DNA of 64,000 nucleotides from a virus (lineage: Duplodnaviria > Caudoviricetes): positions 32,001-96,000 of the IMG/VR virus record IMGVR_UViG_3300036778_000062. One strand, 5' to 3'. This document shows, piece by piece, positions 1 through 64,000 of the stretch. Position 1 is the stretch's first letter, and every line of letters starts with the position of its first letter. The notes under the pieces were generated by a model. It was not told the DNA's origin and did no database searches. It saw nothing but the letters and a program-made list of their open reading frames with translations. The translations under genes were made by a program, and so were the position numbers.

Positions 1-2
1 GT

Positions 3-332
3 GCGGAGGCGCTGATTGCAGCCTATCACGCTGGCACCTACCACATAGGCATGCACGAGGAACGGTTCCGCAGGCCGCGCGGGCCATCCACAGCACCGCC
101 AATTGATGAATTCGAGGACGCTGAAGGGGATACGGCCAGGTACGTAGACCGGTATGGTGTGCGCGGCGCGCTCGGCGAAAACGCCACTGTATTGGATATG
201 GCTTGCGATGGGCGCACTTACCGAGAGATTGGCGAATATGTTTGTGCCGTAGGCTCTGTAGATACCCGAGAGAGGGCTGGTAAGAGAGCGGTTAGCGCGG
301 CGGCTAAATTATTTTCAGAAATTGCGGCCTGA
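3..332 (+). CDS. Partial (5'-truncated) HTH protein, probable late-gene activator/antiterminator
   Basis: Frame open from window start; VLDMACDGRTYREIGE sigma4/HTH-like motif; directly upstream of late operon; ends IAA. Confidence 0.55.
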   Translation, partial: AEALIAAYHAGTYHIGMHEERFRRPRGPSTAPPIDEFEDAEGDTARYVDRYGVRGALGENATVLDMACDGRTYREIGEYVCAVGSVDTRERAGKRAVSAAAKLFSEIAA

Positions 333-521
333 GTTTGCGGTTCGAGGCTCTCCCATTCCCATAATAGTAGGGGGATATTTTTACCCCCACTACTTACCTT
401 GCCGCCTTTCGATGTGCGGCCCCCGCGCTGGCCTGGCCACCGGGGTTAATTTCCCCGCCTATCCCGTGAGGGACAGCTCCGCACTAGGTTACGGCCTGTG
501 CGGCTTTCATTGCCCGGTGCC

Positions 522-680
522 ATGGTCCACGCTCGCAAGCCAGTTGAGGTTATCGCCGAGGAGCTGTGGGACGTGCCGTTCCCGGGCGAGACCGCGGAAG
601 ACATCATTGATGTCTTGGAGCGGGAGGGTTGGCGCTTGGTGTTTGTGCCAGATACAGAAAGTGTTGGAGTTCTCGACTAA
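522..680 (+). CDS. Small hypothetical protein
   Basis: ATG 522, stop overlaps next ATG (TAATG). Confidence 0.55.
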   Translation: MVHARKPVEVIAEELWDVPFPGETAEDIIDVLEREGWRLVFVPDTESVGVLD

Positions 681-1036
681 TGTGGTTTGTTTCCAAGGAC
701 GGCGCAAAAGGCAACGCGTTGGCGGCTTCTTGCTGGGGTCCGTTCGATAGCGAGGCTGATGCTGTCAAGGCTGCTGAGCATATTGCCGCTCGCGGCACTG
801 TTGCCGTGATCGGTCCTGGCGCTGTTACGCAGAAGGTTAGCACGACTGCGCCCACCGTCACTGTGACGCCGGTTGTTGCGCCAGCTGTACAGGCTGCTGC
901 TGTTGTGGCGCCGTCCCCGGCCCCGGCTGTGACTCCCGCACCGGCTGTTGCCTCTGTGGCTGCGCTGGGTGCCAAGCCTGCAGCCAAGCCACCGCTGTTG
1001 CAGCCGCACATGCAGCATCCCGCAGCCAAGAAGTAA
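680..1036 (+). CDS. Hypothetical protein with Ala/Pro/Val-rich C-terminus
   Basis: Translationally coupled start, GGAG upstream. Confidence 0.65.
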   Translation: MWFVSKDGAKGNALAASCWGPFDSEADAVKAAEHIAARGTVAVIGPGAVTQKVSTTAPTVTVTPVVAPAVQAAAVVAPSPAPAVTPAPAVASVAALGAKPAAKPPLLQPHMQHPAAKK

Positions 1037-1045
1037 GGTATTGCA

Positions 1046-1183
1046 ATGATTATCGACTTTATCGCACTTGCTGCCATTGCGGTCGCTATAGGCATTTTCG
1101 TGCACGAGCGCCGTCGGGCCAAGGCTGCTGCAGTTGTAGCACCTGCGCCAGTGGCTGTGGATCCTGCACCGCCCGCGGCCTAG
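1046..1183 (+). CDS. Small single-TM membrane protein (45 aa)
   Basis: MIIDFIALAAIAVAIGIFVHERRR...PPAA; AAGG upstream; below ORF-track cutoff. Confidence 0.55.
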   Translation: MIIDFIALAAIAVAIGIFVHERRRAKAAAVVAPAPVAVDPAPPAA

Positions 1184-1202
1184 CGGACCTGGTTTTCTGC
1201 GT

Positions 1203-1667
1203 GTGGCCAAGTCTATCGGTTTGGATGAAAATATATTGAGTAGCAGGTCAAAAAAGGACGCTCTCCTTGGGATGCCGACTGGCACTGCGTGGGGAAGATT
1301 ACGTAAGGAAGTTCTATTCAGTCTTGCAAAGAAGCTATGTCTGACGCGTTGTCATCGTTGCGATCAGGAAATTGAAACAGTCTCACAGTTATCAATCGAT
1401 CATAAAATAGACTGGCAATCGTCTGATACTCCGCTCGAAACGTTCATGGATATAGACAACATTGCCTTTTCCCACCTCAGTTGTAATGTTTCTGCGGCAT
1501 CAAGGCCCACAAAGAAATATCATTCAACTCGTGAACGCAATCGCGAGAATTTCCGTATCTACTACGAGAGAAATGGAGCTGAGTGGAATGAGCGACGCAA
1601 CGCAAGGCGAAGGAAGCCAACATTAGTCGCCAATGATAATCAATCACAAGCGGCGCTTGTTGGATAA
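1203..1667 (+). CDS. HNH-like endonuclease
   Basis: CHRC...IDH...NIAFSHLSCN motif. Confidence 0.7.
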   Translation: MAKSIGLDENILSSRSKKDALLGMPTGTAWGRLRKEVLFSLAKKLCLTRCHRCDQEIETVSQLSIDHKIDWQSSDTPLETFMDIDNIAFSHLSCNVSAASRPTKKYHSTRERNRENFRIYYERNGAEWNERRNARRRKPTLVANDNQSQAALVG

Positions 1668-1669
1668 CA

Positions 1670-1969
1670 TTGGACCAGCGGTCAGACCAGGCCAAACAAT
1701 GGCGACGTTGGTATTCCACCACTAGATGGCGATCAATAAGACAAACACAGTTGGCAATACAGCCGCTTTGCCAACGCTGCATAGCAATGGATATGGTTGA
1801 GGTTGCTACAGTTGTTCACCACGCAGATGGTGGACACAGGGGCAACGAAGACAAGTTTTGGTCAGGTCCATTCGAGTCATTGTGTAAGCCGCACCACGAT
1901 AGCGAGGGCCAGCGCGAGGACTTAGGGCAGACAATCATTTCATTCGGTTCTGATGGTTGGCCTAGTTAG
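1670..1969 (+). CDS. Terminase-associated HNH endonuclease (HK97 gp74-like)
   Basis: PLCQRC...ATVVHH...SLCKPHHD...DGWP, immediately before terS. Confidence 0.88.
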   Translation: MDQRSDQAKQWRRWYSTTRWRSIRQTQLAIQPLCQRCIAMDMVEVATVVHHADGGHRGNEDKFWSGPFESLCKPHHDSEGQREDLGQTIISFGSDGWPS

Positions 1970-2050
1970 GAACGGGGGTGTGGCAAAAGTCTCACACCTT
2001 AAGCAGAAAAGACCGGCGTCCAACAAAAACGCACAAAACCACAAATCAGA
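1970..2050. other. Putative cos (packaging) region
   Basis: Short intergenic GGGGGTGTGGCAAAAGTC...GACCG...AAAAA between gp74-like HNH and terS, the usual cos position in HK97-type phages. Confidence 0.5.
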
Positions 2051-2052
2051 AT

Positions 2053-2442
2053 ATGGGTCTAAAAATCGTGGCTAGGCCGCGAATTCCGAAAGCCAAAGCC
2101 AAGCTTGAAGCGCGCGACAAAAAGAACCCGCAGCGCTTCACAAACCGCAAAGAGCCCAATGTTTCTGACGCGCTCGGCGATCCGCCTGAGTGGATGGGTG
2201 GCGAGCAGCGATTAGCGTGGCGAACGTTCCAGCGAGAAATTCCGTGGCTCAATCACAGCCATCGCGGCGTGGTTGAGATCGCCACGATTATCAGAGCCAG
2301 GCTAATGGCCGGCGAAGAATGCGGAGTCCAGGCCCTTAATCTTCTCAGGCAATGCCTTGGCTCGATGGGCGCAACGCCGTCAGATGCAAGCAAGGTAACG
2401 TTGCCAGACGATGACGAGGGCAGTGACGACATCCTCGACTGA
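2053..2442 (+). CDS. terS: Terminase small subunit (start ATG 2053 or GTG 2068)
   Basis: ARPR N-terminus, PPEWM, LGSMGATPSDASKV motif, position. Confidence 0.85.
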   Translation: MGLKIVARPRIPKAKAKLEARDKKNPQRFTNRKEPNVSDALGDPPEWMGGEQRLAWRTFQREIPWLNHSHRGVVEIATIIRARLMAGEECGVQALNLLRQCLGSMGATPSDASKVTLPDDDEGSDDILD

Positions 2443-4306
2443 GGCGACGCCCGCTCTTGATAGAGTCTCTGCATACGCGAAGGCCATTTTAGATGGAAGT
2501 ATTGTTGCTGGCCCTCATGTACGAAATGCCTGCCGTCGTCATTTCGACGATTTGGCCAGCTGTGCCGAGCGTGGAATATTTTGGGATGATGCTGCTGCCA
2601 TTCGCGTATTTCGGTTCTTCGAAGAGAAACTGAAACTAAGCGAAGGCCAGTTCGATAACCAGGCGTTTGTCCTGCAGCCGATGCAGGAGTTCATTCTGGG
2701 TTCTGTCTTCGGGTGGAAGCGGGCGGACGGCACAAGGCGGTTCAGGCGCGCGTATATCGAGGCCGGCAAGGGTTGCGGCAAGTCGCCGCTGGTTGGTGGA
2801 ATAGGTCTCTATGGCCTCGCGGCAGATGGTGAGGCCGGCGCCCAGATTTACGCGGCTGCTGCCACCAAGGATCAGGCAGGCATTCTGTTCCGCGACGCCT
2901 GCAAGATGGTGCGTCAGTCGCCCGATCTTGCCAGGCGCCTGAAGTTCAGCGGCGGGTTTGCGCGTGAGTACAACATCGCGCATCACAAGTCGCAGTCGTT
3001 CTTCCGGCCGATGTCGCGGGAGGCCGGCAAGACCGGTTCAGGCTTGCGGCCCCACTTTGCGCTCTGCGACGAGGTGCACGAGCATCCCGGTCCAGAGATT
3101 ATGCGTATGCTGGAGGCGGGCTTTAAGTTCCGCAGGCAGCCGCTTCTGGTGATGATTACCAACTCTGGCAGCGATCGGCTGTCGGTATGTTGGAAAGAGC
3201 ATGAGATGGCCTGCGCAGTTGCCGCTGGCACTCAGACGCCGGATGAGGTTTACGAGTATGTTGGTGAGACGTGGGCGGGCTCGGACGAATATTTTTCGTA
3301 TGTTTGTGCGCTCGACAAGGACGACGACCCGCTAGAGGATCCGTCCTGCTGGATTAAGACCAACCCTCTTTTGGGTGTCACAGTCACCGAGGAATACATC
3401 GCGTCGCAGGTTGCGTTCGCTAAGAATTTCCCGAGTGATGCGCCGGGCGTTTTGCGTTTGTACTTTTGCGTATGGACCGACGCGCATTCGGCCTGGATGC
3501 CGCGCAAGACCGTCGAAAAGGTCATGACGGACTTCGATATCGGCCAACACGATGGCAAGCCGGTATTTCTCGGGGTCGACCTTTCGTCGCACAAGGACAT
3601 GACCTGCGTGGCGTATGTTGCGCCAACTGGCCACAAGGAAATCAAGCGACCTGACGGCAGTAAGTTTCTGGCGCCGACGTTTGATGCATGGGTGGAATCG
3701 TTCACTCCGAAGGACACTCTCAAGCAGCGTGCCGAAGAAGATAAGGCTCCGTACCTTCTGTGGGTGAAGGATGGTTACCTTCAGGCGATTCCTGGCGAGC
3801 GCATACGATATGATTATGTTGCGTATGACGTCCAACAGGCTGATAAGAAATTCGACATCGAGGCTGTCGCCTATGACGATTACGCATTCACCGAATTCAA
3901 GGAAGAGTGCGGCAAGCTTGGGTTAGAACTTACGTACCGAGACCATCCTCAGGGTGGCAACAGGCGCAAGAAGCCAAGCGAAGAATTGGTTGAGAAGGCG
4001 AAAGCCGAAGGATTGCCTGAGCCTGGCGGGTTGTGGATGCCGGGGTCTATCAGAGAACTGGAATCTCTGATCATGGATGGCCGCATCCGTCTCAAGAGCA
4101 ATCCGGTTGTTATGACCGCGCTTATGGCGGCGACATTTAGTGATCCTGATCCGGTCGGCAACAAGTATCTTGTCAAAGACAAGTCACATAGGCGCATTGA
4201 TGCTGCCATCGCTCTCTGTATGGCGGTTGGCGCTGCTGTTGATGGTGCGGGTGACGCGACTGACATGTCGCAATTCACGTCAAACATAATTTCCGTGACC
4301 TGGTAA
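2411..4306 (+). CDS. terL: Terminase large subunit
   Basis: RRFRRAYIE-GKGCGKS Walker A, CDEVHEH Walker B, GVDLS nuclease, RIDAAIAL. Confidence 0.97.
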   Translation: MTRAVTTSSTEATPALDRVSAYAKAILDGSIVAGPHVRNACRRHFDDLASCAERGIFWDDAAAIRVFRFFEEKLKLSEGQFDNQAFVLQPMQEFILGSVFGWKRADGTRRFRRAYIEAGKGCGKSPLVGGIGLYGLAADGEAGAQIYAAAATKDQAGILFRDACKMVRQSPDLARRLKFSGGFAREYNIAHHKSQSFFRPMSREAGKTGSGLRPHFALCDEVHEHPGPEIMRMLEAGFKFRRQPLLVMITNSGSDRLSVCWKEHEMACAVAAGTQTPDEVYEYVGETWAGSDEYFSYVCALDKDDDPLEDPSCWIKTNPLLGVTVTEEYIASQVAFAKNFPSDAPGVLRLYFCVWTDAHSAWMPRKTVEKVMTDFDIGQHDGKPVFLGVDLSSHKDMTCVAYVAPTGHKEIKRPDGSKFLAPTFDAWVESFTPKDTLKQRAEEDKAPYLLWVKDGYLQAIPGERIRYDYVAYDVQQADKKFDIEAVAYDDYAFTEFKEECGKLGLELTYRDHPQGGNRRKKPSEELVEKAKAEGLPEPGGLWMPGSIRELESLIMDGRIRLKSNPVVMTALMAATFSDPDPVGNKYLVKDKSHRRIDAAIALCMAVGAAVDGAGDATDMSQFTSNIISVTW

Positions 4307-4317
4307 CCTAGCCCAAT

Positions 4318-5592
4318 ATGTCCTTCCTCGACAGATGGTTTAACAAAACCATTGACCTTAACGCGGCGAGCCAACCGTTTTGGAGCGGTTTCTTTGGCGC
4401 GAGGTCAACTTCTGGCGAGGAAGTCACATTTGATAGGGCCATGCAGCTCGATGCGGTGTGGGCGTGTGTCAATCTGATCAGCAATGCAATCGGAACGCTT
4501 CCGTGCATTGTTTATGGTGAAGACGGCGTTACGCCTGCAACAGATGACCCGCTTTACGACCTCTTGCACGACTTGCCAAACGTAGACGACACGGCACCAG
4601 AATTTTGGAATATGGTGGTGCTTTGTCTCCTGCTTGACGGCAACTTCTTTGCCGAGATCAAGCGCGTTGGTGGCAGGATTGTTGCTTTAAACCCGATGCA
4701 TCCGCTTGCGGTTCAGGTTAGGCGAGATCCTGAACGCGGATATGCCCGTTATTACGAGTACAATCAGCGTTTTTATATGCAGGCGCCGACAGGCGTGCGC
4801 CGCATTGAAGAAGTGGATATGTTTCACGTCCGCGGCCAGATGATTCCTGAGTGCGACCGCGGTCTTTCTCCGATTTATTTCGCGCATAATTCGATCGGGA
4901 ACGCCATTGCAGGCGAAAAAGCTGCCGGCAAGATGTTCAAGAGCGGCTTGATTGCGACCACTTTCCTGTTTGCTGACCAGGTTCTCAAGCCCGAGCAGCG
5001 AAAACAGATTGAGGATAGCCTCACAAAGTTTGCTGGGGCCGAAAAGGCCGGCGGCGTAACTGTGATGGAGGCGGGCATGAAGGCCCAGCCCATCACGATT
5101 AATCCGATTGACGCGCAAATGCTGGAGTCTCGGCAGTATAGCGTTGAGCAGATTTGTCGAATTTTTGGTGTCCCGCCCGTGATGATTGGCCACGCAGCCA
5201 ACGGCACGACGACTTGGGGTAGCGGGATTGAGCAACTGATCCTGCAATTCTACAAATCTTGCTTATTGCCTCTGGTTGGCCGCATCGAAGCGACGATTTG
5301 TCGAGATCTGTTGACGCCCCAGCAGCGTAAAAATCGCAAAGTGCGGTTTAATTTTACTGCGTATCTCGAAGGCGACAGCACCGCGCGCGCTAATTTCCTC
5401 ACCAAAATGGTTGCCGGTAGCATTTACACCGTCAACGAGGCGCGTGAGTACGAAAATAAGCCAGATGTCGAAGGTGGCGACAAGATTATTGCTAACGGCA
5501 CGATGACGCCGCTGGACAAGTTGGGCGAGCAGCCTGCAGCACCCGCACCACCCGTCACAAACGACAACAAACCACCCGCGAAGGCCGCATAG
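4318..5592 (+). CDS. Portal protein, HK97 family
   Basis: AVWACVNLIS, GLSPI, DAQMLESRQYSVEQICRIFGVPP, TVNEAR. Confidence 0.97.
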   Translation: MSFLDRWFNKTIDLNAASQPFWSGFFGARSTSGEEVTFDRAMQLDAVWACVNLISNAIGTLPCIVYGEDGVTPATDDPLYDLLHDLPNVDDTAPEFWNMVVLCLLLDGNFFAEIKRVGGRIVALNPMHPLAVQVRRDPERGYARYYEYNQRFYMQAPTGVRRIEEVDMFHVRGQMIPECDRGLSPIYFAHNSIGNAIAGEKAAGKMFKSGLIATTFLFADQVLKPEQRKQIEDSLTKFAGAEKAGGVTVMEAGMKAQPITINPIDAQMLESRQYSVEQICRIFGVPPVMIGHAANGTTTWGSGIEQLILQFYKSCLLPLVGRIEATICRDLLTPQQRKNRKVRFNFTAYLEGDSTARANFLTKMVAGSIYTVNEAREYENKPDVEGGDKIIANGTMTPLDKLGEQPAAPAPPVTNDNKPPAKAA

Positions 5593-5635
5593 TAGGCCGC
5601 AACAAATGCAGCGGACGCGCTGCATAGGAACCTAA

Positions 5636-6751
5636 ATGAATTACAAGCACATCCTTTCGGCATTTATCGCTGAACCGTGGGCCATGCAGCCCGAAAAACT
5701 GGACACATTGTGCCGGTTTGTCGAGTTTAAGGCCAATGGCGGCGTTTATTCCGCAGAGGAATTGGCTGCTCGTGGTTATACGAAAAAGAGTGTTGAATCG
5801 CAGAAGAATGCCGGTTCTGTCGCAATTATCCCGGTTTATGGCGTACTTGCGCAGCGCATGAACCTGATGTCAGAATTATCGGGCGGCACTTCATACCAAA
5901 TGTTGAGCGCGCAGTTGAACGCCGCGCTCACGGATGACGAAGTCAGCAGCGTGGTCCTGGATATTGATAGCCCCGGCGGTGGCGTCCCCGGCGCTCAGGA
6001 GTTGGCTTCTGAAATTTTGGCACTGCGTGGTGGCGATAAGAAGATTATCGCGCAGGTGAACTCGCTAGCGGCTTCTGCGGCCTATTGGATTGCGGCTTCG
6101 GCTGACGAAATCAATGTGACTCCTTCCGGTCGTGCCGGATCGATCGGTGTTTACACGGTTCACGAAGATATTTCGGAGATGCTGGCCAAGGAAGGCGTAA
6201 AGCTGACCTACATCAGCGCCGGAAAATACAAGGTTGAGGGTAACGAAACGGAACCGCTCAGTGCGGACACCAAGAAATTCATTCAAGCCAACGTTGATGC
6301 TTCTTATGCTGCGTTCGTAGATGGTGTCGCTGCTGGCCGCGGCGTCACCTCAGAATACGTGGAAGACAATTTTGGCCAGGGCCGTGTTTTTGGTGCGAAG
6401 CAATTAGTCAAGCGCGGCATGGCGAATCGTGTTGCCACGCTGAATGAGACCCTTGCTGCGTTAGGCGCAGACGTCTCGGCTCCGACTGCCCACATCAGCG
6501 TTGCAAACATGGCGCGCAAAGACGCTGCCGCCACGCTGGCAACCAAAATTCGCGCTGGCGAACCGATTACCAAAAGAGAATTTGAGAACGGCATCAAGGG
6601 ACTTGTTGGCTGTTCGAATGCAGAGGCAGAGCGCGCCGCGCGGCTCTACCTCAAAGACGGTCAGGGGGATCCTGATGACGCCGGTAATGTGGCGGCTTTA
6701 GCCGCGATTGACCGCGTGTTGGCTGAGGCCAAGACGTTTCCCCTGTCATAG
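5636..6751 (+). CDS. Prohead protease, S49/SppA family
   Basis: LDIDSPGG, AASAAYWIA, GSIGV, SAGKYK motifs. Confidence 0.95.
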   Translation: MNYKHILSAFIAEPWAMQPEKLDTLCRFVEFKANGGVYSAEELAARGYTKKSVESQKNAGSVAIIPVYGVLAQRMNLMSELSGGTSYQMLSAQLNAALTDDEVSSVVLDIDSPGGGVPGAQELASEILALRGGDKKIIAQVNSLAASAAYWIAASADEINVTPSGRAGSIGVYTVHEDISEMLAKEGVKLTYISAGKYKVEGNETEPLSADTKKFIQANVDASYAAFVDGVAAGRGVTSEYVEDNFGQGRVFGAKQLVKRGMANRVATLNETLAALGADVSAPTAHISVANMARKDAAATLATKIRAGEPITKREFENGIKGLVGCSNAEAERAARLYLKDGQGDPDDAGNVAALAAIDRVLAEAKTFPLS

Positions 6752-6763
6752 GATATATTATTT

Positions 6764-7981
6764 ATGTCTACCGAAACTATTCTTGCCGACAAGATTGGCG
6801 AACTCGGCACCTCGCTGGCTTCCATCAAGGAGCAGGTGCAGAATCTTGGAGCTGATTTCACCGCGAAGCTTGCCGCTACTGGCGAAGTCTCGGCCGCAAT
6901 GACCGAAAAGACCGACAAGGCGCTTGCCTCGCTCGGTGAAGTCGTGACTCGCGTAGGTGAGCTTGAAAAGCGTGCTGCGCGCGCCAAGGACGACGTCCAT
7001 TCTGGTAAGGTGATGGGCCTTGGTGATCATTTGATTGCGTCGGAGCAATTCAAAAATACTGACGTTTCTGGCGGCTGGCGCGGTTCGATTCGAGTAGGCG
7101 TCGAGCGCGCTGACATCACCTCGGCCGACACCACTGTCGGTGCCGGTCGGTCTGCCGGAACGTCGCTGGTTCCTGGTGCCCGCGTTCCAGGCATTGTCAC
7201 GCCTCCGCAGCAGAAATTGAACATTCGCGACCTGATCGCGCCTGGCCAGACCATCTCCAGCAATGTGGAGTTCGTCAAGGAAGTTGGTTTTACCAACAAC
7301 GCGCGCCCGGTTACGGAAACAACCACCAAGCCGAAGTCGGACATCACGTTTAACCTCGTGTCCGCCCCGGTTCGCACGCTGGCCCATATCTTCAAGGCCT
7401 CGCGCCAAATCATGGATGATGCTCCGGGACTTGCGAGCTACATCAACGCTCGCGGCACCTACGGTCTTAAGTTGAAGGAAGAGGGTCAGCTTCTGACCGG
7501 TAACAACACCGGACAGAACCTGCATGGCATCCTGCCGCAGGCGTCCGCATTCTCTCCCGCCTTCACTCCTGACAGCGAGCAGGCAATTGACCGCCTGCGT
7601 CTTGCGCTGTTGCAGGTTATTTTGGCCAACTTCCCATCGTCTGGCTTCGTGCTCAATCCGACTGATTGGGCTGCCATCGACCTGACCAAGGACAACCAGG
7701 GCCGCTATATCGTCGGCAATGCGCTTTCCCCGAACAGCCCGGCCTTGTGGGGACTTCCTGTTGTGGAATCGCTGTCGATGACGGCAGGTACGTTCCTGAC
7801 TGGCGCGTTCAACCTCGGTGCGCAGATCTTCGACCGCATGGGCGTTGAAGTGCTGCTTTCGAGCGAGAACTCGGATGACTTCGAGAAGAACATGCTCACT
7901 GTACGTGTCGAGGAGCGCCTGACACTCGCTGTTTATCGCCCCGAGGCGTTCGTGACCGGCGATGTTTCGGCCTCGTCCTAA
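6764..7981 (+). CDS. Major capsid protein, HK97 family
   Basis: N-terminal coiled-coil delta domain, EEGQLLTG, LWGLPVV, VEERL...RPEAFV. Confidence 0.97.
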   Translation: MSTETILADKIGELGTSLASIKEQVQNLGADFTAKLAATGEVSAAMTEKTDKALASLGEVVTRVGELEKRAARAKDDVHSGKVMGLGDHLIASEQFKNTDVSGGWRGSIRVGVERADITSADTTVGAGRSAGTSLVPGARVPGIVTPPQQKLNIRDLIAPGQTISSNVEFVKEVGFTNNARPVTETTTKPKSDITFNLVSAPVRTLAHIFKASRQIMDDAPGLASYINARGTYGLKLKEEGQLLTGNNTGQNLHGILPQASAFSPAFTPDSEQAIDRLRLALLQVILANFPSSGFVLNPTDWAAIDLTKDNQGRYIVGNALSPNSPALWGLPVVESLSMTAGTFLTGAFNLGAQIFDRMGVEVLLSSENSDDFEKNMLTVRVEERLTLAVYRPEAFVTGDVSASS

Positions 7982-7990
7982 ACAATAAAT

Positions 7991-8013
7991 GGTGTGGGGT
8001 TCGGCCCCACACC
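7991..8013 (+). terminator. Stem-loop after capsid gene
   Basis: GGTGTGGGG-TTCGG-CCCCACACC perfect 9-bp stem; weak U tract. Confidence 0.6.
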
Positions 8014-8031
8014 GTTCCCTTGGAGTTTTTC

Positions 8032-8424
8032 ATGATAGTCCGCGCGCTACGAACGACGTTTGACAACAACTACGGCTCGTTGCATCAAGGCGCCGTCGCC
8101 GAAGTTGACGATTACACGGCGCGCGAGTTGATCGCACAGGGTTATGCGATCAAGGAATTGCCTCTTGCCCAGCAGGAGGCTGCGAATGACAACAGCCCTT
8201 TCGCCCAGACTGGTTCCCAGACTGGCGCGGATCCACTGCGGTCATTGTTGCTGGAGGACCTAGTGCAGGCTGCGCCGGTCTTGCCGCGGTTAAGCACAGA
8301 CCCGGAGTTCGCTTCCTCGCCATCAATAACGGATACAAGCTATGCCCATGGGCAGACGCTCTCTACGCCTGCGACTTCGACTGGTGGAAAGCGGAAGAGG
8401 GGGCGCCCTCGTTTGCAGCGCTAA
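8032..8424 (+). CDS. Small post-capsid protein (zero-frame product of frameshift gene)
   Basis: GGAG RBS, ATG 8032; compact N-terminal domain (GAVAEVDDYTARELIAQGYA) typical of genes after HK97 capsids, then low-complexity tail. Confidence 0.75.
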   Translation: MIVRALRTTFDNNYGSLHQGAVAEVDDYTARELIAQGYAIKELPLAQQEAANDNSPFAQTGSQTGADPLRSLLLEDLVQAAPVLPRLSTDPEFASSPSITDTSYAHGQTLSTPATSTGGKRKRGRPRLQR

Positions 8425-8840
8425 GAATTACGCAGGACGGATATAAGCCAAGGCCAGAGTGGGAATTGCGCGCCGTTACGTTGGTCAGAAACTGCGACAG
8501 GCTACTGTTTAACAGGTTTGGCGAGATTGGCTGGGGCGGCAACGGTGGCTTTCACGCGTTAAATCTGGCCATTCAGTTTGGCGCGCGACGTATTGTATTG
8601 GTTGGATATGATATGCGCGTCGACCACGGGACGCACTGGCACGGTGACCACCCGAAAGGGATGAATAATCCGGCGGCTGTGAACGTGAAGCGCTGGCGTC
8701 AAGTTCTAGACGCTCAGGCTGGGTTATTGAAAGAGATGGGCGTCGAAGTGTTAAACGCCTCCGCTGTTAGCGCGCTTGAAGCTTATCCCAAAATGACACT
8801 GGAAGCGGCGATATACGGTGGAATGAATGTCGCTGCTTGA
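8196..8840 (+). CDS. Maf/DUF115-like (sialyltransferase-fold) glycosyltransferase domain, reached by -1 frameshift
   Basis: Frame reads PDWRGSTAVIVAGGPS...AINN...WADALYACD...GGNGGFHALNLAIQFGARRIVLVGYDM; stop at 8187-8189 and no ATG/GTG/TTG until 8466. Confidence 0.75.
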   Translation, partial: PFRPDWFPDWRGSTAVIVAGGPSAGCAGLAAVKHRPGVRFLAINNGYKLCPWADALYACDFDWWKAEEGAPSFAALRITQDGYKPRPEWELRAVTLVRNCDRLLFNRFGEIGWGGNGGFHALNLAIQFGARRIVLVGYDMRVDHGTHWHGDHPKGMNNPAAVNVKRWRQVLDAQAGLLKEMGVEVLNASAVSALEAYPKMTLEAAIYGGMNVAA

Positions 8841-9204
8841 TCTTGATCTCATCAAAAGTCATTTAAGGGTGGACGATACCGAATCGGATACGCTGATTGC
8901 AGCGTACCAGGCAGCCGCCGAAAGTATCGTTGCACAGTATCTCGACCGAGATGTGTATGCAGTTGGCGATTCTCCGGTGCCGACCGATCCATATGCGATT
9001 GAATTGCAGCCTCCAATGGTTGCGGCCATACTGCTGTTGATCGGCGATATGTACCTTTCTCGGGAAACTGAAGACACCGATTTCCAGAGAAGGCCCGTTG
9101 TTGGATTTCCGGCCGTCTTGCCTCGTCCAGTTCGCGCGCTGTTGGCTCCATATCGCGTATGGCGCACAGTGAGCGAAGGCTATCACCACCGTGATTGCTT
9201 CTAA
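8827..9204 (+). CDS. Head-tail connector (HK97 gp6-like)
   Basis: IKSHLRVDD...LIAAY, AAILLLIGDMY.SRE, ALLAPYRVW. Confidence 0.92.
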   Translation: MSLLDLDLIKSHLRVDDTESDTLIAAYQAAAESIVAQYLDRDVYAVGDSPVPTDPYAIELQPPMVAAILLLIGDMYLSRETEDTDFQRRPVVGFPAVLPRPVRALLAPYRVWRTVSEGYHHRDCF

Positions 9205-9313
9205 TAATGTGGACCGCTGGACCGCATTCGTCGCGATACATCATCTAAAACTGCGGTTAGAGATACTGCTATACAAACTAAAACGTAATCCGTCGTATCT
9301 GAAGGACATTGAA

Positions 9314-9637
9314 ATGGCTACGCCGAAACTGCAGGGACTTGCAAAGGCGCTGTCGATGCTAGAGCACGACATGGAGCACGGCGCCGGCAAACTCATTGCC
9401 AGGATCGAGGATGTGGGTTCGCGCGGCAAGGCTGCGATGGCGAAGAGCCACAGCAAACTGGATGGCATCGGTAGTCAGGTCGCTGAGGTTGAGAGCTTCG
9501 TGACGGCCCTGGAAGGCGCGAACGGAGGCGACCCTTTGGACGACTCGCCGAATGGTGCGGAGGTTGCGCCAGACGCTACCGTGCAGCCCGCAGTGCCGCC
9601 AGCAGAGCGTACGGTAGTGGCTGGCAAGACGCTGTAG
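9314..9637 (+). CDS. Hypothetical coiled-coil protein (may start at GTG 9191)
   Basis: AAGGA RBS before ATG 9314; helical heptad pattern. Confidence 0.65.
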   Translation: MATPKLQGLAKALSMLEHDMEHGAGKLIARIEDVGSRGKAAMAKSHSKLDGIGSQVAEVESFVTALEGANGGDPLDDSPNGAEVAPDATVQPAVPPAERTVVAGKTL

Positions 9638-9670
9638 CGTGATCGAAAAGCCAAAAGGAAAGAGAAATAG

Positions 9671-9859
9671 ATGTCTGCACCTATCCTTAAATATTTTGCA
9701 TACGAGCATTTGCCTGAACAGCTTCAGGCCGTGAGCGCACCGCTTGGAGTTGTTGCGGACTTGATGGACGGGTCTCTTCCTGATGGTGCAGAGAAATCTG
9801 CGGGGCTGCGAAAACTGCTTGAGGCTAAGGACTGCTTTGTCCGAGCCAAACTTGGCTAA
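9671..9859 (+). CDS. Conserved small helical phage protein, possible Acb2/Tad1-hairpin-like nucleotide sponge
   Basis: YFAYEHLP...PDGAEKSAGLRKLLEAKDCFVRA is a recurrent phage motif; function is inference. Confidence 0.7.
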   Translation: MSAPILKYFAYEHLPEQLQAVSAPLGVVADLMDGSLPDGAEKSAGLRKLLEAKDCFVRAKLG

Positions 9860-10256
9860 GCCGCCGCTGCTACTGCATGGAATGTTCGGGCTGGGTGATA
9901 ACCTTCATATCCGGGCGATTGTCCGCCAACTCATGCAGCGTTACGACGTCACATTAGAAACTTGCTGGGTTGCGCCGTTTCACGATCTGATTGCACAGGG
10001 CCTGCGCGTTGTTAACAAGCCCACTTCGCTAAGAACCCAAGCCAAAAACGCAAAACGTGAGGCCAGCCTGTTCTCCAAATCGCGCCCGGTCGGTGCCCAC
10101 ACTCGCAAGGTCTGGTATTCGCCGCAGGAAGTGCGGGACAATCGCGGCGTATTATCTGCGATGTGCCGCAACTGCGATGTGTCTTATGACAAGGCGGATT
10201 TTCGCCTACCCGTGAAACCTGAATGGGTCGCCGCTGCGAGGGCTGTAATAAATTGA
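9852..10256 (+). CDS. GT-B (GT9/heptosyltransferase-like) glycosyltransferase, N-terminal half
   Basis: GMFGLGDNL motif near N-terminus; ends DFRLPVKPEW linker. Confidence 0.7.
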   Translation: MAKPPLLLHGMFGLGDNLHIRAIVRQLMQRYDVTLETCWVAPFHDLIAQGLRVVNKPTSLRTQAKNAKREASLFSKSRPVGAHTRKVWYSPQEVRDNRGVLSAMCRNCDVSYDKADFRLPVKPEWVAAARAVIN

Positions 10257-10621
10257 TGATAGTGCCAAAGGTTTGGGGATCTGAGAAAGTTATCGTCAAT
10301 ACGCCGGGCTACTGCGGCAAGTTTCTTCGTGTCGCAGCCGGTATGCAGTGCAGCCTTCACAGGCACCGCATTAAGGATGAGACGTTTTACGTGGTCAGTG
10401 GCGTACTTAACGTCGAATTGGGGCCGACTCCTGACGAAGCACGCAACAATCCAATCGTAATGCATAAGGACGACAGCATTCGCGTTGCGCCCGGCTCGTG
10501 GCATCGCTTTGGTTCGGTCGACGGTGCGGTGATCGCGGAGTTTTCAACGCACCATGACGATGCGGACGTTGAGCGGGCGGAAGAGTCTGGGCCGCTTATG
10601 TACGGGCAGGGCGGTGCTTGA
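10256..10621 (+). CDS. Cupin (sugar isomerase-like)
   Basis: PKVWGSE, CSLHRHRIKDETFYV, PGSWHRF, EFSTHHDDADVER. Confidence 0.85.
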   Translation: MIVPKVWGSEKVIVNTPGYCGKFLRVAAGMQCSLHRHRIKDETFYVVSGVLNVELGPTPDEARNNPIVMHKDDSIRVAPGSWHRFGSVDGAVIAEFSTHHDDADVERAEESGPLMYGQGGA

Positions 10622-11177
10622 TAAGCCAATCCTGGTCTATCGCCCTCTGGTCGAGCGCACTGAATGGAATGGATGCGCCGCGCGTAACCCAGACCATAAT
10701 GCGTATGCCGAGCTGTATGCTTCAGTGAGAGATCGCTTCCATGTTGTCTCGATAGCGGATCTGGTGCCGGGAAAAGAGTGGATGGTTGGTCATGAGGTTG
10801 AAGTTGACCAGAAATTCCATGCCGGTGAATTGCCTTTCGAGACTCTTGCTGGGCTGTTTTCTATTGCGGCGATGGTATTTGCATCGCCTGGATTCGCGGT
10901 GATCCTGGCGCAAGCTGTAGAGACGCCGGTCGTGGCCGTCTTCGGCTCTTACGAGGCCAGTTATAGTTTTAGCGGTGGCGCGCGTTGGTGCCCGTACTTG
11001 GGAATCGACCCCATCAGGCCGTGCGACGATTTCAACCATAGCAATACGAAAGACAAAACCATTGACGTTGAAGCCGCCAAAGCCCGCATCGCCATATTCG
11101 CCGCCGAGGCGATCGAGCGTCACAATAGACGCGCCGAAGGCGGACTTGAGCGGGCTGCCAACGCGCTATGTGCATGA
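10614..11177 (+). CDS. GT-B glycosyltransferase, C-terminal half
   Basis: DKPILVYRP, LAGLFSIAAMV, ILAQAVETPVVAVFG motif; GTG overlaps cupin stop. Confidence 0.7.
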   Translation: MLDKPILVYRPLVERTEWNGCAARNPDHNAYAELYASVRDRFHVVSIADLVPGKEWMVGHEVEVDQKFHAGELPFETLAGLFSIAAMVFASPGFAVILAQAVETPVVAVFGSYEASYSFSGGARWCPYLGIDPIRPCDDFNHSNTKDKTIDVEAAKARIAIFAAEAIERHNRRAEGGLERAANALCA

Positions 11178-11688
11178 GGGCGAATTAGATGTTCTTATTC
11201 ATCTCGTCCGATCTTTGGATGCACGTGTGGTTGCAGAGTTTGGCTGCAACAATGGTCGCACCGCTGCAGCTGTATTGCGAAACGTGCTAACGATTGAGCG
11301 GTACATCGGCGTAGATGTACCTCTGGGATACGTCACGCCGTGTAAAGTACAGCGCCGAGAGGTGCCTCAGCGACCGGGCGAGTTGGCGCTAGCTGACGGG
11401 CGGTTTGAATTGGTGTTGCGCGACCGAGGCACGTTCGATCTATCCGCCAAAGACTTTCCTCAGTGCGATTTGATTTTTATTGATGGCGGACATGACGAGG
11501 CTGCTGTTCGAAATGATCGCGACCTTGCTTTGCGGGTTGTGCGCGCTGGCGGTCTTATTGTTTATCATGACGATAATGGCCTTCGTACCGTTGATGTTAG
11601 TCGCGTGCTTGACGATATCCACGATAACGGCGCTGATGTCAGGCATGTTTCGGGGACTTGGCTGGCATTTGAGTATGTGGGGGGATAA
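11068..11688 (+). CDS. Class I SAM-dependent methyltransferase (Methyltransf_24-like); start uncertain
   Basis: EFGCNNGRT, DLIFIDGGHD, GGLIVYHD motifs. Confidence 0.88.
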   Translation: MKPPKPASPYSPPRRSSVTIDAPKADLSGLPTRYVHEGELDVLIHLVRSLDARVVAEFGCNNGRTAAAVLRNVLTIERYIGVDVPLGYVTPCKVQRREVPQRPGELALADGRFELVLRDRGTFDLSAKDFPQCDLIFIDGGHDEAAVRNDRDLALRVVRAGGLIVYHDDNGLRTVDVSRVLDDIHDNGADVRHVSGTWLAFEYVGG

Positions 11689-11690
11689 CC

Positions 11691-11969
11691 ATGGCTACTG
11701 AGATCCTCGCAATTGGGTCGACCGCTGCAAGCAGCTCGGATGTTACCGTTGCTAGCGGAGACACGCTGACTGTTGCGCTCAAGGATGCGACGCCTCCACG
11801 TGTTAACGGCGGCGTGGTCAAGATCGAACTAAAGGCAGACAACGGCAGCTATTTCGAGGTCGGCGAACTTGCTGGCGCTAATGGCAAGACAGGCGCAGTG
11901 ATCGACGCGCCTGGCACCTATCGATTTACGCGCCTGGCTGGCTCGGCATGCGGGGTTTTTAGTGCGTAG
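11691..11969 (+). CDS. Small beta-rich virion protein (possible spike base/adaptor)
   Basis: All-beta pattern, PGTYRF motif, precedes lectin gene. Confidence 0.65.
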   Translation: MATEILAIGSTAASSSDVTVASGDTLTVALKDATPPRVNGGVVKIELKADNGSYFEVGELAGANGKTGAVIDAPGTYRFTRLAGSACGVFSA

Positions 11970-13362
11970 CATTGCGCGGCCACTGCTGCGACCGTGCTCA
12001 AGGCCTATCGTGCAATATAGCGAGCGCGGTGGCGCACACTCTGCGGATCCAGACTGGGCGGCTGCATGGACGCTGGGCACGGGTGACAAGCCGTCTGCCG
12101 TGCTAGAATTCGCCAACGGTCGCTACTTTGATGGCACCACGAACAGCACAGTGCTCTCGACGCTCGTTGCAAACAGTCCAACCGTGACGCCTGGCGTCGG
12201 TATGGTTTGCGACGGCACGAACTTCGCAACGCTTAGCGCGCTCCTCGATGGCATCAAAACGGCTGGCGGCGCAACGATCGTGGTCGAGGCTGACGGCGGC
12301 GACAACAGTACCGCGACAGGCTTGATGGGCTTTACCAGCGGTAACCCGGACAGTCCGTTTATCGCCAATGGCAGCGGCACCACCGCCACCATGAATTGCT
12401 GGAACGGCACCAACATGGCCGGCCCGGTCGCGGTCGATGTGTCCAAGCGCTACCCCTACGCCGCTGCGTGGAACAATACAGGCATCATCAAGTCTGCGAC
12501 ACTGGCGAACGTCGCGACGAACTCGCAAAACTTCACCAACCCGATTACGGGCGCGGTGCTAGGCTCGTGGAACGGTGGCTTTGCCTGGGGCGGTCATATC
12601 CGCTCGATCGCGGTCTATCCGGTGGTGGTCAGTGATGGCTATCTCGCGCAGATGTCTTGGCCGTCGAAATTTTCGCGGCCGTATGATGGCGTGGCAGCAC
12701 TCGCGATCAGCGGCGGGTGGGTTGGCTGTGGCAGCACTCTCGCGTCGTACTTCAAGACCGGCGCCGCGTGGACGATGTTCTACAATGGCGTGCTGTCGTC
12801 TTCGTCGTCCGGGCAGCTTTGCGTGCTGTTCACGAACGTGCACGAAGGGGCAACACCTCCGTGGTATGGGACCGAAGTCTATGTGCACGATAGCGGCATC
12901 ATCCGTGTCCAGATCATGTCGGGTTGGGACGGCAGCAGCCTGACCAACCTCATCCGTGTCGAGGGCAGTACCAAAGTTTACGACGATCAGGGTCACACCA
13001 TCACAGTGGCGAGGGATGACAGCAACCTTGCCGCCGGCATTGAAATCCTGGTTGATGGCGTTCCAGAGACCCTGACGGTCGCCGCCGACAACATCACAGG
13101 TCCCATCGACACCACCTTGGGCGAATTTGAGATCGCGGGTCAGTTCGGCGGCTTTTCCAATGTGCGGATGGACACCATGATCATGTCCAGCACCAAGCGC
13201 CCACATTCCTACACAACTGACGCTATCGCCGCCGGCCGACGTCCCGCAGCGGATGCCGACACGCTGGGCTACTATGACTTCCGCGAGGGCACGGGCACCA
13301 CGACCGCCGATAAATCCGGTAACGGCAACACGGGCACGATCCATTCTGGAACGTGGATATGA
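11962..13362 (+). CDS. LamG/ConA-like double-domain virion fibre or spike
   Basis: GHIRSIAVY and GYYDFREGTGTTTADKSGNGNTGTI motifs. Confidence 0.8.
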   Translation: MRSIARPLLRPCSRPIVQYSERGGAHSADPDWAAAWTLGTGDKPSAVLEFANGRYFDGTTNSTVLSTLVANSPTVTPGVGMVCDGTNFATLSALLDGIKTAGGATIVVEADGGDNSTATGLMGFTSGNPDSPFIANGSGTTATMNCWNGTNMAGPVAVDVSKRYPYAAAWNNTGIIKSATLANVATNSQNFTNPITGAVLGSWNGGFAWGGHIRSIAVYPVVVSDGYLAQMSWPSKFSRPYDGVAALAISGGWVGCGSTLASYFKTGAAWTMFYNGVLSSSSSGQLCVLFTNVHEGATPPWYGTEVYVHDSGIIRVQIMSGWDGSSLTNLIRVEGSTKVYDDQGHTITVARDDSNLAAGIEILVDGVPETLTVAADNITGPIDTTLGEFEIAGQFGGFSNVRMDTMIMSSTKRPHSYTTDAIAAGRRPAADADTLGYYDFREGTGTTTADKSGNGNTGTIHSGTWI

Positions 13363-13697
13363 AGGCCGGTCCACTCAACAAGCGCGCAACGTTCCAGGCG
13401 CTCGTCACCACACCAGACGGCGCTGGTGGCAGCACGCAGTCGTGGACGAATTACACCACTGTGTGGGCCCAACTATCGCCTGAGCGCGCGCGAGAGAAAA
13501 TCCAGCAAGGACGAATTGCAGACAATCAGGCTGGTGTGTTGCGGATTAGGTCAAGCAGCGTGACGCGCCTGATCAATGATACGTATCGCGTTGCCGTGGA
13601 TGGCGTGACGTACGACGTGCGTAGCAACAGCAACCCAGATCAGCGCAACGATATGCTGGAATTCATCGTTGAGACTGATGGGACGGTGCCGGTATAA
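13359..13697 (+). CDS. Head closure protein (SPP1 gp16-like)
   Basis: MKAGPLNKRATFQ, DGAGG...W...TVWA. Confidence 0.92.
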   Translation: MKAGPLNKRATFQALVTTPDGAGGSTQSWTNYTTVWAQLSPERAREKIQQGRIADNQAGVLRIRSSSVTRLINDTYRVAVDGVTYDVRSNSNPDQRNDMLEFIVETDGTVPV

Positions 13698-13698
13698 A

Positions 13699-13911
13699 TT
13701 ATTTATCGGCGGTCTTTTTGAACCGTTGAAGAATGTAGTTCTCCGGCATCGTTGTTTCACGAGCAAGAATAAGCTTAGCAATCGCGTCGAAACAGGCAAG
13801 CCGCTCGCTACTGTCCTTTACGCTGGCACACGTCAGAATATCAGACTCTGACGAAGCCATTGCCGGCGACGCAATCAATACCAATGCAGCAATGCTAATA
13901 ATCAGGCGCAT
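13699..13911 (-). CDS. Small secreted protein, antisense moron
   Basis: Signal peptide MRLIISIAALVLIASPAMA; C-x(11)-C pair (CASVKDSSERLACFD). Confidence 0.7.
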   Translation of the reverse strand: MRLIISIAALVLIASPAMASSESDILTCASVKDSSERLACFDAIAKLILARETTMPENYILQRFKKTADK

Positions 13912-13913
13912 CT

Positions 13914-14087
13914 TTGAAAACCCTTGAAATGCATCGTGATTATACATATCGCGCGAAACGCAATGTCAATATCAAATATCTCGCCGGCTATACCTATCGG
14001 CGGGTGCCAGAGGCTGCGGTAAGAGCTATTTTGGCGGCTGAGGCTGGCTCCATCGTGTCGTCGTACGAGACTGACGATCGTGCTTGA
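13914..14087 (+). CDS. Small virion-region protein (57 aa)
   Basis: MKTLEMHRDYTYR...YLAGYTYRRVPEAAVRAILAAEAG; stop overlaps next start; below ORF-track cutoff. Confidence 0.65.
   Translation: MKTLEMHRDYTYRAKRNVNIKYLAGYTYRRVPEAAVRAILAAEAGSIVSSYETDDRA
13939..13969 (-). promoter_or_regulatory. Candidate sigma70 promoter for the 13911 moron
   Basis: TTGACA-N19-TATAAT on - strand; spacer longer than optimal. Confidence 0.4.
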
Positions 14088-14490
14088 CCCATCCCTGCCG
14101 CTCCAGACCGCGATTTTTGCGGCCCTCTCGGCACCTGGAGTGTTGCCCGCCGTTGTTGGCGGTCGACTATACGACGAGCCACCGCAGAACGCTCAAACGC
14201 CGTATTTGTCACTAGGCGACTGTCAAGTCCTCCCTGACAAGGCTGGCTGCATCGACGGCTCCGAGTGCTATCCGATCATCGACGTGTGGTCGACGTACAA
14301 AGGGTACGCTGAAGCCAAGACTATTGCTGCGGCTATCTTGGCAAAACTTGATGACCAGCCTGAAAATCTGAGTGTGGCGGGTTTCAGCGTCGTGATTTTT
14401 GAAATTAGCGATTACCGACCGATGCGAGACAGCGACGGTATCACAAGGCGCGTAAACCTAACTTTCCGGGCGCTAGTTCAGCCGTCCTAG
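14080..14490 (+). CDS. Tail terminator (DUF3168-like)
   Basis: DPSLPLQTAI, VGGRLYD, PYLSLG, IDVWS. Confidence 0.9.
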   Translation: MLDPSLPLQTAIFAALSAPGVLPAVVGGRLYDEPPQNAQTPYLSLGDCQVLPDKAGCIDGSECYPIIDVWSTYKGYAEAKTIAAAILAKLDDQPENLSVAGFSVVIFEISDYRPMRDSDGITRRVNLTFRALVQPS

Positions 14491-14622
14491 CCGCACATCG
14501 GCACAACCAATCCTGCGACGTAACCCCAATACGCGCACGGCGCTGCACACAGAGCAGCACATTAGGCCCAGCCAAGCAGGCGGCCATTTTCCCAAAGCAC
14601 TACATTTTAAGAGGTTACGTCT

Positions 14623-15069
14623 ATGGCTGGCACCATTAAGCCGACCGTTATTGCGGGTACCAAACTCCTGATTCTTGTCGGCGATGGAGCGAGCCCGGAA
14701 ACATTTGCCCAACCTTGCGGGCTCACCAACAATGGATTTTCGCTCACCTCCGCGACCGGCTCGACCGTCATCCCCTTTTGTGATGACCCCGAAGCCGCAG
14801 CCTGGGACTCGAAGGAAGTCACCTCGCTGTCTGCGCAGGTCACCGGATCCGGTGTCATGGCCGTCGAATCGTTCAACATCTGGAACGATTGGGCTTTGAG
14901 CGGTGAAGCAAAGAACGCTCAGGTCAAACTCGATGACGCATCTCTTGGCCACTATGAAGGCCCGTGGGTGCTTTCGAGTTTCAAACTCACTGGTCAGCGC
15001 GGGCAAAAGGTAACCGTTGATATCACGATGGACAACGCTGACATCATTACGTGGGTTGACGCGACCTAA
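14623..15069 (+). CDS. Major tail tube protein
   Basis: LLILVGDGASPETF.QPCGL, PFCDDP, GSGV. Confidence 0.92.
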   Translation: MAGTIKPTVIAGTKLLILVGDGASPETFAQPCGLTNNGFSLTSATGSTVIPFCDDPEAAAWDSKEVTSLSAQVTGSGVMAVESFNIWNDWALSGEAKNAQVKLDDASLGHYEGPWVLSSFKLTGQRGQKVTVDITMDNADIITWVDAT

Positions 15070-15081
15070 CGGCTGCAAGCG

Positions 15082-15609
15082 ATGAGCCGCAATCCCAGCG
15101 TCGATCGGTTCAGGGAAGACATGCACGACTTGGCCGCTCAGATGGCCAAAAACTTCCATGAGACGCTGCTGCTCCAGGCTGATGAGCTTATGCAAGATAT
15201 GTCTGACGCTATTGAACATAGCGTCAGTGGAAATTTGAAAGCGTCGCTCAGAAAAAAAGACGTGACCGAGCATTTTGGCGATATCGAACGCCCATCTGTT
15301 CTTGTCATTGCCGGTGGCCCGAAAACAACAAGGCGGACAAAAGCTGGCGTAGCTTTCGATTACGCAGTTGCAGAAGAATTTGGCACGCGAAACGAAGCAC
15401 CGAGACCATTCTTCTACAGCACGGCTCGACGATATCGCTCTCTAGCCCCGCCCGACTGGCAAGAGACCCTTGCAGCCACGATAGAAGAAAACAACAACAT
15501 GCGCAAAAACAGAGGCGATTATAATTACTCCACCTCTGATTTCAGGCGGACAGGCGCGGATGCTGGTGGCGCCATCGTTATCCAAAAAGGCAAAAGGCCA
15601 TCCTCATGA
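15082..15609 (+). CDS. HK97 gp10-like tail completion protein
   Basis: SGNLKASL, YAVAEEFGT...PRPFFY. Confidence 0.85.
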   Translation: MSRNPSVDRFREDMHDLAAQMAKNFHETLLLQADELMQDMSDAIEHSVSGNLKASLRKKDVTEHFGDIERPSVLVIAGGPKTTRRTKAGVAFDYAVAEEFGTRNEAPRPFFYSTARRYRSLAPPDWQETLAATIEENNNMRKNRGDYNYSTSDFRRTGADAGGAIVIQKGKRPSS

Positions 15610-16058
15610 GCGCTGATGGCTCTGTTGAATTGGTCTGGGCTGACGAGACTCGCAAATTCAGAATTGCGATCGGCGAGTTTCGTGACCTTCAGGAAAGCGT
15701 CAACACCAGGAGAGTTGCGATCGGTGCTGAGCCGATTGGCCCGTCTACCATATTGGCGGCACTGCGAACAAACAACGCGTGGCCCGATGACGTACGCGAT
15801 GTTTTGAAGGCCGGCCTGATCGGGGGTGGCTTGGCATTCGACAAAGCGCAGCGCTTGCTGGTGAGGCACTTTGACAACAAGCCGCTGTTGGCGCACACCA
15901 AGACTGCGTTCCTGCTTCTGCTGGCGGCCTTGGTTGGCGTTCCAGACGATGAAGTCTCAAAAAAAAAGATAGCGGAGACGGAAGAACCAGCCGCGGACTC
16001 TCCGAGCGAGACGAGCCAATCCGATTATCAGCCATCTATGGAAATGGCGCTGCAATAG
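15606..16058 (+). CDS. Tail assembly chaperone G (GTA gp10-like)
   Basis: LVWADETRKFRIAIGE, GLIGGG; position before TMP. Confidence 0.88.
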   Translation: MSADGSVELVWADETRKFRIAIGEFRDLQESVNTRRVAIGAEPIGPSTILAALRTNNAWPDDVRDVLKAGLIGGGLAFDKAQRLLVRHFDNKPLLAHTKTAFLLLLAALVGVPDDEVSKKKIAETEEPAADSPSETSQSDYQPSMEMALQ

Positions 16059-16210
16059 GCTTTACCCCGGCGCAGGTTGACGCCTGCTCATTCTGGCAGA
16101 TGCGCGCCTGCGTTGAGGGCTACAACAAAGCCAATGGGTCGGAAGACAAACTTGAGCCGCCGACAGACGAAGAATTTGAGCGCATGCTTATTGCGCACAA
16201 TGTGGAATAG
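15962..16210 (+). CDS. Tail assembly chaperone GT extension via -1 frameshift at A AAA AAG (15962-15968)
   Basis: -1 frame reads IYGNGAAIGFTPAQVDACSFWQMRACVEGY...PPTDEEF and stops 4 nt before TMP. Confidence 0.88.
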   Translation, partial: KKDSGDGRTSRGLSERDEPIRLSAIYGNGAAIGFTPAQVDACSFWQMRACVEGYNKANGSEDKLEPPTDEEFERMLIAHNVE

Positions 16211-16214
16211 ATAA

Positions 16215-18332
16215 TTGGCAAACGACCTCGTTGTCCAGCTCGGCGCCAGGCTGGATCAATTCCAGAGCGACATGAATCAAGCTGGCGACATCGCAGATAG
16301 CGCTGTCAGCAAGATTGAGCAGTCGTTTGCCAGCCTCAACCCCACGGCGGGAGGGTTTGGTGCGCTCGGCTTGTCTATTGCTGGAGCTACTGGATCTGTT
16401 GGAGCGCTTCTGACCGCTCTTGCTAGCGTCAATAGTGAACTGGCGGATATTCAGAAGAACGCTGCATTCTCCGGTATCTCGACGGACAGATTCCAGCAAA
16501 TACAGTTTGCTGCGGGGCAGGGCGGTGTCAGTAATTCGCAGTCCACGGCCGACCTGGCCAATGTATCCAAGTTGCTTGCTGATGCGAAGTATAACGAGAA
16601 CTCACTGACCAAGCTGCTTGATGAAAACAACATCAAGTACAAGGACAGAAACGGCCAGATTATCAATCTCAATCAGCTTTTGACGATTGCTGGTGGTCTG
16701 CTCGGCAAATTCGACTCTATCCCCGACAAGACGAAGGCTGCGCAGATGCTCGGCCTATCTCAGGGATGGGTTGAGGCACTCCGCAACGGCAGCAAGTCAT
16801 TCGAGGATGTTGCCCAGAGCGCCAACGATGCTGGCGTCATCATTGACTCGCAGACTATCGCAAAGGCGGCTGCATTCGATCGTGCGTGGAAGGCGTCAAG
16901 CGCGCAGTTGTCTGCTGAATTTAAAGCGGTCGCCGCTGACGTGGCTGTTTATCTCGACGGGCTGATTGATAAGGCCAACGGATTTATTGATTCGTTGAAC
17001 AAGGCCAATGGCACTGCGTCTGGAAGTGGTCAGACAAAATTCGATGCGTATGCTGATGCGCTGGCGATCGTCGCCAAGGATGCTAGCGGGGCGGCACAGG
17101 ATGTCGAGCAACTAACACGCGTTATTGATAGACTGCAGGCGTCCGGTAAGGGCGACCCTGAAATCGTCGCTGGTTTGGAGCTTATCCGCGCTAAAGCTCA
17201 GCTTGCAGCTCAGATGATTCAACAGGTCAACGAGCAGCAGTCGCAGGCAGCATTTCCTAGCGGCGTGCCGTTGCCGGCTGCAAGGCCCGCTGCAGCCAAT
17301 ACTCCAACTGGTGATGGGAGACTTCCGCATCGTGGTGGTGCTGGACCAGACCCAATAAAGGACGCTATTGATTCTCTGCAGAAGCATACGCTGGCAACGC
17401 AGGCCGATGCAGACGCTGTAGGCAAAGGCGCGGGAGCGCTAGCTGGTCTTCGGGTTGACGCAGCAGAGACGGCTGCCGTTTTAAAGAACGGCGGCAAGGA
17501 AACCGACGCTCAGGCAGACGCCTTTGGAGACCTTAGAGATCAGGCTGTTGCAGCCGCAGACGCACTGGCCAAGGCTAAGGTCAATAGCGACATCTCCCGC
17601 GGCCAGCAGACTGCGTTGTTCACGCCAGAAGACCTTGCGATAGCCAACCAGCTTAAGGGTATTTACGGCGACGACATCCCGAGGGCAATGGCATCAAGCG
17701 AGGCTGCGGCGCTGCGCTTTAACGACGCCATCAAACAACTCGGCCAGCTCGGCCAGCAGGTAAACTCGGGCTTTCTGGTTGACTTCGAAACCCAGATTCG
17801 CAATGGCGCGAGCGCTATGCAGGCGCTAGAGACCGCGGGTGTGAACGCGCTCGGAAAGATTGCGGACAAACTAGCGCAGATGGCCGCAGACAATCTGTGG
17901 TCAGCGGCGTTTGGTGGGTCGTCTGGTGGCGCTGGTAGCTTCTTTAGCAACATCTTTGGCGGCTCTGCTGGCGCTGCTGCTCAGGCCAAGTCGGCTAGCA
18001 CGCTTGCGAACAATACTGGAGGCGAGTTTTTCGGGCCTGGTTTCGCGAACGGCACAGACTATGCTCCCGGTGGCTTGTCGCTTGTCGGCGAGCACGGCCC
18101 CGAGATACTCAACATTCCCCGCGGCAGCCAGGTCATTCCTAATGATGTATTGCGTGGAGGTAATGGCAGCAATGTCAGCGCTCCTGTCAGCATCAGCATT
18201 GATGCGCGTAACGCAGATGCTGCGGGGCTGGCGAATTTGCAGGTGCAGTTGAATCAATTGAAAGCTGAGTTGCCGGCGAGGGTGGTGCAGGCTGTGACGC
18301 TGGCGAAGAGTAGAAGGACGCCGGGAGTCTAA
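16215..18332 (+). CDS. Tape measure protein
   Basis: Ala-rich helical 705 aa; C-terminal FANG...VGEHGPE...GSQVIPN. Confidence 0.95.
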   Translation: MANDLVVQLGARLDQFQSDMNQAGDIADSAVSKIEQSFASLNPTAGGFGALGLSIAGATGSVGALLTALASVNSELADIQKNAAFSGISTDRFQQIQFAAGQGGVSNSQSTADLANVSKLLADAKYNENSLTKLLDENNIKYKDRNGQIINLNQLLTIAGGLLGKFDSIPDKTKAAQMLGLSQGWVEALRNGSKSFEDVAQSANDAGVIIDSQTIAKAAAFDRAWKASSAQLSAEFKAVAADVAVYLDGLIDKANGFIDSLNKANGTASGSGQTKFDAYADALAIVAKDASGAAQDVEQLTRVIDRLQASGKGDPEIVAGLELIRAKAQLAAQMIQQVNEQQSQAAFPSGVPLPAARPAAANTPTGDGRLPHRGGAGPDPIKDAIDSLQKHTLATQADADAVGKGAGALAGLRVDAAETAAVLKNGGKETDAQADAFGDLRDQAVAAADALAKAKVNSDISRGQQTALFTPEDLAIANQLKGIYGDDIPRAMASSEAAALRFNDAIKQLGQLGQQVNSGFLVDFETQIRNGASAMQALETAGVNALGKIADKLAQMAADNLWSAAFGGSSGGAGSFFSNIFGGSAGAAAQAKSASTLANNTGGEFFGPGFANGTDYAPGGLSLVGEHGPEILNIPRGSQVIPNDVLRGGNGSNVSAPVSISIDARNADAAGLANLQVQLNQLKAELPARVVQAVTLAKSRRTPGV

Positions 18333-18988
18333 TGACCATCACATACCCGCTCGACATCCTGTCAACTTTTCCGGGGTACACTACCTCCTTCGAGCCCCTC
18401 TACCGCCAAGAGCAATCTCGCACGCAGGGCGGCGTGACTTACGTCAAGGACTACGATGATCCACTGTGGTGCCTGTCGGCTCAGTCGCGCTCGTTGTCCA
18501 TCAATGAACTGGACTTCTGGCGTGCGAGGCTGGCAGCCCTTGAGAACGGCCTGCAGACGTTCGTTGGGTATTCGATGTCGCGGACCTGGCCGATCCTTTA
18601 CCCGCGCGGCAGTTGGCCGACTGGCGCTTCGTTTGACGGTGTATCGGCTCACCTGTCGGCAATCAATGACGCTCGCACCGCCATTCAGGTTGCGGGCTTG
18701 CCGGCGGGGTATAAATTCTCGATAGGCGACTATCTGGCGATCGGTACTGATCTCCATCAGGTGATGGAGCCAGCCACGGCGGCAGCGGGCACGACAACTG
18801 CCTTTGAGGTCCGTCCTCGCATCTGGCCTGACGTGTCGGCGTCCGACAGCCCTGCGCCAGTTGTGTCAGTCAAGAAGCCATCCTGCCTGATGACGATTGA
18901 TCCTGGCTCGATTACGTCGCCGGCCGATCCTGCCACAGGCCGCGGTGTGATTTCGTTCACGGCGACAGAGTCGCGGCCGACGTCATAG
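18332..18988 (+). CDS. Distal tail protein
   Basis: Directly after TMP; FEVRP.I motif. Confidence 0.75.
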   Translation: MTITYPLDILSTFPGYTTSFEPLYRQEQSRTQGGVTYVKDYDDPLWCLSAQSRSLSINELDFWRARLAALENGLQTFVGYSMSRTWPILYPRGSWPTGASFDGVSAHLSAINDARTAIQVAGLPAGYKFSIGDYLAIGTDLHQVMEPATAAAGTTTAFEVRPRIWPDVSASDSPAPVVSVKKPSCLMTIDPGSITSPADPATGRGVISFTATESRPTS

Positions 18989-19207
18989 TTCAATAGATAG
19001 GCCGAAATATCGGCGCACCGCTCGACTCTCAATGATGGCTCGCAGCAGAACTGCGGCTGGTCCCTTGACTCCATCCCGCTCCCAGCGGCGCCACTGGGCG
19101 CCATCGTTAATACCGACGAGGGCGGCGGCTTCTGTTGCGGAAAGCCTTAGAGCAGATCGCGCGGCCCTAACTTCGTCCGCACGGATGGGGGATGTGCGGT
19201 CAATCAT
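18983..19207 (-). CDS. XRE-like HTH regulator
   Basis: EVRAARSALRLSATEAAALVGI...WRRWE. Confidence 0.8.
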   Translation of the reverse strand: MIDRTSPIRADEVRAARSALRLSATEAAALVGINDGAQWRRWERDGVKGPAAVLLRAIIESRAVRRYFGLSIEL

Positions 19208-19436
19208 GCTGGGTAAAGTCGTGGATATCAGTGGTGGCGCGTTCGAAGGCATCGCTGGCGAGTTTTCCCACCGCAGCTAGCTTCGGCTCGCACCTGGACA
19301 TGTCGTATATCCGCTGCAGGGCCGTCAAGGCTGTTTTTAGCCGCGCATCTGTTCCGCGCTTAATCGCGACTATCTGCGCGTGGTTGTTTCTCCAAAGAAT
19401 GGCTTCTTTTCGCCAGTCGCTGGCTCGCTCTTCCAT
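19200..19436 (-). CDS. Hypothetical protein (moron)
   Basis: GGAG RBS, abuts upstream stop. Confidence 0.6.
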   Translation of the reverse strand: MEERASDWRKEAILWRNNHAQIVAIKRGTDARLKTALTALQRIYDMSRCEPKLAAVGKLASDAFERATTDIHDFTQHD

Positions 19437-19646
19437 TTACGCATCTCCAGTCTTGATCACGTAATCAATATCGGTCTCGCGATCCTCGGCGCTCAATACG
19501 CGACTGATGAATGCAACTTCGTTTCCTTCAGCATCATCGAAACATTCGTAACGATAGTCTCCGTCTCGCTCAATGCGAGGTTCCTGCCTCACATGCATGG
19601 GGCAGTTTGCAACAATGAAAGCTTCAAATTCTGCCTTGGTGGTCAT
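19437..19646 (-). CDS. Hypothetical protein (moron)
   Basis: First ORF after consensus promoter. Confidence 0.6.
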   Translation of the reverse strand: MTTKAEFEAFIVANCPMHVRQEPRIERDGDYRYECFDDAEGNEVAFISRVLSAEDRETDIDYVIKTGDA

Positions 19647-19708
19647 CTTTCCGACTCCACCCCCTCATTGCCGGGAGGCGCCTGCACCAGCTCGGTGCTG
19701 GTGTACGT

Positions 19709-19737
19709 AACATAGGTGATTATCACCTATGTGTCAA
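19709..19737 (-). promoter_or_regulatory. sigma70 promoter with palindromic operator
   Basis: TTGACA-N17-TATGTT on - strand; perfect palindrome ACATAGGTGAT-T-ATCACCTATGT at 19710-19732. Confidence 0.8.
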
Positions 19738-19770
19738 CATCTAATTCAACATCAATAATTTTTACGGTTT

Positions 19771-20451
19771 ATGACCCGCTCACTTTCCGACGCTAATTTC
19801 GCCGCGATTCAACAGCGGCGCATTGTGCCGCGCGATTTCATTTGGCTGATTGCGCGTGACCGCTCTAGCGGCGCCCCTGTAGCCGAAGGTGTCTGGTCGG
19901 GGCAGGGGAATTTCACTGCTGCGGTGATCGACCCGCATACAGGCGGCAGTCAGGACCGCGCGTTTTTCGGTTCTGGTGCGTTGGTTTCGGTGGGCAATAT
20001 TCCGCTGGTGCAAGGCATCACGGTGCAGACGCTTACCATCACGATGTCTGGCGTCAATGCGGCGTTCAATGATTACGTTCGCACCAATGACCTGAAGCAA
20101 GCCGAAATCCAAATCTTCCGTGGCTTTCTCGATCCTGGCACCAGACTCCTTGTTGCGCCTGCCGTCCCCCGATTTGTCGGTTACATCGACGATGCGCCAA
20201 TCACGACGCCAAAGGAAAACACCAGCGGCGCGATCACGATTACGGCGACGTCAAATACGCAGGAATTGACGCGCGCAAATTCCGATACGCGCTCGGATGC
20301 CAGCCAGCGTCTGCGCGCCGCCAATGATAACTTCTATCAAGACACCGCAGTTGTCGGCGGCTGGAAGTTTTTCTGGGGTCTCTATAACGGCAGCTTGGCA
20401 ACGACTGGAAGCAATTTCGACCCATCAACACATCCGTCCCACGCCAGATGA
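19771..20451 (+). CDS. Tail tip hub protein (gpL/DUF2163-like)
   Basis: Position; RFVGYID, RSDASQRLR motifs. Confidence 0.75.
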   Translation: MTRSLSDANFAAIQQRRIVPRDFIWLIARDRSSGAPVAEGVWSGQGNFTAAVIDPHTGGSQDRAFFGSGALVSVGNIPLVQGITVQTLTITMSGVNAAFNDYVRTNDLKQAEIQIFRGFLDPGTRLLVAPAVPRFVGYIDDAPITTPKENTSGAITITATSNTQELTRANSDTRSDASQRLRAANDNFYQDTAVVGGWKFFWGLYNGSLATTGSNFDPSTHPSHAR

Positions 20452-20885
20452 TCAGGCCGGCAAACGTTGGCGATACACCTCGCGTCGTGGAGATGGTTGC
20501 TGCGGCACATCTAATCTCGCCTCTTGCGTCATATGTCGATTGCTCACCCGTGATGGTGAGGGATCAATTCCACTTTCACCTATCATCATCGTCTTCTCTT
20601 TGCCTCGTGCACGACGTTGACGGCGAGGCGCGTGGTATTTTCGTTGGCATGGCTTCCGACTATCCGAGCGCTCCAATTCGTATTGGCGTTGAGGTCGTCT
20701 CTTGGGTCGATCGCGAGTACCGCGGTCGCGCTTGGCTCCAGATGAAGCGTCAATTTGAGGCGTGGGCGAAGGAACGCGGCTGCAAGATTACGTCGCTCAG
20801 CAGCAAGAGCGATGAGCGATTTGCGAAGGCCATCGAGCGCGACGGCTACGAGTACGTCGAGTCGCACTTCGTGAAAGTTCTCTAG
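20448..20885 (+). CDS. GNAT-fold protein in tail tip module
   Basis: MIRPA...D, WVDREYRG, FEAWAKERGC, GY...E..F.K.L. Confidence 0.75.
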   Translation: MIRPANVGDTPRVVEMVAAAHLISPLASYVDCSPVMVRDQFHFHLSSSSSLCLVHDVDGEARGIFVGMASDYPSAPIRIGVEVVSWVDREYRGRAWLQMKRQFEAWAKERGCKITSLSSKSDERFAKAIERDGYEYVESHFVKVL

Positions 20886-20893
20886 GAATTTAA

Positions 20894-23488
20894 ATGGCAT
20901 TTCTCGGTATCGGCGCGGCATTAGCGGGCAGTGCTACGCTCTTCGGTATTAGCGTCTCAGGCGCCATAGATTTCGGCGTCACGCTTGCGGCCAGCGTCGG
21001 CATCAGTCTTGCCGCGCAGGCGCTCGCCGGTAAGCCGCCAGCTAATCCAACTGCACTCGCAAATTCTGGCATGCAGGTCACACTGCAGGCCGCTGGCGAT
21101 GTGCCGCGCTCGTTCCCGCTCGGTGCGTGCGCCACCGCAGGCTCACTGGTTTATGCCAATACGTGGGGCCTGTCGTCTCCCGGCGGACAAGACACGCCAA
21201 ATGCCTACCTGACGCAGGTTATCGCGCTCTCGGATTTGCCGGGCGCAACGCTCAACGGCGTCTGGGTTAACGGGACCAAGATTACCTATCCTGGCACGAC
21301 CGATCCTTCTCAGCCTGCTGGCGAGATGATCGATGAATACGTCAAGGATGGGCAGCCGTACCTGTTCATACGGTATTACGACGGCACGCAGACCGAAGCG
21401 GACTCGTTTTTAACCAGTTCAGTGTCGTCGACTGACAGGCCATACGAGTCGACGCGCGTTGGCACTGGCGTGGCTTATGCCATTGTCACTACGCTGACCA
21501 ACGACACGCTGTTTACAGGCCCGCCGACCCTCCTCTTTGAGCTTGGCGGCATTCCGCTTTACGACCCTACCAAGGACAGCACCAACGGCGGCACGGGCTC
21601 ACAGGTCTACTCCGACCCATCCACGTGGGGCGGTGACGGCGATGATCTGCCGGCGGTGCAGGCATACAATGTTTTGCGCGGCATCCGGTATAGCGGCGAC
21701 TGGATCTACGGTCTGCAAAAGACCGTGCAGGCCAATCTGCCAACCATCAACTGGAATGCGCAGATCGGCAAATGCCGCGCGACCATCGCTGGCGCGTCTG
21801 GCGACGAGCCCATGTATCGGTCAGGCGGACAGGTTTCGGTAAGCACGCAGCCGGCCGACATGCTCGACGCCATCATGACGGCGTGTCAGGGCAAAATCTC
21901 CGAGGTTGGCGGCACCTATAAAGTTCACCTCGGAACGCCTGACGCATTCAGTTCGTCGTTCACCGACGACGATATTCTGTCGACCGAAGATCAGACATTC
22001 ACGCCGTTCCTGACGCTGGCTGATAGCGTCAACGGCATCACTGGTACTTATCCGGACCCGGCGCAGGCTTGGCAAAGCACGACGGCCCCGCCGCTATACA
22101 ATAGCACGTTTGAGGCACAGGACGGCTCGCGCCGTCTGCTTGCGAGCACGTCATTTGACGTCGCTCCGTATGAGGAGCAGGTGCAGCGCCTAATGCGTTC
22201 TGCGTTGCTAGCTGCCCGCCGCGAACGCAGCCACGTCGTTGTCCTGCCGCCGCCGTTCTGGCCGCTTGAGCCTGGTGACGTCGTCCGCTGGAACTCTGTC
22301 CGCAATGGCTATGTCGACAAGGATTTCATTGTCACTGCCATTTCTGATCAGGGCAACTGCGATATAAGCGTAAGCCTGCAGGAGATCGATCCTACAGATT
22401 ACGACTGGGACCACGACACCGACTACAAACCACCCACCATTGGTGGCACGACATTCCCGCGACCGTCGCCGCAAGGCATTGTCGACTGGTTCGCTGAAGG
22501 CGCGATCATCAATGACGCCAGTGGCATTCCGCGAAGGCCGGCCATTGCGCTGTCTTGGGACGGCGATATGCCGGGCGTCGTGGGTGTCCAGTACGAGGTC
22601 CGCCTTACCTCTGACGCGTCGGATGTCACGCGCGGGCGCACCGACCAGCTCGCGGCTGGCACGCTCCGCATTTCGCAGAGCCTGCTGCCCAATACGCCTT
22701 ACCAAGCCCGCGGCCAGTATCTACCCTCAGCGCCGCGCGACATGCTTTGGTCGGATTGGCTCGACGTTACCACGCCAGATATCCGGTTCACTATTGCGGA
22801 CTTCGCTGACGAGCTTGCAGCGCAGTTGAATGCGGTCGAGAACTTCGACGCGGGCAACATACAGAAGGCCATCGATACGCTCGCGCAGCTTGCGCAGGAC
22901 ATCGATGCGCTCAACTGGCTGGACAAGAAGCAACAGCGCTCTGAGCTTGATGCCGTTGCCGGCAATGCCAAGGCGTCGATTGCGGAACTGCAGACGGTTG
23001 TTGTCGACAATCAAACCGCGTTCGCTGAATTCCAGACCGAAGTTAGCGCGACGTTCGGACCGGCATTTTCATCAGTGTCCACCGTGACGAGCGCCGTTGC
23101 GACGCTTGACGGTTATGCCGCGGCATCGTGGGGCGTAACGATCGACGTTGACGGCAACGTCAGTGGCCTTGAATTAGTCGACGGCAGCGACAGCGTTTCT
23201 GCGTTCACTGTGACTGTCGATAAATTTCAGGTGGCTGCGCCTGGTGTCGCTGGTGGTGCGGTGACACCCATCTTCACTGTAGCGAACGTCAACGGCACGC
23301 CGAAAACCTCGCTGCGTGGCGATATGTACGCGGACGGCACCATTACCGTGAACGCGCTTGACGTGGCCAACCTGACGGCAATCAGCGCTCATTTCGGCAG
23401 TGCGACCGTCGATGGCGATATCACGGCCTCGAACGGCGTATTCGAGATCGATTTTTCCAATGGTCGCATCACGATTTTCGGGCCATGA
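20894..23488 (+). CDS. Tail tip/host specificity protein J-like
   Basis: 864 aa; Phage-tail_3-like core, LEPGDVV, C-terminal DUF1983-like VSGLEL...FTVTVDKFQV. Confidence 0.9.
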   Translation: MAFLGIGAALAGSATLFGISVSGAIDFGVTLAASVGISLAAQALAGKPPANPTALANSGMQVTLQAAGDVPRSFPLGACATAGSLVYANTWGLSSPGGQDTPNAYLTQVIALSDLPGATLNGVWVNGTKITYPGTTDPSQPAGEMIDEYVKDGQPYLFIRYYDGTQTEADSFLTSSVSSTDRPYESTRVGTGVAYAIVTTLTNDTLFTGPPTLLFELGGIPLYDPTKDSTNGGTGSQVYSDPSTWGGDGDDLPAVQAYNVLRGIRYSGDWIYGLQKTVQANLPTINWNAQIGKCRATIAGASGDEPMYRSGGQVSVSTQPADMLDAIMTACQGKISEVGGTYKVHLGTPDAFSSSFTDDDILSTEDQTFTPFLTLADSVNGITGTYPDPAQAWQSTTAPPLYNSTFEAQDGSRRLLASTSFDVAPYEEQVQRLMRSALLAARRERSHVVVLPPPFWPLEPGDVVRWNSVRNGYVDKDFIVTAISDQGNCDISVSLQEIDPTDYDWDHDTDYKPPTIGGTTFPRPSPQGIVDWFAEGAIINDASGIPRRPAIALSWDGDMPGVVGVQYEVRLTSDASDVTRGRTDQLAAGTLRISQSLLPNTPYQARGQYLPSAPRDMLWSDWLDVTTPDIRFTIADFADELAAQLNAVENFDAGNIQKAIDTLAQLAQDIDALNWLDKKQQRSELDAVAGNAKASIAELQTVVVDNQTAFAEFQTEVSATFGPAFSSVSTVTSAVATLDGYAAASWGVTIDVDGNVSGLELVDGSDSVSAFTVTVDKFQVAAPGVAGGAVTPIFTVANVNGTPKTSLRGDMYADGTITVNALDVANLTAISAHFGSATVDGDITASNGVFEIDFSNGRITIFGP

Positions 23489-23895
23489 CAGTTCCTCGCG
23501 TTATTCTCGGTAAATACAACGACGGCGTGACGATCGGCATGCGCTCGTCTCTGCAGGGGTTCAATGCTTTGACCGAGAGTCCCGACAGCGGCGGCATGTC
23601 GTTTGACAGCACTTGGACGGACATTGCGTCAGCGCTGCAGGTGGGAATCGTATCGGCTCCATCGTCTGGCTTCACGATAACCGTTAATTTTACGAGCCCG
23701 GGATATGTCCCATTCTGTGAAGTGCGAATGGTGCAGGGCGACACTGTCTTTGACGATGGTGTTTTCGGTTCCGGCACATCTGCAGTGTTCGGCGTCGGGG
23801 CCGTTATCGGTACGAGCACGATCACGATTCCAAATCGAACACTAGGCGTTGCGTATATCTACACGATCCTAAACATCCCTGTGCAATCTGGATGA
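23485..23895 (+). CDS. Tail tip accessory protein 1
   Basis: ATGA overlap; MTVPRVILG. Confidence 0.7.
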   Translation: MTVPRVILGKYNDGVTIGMRSSLQGFNALTESPDSGGMSFDSTWTDIASALQVGIVSAPSSGFTITVNFTSPGYVPFCEVRMVQGDTVFDDGVFGSGTSAVFGVGAVIGTSTITIPNRTLGVAYIYTILNIPVQSG

Positions 23896-24281
23896 CAGTA
23901 CCCCGCATTCGCATCGGTGATAGGGCCAACGGTGACATTGGCGTATTCATATCGCCAACTGGTGTTGATGCGACGACTGCTAGCGACTCGCAGCTGGTCA
24001 TGGGCATCTCCACCAAAATCTCAAATCTGATCTTGCTTGGTCATGTCAGCAGTTCTGCGTTGGTGCCGTTGGGTCTGCATAGTCGCCCCTTCATCTTCCT
24101 GACCAGTCAATACAGTTTCAGCGGCGTTATCGGACATACTGCTGGTCCAGGGCCTATGAGGCCCTCGCCTCCAGTTAGTGGCGGCAGCAGCGCGTCCGCT
24201 CTGATCAATAGCAGCGGGGCATCCATGAGCATCACCGCGTCAACATCGGTTTATTACATTGTTTATTCTGCGACATACTGA
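23892..24281 (+). CDS. Tail tip accessory protein 2
   Basis: ATGA overlap; MTVPRIRIG...SPTGVDATTA. Confidence 0.7.
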   Translation: MTVPRIRIGDRANGDIGVFISPTGVDATTASDSQLVMGISTKISNLILLGHVSSSALVPLGLHSRPFIFLTSQYSFSGVIGHTAGPGPMRPSPPVSGGSSASALINSSGASMSITASTSVYYIVYSATY

Positions 24282-24814
24282 TGACAGTTGAGCGCCTGAA
24301 AATCGATATCAACGGAACGTTCCGGGTGGGCGCTCCCGGTAACGATGCCACGACTGCTGAATTTGACAATCTTCTTTTCGATATCAATCAGCCGCCCCTG
24401 CGCTTGGCGCAGAACGGCGTGTTCATGCTGAATTGCATTCCTGATGGGAGCTATCAAAGCGGCGTCAACCTTGTCGAGGGCGGCGCTATTACAGTGTCGC
24501 CTGCCGCGCCGTCTGGCTCTACCGCGATATTTTTGACAGCCAATCGATGCCCCTATGTCGTGGCCGTGGGTGCAACACCGACACCGATGGGATTCCCGGG
24601 CGAGGTTAGAACGCCTGCGATGAACTACTCGACGATCGGAGGCCTTGATGGGATCGGTGCCGGTTCCGCCGGCTATAAAGGTGCTGGCGGCGCGATCTGC
24701 AGCAATACCTTCATAGGCTTCACGGCGACACCAAATGCGTTCGATAACAGCATCAGCTTGAACAGATTCAATTTCGTTTACATCAACTATGCAATTTTTC
24801 GGAACTTCACTTAA
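24281..24814 (+). CDS. Tail tip accessory protein 3
   Basis: TGATG overlap; MTVERLKID...APGNDATTA..NLLFD. Confidence 0.7.
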   Translation: MTVERLKIDINGTFRVGAPGNDATTAEFDNLLFDINQPPLRLAQNGVFMLNCIPDGSYQSGVNLVEGGAITVSPAAPSGSTAIFLTANRCPYVVAVGATPTPMGFPGEVRTPAMNYSTIGGLDGIGAGSAGYKGAGGAICSNTFIGFTATPNAFDNSISLNRFNFVYINYAIFRNFT

Positions 24815-24823
24815 GGACGATAG

Positions 24824-25273
24824 ATGCTTTTCGCGCTCTACAATGAAGACGATGGTGACACTGGTCCGCGCGGCAGCATTCACCAATCCAACAAGGTCTA
24901 TCACGAACCGGACGCATATCACGGCGTCCTGAAGGACCACGGGCATAAATATGTGACGTCACCGATCCACGGCCCGGTTTCGCCAATGCATTTCATGGTC
25001 GACGTCGACGCGTCGCAACTTGTCGAGCGGCCGTTGATGCCGGTCACTGTTTCAAAGACCACGATCAAAGCCGGCGGCAATGACTCGGTGGTGTTCAAGA
25101 ATATCCCAAAAGGCGCGGTGATGGCGGTTACTGTGATGAACATTCCGATTCACGGTGAGAAAGTCGACACGGCCGACCGCGACTTCGCCACCACCGTTCC
25201 GGGCCTCTATCGGGTCGCATTCGATCTGTGGCCATTTCGTCGTTTCGAAATTGATATCGAGGCCGTTCAATAA
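24824..25273 (+). CDS. Tail-associated protein
   Basis: AAGGA RBS, operon context. Confidence 0.7.
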   Translation: MLFALYNEDDGDTGPRGSIHQSNKVYHEPDAYHGVLKDHGHKYVTSPIHGPVSPMHFMVDVDASQLVERPLMPVTVSKTTIKAGGNDSVVFKNIPKGAVMAVTVMNIPIHGEKVDTADRDFATTVPGLYRVAFDLWPFRRFEIDIEAVQ

Positions 25274-25620
25274 TGGTGCTGATTGTCGATGCCGTCCCGG
25301 CGCTTCGCGCGCGCGCTAAGGAAATGATCAACCGGCGATTTCAGGAGCGCGCACACGCCGAGGCGCACTTTGATGCCGCCTATCCTCGCAAGCGACAGAT
25401 TGCGACAGACGTGCTCGCTGGCAATCCTGCTGCGGATGATTTTGCCGAAGAGGCTGGATTGCGCGGAGTAACAGTGCAGGCGCTAGCGTCCCTTGTGCTG
25501 GCCAAGCCGGATCATATTGGCGCGCGCGAGGCTGATCGAATGCGTAGCCTCGCGGCCGTCGACACCATGTCGCACGATGATTTGAAGAAGATATTTAAGA
25601 TTGCGGGGAATTCCAACTAA
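25273..25620 (+). CDS. Tail fibre assembly-like protein
   Basis: AYPRKR...EEAGLRGVT motif, position. Confidence 0.6.
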   Translation: MVLIVDAVPALRARAKEMINRRFQERAHAEAHFDAAYPRKRQIATDVLAGNPAADDFAEEAGLRGVTVQALASLVLAKPDHIGAREADRMRSLAAVDTMSHDDLKKIFKIAGNSN

Positions 25621-27203
25621 TGAGTTTTGAATCCTACAACACTGGTACCATATCGATTGGCGCTGCAGCTACGTCGGTTGTTGGCTCAGGCACAGCGTGG
25701 CTGGCTAATGTGGTCCCCGGCGATTCTCTTGCGGTTGATGGATACGAAATCACGGTCGCTGACGTCGTTGACGACACTCATCTGATCATCGAGGCGTGGG
25801 CATTCACGGCGGTCACGGCGAGTGCATATAGAATTTATCAAGACTCGATAGATCGCTTCGATCCTGTCGCGAACGCCAAGAACGTTCGCACGCTTGTCAA
25901 CGCGCTCGATACCTCCGGCTACTTCGTCTTCGTCGCAGCTGGCGCGACCGTTCCAGATCCGTCGCTTGGCGAGGAAGGACAGTTTGCGTTCCAGCCTGGC
26001 ACAGGCAAGCTTTGGCTCAAGACTGGCGGCGCGTGGGTATTCCAGGGCATCTACAAAGGCATTCAGCCGCGCGGCGAGTGGAATGGGGTTGACACGTTCG
26101 AGACAGGCGATGTCGTATCGCGCGATGGAAGTTCGTATCTGGCAATTGCGCCGAGCACGAACGAGGAGCCGTCTTTTGGTGACTCTCCTCCAAATGCATT
26201 TTGGATGGTGAGTGCGGAGAAGGGGGATAAGGGCGACAAGGGGGATAAGGGTGATCCTGGAATTGCCGCATCTCAACCAAGCGTGAGACTATCGCTTACG
26301 TCTGGCGTTTCTATTACGAGCGCTGATGTAACTGGCGCGACGTCCGTTTATGTCATTGCCGTTGGGCAATCAACAACACCTATCTACGACGGGACTAGTG
26401 ACGTTCCGCGAGCACTGCCGGCGCAAACCACGCTTTCCTTGACGTCGGGAAATCATCTTGCTGTGAAGTATTATGACGTGTTCGAAGCGTGGTCAGGCGG
26501 TGCCTACGTTGTCGGCACAGGTCCAGCATGGTCAAGTAGCGGGGCTGGCGCGTCAGGGCGCGGCACCGGATCAGGAACCACCGAGGTTCACGTATTCAAT
26601 GGTCGTCGCACCAACGCAAATTCAATCACGCTTACTAACGGCTCGACCACGTACACGATCCCGGCCAATCAAGCCAACCTGATTGGAGGATTTCGCGTTC
26701 CTTCCGTTGCAGGAACGACTGAGGATAGTTTCCTTCGTCGGCTTGTTTGGAACGAATACAATGCGACTTGGCGCGAGTTACGGCGTTTCGAAACGTCATC
26801 GACCTGGGATTATGCTGCAGGCACGTCTCCAGGTTTTCGCCAAGCCAATGGCAATTCTGCAAACATGGTCGAGATATTTAACGGAGCGGCCGGACGCAGC
26901 ACGATCATTTCCGTAAAGGGCTTTGCCTTTAGCGCCACTTCCACGTTCCGAAACATCGCTGTGGGAATTGGCCTAAACGGCGCGACAGATGTAGCGCACA
27001 CCAACGGCACCATTTCATCTGCTGTGGCGAGCATCAATATCGCCTCACATTGCTCAGCAGACTACAACGATTACGTTCCGGTCGTCGGATACAATCAATT
27101 TTGGTGGCTGGAAAATCGCGATGCTACCGACACCATAACCTGGTTCGGAAACGGCGGCACCACCATTATTCAGTGCGGAATTACCGGAAGAACATATCAA
27201 TGA
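25620..27203 (+). CDS. Tail fibre
   Basis: YNTGTISI..VVGSGTAW N-terminus, RGEW...GDVVSRDGSSY module, collagen-like GDK repeats. Confidence 0.88.
   Translation: MSFESYNTGTISIGAAATSVVGSGTAWLANVVPGDSLAVDGYEITVADVVDDTHLIIEAWAFTAVTASAYRIYQDSIDRFDPVANAKNVRTLVNALDTSGYFVFVAAGATVPDPSLGEEGQFAFQPGTGKLWLKTGGAWVFQGIYKGIQPRGEWNGVDTFETGDVVSRDGSSYLAIAPSTNEEPSFGDSPPNAFWMVSAEKGDKGDKGDKGDPGIAASQPSVRLSLTSGVSITSADVTGATSVYVIAVGQSTTPIYDGTSDVPRALPAQTTLSLTSGNHLAVKYYDVFEAWSGGAYVVGTGPAWSSSGAGASGRGTGSGTTEVHVFNGRRTNANSITLTNGSTTYTIPANQANLIGGFRVPSVAGTTEDSFLRRLVWNEYNATWRELRRFETSSTWDYAAGTSPGFRQANGNSANMVEIFNGAAGRSTIISVKGFAFSATSTFRNIAVGIGLNGATDVAHTNGTISSAVASINIASHCSADYNDYVPVVGYNQFWWLENRDATDTITWFGNGGTTIIQCGITGRTYQ
26218..26261 (+). 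repeat. Collagen-like (GDK)n coding repeat
   Basis: KGDKGDKGDKGDPG. Confidence 0.7.
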
Positions 27204-28057
27204 ATATTGTGGCTGCATCGCAGCCTGACCCATATTCTCTCGTGCCGACACAATCGCTCGGTAATTCTCTAAACCAGTTCGATCCAACCTGGCGCGATAC
27301 TGCGGGACGCACGCAGGTTTCTCCGAGCCTTGTCAGTGGGCAAGATACCGTATTGATATTTGGCTACGGCCAAAGCTTGATAGCGAACCACGACAACGAT
27401 AGCTATTCTTCTGTGTCGTCACTCAACCAGCAGTTCTCGGTCGAGAATGGGGGTATCTATGTCGCAGCCAACCCAAATCCTGGAGCGAGTTGGCTCGTTG
27501 GATCGCCAAATTTTGCGAGCTATTTGACGAGGCTTGGCGACAAACTGATAGCAGACGGATATTGCGCCCGTGTGATTACCGTCAACGTGGCTATCGGAAC
27601 GTCCCTAACGTCGGAATGGGCATCTGGCGGCACCCTCAATCCTCGCCTTGTCGTGGCATGCAAAAGGCTGGCTGCAGTGGGGATTACGCAGTCTAATCTA
27701 TTCCGAACATTTATCATCCATCATCAGGGCGAGTCGCACGACTGCATTACTCAAAGCATATCGTCAGCAACTTATACCACACAGGGGAATAGCGCGATTG
27801 CGACCATTCGAAACAATGGATTCTCTGCAGCAAAAGCCTTCGTGCAGTTAGCTACCTTCAATGCCGGTTTTAGCCCGACCACTGATAGCGATGTGCGAGC
27901 CGGACAATTCGGTATGGTCGACGGGGTAAATACGTTTCAGGGTTATGATCTTGACACGAATATTGATGTGAGCGAGCGCTACGACGGCACACATCTAAAA
28001 TCGACTGCGGTCATTGCCGTTGCCAATGGGACTGCTGCTATCCTTGAGGCGCATTGA
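27200..28057 (+). CDS. SGNH/SASA-type carbohydrate esterase
   Basis: GYGQSL, HQGES, DGTH catalytic blocks; ATGA overlap with fibre. Confidence 0.8.
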   Translation: MNIVAASQPDPYSLVPTQSLGNSLNQFDPTWRDTAGRTQVSPSLVSGQDTVLIFGYGQSLIANHDNDSYSSVSSLNQQFSVENGGIYVAANPNPGASWLVGSPNFASYLTRLGDKLIADGYCARVITVNVAIGTSLTSEWASGGTLNPRLVVACKRLAAVGITQSNLFRTFIIHHQGESHDCITQSISSATYTTQGNSAIATIRNNGFSAAKAFVQLATFNAGFSPTTDSDVRAGQFGMVDGVNTFQGYDLDTNIDVSERYDGTHLKSTAVIAVANGTAAILEAH

Positions 28058-28097
28058 TGTGGGAGCTAACAGTTGCCGCGCCTATGGGTTGGTTCAA

Positions 28098-28268
28098 CTA
28101 AGTTCCGGTCTCTGTCGAAATCGTCACCGAGTCTTCCGAGATGATCGGAATAAATATCGTGTTCAATTCCTCGTCTCTCGGGTCGCATCTATCGCATTCA
28201 AATCGGCGTCGGTCGCCGATGCCAACCGGCATTTTGGCGGATCCGCATTTTGGACAATAGACGGTCAT
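28098..28268 (-). CDS. Small zinc-ribbon protein (56 aa)
   Basis: MTVYCPKCG...FECDRCD; TGATG overlap with methyltransferase stop. Confidence 0.6.
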   Translation of the reverse strand: MTVYCPKCGSAKMPVGIGDRRRFECDRCDPRDEELNTIFIPIISEDSVTISTETGT

Positions 28269-29218
28269 CACTTTTGTTGATTCCTGCGGGCGACTATTTC
28301 GGTCATGCAGTCACGCGCAGTGAAATCGCTGGCCACGAACAGATGGCCGCCCTTCACGTCGTCGAAACTTATCGGCTTAAGGCTTCTGACAGAATGAGGT
28401 CGTGGACTATTCTTGATGCGGACAAGTTTCTCTTTATAGGCAGCCCAATCTGCCTCTGATCGATAGTGCTGCTGCGATGGCCTTTTGTCCGATGTAGAAC
28501 CGGCGCCCTTTTCCGCCACGACGATCGTGGCCATCATATGCGGCGAGGTGAAAGAGCTAACGACACGATCGGGGTGAGCCAGGAGCGCATCCAGATCAAT
28601 CGTAAAAACATCGGCAGCCGATCCGTCGATCTCGCTGGCGCCATAAGCCAATATGTAGACCTTGCAGTCTGAGAAACCGTTCACGGTGAAATAATCGAGA
28701 TACCAAAGCGGTGGAATAATCACATACGGTTCGTAGTGATTGCTGAACATATTTGTCGTGATCAGGCGACCTCCAGGACGGAGCATTTCGGCGAAATTGC
28801 TAATCACCATCGCCGGATCGAAAACGTTATCTAGCGTGCTGCCATCAAGAATGAAATCGGCGCTGGCGCGTAGGTTTTCTGGGATCGGTTTTGTCAGATC
28901 GTGAACGATCTCGGCGCCTTCATAGTCGCTATGATCGAGTGCGAGGATTTTGGTGACATCGAGCAATCGGAATAGCTCGGAATCGGTAATCAGTTTTTGC
29001 CCACTGAAGGCTGGCAGATTGTTCGTCGATCCGCCTCCAGTCTCAAGATCAGACGGTTTCCGGCCTTTCGTGTCAATGCGATGCTCTTTGAGCAGAGCAA
29101 GAATGCTTTCTGGCGTGAAATAGACCGTCTGCCGCCCGATCAGAACGACGTCACCCGTAATCGGGCGATGCTGACGTTCTCGGATTAGCGCTTCGACGAC
29201 GTGGTGACCGATACCCAT
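28268..29218 (-). CDS. SAM-dependent methyltransferase, antisense moron
   Basis: LDHSDYEGAEIVHDL, DFILDGSTLDNVFD, MLRPGGRL; GGAAGGAG RBS. Confidence 0.82.
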   Translation of the reverse strand: MGIGHHVVEALIRERQHRPITGDVVLIGRQTVYFTPESILALLKEHRIDTKGRKPSDLETGGGSTNNLPAFSGQKLITDSELFRLLDVTKILALDHSDYEGAEIVHDLTKPIPENLRASADFILDGSTLDNVFDPAMVISNFAEMLRPGGRLITTNMFSNHYEPYVIIPPLWYLDYFTVNGFSDCKVYILAYGASEIDGSAADVFTIDLDALLAHPDRVVSSFTSPHMMATIVVAEKGAGSTSDKRPSQQHYRSEADWAAYKEKLVRIKNSPRPHSVRSLKPISFDDVKGGHLFVASDFTARDCMTEIVARRNQQK

Positions 29219-29318
29219 AACTACTCCTTCCAAAAGCGCCGCAACCTAGCCCACGCCACCCAAGCGAGCAAGCCCCGTTAGCTAGCCGCAGCCACCCCAA
29301 AAACCAAAAGGAAATCCA

Positions 29319-29546
29319 ATGCCTAGCGCGCCACAGGTGCGTCTGATCGACAATTGGCGCGCTGAAGCCAAGCGCCTCTGGAGCATCCGCGTCGGGCTGT
29401 TTTTCGGCGCACTTAATGGCGCGATGCTTGGCCTTGCGGCCTTCGTCAACACCATCGACCCGATCTGGTTTCTGATCCTTAACATTCTCGGCTGGACCAT
29501 CCTTGTCGGGGCTCGCCTTCTTAAACAACCAGGAGCAGACGTATGA
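29319..29546 (+). CDS. Holin
   Basis: LIDNWR...LWSIR, two TMs, ARLLKQP; before lysin. Confidence 0.82.
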   Translation: MPSAPQVRLIDNWRAEAKRLWSIRVGLFFGALNGAMLGLAAFVNTIDPIWFLILNILGWTILVGARLLKQPGADV

Positions 29547-30070
29547 CCGCAGCAGTAATAGCCAAACCGAAGGCCGGCAAAGTCGCTGGATTAAGCGCTG
29601 CCGGCGCCACGCTGGCTGCGCTACTGGTTGGCCATTGGGAGGGCATGAGCACTGTAGCCGTGCATGAGAAGTTCGATCCTCCGGGAGTCATAACGGTTTG
29701 CGGCGGGATTACCAATGCCGATTGGCCCTGGCTCAAGCCTGGCATGAAATTCACGGTGGAGACGTGCCGCCAAGCGCTTGCTGATGCAGCGAACCGCTAT
29801 GCGGTGAAGGTGGCGCAGCAGTGTCTACCCGATATATCGACCATGCCGCCACACAGGCAGGCCGCTATCGCGTCGTTCGCCGTAAACCTCGGACCCGGTC
29901 GGGTGTGCGGAACGTCGATCGGCCGCGACCTACGCGCAGGCCGTGTCAAGCAGGCGTGCAATGCCATGGTGAAGTACGTCTACGCCAACGGCAAGCGGCT
30001 ACCGGGATTGGCCTACCGGCGCACGGACTCCATGTGGGGCGAGCAGCCGTGGTGCCTGCGCAATGATTAG
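29543..30070 (+). CDS. Endolysin, GH24 lysozyme with SAR-like N-terminus
   Basis: WEG...D...TVCGGIT, SFAVNLG, LPGL..RR. Confidence 0.9.
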   Translation: MTAAVIAKPKAGKVAGLSAAGATLAALLVGHWEGMSTVAVHEKFDPPGVITVCGGITNADWPWLKPGMKFTVETCRQALADAANRYAVKVAQQCLPDISTMPPHRQAAIASFAVNLGPGRVCGTSIGRDLRAGRVKQACNAMVKYVYANGKRLPGLAYRRTDSMWGEQPWCLRND

Positions 30071-30461
30071 TGCCGCGTGGATTCTATCCTACCTCAGTGC
30101 CAACTTTGCGCTGATCATTGTCGTGGTATTGGCGGTAATCGCGCTGGGTGCAGTGGCCTGGTTCGCCAAGAACTGGAAGGTCGCAGTGGCTGCTGGTTGC
30201 GTTTTGGCCGCAGGCTTCGCCTACCAGCAGATCGATAAGAACGCCTACCAGCGCCGCGTTGCCGAGGAGGCAGCCCAGCAGGTGCGCGTCCTGCAAGGGC
30301 GGCTGGATGCCCTTCAGGCGGCCAACCAGGCCGACGCCAAGCGGGCGGCCACAGATGCCGTCACCATTGATGCGCTGCGCCAGCAGGCCGCGCAAACGCC
30401 TGCAAACGATGCCGCCTGCCTCGATGGCGATGCGGCCAAACGGGTGGGGGATATCCGGTGA
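30063..30461 (+). CDS. Inner-membrane spanin (Rz-like)
   Basis: N-terminal TMs, coiled coil, C-terminal Cys. Confidence 0.75.
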   Translation: MISAAWILSYLSANFALIIVVVLAVIALGAVAWFAKNWKVAVAAGCVLAAGFAYQQIDKNAYQRRVAEEAAQQVRVLQGRLDALQAANQADAKRAATDAVTIDALRQQAAQTPANDAACLDGDAAKRVGDIR

Positions 30462-30724
30462 AGTACATTGTAGTGGCGCTGGCACTGGCCTTGGCAGGCT
30501 GCGGCCAGTCTGGCCAGCCATCCGTCTCCGGCTCGCTGCCAACCGTCCCCGCCGATATTCAGGCCTGCTTTAGGGCTGGGCCAACCAAGGTGCCGCAGAC
30601 GGCACTGTCTGTCGCCGAGGTCGAGTCCCTGTGGAAGCAGGACAGGGTTCGGGTTGTGGTCGAGCAGCGCTGCGGCAAGCGGTTTCTGGCCTGGTATGCG
30701 GACCTGCAGAAGAGGTGGCACTGA
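30458..30724 (+). CDS. Outer-membrane spanin lipoprotein (Rz1-like)
   Basis: Lipobox LAGC, Pro-rich, two further Cys. Confidence 0.8.
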   Translation: MKYIVVALALALAGCGQSGQPSVSGSLPTVPADIQACFRAGPTKVPQTALSVAEVESLWKQDRVRVVVEQRCGKRFLAWYADLQKRWH

Positions 30725-31020
30725 TGGGCTGGGAAGTACCTGCTGGGGCGGCTGTCGCCTTTCTGGTGGCTGTTGTGGGCTGGATCTGGCGGCTTTCAGG
30801 CAGGCTAGCCTCACAGGACGGCCGGATTACCGCTGCGGCCACTGCAGCGTCTAACGCCACGGCCAAGGCGACGATTCTTGAGCAGGAGTTGTCGTCGCAC
30901 AAGGAGCACGTGGCTGCCGAGTACCTTTCCAAGGATGCCATGGCTGAGATTACCGCGGCGATCAACCGGCTGGGTGATCGCCTCGATAATTTATTCATCC
31001 ACTTCATTCCGAAACCCTAG
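30724..31020 (+). CDS. Membrane-anchored coiled-coil lysis-region protein
   Basis: N-terminal TM; HVAAEYLSK...RLDNL. Confidence 0.7.
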   Translation: MGWEVPAGAAVAFLVAVVGWIWRLSGRLASQDGRITAAATAASNATAKATILEQELSSHKEHVAAEYLSKDAMAEITAAINRLGDRLDNLFIHFIPKP

Positions 31021-31038
31021 TTGGGTCTGGATGACAAC

Positions 31039-31069
31039 AAAAGGCCCGGCATGTCCGGGCTTTTATTTT
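31039..31069 (+). terminator. Rho-independent terminator (possibly bidirectional)
   Basis: AAAAG-GCCCGG-CATGT-CCGGGC-TTTTATTTT. Confidence 0.8.
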
Positions 31070-31134
31070 CTTGGTCAGCTTTACCGTTCGCGATGAGCGG
31101 ACCTATCTCCTGATATTTCCAACCCAGAGGACAA

Positions 31135-32430
31135 ATGCCAACGCCACCCGTTTCAAGCGAGGATATTGCGCGGACAGTCGAAGTCCGAAAGCGCCATGCC
31201 ACCAATGTGGATGCGGGAAGGGAGCTTGGAGTAGACGAAAAGACCGTTCGTCGGCACATGGTGTTGGCGGCTGAAAGGGGGCTGCTGGGGCCTGAGGAAA
31301 CGAAGCCTGGCTATGTTCTGAAGAGCATAGCATCCAAAGCGCCGGATGGCAGCTGGACTAAGCAGGTTAAAGAGGCCGGGCCAGAATTCAAGCCTACTGA
31401 TGGCTTGGCCATAAACGGCAAGACGACATGGACCAATGCTGAGGGACGAATCACTCAGCAAGTCACCATGGAGCGCAAGGACGCCAAGGCGCAGCTTGAG
31501 ATCATGCGCGCCGCGGTTGCCGGGTTTAAGGATGAGATTCCGAGGGCCGCACCAATAACTCGACCGTCATGGCCACTTGCCATATATCCTCAGTCACGCG
31601 CTCCTAACGAGTCGCTTTTAAACCAGTTCACCGTAACTGATAGCCACTTCGGTATGCTTTCGTGGCGCGAGGAAACTGGTTCCGATTATGATTTGCGAAT
31701 TGCAGAGGAATTGCTGCTTGATTGGTTTTCGGCCGCAATTGCCAATTCACCTGATGCACACACCGCACTCTTCGCGCAGCTAGGCGACCTGATGCACCAT
31801 GACGCTCTTGAGAGCGTCACGCCCGCCCATCGCCATGTGCTTGATGCAGATTCGCGGCTGCAAAAGGTCATTCGCATTGTCATCAAGACAATCCGCCGCG
31901 CTATCGACATGCTCCTGCACAAACATGAGCATGTCCATTGCGTGATGGCTTCTGGCAATCATGACCCGGCATCGTCTGCGTGGCTGCGTGAGATGCTTGC
32001 GGCCATGTACGAGAACGAGCCGCGCGTCAGCGTCGATAATAGTCCGTCGCTTTATTACGCCTATCGGTGGGGCTACACCGGCCTCTTCTATCACCACGGG
32101 CACAAGCGCGACATCAATACGGTTGACGCCACGCTGGCCGGATTGTTCCGAGAAATATTCGGCGCGTGCAGGATTTGCTATGCGCACGTTGGCCACAAGC
32201 ACAGCGACGAAGGCAAGAAAACCAATCTCATGTACGTGGAGCGGCACGAGACCTTGGCCGCGCCCGATGCCTTCAATGCTGGCGGCGGCTGGCTGTCCGG
32301 TAGGTCAGCCAAGGTCATCACTTATTCGAGGCATGGAGGAGAGGTGTTCAGGTCGACGCTTCGTCCCGAGATGGTTGCTGGTTCATACGTTGCAGCCAAC
32401 GACAACGAGCCTGTGCGGAGGGCGGCGTGA
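31135..32430 (+). CDS. N-terminal HTH plus calcineurin-like metallophosphoesterase
   Basis: DSHFG, LGDLMH, SGNHD, HHGH, GHKH motifs. Confidence 0.88.
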   Translation: MPTPPVSSEDIARTVEVRKRHATNVDAGRELGVDEKTVRRHMVLAAERGLLGPEETKPGYVLKSIASKAPDGSWTKQVKEAGPEFKPTDGLAINGKTTWTNAEGRITQQVTMERKDAKAQLEIMRAAVAGFKDEIPRAAPITRPSWPLAIYPQSRAPNESLLNQFTVTDSHFGMLSWREETGSDYDLRIAEELLLDWFSAAIANSPDAHTALFAQLGDLMHHDALESVTPAHRHVLDADSRLQKVIRIVIKTIRRAIDMLLHKHEHVHCVMASGNHDPASSAWLREMLAAMYENEPRVSVDNSPSLYYAYRWGYTGLFYHHGHKRDINTVDATLAGLFREIFGACRICYAHVGHKHSDEGKKTNLMYVERHETLAAPDAFNAGGGWLSGRSAKVITYSRHGGEVFRSTLRPEMVAGSYVAANDNEPVRRAA

Positions 32431-32573
32431 TGGAGGGCTGGCAGATTATTGAAGAGGCGTGGCAAGCGTTTGATAAGTGGCGTGCTGAGCAGACTGACGA
32501 GGTTCAAGAGTTGGACATAGTGGCTCAGATCAATTTGTATTACGCCGCCTCTACGCAAGTTGAGGCCGCATGA
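32430..32573 (+). CDS. Small hypothetical protein (47 aa, ends EAA)
   Basis: TGATG and ATGA overlaps on both sides. Confidence 0.6.
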   Translation: MEGWQIIEEAWQAFDKWRAEQTDEVQELDIVAQINLYYAASTQVEAA

Positions 32574-32734
32574 TCAGGCTACTGCAATGGCTGGTGTGCG
32601 GTCACATCCACAAGTGGAAGACGATCCGAGAATCTAGGTTGTTCGAGCGTGGCCACGACGATCGTCCAGTAGGGTCTGTCTTCATACAGCAGTGCGAACA
32701 CTGCGGCATAGTCAAGCGGAGGACGTTAGATTGA
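32570..32734 (+). CDS. Small Zn-binding protein
   Basis: CGHIHKW...CEHCG. Confidence 0.65.
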   Translation: MIRLLQWLVCGHIHKWKTIRESRLFERGHDDRPVGSVFIQQCEHCGIVKRRTLD

Positions 32735-32964
32735 CTCCAATCCACTTTGACTCTGTAAACACGATCTACAAAGCCCCACCAGACTGGAACGAAGCCGAGC
32801 ATGGCCCGTGCGTAGACCTGCCTGTGCAGCGCACGGATGACTTCGCAATCAGCCGCTGGCGGCCATCCTACGCGGAATTGCAAATCCTGAACGATGGCGG
32901 CGCGGTCGAGGTTGCTATTGCCGGCGGCCAGCCTGCAATAGCTGTGGCGGCGCGACGGCCATGA
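32731..32964 (+). CDS. Conserved phage hypothetical protein
   Basis: APPDW...GPCVDLPV...SRWRPS.AEL..LNDGG. Confidence 0.7.
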   Translation: MTPIHFDSVNTIYKAPPDWNEAEHGPCVDLPVQRTDDFAISRWRPSYAELQILNDGGAVEVAIAGGQPAIAVAARRP

Positions 32965-33389
32965 CCTACACCATCCGAGAAGTCGACGGCGAAGACGAAG
33001 ACATCGCCGAAACGCTAGACGCGCTCCACGACCTTTGCTTCCTGGATGCAGCGCTGCGCGTTAAGTACGACTACGGCCATTGGTGGATTGCATACGCATG
33101 CAAAGAACCGGCCGGATTTGCTGGCATCACGCCAAGCACGATCGGTCCTGGCGTTGGCTATTTGAAGCGCGCTGGCGTTCTGCCGGCGCACCGTGGGCAT
33201 GGCCTACAGCGGCGCTTGCTGAAGGTACGCGAGGCGCGCGCTAGGAAATTGGGTTGGTCATCAGTGATTACGGATACGACGGACAATGTGCCGAGCGCGA
33301 ATAATTTGATTGCGTCTGGGTATCGGTTGTTCAGCCCTGAGCCATGGGCGTTCAAGCATAGCTTGTATTGGATGAAGGAGTTGCAATGA
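32961..33389 (+). CDS. GNAT acetyltransferase
   Basis: VLPAHRGHGLQRRL, NVPSANNLIASGY. Confidence 0.88.
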   Translation: MTYTIREVDGEDEDIAETLDALHDLCFLDAALRVKYDYGHWWIAYACKEPAGFAGITPSTIGPGVGYLKRAGVLPAHRGHGLQRRLLKVREARARKLGWSSVITDTTDNVPSANNLIASGYRLFSPEPWAFKHSLYWMKELQ

Positions 33390-33529
33390 GCGACGATGAA
33401 CTAAAGGCTGCACTGCGTGCAGCGTTCAAGGAAGCGATTGAAAAGATTGGCATTGATGCTTTCCGTAGCACGTCTTGGTTTCTTGCCGGGCGCAGGAACC
33501 TCGCTACGCAAGTTGCGGAGGCTGCGTGA
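33386..33529 (+). CDS. Small hypothetical protein (47 aa, ends EAA)
   Basis: AAGGAG RBS, overlaps on both sides. Confidence 0.6.
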   Translation: MSDDELKAALRAAFKEAIEKIGIDAFRSTSWFLAGRRNLATQVAEAA

Positions 33530-33750
33530 TGTGGCTGCCATGGAGAAGGGTAGAGGAAACGATATCTAAAGAATGTATCGCGTTGGAAGAGATGCGATAC
33601 AAACAGGTTGGTGATGAGGTGCCGAGAGGTCAGCGCATTTTCATGGAGAAAATCAAGCCAACAGATAATTACCACACAGCCATTGCTCAAAATGGGTTGG
33701 TGATTTGGGCTGGATCGGTTGACGAATTGTGCGAAGCGGTGCGCTCATGA
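33529..33750 (+). CDS. Hypothetical protein
   Basis: TGATG overlap. Confidence 0.5.
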   Translation: MWLPWRRVEETISKECIALEEMRYKQVGDEVPRGQRIFMEKIKPTDNYHTAIAQNGLVIWAGSVDELCEAVRS

Positions 33751-34031
33751 CCTTCCGCCCCGGCCAACCCGTCACTTTCATCGACGACACCAACCTCGGC
33801 ACGCTCGGCTACGGAGACGAACTGTATCCACAACTGAACCAAACCTACACGGTGCGGGACGTCGTTATTGACCACTTCGGCACGGAAGGATTGCTGTTGA
33901 ACGAGATCCGCAATGATCGCCTGCCTTACCGAGTTGGCGCTGAGATTATTGATTTTGAAAAGCCGTTCGCGTCGTGGCGGTTCAGGCCGGTGGTTGGTGG
34001 GTTGCGCAAGAAAGAGATGGAGGCGGTTTAG
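33747..34031 (+). CDS. Conserved phage hypothetical protein (SH3-like)
   Basis: FRPGQPV..IDD, YTVR, LLLNEI.N, WRFRPV. Confidence 0.7.
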   Translation: MTFRPGQPVTFIDDTNLGTLGYGDELYPQLNQTYTVRDVVIDHFGTEGLLLNEIRNDRLPYRVGAEIIDFEKPFASWRFRPVVGGLRKKEMEAV

Positions 34032-34032
34032 G

Positions 34033-34728
34033 GTGGCAGACCCCATGAGGCATATTGAGGGGCAGATTGCTGCCGCGAAGCGCAGCAAGCCAATAGAGGT
34101 GCGCAGCCTATCCACGGCCGACACAGACACCGAGTATTACACGCCGCCGTATCCGACGCTTGATGGCAACACACTGACTGTTCCGGTCGGTGGGATGGCG
34201 GACAAGGTGCGTGACGCGCGGTGGGGCGGCGCGGAGATCAGGATTAACGGCGCGCGCTATAGCGTTACGGAATTTTACGAGGAGGGCAGATTTTTGGTTG
34301 ATAAGATTGCAGAGGATTTGCCGACGTCAGAGTGGCACCCGACTATTGGCCAGCCGGAGGCGGCCAATAGTGTGGAGTCAATTGGACACGTTCATGGCGT
34401 GGAGTTCGTTTGTGTACCAGCCAACGACAACTACACCACCCTCCGCACCATCCTGGACGCTGCCTTCAACCACGCCGCAGTCGGCAAGGGCAAGGAGCGT
34501 CACGCGCGCGGCCTGCCATTTGATGAGCAGCCCATGATGCAGACCACAAGGCTGGTCGGGCCAGGCTTTCCTTTGGGGCAGGCCATCAAGAAGGCGGGCG
34601 AGGCTGCGGGCATGATCGAGCGCGCGGAACTAGATGCGGCTGAGGCCGAGTGCTTGGGCGCGATCAACTATCTGTCCGGGGCGGTGGCTTGGATGAGGGA
34701 AGTTAAAGAGGGGATGGCGGCGGCGTGA
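34033..34728 (+). CDS. Conserved phage protein with all-helical C-terminal domain
   Basis: GKGKERHA...PFDEQP...GQAIKK...ECLGAINYL. Confidence 0.7.
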   Translation: MADPMRHIEGQIAAAKRSKPIEVRSLSTADTDTEYYTPPYPTLDGNTLTVPVGGMADKVRDARWGGAEIRINGARYSVTEFYEEGRFLVDKIAEDLPTSEWHPTIGQPEAANSVESIGHVHGVEFVCVPANDNYTTLRTILDAAFNHAAVGKGKERHARGLPFDEQPMMQTTRLVGPGFPLGQAIKKAGEAAGMIERAELDAAEAECLGAINYLSGAVAWMREVKEGMAAA

Positions 34729-34937
34729 GCGACTATCATCTTGATTTAAGATATATCGCGATAACCGGGCCGGGGGTTGACGCCTTTGAGAACCGGAAAG
34801 AAACCGGATGCAAGCATGAGGTCACGATTGCTGAGGAGAGGGCCAGCATCGATCGAGTCAAGCACAAGGTATTTGCTGGACTGAAGATGCTTCGGCTTGC
34901 GGCGGTTCGGCGCGTTCCAATTGCTGTCGCCGCGTAG
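34725..34937 (+). CDS. Hypothetical protein (ends VAA)
   Basis: GTGA overlap. Confidence 0.55.
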   Translation: MSDYHLDLRYIAITGPGVDAFENRKETGCKHEVTIAEERASIDRVKHKVFAGLKMLRLAAVRRVPIAVAA

Positions 34938-34960
34938 CGGCACAGCAATCCACATGCAAC

Positions 34961-34997
34961 AACGCCTCCTACTGCGAAAGCAATAGGAGGCGTTTCT
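34961..34997. terminator. Terminator hairpin between convergent operons
   Basis: AACGCCTCCTA...TAGGAGGCGTT 11-bp stem. Confidence 0.75.
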
Positions 34998-35007
34998 GTA
35001 GGCGGCA

Positions 35008-35463
35008 TTACGAAGAAAACATATCGTTGATGTCGTCAGGCTTGATGCCATACTCAAGCATCAACTTAATTGCGATGGCGACCGAAACTGGAACTGGAGT
35101 TTCATCATTGGCCCACCTTTGTCCTGTGCGGGGAGAGTAGCCAAAAAATTCTCCGGACTCTTCTTGGGATAACCGCAACTCCGAAATTGCTTTGCGGAAT
35201 TGTGCTGGGGCCATTGGTGGCGGCGTTGTAAAGCCCAAATTATTGCATCGGGGGTTTTCTGTTTGAATCGCGAGCGTCTCTGCCTCAAGCGCAGCATCAC
35301 GAGAGGGATAGTCCGTTATTTCAATCTTGCTAACGAGTTTAGCCCACGGCCTCGATGAATGCCTTCCGTTGCGGTAAAGCGCGTTGTTCGATATGCCAAC
35401 ATAGAGCAGTGAACCATCCTTTGCGAACTGTCTATACAACTGACACTTCTCAATATCGTTCAT
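35008..35463 (-). CDS. GIY-YIG nuclease fused to C-terminal HTH
   Basis: LYRQF...LLYVGIS...R..H...E..AI..ENPRCN; then LRLSQEESGEFFGYSPRTGQRW. Confidence 0.82.
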   Translation of the reverse strand: MNDIEKCQLYRQFAKDGSLLYVGISNNALYRNGRHSSRPWAKLVSKIEITDYPSRDAALEAETLAIQTENPRCNNLGFTTPPPMAPAQFRKAISELRLSQEESGEFFGYSPRTGQRWANDETPVPVSVAIAIKLMLEYGIKPDDINDMFSS

Positions 35464-35645
35464 TCAACGTCCTCAGGCTTACATTGATATTTGACCATCA
35501 GCCGCAGCAGCATCGCCACCGACTCTGGCGGTCCCTTAGCTGCGTAGTTCTGGCCGGTGCGCTTTGAGACACCGAGCCAAACGCCAGCGGCCTCTTGGGA
35601 GAGGCCGAGGGACTTTATGATTGTGTTGTACTGCTTGGGGGTCAA
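35460..35645 (-). CDS. Small HTH regulator
   Basis: MTPKQY...LGLSQEAAGVWLGVSKRTGQNY. Confidence 0.82.
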   Translation of the reverse strand: MTPKQYNTIIKSLGLSQEAAGVWLGVSKRTGQNYAAKGPPESVAMLLRLMVKYQCKPEDVE

Positions 35646-35791
35646 CGGCGGGTTTTCTTGGCGGGCTTATTGCGCGTCGTCTTGGTCGGCGCCGCGACCT
35701 TGATATTGGAAAACGGGTTTACCAGTCCAGCATATCGGATCGGCTGGGGTGGCGTCGACATGGCGTTGGCTAGTATCTTGGTCTTGTGCAT
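35642..35791 (-). CDS. Small basic protein (49 aa)
   Basis: AGGAG RBS before ATG 35791; stop overlaps HTH start. Confidence 0.55.
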   Translation of the reverse strand: MHKTKILANAMSTPPQPIRYAGLVNPFSNIKVAAPTKTTRNKPAKKTRR

Positions 35792-35817
35792 TTTGGTTTT
35801 GGCTCCTGTGAATGTTC

Positions 35818-36006
35818 TTAACGCGACCAGCCTTGGCCGAGTCGGCGGGACATCGCGCGACCGACCTGACCGATCAGGATTTCCTTGTGCTTGCTGGTCT
35901 CGAAAGCTTCGACCGAAGCAACGAAGCCGTTTGCAATCGCGAACTTCACCATTTTGTTGTAGGCCTTGAGGGCGCGGGCTTGGCGGTTTGCTTCGGTCTT
36001 GGTCAT
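35818..36006 (-). CDS. Small basic hypothetical protein
   Basis: GGAG RBS; first gene after promoter. Confidence 0.6.
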   Translation of the reverse strand: MTKTEANRQARALKAYNKMVKFAIANGFVASVEAFETSKHKEILIGQVGRAMSRRLGQGWSR

Positions 36007-36041
36007 TTGCTTTCTCCGTTGTTTCCGTCTTCGATGAAAAC

Positions 36042-36080
36042 AACATACGCAATTTTTGCGTAATACGCAAGAGTTGCGTA
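36042..36080 (-). promoter_or_regulatory. sigma70-like promoter with two tandem palindromic operators
   Basis: TTGCGT-N17-TATGTT on - strand; TACGCAA-N3-TTGCGTA at 36046-36062 and 36064-36080. Confidence 0.78.
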
Positions 36081-36258
36081 TATCACGAATTGTTACAGAT
36101 GGTTATTGATCGCCGACATCTAGCCATTGCGACACCAAATATTTGGCTGTAAATCAGCGTGGCCCCCACGCCCAAAACTGGTTTCAACTTCACCCTGTTT
36201 TGCCACCAATTCAGGGTATCCATTGTGGTAAACAATCGTTGATATTGTTGGGGAACTA

Positions 36259-36309
36259 GCCGGCCTGTCACGCCGGAGGTCGCGGGTTCGAGCCCCGTCT
36301 CTCGCGCCA
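36259..36309 (+). tRNA. tRNA-Asp(GTC) 3' fragment = att core (not a complete gene)
   Basis: CCGGC-CTGTCAC-GCCGG anticodon arm, GCGGG-TTCGAGC-CCCGT T arm, CCA end; D arm and 5' acceptor strand missing. Confidence 0.9.
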
Positions 36310-36347
36310 TCATTTCAATGGCTTAGCACCCCTCCCTAAAACCGCTT

Positions 36348-36379
36348 GTCCAAGGTTGGCCGGCTACCTTGGACTTTCT
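36348..36379 (+). terminator. Hairpin downstream of tRNA fragment
   Basis: GTCCAAGGT-N9-ACCTTGGAC-TTTCT. Confidence 0.5.
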
Positions 36380-36606
36380 ACCCGGTTTCGTTCCGCGCTC
36401 CCCGGAGCCCAAAACGGGCTTTCCAGGTGCCTATCGACCCGACGGCTCCCCGAACCACGGCCCGGATCGAAATAGCGCCCACGGGGCCGTTCTGGCCGAT
36501 TCCCAGCCGCTTTAAAGCAAACGCAACCAGCAGCGAGCCATCCCTGTTCCGATCCCAAGGGGTAGGGGCATTTGCGCCGGTCGTGGGCGTGCGCTTTGAT
36601 GGTGGG

Positions 36607-37062
36607 ATGTCGCCCCGGATTATCACCCTCCCGCTCTCAGGCCGTGACCGCAAGCATTACATCCGCGAGCTGCGCATGGCCGTGCAGCAGCATCCGGTCG
36701 TCGTGCGCCAGGCTGCGGAGGCGCGCGCTGTCGCCGATCGGCTGGAATGCGAGGAATGGAGTATTCGCCAGTTTATCGGCGGCCCGGCCGAGCCGTCGCC
36801 CTCGATCGCTCAGGCCCTCAATGCTGGCCGGGACCTCCTCGAGGTGCGCTGTCGGCGCTGCAATCACGGCGACTACATTGCGCTCGCCGACTTGGTGCTG
36901 CCGCGAGAGCGGCCGGTCCACACGCTAGCCAAAGTGCTGGCCTGCCAACCCTGCTCGAGGAACGGCCGGCCCAAGCAGCGGCCGGATCTGGTCGCCCTGA
37001 TCGAGCAGCCCGCGAATGATCCGGCCGGGCCGGCCAAGGCGGCACGCGCTCAAAAGGGCTGA
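36607..37062 (+). CDS. Zn-ribbon protein preceding SRAP
   Basis: SPSIAQALNAG..LLEVRCRRC...LACQPC. Confidence 0.75.
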   Translation: MSPRIITLPLSGRDRKHYIRELRMAVQQHPVVVRQAAEARAVADRLECEEWSIRQFIGGPAEPSPSIAQALNAGRDLLEVRCRRCNHGDYIALADLVLPRERPVHTLAKVLACQPCSRNGRPKQRPDLVALIEQPANDPAGPAKAARAQKG

Positions 37063-37065
37063 ACG

Positions 37066-37731
37066 ATGTGTAATCTCTATTCGATTACCACGAATCAGGC
37101 GGCGATCGCGGCGCTCTTCCGCCGCTTGAACCGGTATGCCGGCAATCTCGCGCCGATGCCGGGGGTGTTTCCAGACTATCCAGCGCCGGTCATCCGCAAT
37201 GCCGGCGGTGACGCCGAAGAGATGGAGATGATGCGTTGGGGCATGCCGCCACCGCCGCGCGCCGGCGGCTTCCCCGTCACCAACATTCGCAACACCGCCT
37301 CGCCGCATTGGCGCGCATGGCTTAAGCGGGAGAACCGTTGCCTGGTCCCGGCAAACAGCTTCGCCGAATACGCACCCGAGCCGAATCCCGCGACGAAGAA
37401 AAAGGATGTCGTGTGGTTCGCGCTTAACGATGATCGCCCGCTTTTCACCTTCGCCGGGATATGGACCGAGTTCAAAGGCGATCGAGGAACGAAATCCAAG
37501 CCGATCGCGGGACCGCATCTGGTCTACGGTTTCCTTACCACCGAGCCGAATGCCGTGGTCGCCCCGATCCATCCCAAGGCCATGCCGGTAATCCTGACCA
37601 CCGAAGAGGAGCGCAACGTCTGGATGCGCGCGCCATGGGACGAAGCCAAATCGTTACAGCGACCATTGCCGGACGATGCGCTGAAGATCGTGATGCGCGG
37701 TGCGGACAAGGAAGACAGGGCCGCAGCATGA
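37066..37731 (+). CDS. SRAP family abasic-site processing protein (YedK/HMCES-like)
   Basis: N-terminal [35 protein letters not shown]. Confidence 0.95.
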
Positions 37732-37991
37732 AATTCGTCGAACACAGCCGCTATGCGGATCCCGAGGCCGCGGCTCGCCTCATAATGGAAATCGCAAACT
37801 CGGTTGAACCCGTGCAGGATGGCCGGATCCACGTCGAGAAGATCAACGAGCCTTTTCTGTTTAAACACAAGGGGGCGCCGGCGGAGTATGGCGCTGGCAT
37901 GAAGCTGGCGATCGCGCGCGGCTGGCTCTGGATGCACGAGAGCGGAACCTTTGTGAAGTTCACGCCCGCCGGCGCCGAGCTATTCGCATGA
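37728..37991 (+). CDS. Small winged-helix-like protein
   Basis: ADPEAAAR...[18 protein letters not shown]; ATGA overlap. Confidence 0.75.
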
Positions 37992-38185
37992 AGTGTCATT
38001 TTTGCGCGGATGTGGGCTGGGTCTGCGAGAACCATCCGTACATGCCTTGGGGAGACCATCCGGGCGCTTGCGACTGTAGCGGCGCCGGCATTCCGTGCGC
38101 TCGCTGCAATCCGTGCGACGCGTTGAACCCGCCGCGGCCGCCGGCCGGCTTTGTCGACGGCGAGGACGGCGGAACCCGCCATTAA
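37988..38185 (+). CDS. Small Cys-rich protein
   Basis: CHFC..GWVCENHP..PW...CDC.GAG.PC..C. Confidence 0.7.
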   Translation: MKCHFCADVGWVCENHPYMPWGDHPGACDCSGAGIPCARCNPCDALNPPRPPAGFVDGEDGGTRH

Positions 38186-38249
38186 AGTGCGATTCGTAAT
38201 TGCCTATCCCCGTGCCTATTTGGGCCTGGGGGCCATAGGAAAAATTACC

Positions 38250-38435
38250 ATGTTTAGATTGATTCAGCGCTCCCGGCCGCCCTACGAATTTAGGAAGTCC
38301 CTCTTCAGGGAGCTCGACGAGGCCGTTTGGGCCGCGCGTGAAAGCCATGGCGACTACCTTATCGAGGAAACGTCCGAGACCGGAGCATCTTTGGCGGTCA
38401 AGAAATATCGGCTTGGCAAGTTTGAGATGGGTTGA
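38250..38435 (+). CDS. Hypothetical protein
   Basis: AGGA upstream of ATG 38250. Confidence 0.45.
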   Translation: MFRLIQRSRPPYEFRKSLFRELDEAVWAARESHGDYLIEETSETGASLAVKKYRLGKFEMG

Positions 38436-38506
38436 GTGTCTTGCCGGAGTCAATCGCGCCGATTCAGTTCGCATTCGACGGCATCAGTGAGGCAAAAAGG
38501 ACGAAG

Positions 38507-38773
38507 ATGACATACGACGTTTTTGGTCCATTCCTGCGGGTGGATACGTGGCACACCGATCATCCCGGGGATGAACGATGTTTTTATCGCTGCCTTGCGC
38601 AAGTCGTTGAAGATCCCGACTTCGATCCGCAGGCTATGGGCAATTACATGCGCGCCGCGAAGAAGATTGCGAAAGATGACCATGATCATCATTTTGCGCA
38701 GACAATTCGCGATCTGGTTACAAAGGCCTGTGCCATTCGCGATTTTCTCGAAGTAAAGAAAGAACAGGGGTAA
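38507..38773 (+). CDS. Hypothetical protein
   Basis: AAGGA RBS; TWHTDHP.DE..FY motif. Confidence 0.65.
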   Translation: MTYDVFGPFLRVDTWHTDHPGDERCFYRCLAQVVEDPDFDPQAMGNYMRAAKKIAKDDHDHHFAQTIRDLVTKACAIRDFLEVKKEQG

Positions 38774-38786
38774 AATTCGGGTCTTG

Positions 38787-39080
38787 ATGGCGCGCGAGAC
38801 GAGCGGCTGGCAGAAGAAGTTCGCCGCGCCAATTGACGCCGGCGGCAAGTCGCTCCGCACTCTGCGCGATGCAGGCCACTACGTCACGAAGCTCCCGAAG
38901 GCGACCGCCGAACTGCCGCACTGGCAGAACGCCACGAAGTACCTGATCGAAGCGGCCAAACACCCGTTCTTCGTGATGGTTGCCGAGATTGCGATGCGGA
39001 CCGCGCTCAATCACGGCAAGCCGCCGCCGGATCCGGAGCCGCGTCGCAAGAGCACAAAAAAATATCGAGTCATTAGGTAA
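38787..39080 (+). CDS. Bradyrhizobium-type conserved hypothetical protein
   Basis: W...F..PI...LRTLRDAGHYVTKLPK...WQ.A...LIEAA. Confidence 0.75.
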   Translation: MARETSGWQKKFAAPIDAGGKSLRTLRDAGHYVTKLPKATAELPHWQNATKYLIEAAKHPFFVMVAEIAMRTALNHGKPPPDPEPRRKSTKKYRVIR

Positions 39081-39125
39081 AATTGTAGTTGCTCTCGCCT
39101 CTAGGTTGAGGCAACCCTTCGCGCT

Positions 39126-40574
39126 GTGAATTTCAAGGGGGCCGATACTTCGGCGGGGGCGGCGGGGGCCGTTCAGTTCGCAGTCGCGAAACATGACGTA
39201 CAGAGCCGCTTCGACGCGGCTTTGCTCGTGACGCTGGGACTCGTCGCGGCCTATTTCCTCATCTATCCGGTTTGGCGCTCGCAATTCCTGATTGAAATTT
39301 GGTTCACCGAAGGGTGGAACGCCTATTTCCAGGACATGGCAGCGGCTGGCGGTAGGATCTATCCTTCACCCAACGACCTGATCATCAATAACTATCCACC
39401 GCTTTCGTTCTATGCAGTTGGCCTGCTCGGCAAGGCGGCCGGCATTGACAATCTGTTTTTGGGGCGGGCGATATCTCTGGCCTCTCTCATCGGCACGGCC
39501 CTAGGGATTTTTTCCTGCATCCGCACGCTGACCTGCAGCCGAGTGGATGCTGCTCTCGGATCGCTTTGGTTTGTCGCGATCATGTCCCACAACTTCACGT
39601 CCTATGTGGGCGCGAACGATCCCCAGCTTACCGGCGAGGCCATCATGACTGGCGGTCTCGCTTGGATGTTGGCCAGAAACAGAACGGGGCGATCTGCGTT
39701 CGGCCCCTTGCTCATCATGGTGGTCGGCGGATTCTGGAAACACAACATGATCGCAATCCCGCTAACGGCTGTGATCTGGCTGTCGGCACGAAGGGGGCGC
39801 GCAGCGGTGCCGGCGATCGCCGCAAGCGCAGCCGCTGCGGCCGTCGGCCTGGCGGCCTGCGGGTTCATTTTCGGAATGGACTTCTTCCGCAATCTCTTTG
39901 TTGCGCGCAATTATTCGGTCGACCACATCCTCGGCAACATCGGCCACCTGCAATGGTGCGCGCTTGCCGGGCTGATTTGGCTGTCATGGCTGATGACGAG
40001 CAGAAGCATCGGAGCGAAGTTCACGTCACTGCATGTTCCGATCGCTCTGGCGTCGTGCCTGATGCAATGGCTTGGCGACAAGGTGTTTGGCAACGCCGAG
40101 TTCGATCTGATCATCGCTCTGGCGATCGCCGTAGGCGTAACGTGCGCGGAGATCGAGAGCTGCTCCCTCACTCGCTACACGGGAATGGCGGCGGCTAAGG
40201 TCGCTGTCGTCGCAATGCTTGTCGTCAGACTATTGGCCACCGATCGTCAGGAACCGCTACTGGTGATGTTCGATCAGAATTTCCGTTCTCTCTTTCACCA
40301 AGGCGAACAGTCGGTCCGTAACGAGGCGCAGCAAATCGCTGCGATCGAGGGGGACGTCTGGTGCTTTTACAAAGTGGTTTGCCGCGCAGCTGGAAAACCC
40401 TTCGTGGTCGATGATTTCCTGCTCGACGAGTTGGTGGCAACACGGACGATGGGACAATCCGATGTCGACGATCTTCTTCGTGCACGACACATCACCGTTC
40501 TCCACAACAGGCCCGTCGATGCCGTCACGTTGGACACATCTTTGTCGCACGCGGTGGTTCGTGCGAGACCCTAA
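39126..40574 (+). CDS. Polytopic membrane GT-C-like glycosyltransferase (moron)
   Basis: About 10 TM segments; EGWNAY and NNYPPLSFY loop, WKHN. Confidence 0.7.
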   Translation: MNFKGADTSAGAAGAVQFAVAKHDVQSRFDAALLVTLGLVAAYFLIYPVWRSQFLIEIWFTEGWNAYFQDMAAAGGRIYPSPNDLIINNYPPLSFYAVGLLGKAAGIDNLFLGRAISLASLIGTALGIFSCIRTLTCSRVDAALGSLWFVAIMSHNFTSYVGANDPQLTGEAIMTGGLAWMLARNRTGRSAFGPLLIMVVGGFWKHNMIAIPLTAVIWLSARRGRAAVPAIAASAAAAAVGLAACGFIFGMDFFRNLFVARNYSVDHILGNIGHLQWCALAGLIWLSWLMTSRSIGAKFTSLHVPIALASCLMQWLGDKVFGNAEFDLIIALAIAVGVTCAEIESCSLTRYTGMAAAKVAVVAMLVVRLLATDRQEPLLVMFDQNFRSLFHQGEQSVRNEAQQIAAIEGDVWCFYKVVCRAAGKPFVVDDFLLDELVATRTMGQSDVDDLLRARHITVLHNRPVDAVTLDTSLSHAVVRARP

Positions 40575-40616
40575 AAGAGGAAGCGCCGCTCGAAGGCGCA
40601 AGATCGGAGCTATACT

Positions 40617-40865
40617 TTGGATTTTCATTGGGTGCAGCAGGATGGCGAGTGGCTGCTTAAACCATCCATGATCTCGGTCAGGTCGAACGACAGTTTTTTC
40701 TTCGTGATCCACGTCGGCGATCGTCCCTTGAACGCTCGATACACAAGCGAGCAAGGCGCGAAACTAGATGCGTGGGAGTTCGCCAAGAGCAAGGCACAAG
40801 CGCTGTTCGGCGTCCGGGATATTCGTCTGGTGTCAGAAACGACAAAAAAGCCCCCGGCGCCCTGA
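40617..40865 (+). CDS. Hypothetical protein
   Basis: GGAG upstream of TTG; ends at terminator. Confidence 0.45.
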   Translation: MDFHWVQQDGEWLLKPSMISVRSNDSFFFVIHVGDRPLNARYTSEQGAKLDAWEFAKSKAQALFGVRDIRLVSETTKKPPAP

Positions 40866-40885
40866 AAGGGGCAACCGGGGGCCTT
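40844..40885 (-). terminator. Terminator of prophage 2 late operon
   Basis: GCCCCCGG...CCGGGGGC stem followed by T6 on - strand. Confidence 0.75.
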
Positions 40886-40906
40886 GAGCGGTCATGGAGC
40901 TCGAGA

Positions 40907-41266
40907 TCAAATATCGGTCTTTGAACTCTTTCGATTGGCGCGCCGTCTTAACAGCGCGGTTATACTGGCAAGCGTCGCAGAGGTCGTGTCCAGTTTGGAG
41001 TTCACCGCAGCGATCGCCGTTTTGATGTTTTCAATATCGAGGTGCATCTCAACCAGGTGCTGGACCAGCCACGGGCTCTCAATCTGAACCGGGACCGGGA
41101 CCGGCGCCGGTTGAGTCACTGGCGATTCCGGCGGCCGCGGCGTCTGACGCCGGATCGCGGCGCCGGCGAGCACCGCCGCGATCACCAGCACCAGGATCGC
41201 GACCGCCCCCTGAACCAGCGGCCACTCGTGAAGAACCTCAAAGGCCTGCTTTATCAAGTCGCCCAT
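40907..41266 (-). CDS. Membrane-anchored Pro-linker/coiled-coil protein
   Basis: One TM, Pro-rich linker, heptads. Confidence 0.65.
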   Translation of the reverse strand: MGDLIKQAFEVLHEWPLVQGAVAILVLVIAAVLAGAAIRRQTPRPPESPVTQPAPVPVPVQIESPWLVQHLVEMHLDIENIKTAIAAVNSKLDTTSATLASITALLRRRANRKSSKTDI

Positions 41267-41687
41267 AGTCCACCAGCGCGCGGCACATCGCGATCAACTC
41301 GACGATCGTGAGAACGAGATAAACCCAAATGCCGGGCGAAGGTGGATTTCCGGTGTTGCAGTGATAGAGCACGAGTGAGGTGCACATCTGCGCCCACAAT
41401 GAAGCGCCGACAATTGCACCGCACGCGCGGAGCTTTGGGCCATAGATCGGCCATGTACCGTTCGCGACCAGCGCTGCGAACCGCAGGATTCCGCCGATCG
41501 CAAACAGCGGCACCAACCAGACGGGCCCGGTCATCTGGAGCAAGAACCGGAAGATCGATGCTCTGATCGACTCGGGCCATATCGTGATGTGGATGCTAAG
41601 CGCGATCATCATGCCGCTGGTCGCCAGTTCGAAAAGTCGGTTCTCGAAGTGACGCAGCGTGATGTGGATCAGCTTGTCGAGGGTCAT
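41238..41687 (-). CDS. Four-TM membrane protein, lysis region
   Basis: Hydrophobic segments; LRFAALVANG.W...P.LR. Confidence 0.7.
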   Translation of the reverse strand: MTLDKLIHITLRHFENRLFELATSGMMIALSIHITIWPESIRASIFRFLLQMTGPVWLVPLFAIGGILRFAALVANGTWPIYGPKLRACGAIVGASLWAQMCTSLVLYHCNTGNPPSPGIWVYLVLTIVELIAMCRALVDYGRLDKAGL

Positions 41688-41723
41688 CGCCAGCGTCTCT
41701 CAGCCGTGATCAGTAGCCCGAAC

Positions 41724-42665
41724 CTATTTAATCGGAGCGAGAATGGCCGCAGCGCCCGCTAGACCAGCGGCTCCTGCTACGCCCGCAACGGCCGGCTGCA
41801 CGGCGCCGTTAACGGTGCCTTGGATCCAGTTCTGGCAGGCAGTCGGACCACCAGCCAGGACGAACTCCCGAAACTTCTGAAACAGTGTAACGAGCCCGGG
41901 ATTGTAGGCAGGGACGGCTGCGACAGCAGAAATCGCCGACGTGGTTGCGGTCGCAGGCTGCTCCGGTACTGCCACGATGGCCGGCTTGGCAATTCCGGCC
42001 TGGATGATCGCCAAGCCCGGCTTGAGACATTGGATCGCCGTCTGATCGCCGCCGCCGTCGAAGGCCTGCGCCGATGCCAGCGCAGTCTCGGTATCAGCAG
42101 CGAGCGTCGAATTCGCGTCTGTGACGCAAGCCTTGATGACCTGCTTAAGATTCTTCGGGTTCAGCAGCAGGAAGATGTTGAAGTCGCACTGGATTGATCC
42201 ATCCTCATTCTTGGTGACGCCGGCTTTGTCCGAGATGCCGAGGTCGGTGCGAATATCCTTGACGATGTTGCCGGTCACTGCCGGCTTCTTGATCTGCGCC
42301 TCGGCATACGCATCGCCGGCGCTGGCGACGAGCACAAACGCCCCCATTACGATCGCGGCGACGACCGCCACGGCCTTGGCCGTGCTCGAGGAGGGGGAAG
42401 GCGCGGGTGTCGTCGGGGTAATAGTCCCGGAAATCAGCGCATCGTCCTTCTTCTCCGAACCCTTGGAGGATCCGAAGAAGAAGGAATAGACGTCTTTGAG
42501 GCATGCGATCAGAACGCCTACGATCGTCATCAGCACGCCGCTTGTCCGCTCATCGATGACGGGCGGGTGCAGGATCAAGATCAGCACGACGACAGCGATC
42601 AACAGGATTATCGCCATCGCAAGGAAGCCCTGGGTATCGGGAAGCCAGAACGGTTTGGGGGTCAC
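41724..42665 (-). CDS. Holin-like N-terminus fused to predicted periplasmic domain
   Basis: Two TMs + FFFGSSKGSEKKD, third TM ending AYA, 4-Cys soluble domain. Confidence 0.65.
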   Translation of the reverse strand: MTPKPFWLPDTQGFLAMAIILLIAVVVLILILHPPVIDERTSGVLMTIVGVLIACLKDVYSFFFGSSKGSEKKDDALISGTITPTTPAPSPSSSTAKAVAVVAAIVMGAFVLVASAGDAYAEAQIKKPAVTGNIVKDIRTDLGISDKAGVTKNEDGSIQCDFNIFLLLNPKNLKQVIKACVTDANSTLAADTETALASAQAFDGGGDQTAIQCLKPGLAIIQAGIAKPAIVAVPEQPATATTSAISAVAAVPAYNPGLVTLFQKFREFVLAGGPTACQNWIQGTVNGAVQPAVAGVAGAAGLAGAAAILAPIK

Positions 42666-43330
42666 GCTACTTTCTCCTGTGTTGCGACGACCGACAGCGC
42701 GGTCTCGTAAAGATCAATGTGATGCCAGGCGAAGATTCCGTTCTGCACGAACTCATCGTCATGGGGTTTGCAGCACACCGGCACGATGGGGGTCGGGTGC
42801 ACGTATTGCTCCGGCGGAAATGAGAAGGGGACGTCAGTGACCAGGTCATGATGCAGCTCGTCGCCATTGCGATAGCTGCGCGCCGGCACGTCCTTGATCA
42901 CCTTGGCGAAGTCGAGAAGGCCCGGCTTCGGTTCGCCGAGCACGACGCGGGCCGCCGGCGGCGTACCGTCGGCGACCATCAATGCGGTGAGAACATCGGC
43001 GCGCGCGGCGCCGAGTGAATGTCCGGTGACGACAACCGGTTGCGATACCATCGGTCGGATCTCGAACCATGCGTGCTCCATGCCGGCGTAGAATCCGGTA
43101 TGGACGTGGCCGATGCGCGAGGGCAGGGCGAGCGCGCGGAAGTCCCGCAGCCAGTCCTGGATCGTGGTTGAGCCGCGGAAGACCACGAGGTCGACGCCGT
43201 CGAGGCGCTTCAATGCCCAGCAGATGCCGTCATCGAGACCGGCATCATAGTGGTCGAAGCCTTCGACGATCGCCATTGGGCTATAAATGAGCCCGCAATA
43301 GGAGGCGATCAGCGCGTCAGGTGGCGTCAA
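42662..43330 (-). CDS. Lipase class 3 (alpha/beta hydrolase)
   Basis: VFRGS, VHTGF, VTGHSLGAA, DLVTDVP, HHIDLY. Confidence 0.92.
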   Translation of the reverse strand: MTPPDALIASYCGLIYSPMAIVEGFDHYDAGLDDGICWALKRLDGVDLVVFRGSTTIQDWLRDFRALALPSRIGHVHTGFYAGMEHAWFEIRPMVSQPVVVTGHSLGAARADVLTALMVADGTPPAARVVLGEPKPGLLDFAKVIKDVPARSYRNGDELHHDLVTDVPFSFPPEQYVHPTPIVPVCCKPHDDEFVQNGIFAWHHIDLYETALSVVATQEKVA

Positions 43331-43509
43331 CGATGCACCTTGCCGTGACGACGCTCCGGATGCGGCCGCGGCGCCGCCAACGGCGTGCGGTGGCTGCCAT
43401 AGATATCCGCGCCGAGCAGCGCGCGGGCGAGATCGGCCTGGGTGAACTTCTTTGCTGAGGCCGGCGATACGAACGCTGCGACGAGCGCGAGAGCGATCAG
43501 TGTTCGCAT
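43327..43509 (-). CDS. Small secreted basic peptide
   Basis: Signal peptide MRTLIALALVAAFVSPASA. Confidence 0.6.
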   Translation of the reverse strand: MRTLIALALVAAFVSPASAKKFTQADLARALLGADIYGSHRTPLAAPRPHPERRHGKVHR

Positions 43510-43510
43510 G

Positions 43511-44194
43511 TCAGTTCACCCATGCCGCGGCGAGCTCGTCACGCGTGCCGGCAAAGTGGTTGATGTCGATGCCCTTGGTCTTGATGCCGGGCAGAATGTG
43601 AGGAGTCGGGCCGACTCCGTCGCCCGTGAATTGCCAGATCGTAAAGTCCGACCAGGGCATCGGCTTATGGTTGTAGTCGAGCACACTCGGCGCCGACGAA
43701 TACTGACATAGCCACCAATGCCTCTTGCTGAAGAGCGCGCGGATTTCCGCTGAGGCATTCGCGAGCAGTTCCTTCGGCCGGTTGCCGCCGTACAGCCATA
43801 ACGGCCGGCCGAGCTTCTCGTCTGCGAGCTGAAGGAATTGGGCGGCCTGTGAAAGCGACATCTGGCTTGCGCGATTGTCTTCGAAGTCGAGGGCCATCAG
43901 CGTATTGGCGTCTGGCTCTGCAGCGTCGAAGAAGTGGTTCACCTGACCGGCGATGCTGTCGCCCGTGTTGAAGTGGTAGGCGCCCGTCAAGAGACCGGCA
44001 TTGCGCGCGGCCTTCACACGCGGTGCGTAAGCGGTATCGGTCATCCTGAGGCCCTGTGTTGCCTTGTGGATCAGGCCCCAGATGCCGACTTCTGCCATCG
44101 CCTTGAAATCAGACACCGGATCGCGATTGGCGATGGTGTCGCTCGTCAGAACGTCGCCGTGATAGATATCGACGACGCGGGGAACGATCTTCAT
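43511..44194 (-). CDS. Endolysin, GH25 muramidase
   Basis: VDIYH, HKATQG, GAYHF, LDFED, WQFTGDG, DIN; GGAGGAG RBS before ATG 44194. Confidence 0.93.
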   Translation of the reverse strand: MKIVPRVVDIYHGDVLTSDTIANRDPVSDFKAMAEVGIWGLIHKATQGLRMTDTAYAPRVKAARNAGLLTGAYHFNTGDSIAGQVNHFFDAAEPDANTLMALDFEDNRASQMSLSQAAQFLQLADEKLGRPLWLYGGNRPKELLANASAEIRALFSKRHWWLCQYSSAPSVLDYNHKPMPWSDFTIWQFTGDGVGPTPHILPGIKTKGIDINHFAGTRDELAAAWVN

Positions 44195-44205
44195 AACTCC
44201 TCCAA

Positions 44206-44230
44206 TAAAAAAGCCGCCCGAAGGCGGCTT
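44206..44230 (-). terminator. Terminator between tail and lysis genes
   Basis: AAGCCGCC-TTCG-GGCGGCTT-TTTT on - strand. Confidence 0.85.
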
Positions 44231-44249
44231 GGTTTGCAGATTGATGGTT

Positions 44250-44666
44250 CTAGGCAGTGGGTGGTGGTGCGCCAGCAAGTACGGCGTTGGCGCGTTCTTG
44301 GGTGAGTAGTCCGGCGGAGATGAGCGAAGCGACCCCGCCCGTCACTTCTGGATCGTCCATGTGGACGATGCCGGCCGAGCTTTCATCGTCCATGAAAATC
44401 CGAAGCTGCGGATTCGTCTGGCTCGCCTGCGTGATCGCGACGGTCTCCGCATCAGTGAACAGACGACGAAAATCGAGCGCCGCAAGCGCGAGAGGTGGAG
44501 GAGGGGGCGGAGGAGGATCTTCAACCTCCTTCACCGTGACACCAGCCGCGGCGATCTCGGCATCGCTCGCAGAGGAAAGCCAGAACGGCGGATACTTCTG
44601 ATCGCCGATCTGGAATTGATCTTGCGGTTGAACCGTCGTGCCGTCAGGCAACGTGAAGACCTTCAT
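44250..44666 (-). CDS. Tail fibre-associated small protein
   Basis: YPPFWL...; DFRRLFTDAE, GLLTQERA. Confidence 0.7.
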   Translation of the reverse strand: MKVFTLPDGTTVQPQDQFQIGDQKYPPFWLSSASDAEIAAAGVTVKEVEDPPPPPPPPLALAALDFRRLFTDAETVAITQASQTNPQLRIFMDDESSAGIVHMDDPEVTGGVASLISAGLLTQERANAVLAGAPPPTA

Positions 44667-44677
44667 TCTCAACTCTC

Positions 44678-47284
44678 CTATGGTACAGAAACGATCACGA
44701 CTCCGGAGCCGCCATTGCCGCCCGGTTGACCACCGCCGCCACCGCCGCCTGTATTCGCGGTGCCGGATACTCCCGGATTTGGATTCGCCTGCGCAGCGCC
44801 ACCGCCGCATGTCGCTCCGCCGGGGGTCGAACCCGCGCTCGTACCTGCACCGCCGCCACCCGCGTAGCAAACCGACGCGCCGGAAATACTGGACATCAAG
44901 CCGGCGCCGCCGCTACCCGCCGTTGTTGTGCTGGGAGCAGCTTGACCTGCGCCGCCAGCGCCACCACCACCACCGCCTTGAACAAAGCCCAAGAGGTTGT
45001 CGCCGCCCTTATTGCCTTGCCCGGCAGTGCCACTCGCGCCCGGTCCAGTAAAGCCGCCGCAAGATCCGCCACCAGACCCACCAACGTTTGGACCAATTCC
45101 AGCACCGCAACCTCCACCGCCTCCGATCGCAGTAAAGCCATTGAATGACGAGTTTGAACCGTTAAGGCCAACGGATCCGCTTGCGCCCGCGCCACCAGCG
45201 CCGACGACGACGGGATATGCCCCTGATGTGAGAACTGCCGAGCCGGGCAGCACGCCGCCAGCGCCACCGCCACCACCACCCGCGCCAGCGCCGCCCGCCA
45301 CGATCAGATAGTTGATCAGGCTTGCGCCGACTTGCTGATAGAACGTTCCGCTCGAATTGAAGACATAGATCGTCGGGCTCGTCAGCGGAGTCCAAGTGAT
45401 CCTGATGACGCCTTGCTTGGCATCGCCGCCGGGGCCTCCATTGTTGCCAGAACCGCCGCGTCCACCACCGCCACCGCCGCCACCATATCCAAGTGACGCG
45501 CCGCCAGCTGCACCGGGAAAAGATCCGGCTCCACCGCCACCACCGCCTCCACCGCCGCCGGTGCCAATTCCTGTTGCAAGATCGCTACCCATCGACCCGG
45601 CGCCGCCGTTGGTGCCGGCACCAAGACCGCCGCTTGCGCCGAAGCCAGCAAATCCACCACCGCCGCCGCCGCCGTTGCTGCCATCCGATCCATTCGAATT
45701 GTTGCCACCAGCGCCACCACCGGTGCCGGCCTGATTGTTGCCACCGCTGCCCCCGATCGCGGTGCCACTGACTTGCGTTTGCCCAGTAGAGCCGCCTCCA
45801 TTGCCGCCGCCACCGCTGCCGCCATTGGTGCCAACTGTATTGCCGCCAGCGGCACCAACCCCCAAAGGACCACCAGCGCCTCCGCCGCCGCCACCGCCTG
45901 CAGTGGTAAGGCCACCTGTGCCGCCAATGCCGCCGTTGAAATTTGCGGCAGCACCCGTGCCGCCCGTGCCGCCCGCACCCGCGCCACCGCCGCCGCCGCC
46001 ATTCGACGCACCAGCGATACCAGCGCCACCACCGTTCGCTGTGCATGCGCCCGTGAATGAAGTGCTTGTACCCGCCGTCCCGTTCGTAGCTATCGCACCA
46101 CCGCTGCCGCCCGTGCCGATGGTGAAAGCAACGCTCGTGCTTGGTGTCAGACTGACATTAGCCGACTTGCGGTATTCACCACCACCACCGCCGCCGCCCG
46201 ACGCCGCGCTATTGGTGCCGCCACCACCGCCACCACCGCCACCACCAATGCACTCAATCGAATTGTCGCTGTTGTTAAAGTTGAGCGGGACAGTCCAACT
46301 GCCCGACGAAGTCAGAAGAACGCTGACTTGCGCCGTATAGGCAACGATGACGACACCGGAGCCACCGTTGCCACCTGCTGCTCCTACGACTTGTTGAGAG
46401 CCACCACCTCCGCCGCCGCCGGTGTTTGCCGTTCCAGGCGATCCGGGCTGAGCCGTGCCGCTGATCGAGATGCCGCCTGCACCTCCACCACCTGTACCGC
46501 CCGCACCGTTCGTGCTTCCCGCATTGACACCGTTTTGTCCGCCGCCACCACCACCGCCGTAGGTGAGCGACGTCCCCGTAATGGATGATGCGCATCCATT
46601 ACCGCCGTTGCCCCCATTGCTGGTTGAAGACCCGGTACCACCATTGCTGCCAACTGCGTTGCAGCCGCCACCTCCGGACCCGCCTGTATCGGTGGCCGCG
46701 CCTTGATCGCCACCTTTGTGGCCAGCAGAACCAGCGCCACCACTGAGAGGGCCGCCACTCACCCAGCCGGCAGCACCGCCACCGCTCGCGCCGCCAAGGC
46801 CATTACCGAATGATCCTCCACCACCGCCGCCGATCGCGGACGCGACCCCGGCAATAGATGATGATGAACCGTTCGATCCCGCCACGCTGCTGGAAGAACC
46901 ACCCGCGCCACCACCACCAATAGTGACGCTGTAAGAGCCGGCAATAAGATTTGTCGATCCGGGGTTAACCTGTCCAGCACCACCACCACCACCAGCACCG
47001 ATGTTTGTCGCCCCGGCACCGCCACCACCACCACCGCCGACAACAATATAGTTGACGTTGCCCGAGCCGGTGCATGTCAACGTAGCGCTCGAATTGAAGA
47101 CATGAATGCGGGTCGCGCCGAAGGCGGAGATAGTGCCGCCCGTGCATGAGATATTTTGTGTGCTGCTGCTGAGTTGCGCCATCAGCATGGGTTGAAATGT
47201 GCCGGGCATATTGGCCTGCGCGGCGGACAGGAGCGCCAGCCAGGGCGCGACAACGAACGCGAGAACAGCTCTACGGAACGTCAT
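44678..47284 (-). CDS. Glycine-rich adhesin with three tandem polyglycine domains and a signal peptide
   Basis: Three modules starting (F/L)xSS..VGGGGG and ending G.SGVVIV/GVIRI; N-terminal MTFRRAVLAFVVAPWLALLSAAQA. Confidence 0.88.
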   Translation of the reverse strand: MTFRRAVLAFVVAPWLALLSAAQANMPGTFQPMLMAQLSSSTQNISCTGGTISAFGATRIHVFNSSATLTCTGSGNVNYIVVGGGGGGGAGATNIGAGGGGGAGQVNPGSTNLIAGSYSVTIGGGGAGGSSSSVAGSNGSSSSIAGVASAIGGGGGGSFGNGLGGASGGGAAGWVSGGPLSGGAGSAGHKGGDQGAATDTGGSGGGGCNAVGSNGGTGSSTSNGGNGGNGCASSITGTSLTYGGGGGGGQNGVNAGSTNGAGGTGGGGAGGISISGTAQPGSPGTANTGGGGGGGSQQVVGAAGGNGGSGVVIVAYTAQVSVLLTSSGSWTVPLNFNNSDNSIECIGGGGGGGGGGTNSAASGGGGGGGEYRKSANVSLTPSTSVAFTIGTGGSGGAIATNGTAGTSTSFTGACTANGGGAGIAGASNGGGGGGAGAGGTGGTGAAANFNGGIGGTGGLTTAGGGGGGGAGGPLGVGAAGGNTVGTNGGSGGGGNGGGSTGQTQVSGTAIGGSGGNNQAGTGGGAGGNNSNGSDGSNGGGGGGGFAGFGASGGLGAGTNGGAGSMGSDLATGIGTGGGGGGGGGGAGSFPGAAGGASLGYGGGGGGGGRGGSGNNGGPGGDAKQGVIRITWTPLTSPTIYVFNSSGTFYQQVGASLINYLIVAGGAGAGGGGGGAGGVLPGSAVLTSGAYPVVVGAGGAGASGSVGLNGSNSSFNGFTAIGGGGGCGAGIGPNVGGSGGGSCGGFTGPGASGTAGQGNKGGDNLLGFVQGGGGGGAGGAGQAAPSTTTAGSGGAGLMSSISGASVCYAGGGGAGTSAGSTPGGATCGGGAAQANPNPGVSGTANTGGGGGGGQPGGNGGSGVVIVSVP

Positions 47285-47287
47285 GTA

Positions 47288-48583
47288 TCACTTCACATTC
47301 TGAAGGAGAGAGGCTGCGCAAAAGTTGACCGTGATGCAGGATCCTTCGAGTACGTCGACCGCACCAGCTATGGTCGACAGCGTCGGGGTAACGCCTCCGG
47401 GAAATTTCAACAGACTGTTCCAGACGGTCGAGCGCCCACCCGTGGAATCTTGAATAAACCTGATCTGGAATGATTTCCCGACCATAGGCGTGAAGTTCAT
47501 CGTGGTGATGTTGCCGGTCAGCGTGACAGCCGCGTTGATGAACGTCGTGGTGTCGATGCTGATGGTCGAACCAAAGGTGATGGTGGCTTCGGCCGAGTAG
47601 ATCACGCTCGCCGGCACGAGCACACTCGACGCGCCACTCTGATACTGCGATCCGGTTGCCACCGCAGCGGTCGCCATATCAGCGAAGGTTACAAGGCCGG
47701 CTGCGCTGAACGAGCTGTGAACTGTGAGGCCGCCGCCGCCAGCGCCGACATCAACCGTCCCGGTCGAACCTCCATTGCCGATAAGAATGATGCCGCTGCC
47801 CTTGGCATTGAGCGAAAGATTTTCATTAGTGGCCGTCGATGTCGTGTTGAGGCCCGTGCCGCTTCCAGCAGCGTTGCCGACGATTTGTAGGCCTGTGGCC
47901 TGATTGGTTCTGGAGCCGTCAACAGTGAGCACGGGATTGGTCGCGCCATTGGCGCCGACCGCGAGCGCGGTCGACGAGTTCGACTGGATGGCTGTCGGTC
48001 CCTTCACCGCGAGCACGTTGCCGCCGATCGTCGCGCCGCCAAGCGAGAGCGATCCGGAGAGCACCGCATTTACGCCGCCGATCGTTCCCGTGAATGTCGG
48101 GCCGGCAGTCATCGCGACGCTGCCAGTGCCGGAGATCGTGTATTCGTCGAGAACACCAGCGTTATCGAAGAGCACACGCGCGCTCGTGCCTCCGATGACG
48201 TCAGTGATGCCGACCGTCATAGACGCCGCAGTCGCGGTCAGCAGGTCGATTGTCGTGCCGTTCACCTGCGCAAAGACGCCGGAAGAAGTCATCCACAGAT
48301 CGCCATCTGCGGGCTGCGCGGGCGTCGTGCCTGGGGTTAGATTGAAACCGGCCGTCTGCGCGCCGGGCGGTGCCGTGACAAGCCGCCCGGTCATGATCCC
48401 GCCGGCGGTGTTCAGCGGGACGTAACCCAAATCATCCTGCTTGGACGCGAAATAGCTATTCCACTGCGCCGCGGTCGGCACCTGACCGTTCTGCAGGTTT
48501 GGCGAGGACCCCGCGATCGCTGGCAAGCCAGCAGCCATCGCTAGTCCGGACGCGAGCGCGACCGACTTCAATAACGTCTTCAT
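47288..48583 (-). CDS. Tail fibre-like protein with signal peptide
   Basis: MKTLLKSVALASGLAMAAGLPAIA; C-terminal IQDSTGGRSTVW...KFPGGVTPTLST...VDVL fibre-end domain. Confidence 0.8.
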   Translation of the reverse strand: MKTLLKSVALASGLAMAAGLPAIAGSSPNLQNGQVPTAAQWNSYFASKQDDLGYVPLNTAGGIMTGRLVTAPPGAQTAGFNLTPGTTPAQPADGDLWMTSSGVFAQVNGTTIDLLTATAASMTVGITDVIGGTSARVLFDNAGVLDEYTISGTGSVAMTAGPTFTGTIGGVNAVLSGSLSLGGATIGGNVLAVKGPTAIQSNSSTALAVGANGATNPVLTVDGSRTNQATGLQIVGNAAGSGTGLNTTSTATNENLSLNAKGSGIILIGNGGSTGTVDVGAGGGGLTVHSSFSAAGLVTFADMATAAVATGSQYQSGASSVLVPASVIYSAEATITFGSTISIDTTTFINAAVTLTGNITTMNFTPMVGKSFQIRFIQDSTGGRSTVWNSLLKFPGGVTPTLSTIAGAVDVLEGSCITVNFCAASLLQNVK

Positions 48584-48596
48584 TTCTGATGATCCG

Positions 48597-49247
48597 TTAG
48601 AAGGAAGGCGTCTTCCAGGAACCGATGGTATCGGCGGTTAAGTCCTCGATGTCGTGGGACGCCTGCGCGGCCGCCCGCTCGATGGCGTCGATCTGCTGGC
48701 GCCGCTGCTGTTGATCGTCGAGGAAATGCTGGTCAGATGGAGAGCGATTCTGACGAATGGCCGCCATCACCTGATCGGGCTTGGTGGTTGCCTTGCTGAA
48801 CCATCCAAGCTTGTTCATGGCAGCCTGATAGGCATCATTTTCCACTTTTGCGAGGTCGTTCTCGCGCATGCCGAACAGGCGCCGCTTTCCGGCTGGCAAA
48901 ATCTTCGAAATCGCAATCTGCTCGGCATGGTAAAGCAGGCTCAATAAATTGAGCTTGGCGGCCGCAAGTGCCTGCTGCGGGTCTGGTGGATCGATCGATG
49001 GACTATCGTCGACGATCTCAAAATTTGCTTCGTCATTTTCGTCGATAGACTTCTCGATCGCGATGTGGGCGCGTGGCCGCGGATAAGCAATGTGACGCTG
49101 GAACGGGGCTAACTCGGAGTTCGCCTCATCCTGCTTTACGCGGCTCATGTGCGTGCGCCATGCCTTCAACTCAACTGCGTGAGACGCGGCCTTGCCAGCG
49201 AAGTCTTCAATGCCAACGATTTCCGAGAGCTTGATCTTATGCTTCAT
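48597..49247 (-). CDS. Tail fibre assembly protein
   Basis: Follows fibre; helical; DIEDLTADTIGSWK. Confidence 0.6.
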   Translation of the reverse strand: MKHKIKLSEIVGIEDFAGKAASHAVELKAWRTHMSRVKQDEANSELAPFQRHIAYPRPRAHIAIEKSIDENDEANFEIVDDSPSIDPPDPQQALAAAKLNLLSLLYHAEQIAISKILPAGKRRLFGMRENDLAKVENDAYQAAMNKLGWFSKATTKPDQVMAAIRQNRSPSDQHFLDDQQQRRQQIDAIERAAAQASHDIEDLTADTIGSWKTPSF

Positions 49248-50389
49248 AGCGCAAGGTTCCAAAACGCACCCACAGATCGCTCGACATTGTTGTGTGAGCC
49301 ATTTCCTGTATTCGTGGATGATACCGATCCAGAGACAGAGCCGCTGACGGTACCGGAGACGTTCGCGGTCCCCGAAAAGGTGCCGCTAACGCTCGCATTA
49401 CCTCCTAAGCCGAAGTTGCCCCCGCCGCCGACACCGCCCGAACCCTGCGTGGCACCGAGAATAACCGCACTGGTCGAACCAGAAATCGACCCGGAGCAAC
49501 CACCGGACATCGAGCCTGACATCGAACCCGACATCGAACCGGAGGAGTTAATGCCGGGGATTTGCGAGGCAGCGAGGGTTACAAGATTTCCGCCAAGGAT
49601 CGACCCGGGCGTGGTGGTGTTGCCGGAGACGACGGTGACGCCATTCAAAAGTGCAGTTACCCCGCCGCCCATCGTATCTACGCCAATGAGCCCGGTACCT
49701 TGAAGCGCCGGCGTCGTAAGTCGTCGGTTGGCTGCGAAATCAGCGAATGGATTTGCTCCTCGTGCGACCGGTGCTCCGGCGCTGGTTAGAAGAGGGCATT
49801 GCGAATTGGAGAATTGCAGCCAAACTGCGCAGAACAAGAAAAACGTTGAGGCGTTTGCAACGTTAGCGCCGGACGCGGCGTTGCCGACGGTCTGGCCGTT
49901 CGCGGTGACGAAGCCGCTTGGATTCAGGGTGGACGAAAACGATGGAACGGGCGTTCCGCTAACGATCTGCCCGGGCTTCGTGACCCAATTTGCTGCCGCT
50001 CCGCTTAGATCGTCCGGGTTCGTCAGGTTGTTGTCGACGGTTGACATCCATTCCTTGCCGAGCACAAGGCCCGAACGCAGCACCGCACCCTTCGGATATC
50101 CGCCAATCGCTGAAGCAAAATCGGCGTCATAGCTGTAGCCCATCCCAGCTTCAGCCCATTGCAGGGCCGCCGAAATCTGCTGGAAGATGCCGTTGAAGTC
50201 GGAGCCGAATGGCGGGACGCCGCCGGCAGCGATCGGATCGAAGTTGAGCGGCACCCATCCATCATGCAGCGAGGCCGCACCGTTCTGGATGCCGATTTGC
50301 GAGTCGACGGGAATCGGCCGGATGAATGCGGCGCTGGCGAATTGCGCCCACAGCACGGGAAACTTGCTGGGGATCGACGTGGAGAGCAT
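49244..50389 (-). CDS. Baseplate-attached tail fibre
   Basis: GGVPPFGSDFNGI, IGGYPKGAVL, collar-like ANGQTVG, SHNNV. Confidence 0.88.
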   Translation of the reverse strand: MLSTSIPSKFPVLWAQFASAAFIRPIPVDSQIGIQNGAASLHDGWVPLNFDPIAAGGVPPFGSDFNGIFQQISAALQWAEAGMGYSYDADFASAIGGYPKGAVLRSGLVLGKEWMSTVDNNLTNPDDLSGAAANWVTKPGQIVSGTPVPSFSSTLNPSGFVTANGQTVGNAASGANVANASTFFLFCAVWLQFSNSQCPLLTSAGAPVARGANPFADFAANRRLTTPALQGTGLIGVDTMGGGVTALLNGVTVVSGNTTTPGSILGGNLVTLAASQIPGINSSGSMSGSMSGSMSGGCSGSISGSTSAVILGATQGSGGVGGGGNFGLGGNASVSGTFSGTANVSGTVSGSVSGSVSSTNTGNGSHNNVERSVGAFWNLAL

Positions 50390-50399
50390 GGGCGATCTT

Positions 50400-51059
50400 T
50401 CAGAGAGGTGTCATGACAGCGACGTCCACGCCGGACGGCCGCGGCAGCACGCCGGACTGTTCGACGATCGCAAGTTCGAGCGGCGATAGGGCGAAATCGA
50501 ATTTTTGGACCATCGTCATATCGCGGTTGTCGACGACGTAGCAGTTGCCGCGTCCCGGAAAGAGGCTGCGCAGGATCTGGTTGATGGACTTGATCGAGCC
50601 GTCCGTGATGTTGAACAGCGCCTTGGCGAAGATCAGGATCCGGTAGGAGCTGTCCGCGAGCACGAAGTTGTTCGTCAGCGGCTGGCCTTGGAAGAACGGC
50701 GCTTGGCCGAACGGTTGCGAACCAGGTTGCGCCTCCTCCATGCCGAGATAGATATCGCTCTCTGGGACGCTGAGTGTGCGCGAGACGTTGACGATATCGC
50801 CCCAGATGTCGAGGCCATAGCCGACTGCGGTTGCAATGTTGAAAATATCGTCAAAGAACGCGGTGATGTTGGATGTCTGGTCGACGCACTGGAAGACGTT
50901 GTAGATTAGCTCGATGATGATCGGGCTGTTTGCGTATTGTGAGATAACCGTCTTCCAGAAGTCGAAATCCGGAATCGGTCCGATCGGCGAGACGCCGATG
51001 ATAAACTTGCCGATCGCATTGGATCCCGGTCGCGGCCGGTTAATATCCGGCCCGCTCAC
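50400..51059 (-). CDS. Baseplate wedge protein (DUF2612-like)
   Basis: ISQYANSP, TAVGYGLDIWG.IV, LPRPSGV. Confidence 0.85.
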   Translation of the reverse strand: MSGPDINRPRPGSNAIGKFIIGVSPIGPIPDFDFWKTVISQYANSPIIIELIYNVFQCVDQTSNITAFFDDIFNIATAVGYGLDIWGDIVNVSRTLSVPESDIYLGMEEAQPGSQPFGQAPFFQGQPLTNNFVLADSSYRILIFAKALFNITDGSIKSINQILRSLFPGRGNCYVVDNRDMTMVQKFDFALSPLELAIVEQSGVLPRPSGVDVAVMTPL

Positions 51060-52477
51060 GTTAGGCTCACCTTGATGTTCGTCGCGTTGATCGTCGGCAC
51101 CTGGTCTATGTTGACCGTGACGTCATTGCGGTTCGCCAACGAACCGAACATCGTGGTAGAGCTTACGGTCTGCGACACGCTCACCGTCCAGGTCGTGCCG
51201 CTTCCGGCGGTGATTACCGTTCCCGGCAGCACGATGCCATCGACATCGGAAACCGTCTGGCCGATCGCGACCGCTCCGGAGGCTGTCGCGCTGACGGTCA
51301 GCGTCGTGTTGGCGATCGCGCCGGTGAACGTCGCGCTCGAATTATTCGATGAGCCGACCTGCAAGGAGATGATCTGCGCCCACGTGCCCAGCGCGATGAT
51401 CGACGGCGCATAGCGCAGCGAGAATACGGTGGAGCCGATCCGCGCGCGCTCGCCACCGTCGCCGCCTGCGAACGCGCTGATGATCGCGTTTTGGATCTGG
51501 GTGACGGCGTCGGCCGGGACTTGGCTGTTGTTGAGGATAGTGACCGCGAACAGGATCGGCAGGCCAGACGGCCGTTCGAAAGTGATGTCCCAAGTCGGCA
51601 GAGGAGGCGCGTAGAGAGCTGAATCACCGACCACGGTAACGTCGGTGTTGCCGTTCATGTCGCAGCCGGGGGGCTTCTTGCTCCAGATGGCGGTTGCTAC
51701 GTCCAAGTCGGTCGCGCCGACCGCGGCGATATAGATCGAATGCGGGAGCAACGAGACGCCGCCGATAGTCTGGTTGGTGCCCTTTGGATTGTCGGTGACA
51801 TATGCGTCGAGCACATCCTTGACGCTCAACACCACGCCCATCACCGCCTCGTTAGTGTTGGACGAGTTGGCCGCGACCGACGCGCGCCGCCGTGCCTCGA
51901 ATTGTTGCCGGCTCTCGACATTGGCACCGAGCACACCATCGTCTGGGTTGGTGATGGTGTCCCAGCCGTTGATGGCGCGATATATCTCGGTCAGCGTGCC
52001 GGCCGGGCAGGCTATCGGCCCCAACGTCTGATTTGCGAACGTCAGGCTGATGCTGCCGGTCTCAGGGATCGTGCCGCCATCGGTGCAGGAATAGATGTTG
52101 CCCGATATGTCTCGCGCGAGCGAGCCGACCGGAATGAGAACGCCGGCGCCTCCTGTGCAGGTGCAGCTGACCGTCGTCGGCTCGGATGGATTCCGGAGCA
52201 GGAAATAGATAGAACCAATGGCGTCCTGATATCGCCCCGACGCGAAGTCGGGGTTCATCTGGTTCGATAGCGTGATGAAGCTGTCGTAGGCGGCCGCGAT
52301 GATTGCGGCGATCGACGACGCTAGCTGGCCTTGCGGCGTTGAGAGGGACGGATTGAGGCCGCCGCCGAACGCTGCATTGATATCGGCCTGTACGCCAGCG
52401 AGGATCTGATCCTGCGTTGGCGCGACAAATCCCTGCGCCGTGAACGTGATCGGCGGAACGTTCGTGGTGATCGCCAT
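51056..52477 (-). CDS. Baseplate J-like protein
   Basis: STPQGQLA, NPDFASGRYQDAIG, PHSIY, KKPPGC. Confidence 0.9.
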   Translation of the reverse strand: MAITTNVPPITFTAQGFVAPTQDQILAGVQADINAAFGGGLNPSLSTPQGQLASSIAAIIAAAYDSFITLSNQMNPDFASGRYQDAIGSIYFLLRNPSEPTTVSCTCTGGAGVLIPVGSLARDISGNIYSCTDGGTIPETGSISLTFANQTLGPIACPAGTLTEIYRAINGWDTITNPDDGVLGANVESRQQFEARRRASVAANSSNTNEAVMGVVLSVKDVLDAYVTDNPKGTNQTIGGVSLLPHSIYIAAVGATDLDVATAIWSKKPPGCDMNGNTDVTVVGDSALYAPPLPTWDITFERPSGLPILFAVTILNNSQVPADAVTQIQNAIISAFAGGDGGERARIGSTVFSLRYAPSIIALGTWAQIISLQVGSSNNSSATFTGAIANTTLTVSATASGAVAIGQTVSDVDGIVLPGTVITAGSGTTWTVSVSQTVSSTTMFGSLANRNDVTVNIDQVPTINATNIKVSLT

Positions 52478-52478
52478 T

Positions 52479-52829
52479 TCAGAAATTCGCAGCCGCTGTG
52501 TTGCCGGCCTGATCAAGGATCTGGACCTGCCCGTGAACCTCGCGATTGACGATCGAGGTGATGAAGACGTTCGCAGCCTTGACGCCCGGCACTGTCAGAG
52601 CGGCAGCGCCGAACTTCGCTTTCATGAGCGAGATATTCGGAGGCTTGCCGAAAATCTGCTGGAAGTAGGGGATTCCCTGTGTCGTGTCGTACCAAAGCTC
52701 GGCCTGGAAGAGCTTGATTGCGCTGGCCGCATCCTGCGCTAGGGAATACGGATCGGACGCGACCGCAATATTGCCAGCAGCATCCTTCGTGAGGTCCCAG
52801 GTTTGCGGATTGAGCAGAAGCGTCTTCAT
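52479..52829 (-). CDS. Baseplate gp25-like sheath initiator
   Basis: WDL..DAAGNIA, LFQAELWYDTTQGIPY. Confidence 0.8.
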   Translation of the reverse strand: MKTLLLNPQTWDLTKDAAGNIAVASDPYSLAQDAASAIKLFQAELWYDTTQGIPYFQQIFGKPPNISLMKAKFGAAALTVPGVKAANVFITSIVNREVHGQVQILDQAGNTAAANF

Positions 52830-53503
52830 CAGTGCCCCGCGATCGGCGGCTGGTTGTTACCAGCGTGTTCGTGGCCGATTAGCGTGACCTTGGCGGCACC
52901 GGTCTTCGCCTGCACATCCGTACCTGCGAAGACTGTTCCGGCTACCGTCAGGTCGCCGTCGATTGAGCCGTCGGCTTTGATCTTCAAACCATTCAGCGCA
53001 ATGCCGTCGTTGCCGGATTTGACGTCGATGCCGTGCTCGGTGAACCGCAGGTATTGCGTCGGCGCGTCTCCGAACAGGCCACCGATATAGACGCCATCCG
53101 ACATGCTGAATTTGCGTCTCGATCCTGGCTGCGACTCCTTGCCTTTGGTCGACTTCACCACCGATATGTCACGATCGGAGACTGCCATCCAGCCGATATC
53201 ACCGACGACCGGATCGACGATTAGAGCGCCCCATTTGCTCATCACTCGAAAGACGGGAACGTTGAAGACCGTCCCGTGCGAAGAGACATTGTTCTGGCCA
53301 TCAACGATCTTGGTCAGCGGCAGCACATTGACGGTGCCCGGCGCGGCGATGGCGCCGGCGCCACCACCGACCGCGATCACCTTGACCAGCACGATGGTGC
53401 GAACGCGGGCTAACGTTCGGTCGATCTGGAATTGAAGTGCGCGGAAGTCTGATGCGCTATCGTCCGGATCCTGCTGACTATAGCCGGAGGTCGAGTCAGC
53501 CAT
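52829..53503 (-). CDS. Baseplate spike (gp138/gpV-like)
   Basis: DPVVGDIG...SDRDIS, R.FSMSDG, C-terminal HEH. Confidence 0.88.
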   Translation of the reverse strand: MADSTSGYSQQDPDDSASDFRALQFQIDRTLARVRTIVLVKVIAVGGGAGAIAAPGTVNVLPLTKIVDGQNNVSSHGTVFNVPVFRVMSKWGALIVDPVVGDIGWMAVSDRDISVVKSTKGKESQPGSRRKFSMSDGVYIGGLFGDAPTQYLRFTEHGIDVKSGNDGIALNGLKIKADGSIDGDLTVAGTVFAGTDVQAKTGAAKVTLIGHEHAGNNQPPIAGH

Positions 53504-54410
53504 TGGTCGTCACCGGGGTTGCGAAGTTGGGGCTTGTACCGAACAGCACGCTTTCCCACTTGCCGCCCGGCGTTTGGCATTCGAGCTCGTGGTTCACACT
53601 GTAGATGTTCCAAGTCGCATTCGCCGGTTGAAGCTGCGAACCCTTGATCGTCACCTGCTTGCCGATAGCGAAACCTGGATTGTACGGCGCCTGGAACATG
53701 ACGCCGGTAGAGGTATAGGCCGGGTAGTCGAACATCGTATTGTCTTGCGGCGAGATGGTGATGACGCCAGCGTTGCGGTTCTTGAACTTCGGCCAGATAG
53801 CAAGCACGCCGCGATCGATCGTCGCGCTGATATCGGCGTGCTGCACGAGCTCGTTGTACTGGTCGCGGGGCGAGCCATAGAGATAGACATTGGATAGCGC
53901 GCCGGTCACGCCGTTGTTCTCGAACGTCAGCCCCATCGCTTGCGCGATCGCCTGCATGGCCGTCGCGATCTGGACGGCGCCGTTGTAGCTCGATGGTGTG
54001 GCAGCAACCGCAGCGAAGGCGGCTGCGGCGTTCGCTGTGATCCGCATCGGCGCGTCAGGCTGATGAAAGTCGATAACGCTCGCGATGATCGATCCGACAT
54101 AGGCTTGCGACAGACCGCTTTCTGAATCGCCCGCCTGCAGGATGATCTGGTTCTTGGGCAAGAGATTGATCTGCTGTCCATACGTCGATAGCTGGCTCAT
54201 CACACTGAGCGGCAGACCCCAGACCGACAGGTCGAGCTTGCCATCGATGCCGCCGGCGTTGTGGATCGAGGCCTTCATGCGGACTGCGCTAGAGCCGGCG
54301 CCGCCAAAGGTGACGGTATTGTCAGAGCTACCGTTGAATGTTGGCGTCGAAGACGACGGGTTGATGGTGATGCTGGCCTGGAGCTGCTTGATGGTGAAGC
54401 CAGCGGTCAC
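53496..54410 (-). CDS. Baseplate hub protein
   Basis: VWGL, LQAGD, FENNGV, PGGKW. Confidence 0.82.
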   Translation of the reverse strand: MTAGFTIKQLQASITINPSSSTPTFNGSSDNTVTFGGAGSSAVRMKASIHNAGGIDGKLDLSVWGLPLSVMSQLSTYGQQINLLPKNQIILQAGDSESGLSQAYVGSIIASVIDFHQPDAPMRITANAAAAFAAVAATPSSYNGAVQIATAMQAIAQAMGLTFENNGVTGALSNVYLYGSPRDQYNELVQHADISATIDRGVLAIWPKFKNRNAGVITISPQDNTMFDYPAYTSTGVMFQAPYNPGFAIGKQVTIKGSQLQPANATWNIYSVNHELECQTPGGKWESVLFGTSPNFATPVTTNG

Positions 54411-54715
54411 GTCGAGATGTCCGAGGCTTCAATGTATTCGAGCAGCCAGCGAGAGCCGAGGCCGGTGTAGACTGGATCATCCGTTCCCTGCTGGTCGAGA
54501 AACCAGAAATCACCGATAAAGCCGAGGTATGCGTACCGAACAAGGCGGTTGGCGTTCTCGCAGGTTACGTTCTCGACCACCGGCGTGTTGTTCACCGCGA
54601 GACTGAAATAGAACAGCCCGTCGCTTCTGGTCGCCAGCGTGATTTGGCAGGATTGGCCGCCGACCAGAACCGAGAAGGTCTGGTTCGGAACAGGCTGCGT
54701 CGGAACGATCAGCAT
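54407..54715 (-). CDS. Small baseplate protein
   Basis: PNQTF, YLGFIGDF...G.DDP.YTGLGSRW.L.Y. Confidence 0.8.
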   Translation of the reverse strand: MLIVPTQPVPNQTFSVLVGGQSCQITLATRSDGLFYFSLAVNNTPVVENVTCENANRLVRYAYLGFIGDFWFLDQQGTDDPVYTGLGSRWLLEYIEASDIST

Positions 54716-55452
54716 CAGTCGTTAAACGGGTTGCCGGCCTCGGTAAGGGCCGAAGTAAATTGCGAGTTTTGCGCCGCTGTCGGGGTTTGCGGCTGCACAT
54801 TGCCGCCGTTCAGGACCGGCGAGGCCGCCGGGTCCTGCGGTGCGTTGATCGCCGCGAATCCGTTGTTGATGCGATCCTGTCCGGTCAGCGGACCAACAGA
54901 GGTGTCGCTGGTGCCCGAGACCGGCGTCGTCGTTCCGGTGTTGCCGGTCTGCGTGGCTGCAGCGCTCGAGGTCACGAGGCCCGCAGGCCTGACCTCCTGC
55001 GCTCGTACATCAATGGTGAGGAGGCCCGCTCCTCGTTCCGCCGACCGTAAATAGTTCTGATGAACCAGGTTTAGGTTCGTATAGGTGACCTCCGGCGTCA
55101 CCACATCATAGAGGTTGGTGTCGCCAATGATCGCAGCAATCGAATTGATGAGGTTCTGCCGATCGGCGATCGATCCACCCGTCGCGAAGCGCAGCGTCGT
55201 CTCAAACGGCCGCTGCACCTTATTGTAGGAGGCGAAGCTGCCTTGTTCGACGGGTGCATTGGTAATGCTGAAATCCTGCGTGAACTCGATCGATAGCACG
55301 CTGTCGGCGATCACGACCGGCTCGCCGTTGAGGAAGAGGCCCCATTGCGACGAAACGGCGCCGAAGCCAAGGAGGTCTGAGGCGACCAGCACCACCTCCG
55401 AGAAGACGCCGGCGATATCGCTCGGAAGGCTCGGCAAACCCGGAATGCTCAT
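54715..55452 (-). CDS. Tail tube initiator/Dit-like baseplate protein
   Basis: PVEQGSFASYNKV, YDVVTPE..Y. Confidence 0.82.
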   Translation of the reverse strand: MSIPGLPSLPSDIAGVFSEVVLVASDLLGFGAVSSQWGLFLNGEPVVIADSVLSIEFTQDFSITNAPVEQGSFASYNKVQRPFETTLRFATGGSIADRQNLINSIAAIIGDTNLYDVVTPEVTYTNLNLVHQNYLRSAERGAGLLTIDVRAQEVRPAGLVTSSAAATQTGNTGTTTPVSGTSDTSVGPLTGQDRINNGFAAINAPQDPAASPVLNGGNVQPQTPTAAQNSQFTSALTEAGNPFND

Positions 55453-56852
55453 TCGCCGCCCACCGATGCCTGATTGGCTTCAGCCTGCCGGCGCAAGCCC
55501 AGCTCGCGCAGACGATTGGTGAAGTCCTGCGGATCTCGCACACCGGGCAGGTTGATCGGCCCGTTGATCTCGAACGTGGTCTGCTGGCTCGAGACTGCCG
55601 GCGCGTTGCGATCGACACCGGCCCACTGCGAGAGGTGCGCGCCGTTGGCCGCACCATGAAAATCTGTCCAGCCATGTTTCTGCACCCAATCGAGCGCGAA
55701 GGTGATGGTGCGCGCTTCGTTGGCCGGGTCGGATGGATCGAGCCCGGTCTGTTCGCGGAACTGGTCGCCGACGGCGTGCCCGCGGCGTCCGGGGGTGATG
55801 TGAAGCTGGTAGGCGCCAAACGACGTTCCATTGTCGCCAACGAAGCTGGAGAAGCCCTCGCTGCGGGCAACCGCCATTGCATAGTCCGGGTTTATGCCCC
55901 GGCTCGACGCCTGCTGCCGGATGAACGCTTCTTTCTGTGACGGATTGCGGAATCCGCCGGCCGCCGCATCGACCGGCGTCGAGTTGACGGCTGGGCGGGT
56001 GTACGTTGTCGCTTTCCCCCCGTCCTGCGGCGTCACGAGGAGGTAGTGCGCCAGGTCAATTGCGCCGAAGAGAAGCTTGAGCCCGAAGTTCTCCGTGGAT
56101 ACCTTGAGTGCATCCCAGCGCCGCTGAAGCCGGCCAGCTGCTTCCGCCTCAGAGTCCGTCCAGCCCTGGATTTTCTGAAGCTTCTCGATGAGCTTGTCCG
56201 AACCCTGGATCAGCATGTCAAACATGCCCGCGTCCATGCCCGGGATTTTGCCGGCGAGGTAGGACGCCAGATTCTGGTCCTGCGCAAGGTCGTGGATGAT
56301 CTTCAGGTTCTGCGCCAGCGCGAGGTAGTTTTCCTGCAGCGACTTGGTGCTGTCGATCGTGCGGGCGTTGGCGGCGTCCAGTTTCTGCGCCTCGGTGTTG
56401 ATGGCGCGGAATATCGGCATGATGCCGGGCGCTTCCGGACCACCCACCTGCCAGGATGTGAAGACGTTGGAAAGCTGCTGGAAGGATCCAGCCATCTGCT
56501 CACCCGTCGAGCCGAATTCGCGAGCAAGGCCCTGCCATTTTGATATGTCGCTTGCGCTCTGTCCGATCGCGCGTGACAGCCGGCCGACGGCAGCGCCGGC
56601 CTGTATCGTGTCGGTGACGAAGCCTCTGAGGCTATCGACGCCGGCGAGCACGGCGAACATGCCGACCGCGCGGCGGCCCAACATGGCGATCGATTCCCCG
56701 ACTCGATCTGTCGAATCCTCGACTTCGCTCGATCGCCGGCGGACCTCGTCTGTGGTCTTCTTGGCAGCCTCGACGGCCTTCTTTTGTTGGGCGTCGAATT
56801 TTGTCGCATCCAGGCCGAGTTCGATGACAAGCGAGTCGATGACGTGAGCCAT
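55449..56852 (-). CDS. Tape measure protein with C-terminal lysozyme/SLT-like domain
   Basis: IDSLVIELGLD N-terminus; GINPDYAMAVARSEG...SFGAYQL. Confidence 0.88.
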   Translation of the reverse strand: MAHVIDSLVIELGLDATKFDAQQKKAVEAAKKTTDEVRRRSSEVEDSTDRVGESIAMLGRRAVGMFAVLAGVDSLRGFVTDTIQAGAAVGRLSRAIGQSASDISKWQGLAREFGSTGEQMAGSFQQLSNVFTSWQVGGPEAPGIMPIFRAINTEAQKLDAANARTIDSTKSLQENYLALAQNLKIIHDLAQDQNLASYLAGKIPGMDAGMFDMLIQGSDKLIEKLQKIQGWTDSEAEAAGRLQRRWDALKVSTENFGLKLLFGAIDLAHYLLVTPQDGGKATTYTRPAVNSTPVDAAAGGFRNPSQKEAFIRQQASSRGINPDYAMAVARSEGFSSFVGDNGTSFGAYQLHITPGRRGHAVGDQFREQTGLDPSDPANEARTITFALDWVQKHGWTDFHGAANGAHLSQWAGVDRNAPAVSSQQTTFEINGPINLPGVRDPQDFTNRLRELGLRRQAEANQASVGGE

Positions 56853-56853
56853 A

Positions 56854-57102
56854 TCAAGGTCTCTTCGGCCGCATCAGCCATCGGTTATAGGCATCGACTT
56901 GTCCGACCTCGATCAGATCGTAGACATCTCGCAGGCTATAGATCGTCTGCGTCTCGTGCAGCGTGGCGAGCTTAAGGCTTACGACTGCGCCAATTGATCG
57001 GGGGATGTTGACGTATTCTGCGAGCTGGCGGTTCGTGCCATCTGAAGCTTGGCCGAGATCGCCTCGTTCAATGTCTGTACGAGCCCGGCCAAAGTAAAAC
57101 CC
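56854..57102 (-). CDS. Tail chaperone GT extension via -1 frameshift at G GGT TTT (57102-57096)
   Basis: -1 frame reads EYVNIP..IGAVVS..LATLHE..TIYSL.D.YD..E. Confidence 0.8.
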   Translation of the reverse strand, partial: GFYFGRARTDIERGDLGQASDGTNRQLAEYVNIPRSIGAVVSLKLATLHETQTIYSLRDVYDLIEVGQVDAYNRWLMRPKRP

Positions 57103-57467
57103 GTATGCAAAAACAGCCATTTCTCGCGGAGCAGCTTCAGCGTCGAAATCTCCTCAACGAGCTGCGGATTCCACGGGACGCGAACGTCAGACTGCGGGTG
57201 GCTCCAGACGCATTGCAGCATCTCATCCATCAGCGGTTTCACCGCCGGCGGCGCGGAGCCGATGAAGGTCTGGTAGCCGAGGAGCACCAGGCCGAGCGCG
57301 CCGGCCTGAACCACGTCCGGAGAGACCGGCACGCCTGAGGTTCCCAACGCCTGGAAGGTTCGCACCGCGAACCATTCCAGGTCATAGGCTGACATCTCGA
57401 CGATGAGGAAGGTCTTGTCCTTGTCTCGATTGTCGTCGGTGATCTTGACCACAAGTTCGTTACGCAT
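56979..57467 (-). CDS. Tail assembly chaperone G
   Basis: RDKDKTFLIVEM, PLMDEMLQCV, LHTGF; between tube and TMP. Confidence 0.85.
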   Translation of the reverse strand: MRNELVVKITDDNRDKDKTFLIVEMSAYDLEWFAVRTFQALGTSGVPVSPDVVQAGALGLVLLGYQTFIGSAPPAVKPLMDEMLQCVWSHPQSDVRVPWNPQLVEEISTLKLLREKWLFLHTGFTLAGLVQTLNEAISAKLQMARTASSQNTSTSPDQLAQS

Positions 57468-57470
57468 GCA

Positions 57471-57899
57471 TCACACCGGATTCGGAATGGCGCTTTGCCA
57501 TGTGATGGTGTGCTTTCGCTCCTTCAAGGTGCGTTGAGCATCGGAGATCGGCTGATAGGAGGTTAGGAAGCCGCGAGTCATCGAATACTTGGTCCTAAGG
57601 CTGCGCAGCGTCTCGGTGCCACTCGCGATCAAAGTGTCCTGCTGCGCCTTCTGCTGCTGAAACCATTGATCGAAGAAGAAGTTGGCCGGCGAATCTGCCA
57701 TCAAATAGAAGGTCTGCCTGGTCGGAACGTTGATGAAACCGCCGGTCAGGACACCATCCACGCCCATTGCGGTTTCGGCCGCCTCGATCGGTTCGACGCC
57801 AAAGACATTGTCGGCGGCGAACTGTTGGAGCTGAAACGGCTGGTCGAAAAGACCAGGGATCGTCAGCATGATGATCGCATTGGCTGCGGTTATTGACAT
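57471..57899 (-). CDS. Tail tube protein
   Basis: SITAANA, LQQFAAD, MGVDG.L..GF, LMADSP. Confidence 0.85.
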   Translation of the reverse strand: MSITAANAIIMLTIPGLFDQPFQLQQFAADNVFGVEPIEAAETAMGVDGVLTGGFINVPTRQTFYLMADSPANFFFDQWFQQQKAQQDTLIASGTETLRSLRTKYSMTRGFLTSYQPISDAQRTLKERKHTITWQSAIPNPV

Positions 57900-57929
57900 T
57901 TTCGATTGGCTCCCAGATCGCGCGATCGA

Positions 57930-59675
57930 TTAGAGGAGAGCGACGGTGGGCAGCGAGATCGTCTGCACCGCTTCGCCGTCGGTGTAGAAGAACTTCATGG
58001 GCGGCGAACCGCGCTGCTGACGCACCTGTGGAGTTGCGGTGCCTATGAAGAGATACCAGCCCTGCACCGACAGCGTTGCGGCCACATTCAGGCCACCAGC
58101 TGCGGCATTGACGGCGGCTGCCTGTGAGCCCGAAACTGCAACACCGGCGCTGTACATGCCGAACGTCAGGCCCTGCTGGATGCGGTCCGACAGCGCTTCT
58201 TCGATAGTGGTATTGCCGGCCGAGGTGTACGGGATCGCGTTAGTGTTCTGCCGCAGCGTCATCAAATCGGACTGGAAGCCGTTCGTCAGCCAGATGGCAT
58301 TGATGAGACTGTCCAGCCAGGTGAAGGCGCCGGAAACTGAGCCGTCGACGTAGAAGATGAACTCGGCATTCGCGGTGCCGTAGGCACCATAGAAGTTGTA
58401 GCCGTTTTCCGACAGATTGTCGGCCACGACTTCGTCGGTGACGCCGGGGGTCAGGCCCGCCTGAGATCGACCATCGAAGGTGATCCGGCCACCGGGCTGG
58501 TCGAAATTTATCGAGGCCGCGGCGCCCGAGACAAACGCTGCAAGATTGGTTTCGCTTGGCTGCCAATTGACCGAGCAGCATGCGTAGCCGAGCGCCTTGA
58601 TCTGTTGACCGAGACAGTTCGGAGCCGGATCTGAGACCGTCGGTGAGACGTCGCTGTCCGCGACCACGTAGACGAAGCGGTTGCTCTGCCGCGATACCCA
58701 TTGTGCGAAGGCGAGCCGGACCGTGATTTCGTCCGGCGCATCCGGATTGAATGTCGTGAAAAACGTCACCCAATTGCGCTGGTTGCGCACGAGCGCATCC
58801 ATGAACGGGCTTGGCGTCGCCGCCACAGCACCAGGCGATACGACGGCGCCGAGGGCCTGCGTCAGCAATAGGTCGGTTGCGAGAGCACCAGAACCGAAGC
58901 TGATGGTCGAATCCTCGCCCGCGGTACCGGAGAAGAAAAGGAAGGCGCCAGACACGCTGTCGAATTGCACCGCCGGCGCATCACCGGTCATCGCCTCGCT
59001 GTTCACCGTCTGAGAGGCGTTGACCGAATAGGTGCCTTTGCCGCCCATTGAGCCGTCGGTCTCGGTGCTCGTGAGCTGCTGCTGGATGAACGTGCCGGCC
59101 GTGACGCTTGCGCCGTTGAGGACGACGCCAACGCCAAGCTTGCCTTCGCCCTCGGTGAAGGCGGTCACGGTTAGCGTGGTCGTCGCGATCGAACAGGTGA
59201 ACGCTGCAACCTGCACGCCTTCGATGCCAAGCTGGTTCGCGATTAGCTCGGCCGCGTTCGTGAACGAAGTGGAGCCCGACAGGTTTACGTTTGCGGTTTT
59301 CAACGTTCCGTCGATCGTGACGTTGAGCGTACCGCTAAAGCTCTGCAGCTCCGTCAGCGTCGTGGACGCTGCGATGTTCCCGCCGCGCAGGAAGGCGGCG
59401 ACATCCTCCTCATTGTACTGCGCCACCTGGAGCGCGCCGGGCTTCACGGTCGAGCCGTCGTAACCGGCGAAATAGGTGGTTGCCATTGAGGCTTCTATCG
59501 AGGTCGCCCCAAAATACTGGCTGACTGCGTCCGGCGTGTCGAACTCCTGCACGGTACCGATCGGCACCCGGATGGCATTTGACAGCATCAAACCATTCGT
59601 GACGATGGCTGAGCCGCCGGCGGGCAATACGCCCGGCGGGACATCCACGAGTTTCCTGGCCGGGATTGTGCTCAT
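57930..59675 (-). CDS. Tail sheath protein (DUF3383-like)
   Basis: MSTIPA..LV.V.PGVL, NWVTF, NGYNFYG, QGWYL, R.SPP..F.Y.DG. Confidence 0.92.
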   Translation of the reverse strand: MSTIPARKLVDVPPGVLPAGGSAIVTNGLMLSNAIRVPIGTVQEFDTPDAVSQYFGATSIEASMATTYFAGYDGSTVKPGALQVAQYNEEDVAAFLRGGNIAASTTLTELQSFSGTLNVTIDGTLKTANVNLSGSTSFTNAAELIANQLGIEGVQVAAFTCSIATTTLTVTAFTEGEGKLGVGVVLNGASVTAGTFIQQQLTSTETDGSMGGKGTYSVNASQTVNSEAMTGDAPAVQFDSVSGAFLFFSGTAGEDSTISFGSGALATDLLLTQALGAVVSPGAVAATPSPFMDALVRNQRNWVTFFTTFNPDAPDEITVRLAFAQWVSRQSNRFVYVVADSDVSPTVSDPAPNCLGQQIKALGYACCSVNWQPSETNLAAFVSGAAASINFDQPGGRITFDGRSQAGLTPGVTDEVVADNLSENGYNFYGAYGTANAEFIFYVDGSVSGAFTWLDSLINAIWLTNGFQSDLMTLRQNTNAIPYTSAGNTTIEEALSDRIQQGLTFGMYSAGVAVSGSQAAAVNAAAGGLNVAATLSVQGWYLFIGTATPQVRQQRGSPPMKFFYTDGEAVQTISLPTVALL

Positions 59676-59682
59676 TGGTTCC

Positions 59683-60402
59683 TCATGGCGATGGCGGGAA
59701 ATCGACGTTGTAGAGATCGATGGTCAAGGAGCTTGCGAACTCCTGCGAGACTGCCACGGTCGGATCGACCTGCAGATGGGCCTCTACAATCCATCGGTCC
59801 TCGTATTGAACTGCGGCCGTATTGAATGGCATCTGCCGCGGATCGTCTGCGTAGAGGGGTGATAGGCCGGTTCCCTCGAGATGTTCGACCGCGAACGGAT
59901 CTCGGAAGAGGGTCGATATCGTCTGTGCATTCTCGGCTGACGCCGGCCCGTGCACGTCGATCTGAACCACGACTTCCGTCGGCTGCATCACGATCGCCTG
60001 TCCGGCCGAGATAATCGTCGCGGCGACATCCTGCGCCGGAGTCACCGCGTAGACGCCGACACCGCCAGGCGTCCCCGAAATCTGCTCTGAGACGGTTGTG
60101 CCAATCGCGATGCCGACGCCGAAGACCGTCGCATCGATGTTCATGACGCCGCGGATGACGTCGGTGATTGTCATCTGATCGCCGTCGATCGAGCCCTCAA
60201 ACTCGGCATCGGCCATCGTGTCGAGATTGGTTCCGAGGCGTGGGCGGCGCAGCGGCCACATCACGATGAAGTCACCTTCTGGGGCGGGCACCCGATTGAC
60301 CTGTCCGACGACGATCTTGCCCGGCCGGAGCTGCGGTAGCATCGCTTTCAGCAGATCGCCAAGCGCAATGTTGATGCTGTCCTGGGTGATCGAAATGTTC
60401 AT
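59683..60402 (-). CDS. Neck/tail terminator protein
   Basis: GQVNRVP, QIDVHG, TLFRD, PLYADDP, YEDRW. Confidence 0.85.
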   Translation of the reverse strand: MNISITQDSINIALGDLLKAMLPQLRPGKIVVGQVNRVPAPEGDFIVMWPLRRPRLGTNLDTMADAEFEGSIDGDQMTITDVIRGVMNIDATVFGVGIAIGTTVSEQISGTPGGVGVYAVTPAQDVAATIISAGQAIVMQPTEVVVQIDVHGPASAENAQTISTLFRDPFAVEHLEGTGLSPLYADDPRQMPFNTAAVQYEDRWIVEAHLQVDPTVAVSQEFASSLTIDLYNVDFPPSP

Positions 60403-60740
60403 CGGTAGAAGAGGGCGTTCACCTTGCCGCCCGAGGTCTGCGAGATGAAGCGAAGCGCCGAGATCGTGCCCTCGTAGTTCAGCACCTGACCGACAGCCAG
60501 CGGCATGCCAACGGCGGCGGTCGGCGCAGTACGGTCATCACGGTAGCGAACGGCCTGGCCCTCTGCCGTAATGACGACCATGCTCGGTGTGCCCGCACAT
60601 GCAGCCGGGATTGTCAGCGGTGTCGCTGTATCGACCGCAACCTGCTGGTACCCGCAGGGTACCCGGCGGATACCGCTATCGGCGCGCGCGCAGCTCATCG
60701 CGAGCGCGATCGTCAGCGCCGCGGTCAATCCTCGAAGCAT
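60399..60740 (-). CDS. Small beta-rich virion-region protein with signal peptide
   Basis: MLRGLTAALTIALAMSCARA; GYQQ, VRYRDD..APTAAVGMPL. Confidence 0.78.
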   Translation of the reverse strand: MLRGLTAALTIALAMSCARADSGIRRVPCGYQQVAVDTATPLTIPAACAGTPSMVVITAEGQAVRYRDDRTAPTAAVGMPLAVGQVLNYEGTISALRFISQTSGGKVNALFYR

Positions 60741-60753
60741 TGTATGATCCCTC

Positions 60754-61149
60754 TTACGATGGGTCTGGGATGTCGTCCTGCAGCACCACAGCAACCTTGC
60801 ACCAGTCCGCCCATTGCTCCACGGACGCCAGCACCAGCCACGTATTGCCCTCTGGAAGGGTGCCGTCAGGGAACACGACCAGATCGCCGCCCAGCTTCTT
60901 GATGCGGCTGATCGCAAGTGCGGCGCCGTTCAGATAGATGGCCTTCTGGGCTCCCTGAACATTGAGGGCGTCGAGCTGGCGGATATCGCCCGAGGTGATG
61001 GGCTGAACCTGTGCCTGCACCGGCGCCTTGTCGTAGGTCGGTACCTGCACATAGTTGACGAGCGTGTATCCGGTGCTGATGAACAGCGTGGCGGCAACGT
61101 TTGGGTTAACCGCACGCGTCACGCCGTTGGCTATCGCCCGAAGGTTCAT
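60754..61149 (-). CDS. Head closure protein
   Basis: MNLRAIA...VNPN, AQVQP, GGDLV, WLV...EQW.DWCK. Confidence 0.82.
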   Translation of the reverse strand: MNLRAIANGVTRAVNPNVAATLFISTGYTLVNYVQVPTYDKAPVQAQVQPITSGDIRQLDALNVQGAQKAIYLNGAALAISRIKKLGGDLVVFPDGTLPEGNTWLVLASVEQWADWCKVAVVLQDDIPDPS

Positions 61150-61154
61150 CGTGG

Positions 61155-61757
61155 CTACCGCGGCGCCAGGCAAGCCGTGACGACCAGGTTCGCCGTCGCA
61201 GTGGCGGTGCCGGTGAATTTCAGCGCGAGGCGGTCGCCAGCGGCAAGGGCCACGCTCGCTGCTGTTCCAACGAGCGCGCCGGCCTGAACCGTGTTGGCGG
61301 TGGCGTTAAGATTGAAGCCGGCGTTCGTATTGTTGGTCAGGAGAGCGGTGCCTGAGCCCGGCGCAGTGGTCCCGGTGTCCTTCTCGACCTGCATCGTCTC
61401 GGTGGCGCCGGCAGCCGTAGAATGCACCTCACTGACGCTGACGAGCTTGTAGGGCCTGGTTGCGACGAAGAAAGCCGCATTGGCCGGTGAGGCCAGGGTC
61501 CCCATTTGCGCGAAGGTGGTGCAGACCAGACCGTCGGAAGACTTCAGCGTCGTGAAGTTGCCGGGTGCTGGTGTGGTCCCCCCGATTGTCATGTCGTCGA
61601 TAGTACCGGGCGTCGCACCATTGCTTTTCGGCGGCGCGATCGGGAAAGCCAGGTCGCCGATGTTGGTGAAGAAGGTGGTGCTCGCAGCGCGCGCGGCGAT
61701 CGCAGGCGCGAGCAAGGCGGCAATGACGATCACAACTTTCGTTGTCACGGTTCGCAT
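61155..61757 (-). CDS. Beta-rich virion-region protein with signal peptide
   Basis: GAGGAG RBS; MRTVTTKVVIVIAALLAPAIAARA; IGGTTPAPGNFTTL fibre motif; LAAGDRL. Confidence 0.78.
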   Translation of the reverse strand: MRTVTTKVVIVIAALLAPAIAARAASTTFFTNIGDLAFPIAPPKSNGATPGTIDDMTIGGTTPAPGNFTTLKSSDGLVCTTFAQMGTLASPANAAFFVATRPYKLVSVSEVHSTAAGATETMQVEKDTGTTAPGSGTALLTNNTNAGFNLNATANTVQAGALVGTAASVALAAGDRLALKFTGTATATANLVVTACLAPR

Positions 61758-61774
61758 GGTTGGACTCCTCGTTG

Positions 61775-62215
61775 TCAGGATTTCACTTCGAACGAGACGG
61801 CGCGGATCATGTCACCGTGCTCGATGAGGGGCTTGTCGAAGCCCTTGCGCTTGACCGTCGATTCCGCCAGCGGCGGCGAATTCGTTTGCTGGATGCTCAT
61901 CTGCAGGTCGCTCGCGATCCCTTCGCCAACGCGTTGCAGGGTGAGGTCCTGATCGTAATCGGTCGCCTTCAGGTTCTCGGCGACCGCGACCGGCCACGTC
62001 GACTCCTTCTCCGCGATCATGTTGCGGAAGAAAGGCCGTGGCGGAATTTTGCTGGTTCCGAACTCGTTGGCGGCGGCGCGAACGGCGATGGGCTGACCGT
62101 CCGGCCCGGTTGCGTTCTCGAGGAAGCCGACGCGGACCGATCCTGGCCGCGAGAGTTGCTCCGCGATCTGACTGAGCGCCAGCGCGAACTTGTCGCCGCC
62201 CTTGATGGTCGCCAT
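61775..62215 (-). CDS. Neck protein (gp10-like virion morphogenesis)
   Basis: VRVGF, NEFGT..IPPRPFFR, KGFDKPLI. Confidence 0.88.
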   Translation of the reverse strand: MATIKGGDKFALALSQIAEQLSRPGSVRVGFLENATGPDGQPIAVRAAANEFGTSKIPPRPFFRNMIAEKESTWPVAVAENLKATDYDQDLTLQRVGEGIASDLQMSIQQTNSPPLAESTVKRKGFDKPLIEHGDMIRAVSFEVKS

Positions 62216-62607
62216 CAGGTGATCGCGTCAGCGAGGCTCTTGGGCTGCTCCTTCGGGGCTTCTTGCTGCGGCGGCCCCTTCGGCTCTTCCTTCGTCTTTG
62301 CGGCCTCGGCAGCCGCCGCTGCGGCTGCGGCGTCGGCCGCGTCGGACTCCGCCTTCTTCTTGGCCTGCATCCATTCGATGACCGGAGCGAGGTCTCTGCG
62401 GATCATCTCGATATCGCCGGCCAGGGCCTCGACATTCAGTACTGCCCGACGCGTATCGGCGATCGCTTCCTCGAACTGAGGAATGAAGGACATCAGCCGT
62501 CGGATGTCGGACTCAGACAACTGCGGAACGTTGTCGAGCCGCTTCAGGGCCTCCTCGACCATAGCCTTCGATTTCCAGAGGGCATTGACTTTGGCGTCCA
62601 AATCCAT
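62215..62607 (-). CDS. Hypothetical coiled-coil protein
   Basis: GAGGAG RBS, TGATG overlap. Confidence 0.65.
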   Translation of the reverse strand: MDLDAKVNALWKSKAMVEEALKRLDNVPQLSESDIRRLMSFIPQFEEAIADTRRAVLNVEALAGDIEMIRRDLAPVIEWMQAKKKAESDAADAAAAAAAAEAAKTKEEPKGPPQQEAPKEQPKSLADAIT

Positions 62608-62625
62608 GGGCTGGTTCTCCTCGAG

Positions 62626-63066
62626 CTATACGCCCCAGCCCGGAGGGCCGACGACGCCGCGGTTCTTGTTCGGGATGTAGCGCATGGTTCGGAACGGCGC
62701 GGTTGCCATCCAGTACATCGCGCCGTATTTGGTCTGGATGAACCACGCCATCTGCTCTGAGACGCTGTTCGAATAGGCGGCTTGGACCGACACCGAACCT
62801 TCGCTGGCGCTGTTGATGCGGCCTACGATGGTCGATGCCTGCTGCCCCGGCGCCGGCGGCGCGAACAGTGCCGCGATATGCGCGGTGAGCATGTTGAGCA
62901 GTGCGAGCTGCTGTTCAGGACTATGGACCGGCCCGCCGCCGTCGTTGCGGTGGATCGTCGTGGCAAGCTGGAAATACTGCTGCGCCTGCGCCTGGTTCAC
63001 CGTGGCGGTGAACTCGGGATAGATCGCGATCCATTGGGCATAATTGAGCTGAACAACGACACCCAT
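62626..63066 (-). CDS. Head-tail adaptor (DUF4054-like)
   Basis: YPEF, LTAHIA, VGRINSASEGSVSV, QTKYG..YW. Confidence 0.88.
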   Translation of the reverse strand: MGVVVQLNYAQWIAIYPEFTATVNQAQAQQYFQLATTIHRNDGGGPVHSPEQQLALLNMLTAHIAALFAPPAPGQQASTIVGRINSASEGSVSVQAAYSNSVSEQMAWFIQTKYGAMYWMATAPFRTMRYIPNKNRGVVGPPGWGV

Positions 63067-63090
63067 AGCGCGCTCCTCGCAACGGAACAA

Positions 63091-63600
63091 TCAAGCGCCT
63101 TGCGTATCGAAGTCGGCATTGGCTCTTTCCATTGCCGCGCTGACTCCGTTGGTCACGAGCCGTTCGTCGGAAATGATCATGCGGCCTTCTTTCGACTTCA
63201 TAGTCACATCGAGTGGCTCGACACCAGTCTTCTGCCTTTCGTGCTCGCGCGCCCAGGAGATGACTCGGCCGCGTTGCTTGTGACCATAGATCATGTTGTT
63301 TTTGACAAACTCGGAGTCCTTATTGTGCTCCATGAAATGCTCAAAGACATCGGCCGGAACGTTCGACGTCAGCGCGTAGCCGCCGATGACTTCGACAAGT
63401 GCGCGGTATTGCGCCGGCACATTAGGTCCCTTGATGCGGATATACTTTCCTGTCGGGCGCCAAATCGTCACGTCACGAACACCGCCGCCCAAGACCTGTT
63501 CCCGCTCCTCCCGCTTGGCGTACATGCGGATCTTGATGCCGTGCGGCAGCTTGCAGGCAACGGTCACTACCTCTGGAACTAAGGGCTGGGCATCGGTCAT
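63091..63600 (-). CDS. Post-capsid virion protein
   Basis: VTVACKLPHG, GGYALT.NV, TGVEPLD. Confidence 0.78.
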   Translation of the reverse strand: MTDAQPLVPEVVTVACKLPHGIKIRMYAKREEREQVLGGGVRDVTIWRPTGKYIRIKGPNVPAQYRALVEVIGGYALTSNVPADVFEHFMEHNKDSEFVKNNMIYGHKQRGRVISWAREHERQKTGVEPLDVTMKSKEGRMIISDERLVTNGVSAAMERANADFDTQGA

Positions 63601-63633
63601 CGTCAGGAACTCCTGGTTAAAATGAGAGCTGTG

Positions 63634-63664
63634 TTCGGCCGCGGATTTGACCGCGGCCGAAAAA
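63634..63664. terminator. Stem-loop after capsid gene
   Basis: TTCGGCCGCGG-ATTTGA-CCGCGGCCGAA. Confidence 0.65.
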
Positions 63665-63666
63665 CG

Positions 63667-64000
63667 TCAGATGCCAACCATCGACGAAAAGCCGATTGGC
63701 ATCCGGATGATGGCGCCAAAGGTGCCAGCCATCTTCTTCTGCTTGTAGGACGAGGCCGCGCGGATAATCGGAAACGCCTTCAACTTCTCGGTGAAGGAGC
63801 AATAGGCTGTCTTCTGCCCTTGGATCTTCTCCGCAATCAGCTGCATGAAATTTCCTGCAGGGACGCCCTGCGGGTTGTCGGGTGTCAAAGCGCCGTATTG
63901 AACCGCGGTCTGAATGCGGAGATTTGGGAAATTCTTTTTGAGGAGATCTTCCACATTGACGTTGAAGGAGTTGGTGAACGTCAGCGCCACCTCCGAACCG
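63667..64000 (-). CDS. Major capsid protein, C-terminal part (DUF2184-like)
   Basis: LKKNFPNL, FTEKL.A.P, K..GTFGAII..P....MVGI. Confidence 0.85.
   Translation of the reverse strand, partial: GSEVALTFTNSFNVNVEDLLKKNFPNLRIQTAVQYGALTPDNPQGVPAGNFMQLIAEKIQGQKTAYCSFTEKLKAFPIIRAASSYKQKKMAGTFGAIIRMPIGFSSMVGI

Follow-up and report, generated by a model that had tools for sequence, protein, structure and literature searches.

In alphaproteobacteria, the SspB adaptor binds the head of the tmRNA (ssrA) tag, and ClpX engages the C-terminal Ala-Ala carboxylate. Caulobacter CtrA-type degrons also end in Ala-Ala and pair this ClpX handle with a separate adaptor-contact element; their adaptors are CpdR, RcdA, and PopA, and they contain no ANDN. 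The Caulobacter tmRNA tag reads AANDNFAEEFAVAA (PMC9393093), and structures of SspB have been solved (2qas, 2qaz, and 2nys). A search of the literature for phage copying of a host tmRNA tag found no paper describing it. The DNA analyzed here, a 64,000-nucleotide stretch of a viral contig (the window), had been the subject of a sequence-only reading, which proposed that many proteins of its first prophage carry gene-encoded mimics of the ssrA tag that route them to SspB/ClpXP, either as timers or as decoys. The observation is stronger than that reading had it.

Results

Two tandem prophages

Prophage 1, a temperate siphophage of 68 kb, belongs to the phage 16-3/NV1.1.1 lineage of rhizobial-type temperate phages and is inserted at tRNA-Asp in a Hyphomicrobiales-type host. 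On the upstream side it extends beyond the window by 32 kb, and most of the motif signal lies there (contig 9.4–32 kb). Features within the window are listed in Table 1. Prophage 1 ends on the right at the repeated 3′ part of tRNA-Asp; the SRAP peptidase, which the sequence-only reading had included among the Ala-Ala proteins, therefore sits in a second, tandem prophage. Its Ala-Ala end is present; however, such ends are near background in prophage 2 (6 of 108 genes), where ANDN occurs once, and SRAP therefore falls outside the pattern. The C-termini quoted earlier for the HNH endonuclease, the portal, and the exonuclease (then called a phosphoesterase) were all found, as were the nine Ala-Ala ends listed for prophage 1, although the ORFs stopping at 1183 and 34937 are weak calls; the latter is doubtful because a minus-strand ORF (34746–34955) scores equally well. 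Both internal ANDN sites reported previously were also located, together with a further one in a tail-region protein, which may be a chance or nonfunctional instance.

Table 1. Features of the window that bear on the tag-like motifs (window coordinates).
Feature	Coordinates	Strand	Motif and C-terminus	Remarks
Early ORF, 173 aa, 3′ part	3–332 (contig 31811–32332)	+	ends SEIAA; two ANDN, residues 4 and 45	N-terminal part, with both ANDN, just upstream of window
45-aa ORF	1046–1183	+	ends PPAA	weak gene call
HNH endonuclease	1203–1667	+	ANDN 1629–1640, 8 residues after; tail VANDNQSQAALVG; ends ALVG	head without Ala-Ala
HK97-type portal	4318–5592	+	TNDN 5557–5568; tail TNDNKPPAKAA; C-terminus VTNDNKPPAKAA	
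130-aa protein	8032–8424	+	internal AANDN 8179–8193 (ANDN 8182–8193)	after capsid gene
124-aa ORF	8466–8840	+	ends NVAA	no start codon overlapping the stop
226-aa tail-region protein	19771–20451	+	internal AANDN (ANDN 20320–20331)	
SbcD-like DNA repair exonuclease	31135–32430	+	ANDN 32395–32406; tail VAANDNEPVRRAA up to the stop	phrog_704
47-aa ORF	32430–32573	+	ends VEAA	
47-aa ORF	33386–33529	+	ends AEAA	
231-aa protein	34033–34728	+	internal PANDN (ANDN 34420–34431); ends MAAA	function unassigned
70-aa ORF	34725–34937	+	ends AVAA	doubtful gene
Direct repeat of tRNA-Asp 3′ part	36259–36326 (contig copy 75–142)			attR of prophage 1, attL of tandem prophage 2
SRAP peptidase	37066–37731	+	ends RAAA	PF02586; prophage 2

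Over-representation of ANDN

ANDN is the top-ranked over-represented 4-mer in prophage 1, with 16 to 17 sites against ∼0.2 (0.21) expected (Poisson p about 6e-25 for 16), and none of 11 anagrams checked in prophage 1 was enriched (0–2 occurrences each). The 17 sites use 12 different DNA spellings. Six-frame translation of the whole contig yielded 24 xNDN peptides, of which 21 are in frame in called genes, in addition to the HNH site in a gene missed by the caller. The over-representation is neither chance nor a DNA-level effect. Related phages carry it as well: isolated phage NV1.1.1 has 20 ANDN (0.16 expected), with 25 of its 99 annotated CDS ending in Ala-Ala, and phage 16-3 has 12 (0.1 expected). 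The pattern was absent from the unrelated Rhodobacter phage RcBigEagle and from prophage 2 of the same contig. ANDN is also found in PrimPol linkers of relatives.

Eight proteins carry the motif in a C-terminal tail (TNDN in the portal): a SpoU methylase, a sigma factor, N6 and C5 DNA methylases, a resolvase-like protein, the HNH endonuclease, the portal, and the SbcD-like exonuclease. In seven of these tails the motif is followed by 7 to 9 residues, the length of a native tag, and in the resolvase-like tail by 4. All but the HNH and resolvase-like proteins terminate in Ala-Ala (six of eight). In other proteins the motif stands by itself, N-terminally or within an interdomain linker, and motif carriers without an Ala-Ala end also include the helicase and an SSB-like protein with two ANDN. 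The helicase of prophage 1 has degenerate ANDN-like motifs (DNDN and AGDN) and an SSB-tip-like DEDIPF end; its 16-3 and NV1.1.1 orthologues have two exact ANDN. Carriers are mostly DNA enzymes or a sigma factor. Since ANDN also occurs at N-termini and in linkers, it appears to act as a separable docking motif, wider than a C-terminal “tag.”

Ala-Ala C-termini

Of the 128 genes of prophage 1, 28 encode a C-terminal Ala-Ala, as compared to 3.8% of 846 host ORFs from two host genome samples (p about 6e-14). The rightward early operon has 20 such ends among 48 genes (42%) and the late and virion genes have 2 among 38 (5%), and the tag-like pattern is concentrated in nonstructural proteins. About twenty further early proteins have the Ala-Ala end alone, without ANDN; in E. 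coli, a terminal Ala-Ala by itself is often a weak degron (PMC10862746). Ala-Ala was found in 10 of 51 genes lacking an overlapping downstream start and in 18 of 77 with one, and the uncoupled genes considered separately still exceed the host rate (p about 2e-5). Corresponding values in prophage 2 were 1 of 46 and 5 of 62. Because Ala-Ala ends are equally common without an overlapping start, translational coupling does not explain them.

Comparison with host tmRNA tags

The tmRNA tags and SspB were taken from hosts of related prophages, which may differ from the host of this phage. Tags of five such hosts (ANDNKAQGYALAA, ANDNYAEARLAA twice, ANDNYAPVAQAA, and ANDNNAKEYALAA) all start with ANDN and read ANDN-x8-9-AA, and the (A)ANDN head of the phage motif is identical to theirs; an exact 4-mer match to the host tag head has a probability of about 1 in 10^5 by chance. 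SspB (PF04386) was detected beside ssrA in four of the five hosts, and a wider sample of the host order had it in 40 of 41 genomes. The middle of the tail differs, as the phage favors ANDN-x-P and basic residues and host tags have ANDN-[YNK]-A, with no likeness beyond ANDN. A search of the contig for a tmRNA gene found none; together with the in-frame position of the tails within ORFs, this identifies them as mimics rather than tmRNA tags.

Conservation of the exonuclease and portal tails

The exonuclease homologues gave 104 distinct tails. ANDN has an Ala directly before it in 98 of these and 7 to 9 residues after it in 100; the final position is Ala in 101 tails, and the one before it is Ala or Val in 102. 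Ahead of the motif, the linker ranges in length from 1 to 13 residues, and the rest of the tail is variable. No ANDN tail was found in 147 of 150 distant exonuclease representatives, most of which stop with the conserved PEM[LVI] domain end or no more than a few residues away from it; the tail is an add-on to the folded domain. In the AlphaFold model, the domain is predicted with pLDDT >95 to about residue 410 and the fold ends near residue 414; residues 411 to 431 have pLDDT 62 to 71, consistent with a flexible tail. Portal homologues end in Ala-Ala in 84 of 109 distinct C-termini, on hypervariable tails. Tails are kept at the amino-acid level across homologues that are 59 to 100% identical and lie in differing gene contexts, and the final Ala-Ala is under purifying selection in exonuclease and portal orthologues.

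Discussion

Mimicry of the ssrA tag is well supported by the identical head, the length, the conserved Ala-Ala, the presence of SspB in the host order, and the nonstructural bias; the word “tag,” as used in the sequence-only reading, is too narrow, given the N-terminal and linker sites. We favor, as reasonably probable from these sequence patterns, the interpretation that the prophage 1 motifs copy the host tmRNA tag and thereby subject nonstructural proteins to SspB/ClpXP turnover. Two short linear motifs would together copy the tag, namely the (A)ANDN head and a C-terminal Ala-Ala, sometimes Val-Ala. SspB would dock on ANDN and tether the protein to ClpX, which would pull on the Ala-Ala terminus. 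ANDN tail peptides such as VAANDNEPVRRAA or LAANDNVLARKAA are putative SspB ligands. Nonstructural proteins would hence be short-lived and be cleared at the end of early expression or on leakage from the prophage. The signal is missing from virion proteins; the portal is an exception, and its tail may be hidden after assembly. About a quarter of phage proteins have tag ends in their loose termini, and the lifetimes of these proteins are probably tied in this way to host SspB-ClpXP.

Alternatively, ANDN may bind SspB in order to keep the adaptor and its protease busy or divert them, and the proteins that bear it would not be meant for destruction: many abundant early proteins with ANDN would titrate SspB/ClpXP, which would spare other substrates or weaken host quality control. 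In a second variant, ClpX may be recruited as a remodeling chaperone that acts on replication or packaging complexes. Phages Mu and lambda are established cases of ClpX serving as a remodeler, and many ANDN sites are at the N-termini or linkers of proteins without Ala-Ala (the helicase, the SSB-like protein with its two ANDN, and the PrimPol linkers of relatives). We nevertheless consider these two variants, taken jointly, unlikely. Single tails are conserved per family, down to the final [A/V]-A and the exact spacing between motif and C-terminus, whereas a decoy would tolerate losses, and virion proteins avoid the signal, suggesting a cost to proteins that must last. A timer thus fits better than a decoy, since a collective decoy needs no conservation of each individual tail within its protein family.

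Less likely still is docking of ANDN on another hub, such as the phage beta sliding clamp or a replisome or recombination organizer, with the likeness to the tag coincidental and Ala-Ala a separate matter. A DnaN-like beta clamp is encoded by prophage 1 and phage 16-3, and probably by NV1.1.1; the predominance of DNA-handling enzymes and a sigma factor among carriers, the location of the motif at both termini and linkers, as for clamp-binding or PIP-type motifs, and the coupling of ANDN-like motifs with an SSB-tip-like end in the helicase would all suit such a hub. However, clamp-binding motifs are hydrophobic, of the QL[SD]LF type, whereas ANDN is polar with flanks rich in A, P, K, and E, and the phage clamp retains the MPVRI C-terminus of the canonical pocket. 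Another hub would also leave unexplained the preceding Ala, the fixed 7- to 9-residue distance, and the final Ala-Ala of the tails, as well as the improbable exact match to the host head and the presence of the motif in non-DNA proteins such as the portal. An origin without protein-level function, in which Ala-Ala derives from Shine-Dalgarno sequences or overlapping start-stop codons (GGAGGCNGCNTGATG) and ANDN from composition or repeated DNA, is very improbable and already largely refuted: a start codon does overlap the stop in 18 of the 28 Ala-Ala genes, eight of the genes have E-A-A ends in which GAGG is positioned as a ribosome-binding site, and 24 of 28 use TGA, but Ala-Ala is as frequent in uncoupled genes, the equally coupled prophage 2 has few such ends, and neither the varied spellings of ANDN, without an enriched anagram, nor the amino-acid conservation of the tails fits a by-product.

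If the tails promote turnover by SspB/ClpXP as proposed, a whole temperate rhizobial phage lineage, to which the classic model phage 16-3 belongs, has reproduced a host quality-control tag at its two functional ends and uses the copy to program the lifetimes of its own proteins. The phage proteins would then be natural SspB-alpha substrates beyond tmRNA-tagged proteins, of which, to our knowledge, none has been described, and would provide a graded natural degron set for alphaproteobacteria. Phage development would also be linked to host ribosome-rescue load. A more speculative and rather doubtful extension is that the early program senses trans-translation load through competition for SspB sites and ClpXP capacity: stalling would flood the cell with real tags and spare the sigma factor, replication proteins, and nucleases, favoring lytic growth or induction, and a healthy lysogen would erase leaked early proteins. 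Such an arrangement would be a proteome-wide, adaptor-gated switch made from a copied host degron.

Among known systems, the native ssrA tag shares with the phage motifs its AANDN head, a similar length (8–9 residues after ANDN, 7–9 in the phage), the Ala-Ala end, and the presence of the adaptor in hosts. In contrast, the native tag is added to broken proteins by trans-translation and the phage version is gene-encoded on intact proteins; the phage also leaves the middle uncopied and has the head alone at N-termini or linkers and Ala-Ala alone on many proteins. CtrA-type degrons resemble the phage tails in using a terminal Ala-Ala as the ClpX handle and differ in their adaptors and in lacking ANDN. 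Natural phage substrates of ClpXP or other AAA+ proteases, such as lambda O, MuA, Mu repressor, and S. aureus prophage CI (PMC10584840), likewise place the stability of regulatory and replication proteins of a temperate phage under a host AAA+ protease, but each such phage has individual degrons on no more than one or two proteins. We know of no description of any of them as mimicking the part of the tmRNA tag to which the adaptor binds. Engineered ssrA tags, including DAS+4 (PMC8138137, PMC9382460), are similarly encoded ssrA-type tails on folded proteins, in which a weakened ClpX end with an intact SspB site makes decay adaptor-dependent, and the frequent R-[A/V]-A ends of the phage could act alike. 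Unlike these man-made tags on single proteins, the phage tails are natural, occur on some 25 proteins, and are conserved across the lineage, and would thus be a natural counterpart of the ssrA tags attached by hand.

Encoded tails in prophage 1 proteins

The sequence-only reading proposed that proteins of prophage 1 carry encoded mimics of the tmRNA (ssrA) tag, with an ANDN head and a C-terminal Ala-Ala, which would route them to SspB and ClpXP. All of the C-termini that it quoted (exonuclease, portal and HNH protein) and both of its internal ANDN sites were found in the sequence. Its nine open reading frames (ORFs) ending in Ala-Ala all have these ends, although those with stops at window 1183 and 34937 are weak gene calls, and the SRAP protein (PF02586) that it placed in the same pattern sits past attR, in prophage 2. 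The observation was thereby confirmed and extended: only part of the signal had been caught, and more tails lie upstream, in the early operon of prophage 1 (see table). These upstream tails come from gene calls made along the full contig with a simple self-trained caller, which missed the HNH gene. Phage ANDN peptides include VAANDNEPVRRAA and LAANDNVLARKAA and, as an N-terminal example, MTPTPANDNRPA; ANDN falls among the first six residues of the sigma factor, of the C5 methylase and of the product of the ORF ending at window 332. Ala-Ala ends are found on approximately 20 further early genes.

The window covers bases 32001-96000 of one contig of 140,645 bp. The 3' part of tRNA-Asp occurs three times in this contig, and therefore two prophages lie in tandem at one tRNA site. 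The two are unrelated to each other, and the second, starting at window 36.3 kb, lacks the ANDN/Ala-Ala pattern. The closest relatives of prophage 1 are Hyphomicrobiales prophages (59–65% portal identity), with related prophages in Ferirhizobium, Ensifer/Sinorhizobium, Rhizobium, Agrobacterium, Brucella/Ochrobactrum, Devosia and a Bradyrhizobiaceae MAG; among isolated phages, Sinorhizobium phage NV1.1.1 and Rhizobium phage 16-3 are related as well. As in 16-3 and NV1.1.1, the lysis module and tagged exonuclease come after the tail genes and before attR. Against 401 genomes of the order, the 1.3-kb stretch of host DNA at the contig's right end gave only short weak matches.

The SF2 helicase ends in an acidic-hydrophobic tip similar to the one at the C terminus of bacterial SSB (DDDIPF); in phages 16-3 and NV1.1.1 its orthologues end ANDN-x4-ANDN...ELDDEVPF. 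In the SSB-like protein of the phage itself, no tip of this type is present, and two ANDN motifs are found instead.

Features of the contig and tails of prophage 1 proteins (L001 and L002 are handles for contig DNA)
Feature	Position	Tail or content
tRNA-Asp	contig 49-125	
Direct repeats of tRNA-Asp 3' part	contig 75-142; contig 68259-68326 (= window 36259-36326); contig 139232-139283	
Prophage 1	tRNA-Asp to window 36326	
Prophage 1, first block		integrase-side leftward arm
Prophage 1, second block	contig 9.4-33.7 kb	long rightward early operon
Prophage 1, third block	window 1203 to ~28057	HNH, terminase, portal, S49 protease, HK97-type capsid, tail genes
Prophage 1, right arm		lysozyme, SbcD-like exonuclease, small genes
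433-aa protein, PHROG 'transposase' match (phrog_4285)	early operon, L001:10794-12095 (contig coordinates)	likewise ends Ala-Ala
SSB-like protein	contig 16751-17311	two ANDN near end
DnaN-type beta sliding clamp, complete (PF00712, PF02767, PF02768)	L001:18401-19459 (contig coordinates)	
SF2 helicase	L002:5153-6886 (= contig 23153-24886), upstream of window	...AAGDNWDEDIPF
SpoU-type methylase	upstream early operon	...GAANDNSNLGAAA
Sigma factor	upstream early operon	...LAANDNVLARKAA
N6 DNA methylase	upstream early operon	...FANDNAPAKAGAA
C5 DNA methylase	upstream early operon	...IAANDNSEESACDAA
Resolvase-like protein	upstream early operon	...LAANDNGEGK
Portal, HK97-type	window 4318-5592 (+)	
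Phage lysozyme (PF00959)	window 29543-30070, right arm, after tail genes	
Exonuclease, SbcD-like	window 31135-32430 (+)	

ANDN and terminal Ala-Ala are over-represented in prophage 1

Called proteins of prophage 1 contain 16 ANDN (17 with the HNH protein) as compared to 0.21 expected from composition, making ANDN the top over-represented 4-mer of this proteome (78-fold; Poisson p ~6e-25). Upon six-frame translation of the whole contig, 21 of 24 xNDN peptides were in frame in called genes, in addition to the HNH site. The enrichment over host proteins anticipated by the sequence-only reading was borne out in samples comprising two 400-kb chromosome stretches, from a Brucella and a Rhizobium, both with related prophages: these hold 2 ANDN in a total of 245,000 residues, none in C-terminal tails, and 3.8% of their ORFs end in Ala-Ala, versus 28 of 128 prophage 1 genes (p ~6e-14). 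Within prophage 1, Ala-Ala ends occur on 20 of 48 genes in the rightward early operon versus 2 of 38 among the packaging, head and tail genes. Prophage 2, from the same cell, has one ANDN and 6 of 108 genes ending in Ala-Ala.

Many Ala-Ala ends have the form GGAGGCNGCNTGATG, in which stop and following start codons overlap and GGAGG is the ribosome-binding site for the next gene, such that these ends could be a by-product of translational coupling. As a main cause this was ruled out by non-overlapping genes and by prophage 2: in prophage 1, Ala-Ala ends are present on 10 of 51 genes without a possible overlapping start versus 18 of 77 with one, while prophage 2, with equal gene overlap, has 1 of 46 and 5 of 62, respectively. 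Coupling influences which codons are used but leaves the Ala-Ala residues unexplained. A TGA stop is used by 24 of the 28 Ala-Ala-ending genes as compared to 48 of the 100 others; this bias arises partly from GCG or GCA followed by TGA making GTGA or ATGA overlaps, and persists where no downstream gene overlaps. A DNA repeat as the source of ANDN was ruled out by the 12 distinct nucleotide spellings of the 17 sites, which argue therefore for selection on protein and not DNA, and by the differing DNA of three in-window tails. A composition artefact was likewise ruled out, as none of eleven ANDN anagrams is enriched (0–2 occurrences each). A capsid-targeting or prohead-protease site was set aside, since the motif is found on about 20 early enzymes and such a site would not account for its identity to the host tag.

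Conservation of the tails among homologues

The strongest argument for encoded tag mimicry is evolutionary. Among the 120 best exonuclease homologues (59–100% identity; named sources Brucella, Sinorhizobium, Agrobacterium, Mesorhizobium and phage NV1.1.1, the rest metagenome assemblies), ANDN is kept in the tail of 114. Of 104 distinct tails, 98 have Ala before ANDN, 100 have 7–9 residues after it and 101 end in Ala, the penultimate residue being Ala in 60 and Val in 42. The linker from the domain end (...PEMV) to ANDN spans 1–13 residues, and the spacer is free to vary in sequence. Among more distant homologues, many of which come from enterobacterial and Vibrio phages, 147 of 150 representatives lack the ANDN tail, and most stop no more than a few residues from the conserved ...PEM[LVI] domain end; the tail is therefore an appendage of this exonuclease clade. 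The AlphaFold model agrees, with pLDDT >95 in the domain to approximately residue 410 and 62–71 in residues 411–431, where the tail lies. Seventeen of the 150 distant representatives (P0121-P0270) end in Ala-Ala without ANDN, often as ...PEMLEAA right after the domain, and their hosts are probably diverse; a plain Ala-Ala end may thus recur in this family outside the 16-3 lineage.

The tails of portal homologues are hypervariable and rich in Pro and Ala, with Ala-Ala ends in 84 of 109 distinct C-termini and ANDN or AN[TQSN]N in about a quarter. Degenerate ANTN, ANQN, ANSN, ANNN and ANKN stand where ANDN would be (P0271-P0390). This pattern suggests Ala-Asn-x-Asn as the constrained core in the portal family.

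In total, 18 loci of related prophages contain 40 ANDN versus 0.84 expected, often as an invariant island within variable linkers (e.g., the PrimPol-helicase linker), and have Ala-Ala ends on 12% of their ORFs. According to deposited annotations, phage NV1.1.1 (host S. meliloti) has 20 ANDN versus 0.16 expected, Ala-Ala ends on 25 of 99 CDS and a sigma-factor orthologue that keeps the N-terminal ANDN; the first 50 kb of phage 16-3 has 12 versus 0.1 expected, and its portal ends ...PPTANDNQEDEAEAA. In contrast, the temperate Rhodobacter phage RcBigEagle, whose host belongs to another alphaproteobacterial order, has in its deposited annotation no ANDN, Ala-Ala ends in 3 of 59 cases and an exonuclease homologue lacking the tail. 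The pattern is therefore a trait of the 16-3-like lineage rather than of all phages whose hosts use ANDN tags.

Correspondence to the host tag

The host genomes that harbor five of the related prophages encode the tmRNA tags ANDNKAQGYALAA, ANDNYAEARLAA (twice), ANDNYAPVAQAA and ANDNNAKEYALAA, as found by ARAGORN. Counting the tmRNA-borne alanine, the host added peptide starts AANDN and has 8–9 residues after ANDN. The C-terminal ANDN tails of prophage 1 have Ala before ANDN in most cases, 7–9 residues after it in 7 of 8 and an Ala-Ala end in 6 of 8. Head, length and end of the tag, as taken from hosts of related prophages, are thus reproduced. Two separable protein-level motifs, (A)ANDN and a terminal [A/V]-Ala, are under selection, and C-terminal tails combining both copy the host tag in these three respects.

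SspB (PF04386) adjoins ssrA in four of these five host genomes, and 40 of the 41 genomes sampled from the order were found to have it; its solved relatives are those of Agrobacterium (2nys) and Caulobacter (2qas/2qaz). No SspB or tmRNA encoded by the phage itself was found. SspB binds the tag head and tethers the substrate to ClpX, which engages the Ala-Ala carboxylate. Terminal Ala-Ala in E. coli is needed but often weak by itself (PMC10862746), and deletion of Caulobacter SspB slows the decay of ssrA-tagged proteins (PMC9393093).

Adaptor-assisted turnover as the most economical reading

Given these roles of SspB and ClpX and the two published results, the most economical reading is adaptor-assisted turnover of phage non-structural proteins. 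Of the proposed SspB/ClpXP routing, the tag mimicry is solid, and the mechanism is what we infer from it. ANDN at N termini and in linkers is consistent with a tether that can sit apart from the protease handle. Tagged proteins had been suggested to act as timers, with a short lifetime for each, or as decoys collectively occupying the host protease; the evidence favors the former over the latter, because each tail is individually conserved within its protein family and the signal falls mainly on early enzymes and regulators, with almost none on virion proteins. Among the latter, the portal stands out as an exception. Its tail would be buried after assembly, such that a degron there could remove unassembled subunits.

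It is possible that ANDN is instead a docking motif for a different hub, such as the phage beta clamp. Prophage 1 has its own clamp of this type, as does phage 16-3 (p081), and most ANDN carriers act on DNA. However, the polarity of the motif, the preceding Ala, the fixed distance to the C terminus and the conserved final Ala-Ala all count against this alternative.

Full-text literature searches turned up no account of phages encoding mimics of the tag. Degrons of the ssrA/SspB/ClpXP type are already known; new here is the natural encoding of such putative degrons across a phage proteome.

What the first reader, a model, noticed from the sequence alone, without database searches (positions are those of the whole stretch)
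8032..8840. Unannotated -1 frameshift fuses a post-capsid domain to a Maf/sialyltransferase-like enzyme
Seen: the enzyme's conserved-looking N-terminus (PDWRGSTAVIVAGGPS...AINN...WADALYACD) lies in the -1 frame of the 8032 ORF. That frame has a stop at 8187-8189 and no ATG/GTG/TTG before 8466. In this narrow entry window sits an in-frame X XXY YYZ heptamer, C CCT TTC (8196-8202), followed by a CCAG-A-CTGG-TTC-CCAG-A-CTGG hairpin and preceded by AGGAGG (8174-8179). After the site the zero frame decays into low-complexity sequence. Inference: two products share a 57-aa putative virion-binding domain, and the minor one carries a glycosyltransferase. Alternative: ATG 8186 (good SD) with a +1 shift or a 1-bp indel or sequencing error.
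Basis: partly seen in the sequence, partly recalled or inferred. Interest (0 to 1): 0.8.

Follow-up and report, generated by a model that had tools for sequence, protein, structure and literature searches.

The report
Conserved -1 frameshift fuses head-binding domain to enzyme
The small gene after this phage's capsid gene most likely makes two proteins: a 130-residue one, and, when the ribosome slips back one base at CCCTTTC, a 269-residue fusion of the same capsid-module domain to a sugar-transferase-like enzyme with no start codon, a layout found in about 75 other distinct phage and prophage loci.

Summary
The ORF from ATG 8032 overlaps a -1 frame that is open from 8190 and has no ATG, GTG or TTG before 8466. 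That frame encodes a complete, confidently folded Maf/CstII-like enzyme. C_CCT_TTC (8196-8202) lies in register, inside the 5-codon entry window.

- About 59 of some 83 distinct enzyme loci have the same start-less enzyme at -1 of a small post-capsid ORF. So do all 17 adjacent pairs in an independent capsid-anchored sample.
- 50 of 52 distinct sites keep an in-register C_CCN, and 37 of these are C_CCT. The codon before it encodes 13 different residues.
- Relatives with their own start, and natural in-frame fusions, lack the Pro-Phe junction.
- Substitutions in the overlap fall on third positions of the enzyme frame.

Sequencing error, pseudogene, start at TTG 8466 and a +1 shift from ATG 8186 are therefore unlikely. 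The proposed hairpin and the AGGAGG are present but are not supported as stimulators.

The shared domain resembles the head-binding domain of lambda gpFI. It also exists alone in phages without the enzyme. Tethering of a glycosyltransferase to the capsid is inference.

No frameshift product has been observed. I found no description in the literature. The scan met this layout before on two other genomes.

The parts
7988..8016 (+). Strong stem-loop between the capsid stop (7979-7981) and the small gene. Probably a post-capsid attenuator or stabiliser.
   Evidence: -22.7 kcal/mol, z -3.57, 0 of 200 shuffles fold as well; the stem is kept in 7 relatives, and one pair changes on both sides.
8022..8034 (+). 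GGAG ribosome-binding site and ATG 8032, the start shared by both products.
   Evidence: read directly. The N-domain alignment starts at this Met in 33 relatives.
8032..8424 (+). Zero-frame ORF of 130 aa. Residues 1-44 form the folded gpFI-like domain. Residues after the slip site form an unselected, disordered tail.
   Evidence: AF2 pLDDT is 84-95 for residues 1-40 and about 55 beyond residue 50. Openness of the tail frame is the same as in stand-alone enzymes (p 0.53). Substitutions fall on zero-frame position 2.
8032..8163 (+). Small beta/alpha N-domain (DUF7302 / phrog_2616-like; resembles the C-terminal domain of lambda gpFI).
   Evidence: phrog_2616 E 6e-8. The profile finds 967 clusters. 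VIA Z 4.7, rmsd 1.3 A over 42 aa to 2lsm. hhalign E 1.8e-4 to gpFI residues 107-130.
8187..8189 (+). TGA that closes the enzyme (-1) frame upstream. It sets the 5' limit of the entry window.
8196..8202 (+). Slippery heptamer C_CCT_TTC, the proposed -1 shift site.
   Evidence: In register. Kept as C_CCT_TTN in all 11 distinct close relatives. C_CCN is kept in 50 of 52 distinct sites. C_CC.U_UU.C shows high-level frameshifting in E. coli (PMC4066793).
8202..8840 (+). Enzyme frame read after the shift: 212 codons plus stop. Fold is Maf/CstII/MptE-like. Predicted fusion is 57 + 212 = 269 aa.
   Evidence: phrog_4603 E 6e-49. AF2 pLDDT 94.9. VIA Z 15.0 to Maf 5mu5 and 13.0 to Cst-I. 49% of differences fall on third positions in the start-less part.
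8205..8225 (+). CCAGACTGG-TTC-CCAGACTGG inverted repeat. It is present but is most likely just the coding of PDWFPDW.
   Evidence: not significant, variable spacing, no covariation. The PDW-x-PDW motif is also present in stand-alone homologues.
8466..8468 (+). First in-frame TTG. Gene callers start the enzyme here (124 aa), so the call is truncated.
   Evidence: the close relatives are all called as fragments of 119-133 aa, which lack the invariant GPS, D62 and W66 columns.
8827..9204 (+). gp6-like head-tail connector gene. It overlaps the end of the enzyme gene by 14 nt.
   Evidence: PF05135 E 4e-10.

Best explanation
This is a conserved programmed -1 ribosomal frameshift. Ribosomes start at ATG 8032 and translate a 44-residue folded domain plus a linker.

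Most ribosomes are assumed to continue in the zero frame. They make a 130-aa protein whose tail is an unselected by-product.

A fraction slips back one base on C_CCT_TTC (8196-8202). In this slip tRNA-Pro moves from CCU to CCC and tRNA-Phe from UUC to UUU. These ribosomes then read the enzyme frame to 8840. The result is a 269-aa fusion with the junction ...NSPFRPDWFPDW....

In more distant relatives only the C_CCY tetramer is kept, so the common core is a single-tRNA slip by tRNA-Pro.

Shown here: the layout, its conservation, selection on the start-less part of the enzyme frame, and the folds of both parts.

Inferred: the N-domain is a head-binding module like the C-terminal domain of lambda gpFI. 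The fusion would then bring a CMP-sugar-type glycosyltransferase-like enzyme to the (pro)capsid. This resembles Gag-Pol, which fixes the ratio of a free structural or chaperone protein to its enzyme-bearing form. I put the frameshift itself at about 0.85. I put capsid targeting at about 0.45 and glycosylation of the virion at about 0.35.
For: (1) Sequence anatomy.

(2) In the sample of enzyme loci, about 59 of some 83 distinct loci have no start codon before the Rossmann GPS motif. 67 of 68 such loci carry the N-domain in the frame that puts the enzyme at -1.

(3) In an independent sample anchored on the capsid gene, all 17 distinct adjacent N-domain and enzyme pairs are at -1 and have an in-register C_CCN.

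(4) Site logo: 50 of 52 sites are C_CCN and 37 are CCCT. Elsewhere in these genes CCT is the rarest Pro codon (11%) and CCC makes up 23%. The preceding codon encodes 13 different residues but nearly always ends in C.

(5) Forms with their own start (P0005, P0010, P0022, P1 PmgO, PAJU2 ORF010) and in-frame fusions (P0007, P0008, P0012, P0014, P0253, L038) lack the Pro-Phe junction. CCCTTT is therefore kept for slipping, not for the protein.

(6) In some loci the entry window is only 2 to 5 codons long and holds no near-cognate start (L070, L040, L077).

(7) In the 70-codon overlap, differences split 26/26/49% over enzyme-frame positions 1/2/3. In the rest of the gene the third-position share is 55%.

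(8) In E. coli, H_HH.U_UU.Y heptamers are among the most efficient, C_CC.U_UU.C gives high-level shifting, and C_CC.U = C_CC.C are among the six active tetramers (PMC4066793).

(9) Phage D3-like PMG1 has C_CCA_AAG at the homologous place (L108 2486-2492).

(10) The same phage has a canonical A_AAA_AAG tail-chaperone frameshift.

(11) The N-domain matches gpFI by fold, by profile and by gene position. It stands alone after the capsid gene in phages without the enzyme.
Against:
- No conserved downstream structure or correctly spaced SD-like stimulator was found, so the efficiency is unknown and could be low.
- Many distant relatives keep only a tetramer, which in E. coli gave at most a few per cent even with a strong pseudoknot.
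- A few loci, D3/PMG1 among them, do have an in-frame GTG, so independent initiation may coexist with the shift.
- The gpFI link is weak on its own (Z 4.7; hhalign probability 48%).
- The enzyme's fold is shared with pyrophosphokinases (MptE Z 11.4, thiamine pyrophosphokinase Z 10.7), so glycosyltransferase activity is not proven.
Confidence: 0.82

Rival explanations
1. The two genes are independent. The enzyme starts at TTG 8466 and is made as a 124-aa protein, and the upstream open stretch of its frame is not translated.
For: This is how gene callers treat it here and in close relatives (P0004, P0019, P0037, P0040: 119-133 aa).
Against: The 92 residues before 8466 align with full-length homologues. 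They hold the invariant G23, P24, D62 and W66 columns and the first half of a fold predicted at pLDDT 95. Differences there concentrate on third positions of the enzyme frame. The position of the first in-frame start varies widely between relatives.
Confidence: 0.04
2. The frame break is a sequencing or assembly error, or a recent inactivating 1-bp indel (a pseudogene).
For: A single window cannot exclude it, and reads could not be examined.
Against: The same -1 break at the same place occurs in about 59 distinct loci of one sample and 17 of another. These come from independent metagenomes, MAGs, isolate genomes (Ensifer, Pandoraea, Alcanivorax, Halomonas) and cultured phages (PMG1, D3-like) at 31-81% identity. 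There is continued purifying selection on both sides of the break.
Confidence: 0.02
3. The enzyme starts at ATG 8186 (AGGAGG lies 6 nt upstream), and a +1 shift within the next few codons brings it into the enzyme frame.
For: The ATG has a good SD spacing in the window. AATGAC is kept in most close relatives.
Against: - AATGAC is the coding of Asn-Asp in the zero frame.
- L008 has AATTAC and no ATG, yet keeps the layout. L088 and all distant relatives have no such ATG.
- The distance from AGGAGG to the ATG is 6, 12, 12 and 18 nt in four relatives.
- No +1-prone site follows the ATG.
- This reading does not explain the strict linkage to the N-domain or the in-frame N-domain fusions.
Confidence: 0.03
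4. The frame change is made at the RNA level: polymerase slippage deletes a base in part of the transcripts (an added base would give the wrong frame).
For: Transcriptional slippage is used by some bacterial and phage genes (review PMC5009743).
Against: Known slippage sites are long homopolymer runs. Here the runs are only C3 and T3, and in many relatives only C3 or C4.
Confidence: 0.02

Closest known systems
Tail assembly chaperone G/GT -1 frameshift of lambda-like phages (Xu, Hendrix and Duda 2004, cited from my own knowledge)
   Same: It is a conserved -1 slip on an X_XXY_YYZ heptamer inside a phage structural operon. It gives a short product and a longer one that share an N-terminus. This window has its own copy (A_AAA_AAG at 15962-15968, -1 frame open to 16210).
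   Different: The site lies in the head module, between capsid and connector. The added part is a complete enzyme fold, not a structural or chaperone extension. The zero frame does not stop soon after the site. The slip motif is C_CCY-based.
Frameshifts at the 3' end of capsid genes of Listeria phages A118/PSA, and the proposed capsid to gpFI-like MCP3 shift in TP901-1 (Popovic 2012 and Dorscht 2009, as cited in PMC4493119)
   Same: These are recoding events in the head module that involve tRNA-Pro sites and, in one proposal, a gpFI-like protein.
   Different: There the gpFI-like part would be the downstream extension of the capsid protein, and it was not seen on Western blots for TP901-1. Here the gpFI-like domain is the upstream, normally initiated part, and an enzyme is appended to it.
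Retroviral Gag-Pol and IS3-family OrfA/OrfAB
   Same: A -1 frameshift sets the ratio of an abundant small protein to a rarer fusion. The fusion carries an enzyme that has no start of its own.
   Different: These are unrelated proteins and hosts. In retroviruses the fusion is packaged, whereas here packaging or capsid association is only inferred.
Maf flagellin glycosyltransferases and Campylobacter CstI/CstII sialyltransferases (GT42); archaeal MptE
   Same: They are the best structural matches: Z 15.0 over 185 aa to Maf 5mu5, 13.0 to Cst-I, 12.6 to CstII and 11.4 to MptE 8sd5. There is a GPS motif after the first strand, as I recall for CstII.
   Different: Identity is only 11-17%. PF01973 scores below its gathering cut-off (19.5 against 34.6 bits). 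The protein has about 210 aa and no Maf flanking domains. Substrate and catalytic residues were not examined.
Lambda gpFI DNA-packaging chaperone
   Same: The gene sits between the major capsid gene and the head-tail connector gene. The head-binding C-terminal domain has the same small fold and a matching motif.
   Different: In gpFI the domain is C-terminal, after a helical domain. Here it is N-terminal with a short basic or acidic tail. The similarity is weak, and binding to the capsid protein is not shown.
Homologous enzymes in cultured phages: P1 PmgO, PAJU2 ORF010, D3/PMG1 Orf7
   Same: They belong to the same enzyme family (31-35% identity). D3/PMG1 has the same small ORF with the enzyme at -1, after the capsid gene.
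   Different: PmgO and ORF010 have their own ATG and no N-domain. None of these records annotates a frameshift.

Membership tests
Programmed -1 ribosomal frameshift site | Slippery X_XXY_YYZ heptamer (or Z_ZZN tetramer) in register with the upstream frame | tested here: met
   C_CCT_TTC at 8196-8202 with codons CCT and TTC in the zero frame.
Programmed -1 ribosomal frameshift site | Downstream ORF in the -1 frame that overlaps the site, has no initiation codon of its own and encodes a conserved protein | tested here: met
Programmed -1 ribosomal frameshift site | Site and frame relation conserved among diverged homologues while neighbouring codons vary | tested here: met
Programmed -1 ribosomal frameshift site | Stimulatory element: a downstream structure at 5-9 nt or an upstream SD-like sequence at a fixed distance | tested here: inconclusive
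   There is no significant or covarying structure, and the spacing of both candidates varies. Nascent-peptide or other stimulators were not examined.
Programmed -1 ribosomal frameshift site | Trans-frame protein observed | not testable with these tools
MptE-like / Maf / GT42 superfamily (PF01973; phrog_4603) | Sequence match to the family model | tested here: inconclusive
   phrog_4603 E 6.4e-49 over the whole profile. PF01973 scores only 19.5 bits against a cut-off of 34.6. Several homologues carry precomputed PF01973 hits.
MptE-like / Maf / GT42 superfamily (PF01973; phrog_4603) | Shared fold over most of the domain | tested here: met
   Z 15.0, rmsd 3.3 A over 185 aa to Maf. Z 11-13 to CstI/CstII. 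These stand well above the unrelated rows at Z 4-5.
MptE-like / Maf / GT42 superfamily (PF01973; phrog_4603) | Glycosyltransferase catalytic residues and CMP-sugar use | not tested
   The invariant columns are G23, P24, D62, W66, G120, G139, D141 and N189. They were not mapped onto the CstII or Maf active sites.
Lambda gpFI C-terminal head-binding domain | Fold and sequence similarity to gpFI residues about 83-132 | tested here: inconclusive
   VIA Z 4.7, rmsd 1.3 A over 42 aa. hhalign probability 48%, E 1.8e-4 over 24 columns.
Lambda gpFI C-terminal head-binding domain | Gene placed between the major capsid gene and the head-tail connector gene | tested here: met
   The window order is capsid 6764-7981, this gene, connector 8827. 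Lambda has E-FI-FII. A capsid-sized ORF ends within 250 nt upstream in 47 of 52 loci.
Lambda gpFI C-terminal head-binding domain | Binds the major capsid protein | not testable with these tools
   This needs a binding assay.
DUF7302 / phrog_2616 small phage proteins | Sequence match to the family model | tested here: inconclusive
   phrog_2616 E 6e-8. PF23976 scores 19 bits, below its cut-off of 24.9.

The most novel reading that the evidence does not exclude
Tailed phages of Proteobacteria, including Pseudomonas phage D3 relatives, use a Gag-Pol-like device. A -1 frameshift appends a Maf/sialyltransferase-like enzyme to a gpFI-like capsid-binding chaperone domain. A set fraction of the enzyme is thereby delivered to assembling heads, where it glycosylates the virion surface. 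It would work with co-occurring genes: a protein of about 315 aa and a SAM methyltransferase.
Probability: 0.3. Interest if true: 0.8.

Novelty: new variant of a known kind. Interest (0 to 1): 0.66.

Why it matters
This would be a second widespread recoding event in tailed-phage structural operons, beside the tail-chaperone G/GT shift. It would be the first that appends a whole enzyme to a head-module domain.

It corrects a systematic annotation error. The enzyme is called as a 119-133-aa fragment, or as two overlapping hypothetical proteins, in many metagenomic contigs, prophages and GenBank phages (PMG1 and other D3-like phages).

It gives a testable route to virion modification in Gram-negative phages. 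It also provides natural examples of C_CCY-based -1 slippage with no obvious stimulator.

Cultured D3-like phages of Pseudomonas carry the same layout, so the experiments can be done in a standard system.

Tried and rejected
- Downstream hairpin as stimulator: rejected as unsupported (z -0.87, no covariation and variable spacing).
- AGGAGG as a dnaX-type stimulator or as the SD for ATG 8186: the spacing is not conserved.
- Selection for a long zero-frame tail: none. The same frame is just as open in stand-alone enzymes. The tail is predicted disordered.
- Predicted complex of the N-domain with the mature capsid protein (collected): no verdict, so it counts neither for nor against binding.
- Sequence search of the PDB with the enzyme profile: only spurious DARPin repeats.
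- Ser/Thr-rich capsid C-terminus as a marker of enzyme-bearing loci: similar tails also occur in loci without the enzyme, so it does not discriminate.
- Pfam on the co-occurring proteins of about 315 and 372 aa: no family, so the 'GT-B' label of another note is unverified.
- First combined alignment A1 for folding a fusion: MAFFT misplaced the N-domain rows, so it was not used.
- Literature searches: no description of this frameshift. Popovic 2012 (PMC3442539) is not held and is cited through PMC4493119 and from memory.
- The genome search 'relatives' is not available for virus records.

Full report
**What is in the sequence**

The window's head module reads as follows:
- portal (4318-5592)
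- S49 protease (5636-6751)
- HK97-type capsid protein (6764-7981)
- the ORF in question
- a gp6-like connector (8827-9204)

The ORF starts at ATG 8032, preceded by GGAG at 6 nt, and runs to 8424, giving 130 aa. The -1 frame is closed by TGA 8187-8189. It is then open to 8840, and its first ATG, GTG or TTG is TTG 8466.

CCCTTTC lies at 8196-8202 with CCT and TTC as zero-frame codons, so it is a true X_XXY_YYZ site. It sits inside the five codons between the stop and the first conserved enzyme motif (PDWFPDW).

CCCTTTY is rare in the window: 7 copies on both strands against 11 expected. A tandem slip or a single tRNA-Pro slip gives the same 269-aa product (57 + 212 residues).

**Comparison, sample 1 (anchored on the enzyme)**

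The translated -1 frame (P0001) finds 351 relatives. They fall into three groups:
- The closest ones (73-99% identity) are all called as fragments of 119-133 aa.
- Others are full-length proteins of 200-220 aa with their own Met a few residues before PDWFPDW.
- A few, of about 250 aa, are single ORFs in which a domain like the window's first 45 residues is fused in frame to the enzyme.

I fetched 105 loci and classified them by script.
- About 59 of some 83 distinct loci have no start codon before the GPS motif.
- 67 of 68 such loci carry the N-domain in the frame that places the enzyme at -1.
- Stand-alone enzymes have no N-domain nearby.

**Comparison, sample 2 (anchored on the capsid gene, so blind to the enzyme)**

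I fetched 80 loci. All 17 distinct loci with an adjacent N-domain and enzyme have the -1 relation and an in-register C_CCN just before the enzyme begins. A further 49 distinct proteins are N-domain-only genes of about 56-90 aa with short Lys/Glu/Ala-rich tails.

A 52-aa stand-alone form sits between the capsid and connector genes in L111. The N-domain is therefore an autonomous head-module protein. When an enzyme is attached to it, the join is a -1 overlap or, rarely, an ordinary fusion. The fusion in L109 sits directly after the capsid gene. Its N-terminus is 38% identical to the window's.

**The slip site is conserved as nucleotides, not as protein**

Among 52 distinct sites, 50 are C_CCN and 37 are CCCT. 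CCT is the rarest Pro codon elsewhere in these genes (11%). The preceding codon encodes 13 different residues yet nearly always ends in C.

The window's clade (11 distinct loci of 69% identity or more, plus Ensifer L088 and others) keeps C_CCT_TTN. More distant beta- and gammaproteobacterial prophages keep C_CCT_TCG, C_CCT_ACG, C_CCC_N and similar. D3-like Pseudomonas phages have C_CCA_AAG.

Forms with their own start and in-frame fusions lack the Pro-Phe junction. The enzyme therefore does not need it.

In E. coli, H_HH.U_UU.Y heptamers are among the most efficient. C_CC.U_UU.C gives high-level frameshifting. C_CC.U and C_CC.C are among the six active tetramers (PMC4066793).

**Which frame is under selection**

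I examined a codon alignment of 14 loci. Differences in the 70 overlap codons split 1593/1588/3022 over enzyme-frame positions 1/2/3. Third positions thus take 49%, against 55% in the rest of the gene. The excess falls on zero-frame position 2.

The zero-frame tail is no more open than the same frame in stand-alone enzymes (p 0.53). It is predicted to be disordered. The start-less 5' third of the enzyme frame is therefore translated, and the zero-frame tail is a by-product.

**Stimulators**

The CCAGACTGG repeat is real, but it is the coding of PDW-x-PDW, a motif also found in stand-alone enzymes. The fold is not better than shuffles (z -0.87). Its distance from the heptamer differs between relatives because of insertions of up to 12 nt. 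No pair covaries.

AGGAGG encodes part of Gln-Glu-Ala. It lies 16 to 28 nt from the site in four relatives. I found no stimulator, so the efficiency is unknown.

**What the parts are**

The enzyme folds with pLDDT 94.9. Its best structural matches are:
- the Maf glycosyltransferase (Z 15.0, 185 aa)
- Campylobacter Cst-I (Z 13.0) and CstII (Z 12.6)
- archaeal MptE (Z 11.4)
- SteA and thiamine pyrophosphokinases (Z about 10.7-10.9)

PHROG 4603 ('alpha-2,3-sialyltransferase') matches at 6e-49, but PF01973 stays below its cut-off. Homologues in cultured phages are P1 PmgO, PAJU2 ORF010 (annotated 'structural protein') and D3/PMG1 Orf7.

Residues 1-44 of the N-domain form four short strands and a helix, with pLDDT 84-95 over residues 1-40. 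The profile finds 967 clusters of small phage proteins.

The fold resembles the GINS B-domain, the N-domain of ribosomal protein bL9, and the C-terminal domain of lambda gpFI (Z 4.7, rmsd 1.3 A over 42 aa). It also resembles prophage protein YqbF. hhalign aligns the domain's core motif with gpFI residues 107-130 (E 1.8e-4, probability 48%).

FI lies between E and FII in lambda, which is the same position. From my own knowledge of Popovic et al. 2012, cited in PMC4493119, that gpFI domain binds the capsid protein. This link is suggestive, not proven.

**Context**

Homologues of two downstream ORFs (9783-10256 and 10554-11177) occur in 27 and 29 of 128 enzyme-bearing loci and in none of 61 enzyme-less loci. 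A Methyltransf_24 gene occurs in 14 of 128 against 0 of 61.

The window also has a cupin and a Methyltransf_24 gene. This fits a small modification cassette, but the proteins of about 315 aa have no Pfam family.

**Rivals**

- Start at TTG 8466: contradicted by selection on, and invariant residues in, the upstream 92 codons.
- Error or pseudogene: contradicted by recurrence in independent assemblies and cultured phages.
- ATG 8186 with a +1 shift: the ATG is a by-product of Asn-Asp coding. It is lost in L008 and absent in distant relatives.
- Transcriptional slippage: there is no long homopolymer run.

**Novelty and limits**

I found no paper that describes this frameshift. The GenBank records of PMG1 and similar phages annotate two overlapping hypothetical proteins.

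Two earlier reports of this scan reached the same reading on other genomes. I re-derived it independently here.

No experimental product, no read evidence and no binding or activity data exist. The frameshift rests on comparative evidence, and the biological purpose is inference.

Noticed in passing
window 15606-16210: Canonical tail-assembly-chaperone (G/GT-type) -1 frameshift. ORF 15606-16058 carries A_AAA_AAG at 15962-15968 (AAAAAAA at 15959). The -1 frame stays open for 82 codons to 16210, just before the 705-aa tape-measure-sized ORF at 16215.
   Followed up: partly
window 7988-8016: Strong hairpin directly after the capsid stop (-22.7 kcal/mol, z -3.57), conserved in relatives and with no U-run. 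PMG1 annotates a terminator at the same place. It may attenuate or stabilise transcripts after the capsid gene.
   Followed up: partly
window 9783-11177: ORFs 9783-10256 and 10554-11177 match the two ends of a single gene of about 315 aa in relatives (L001 3942-4883, L002 3660-4622, L003 3194-4141). Here they flank a cupin gene (10223-10621). Their homologues occur only in enzyme-bearing loci (27-29 of 128 against 0 of 61). No Pfam family was found.
   Followed up: partly
L108 2340-3058 (Pseudomonas phage PMG1, HQ711985 5691-6409): PMG1_0007 and PMG1_0008 overlap by 166 nt in the same -1 relation. The highly efficient heptamer C_CCA_AAG lies in register at L108 2486-2492. The record annotates a GTG start for the enzyme and no slippage.
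   Followed up: partly
L107 2486-3055 (Pseudomonas phage PAJU2 ORF010); L106 1441-2103 (P1 pmgO): These are stand-alone homologues of the enzyme. PAJU2's is annotated 'structural protein', which hints at virion association. P1's is PmgO ('putative morphogenetic function'), overlapped upstream by the 51-aa pmgN in a different frame relation.
   Followed up: no
proteins P0141 (388 aa), P0272 (303 aa), P0196 (206 aa): These proteins are made of 2 to 5 tandem copies of the small N-domain. They suggest that the domain can act as a multivalent binding module.
   Followed up: no
capsid C-termini, window 7960-7978 and loci L114-L193: Capsid proteins of enzyme-bearing loci end in short Ser/Thr-rich tails (SASS, TMTTAA, SLTAS). 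Similar tails (TASGG, TGSGS) occur in enzyme-less relatives, so the association is unclear.
   Followed up: partly
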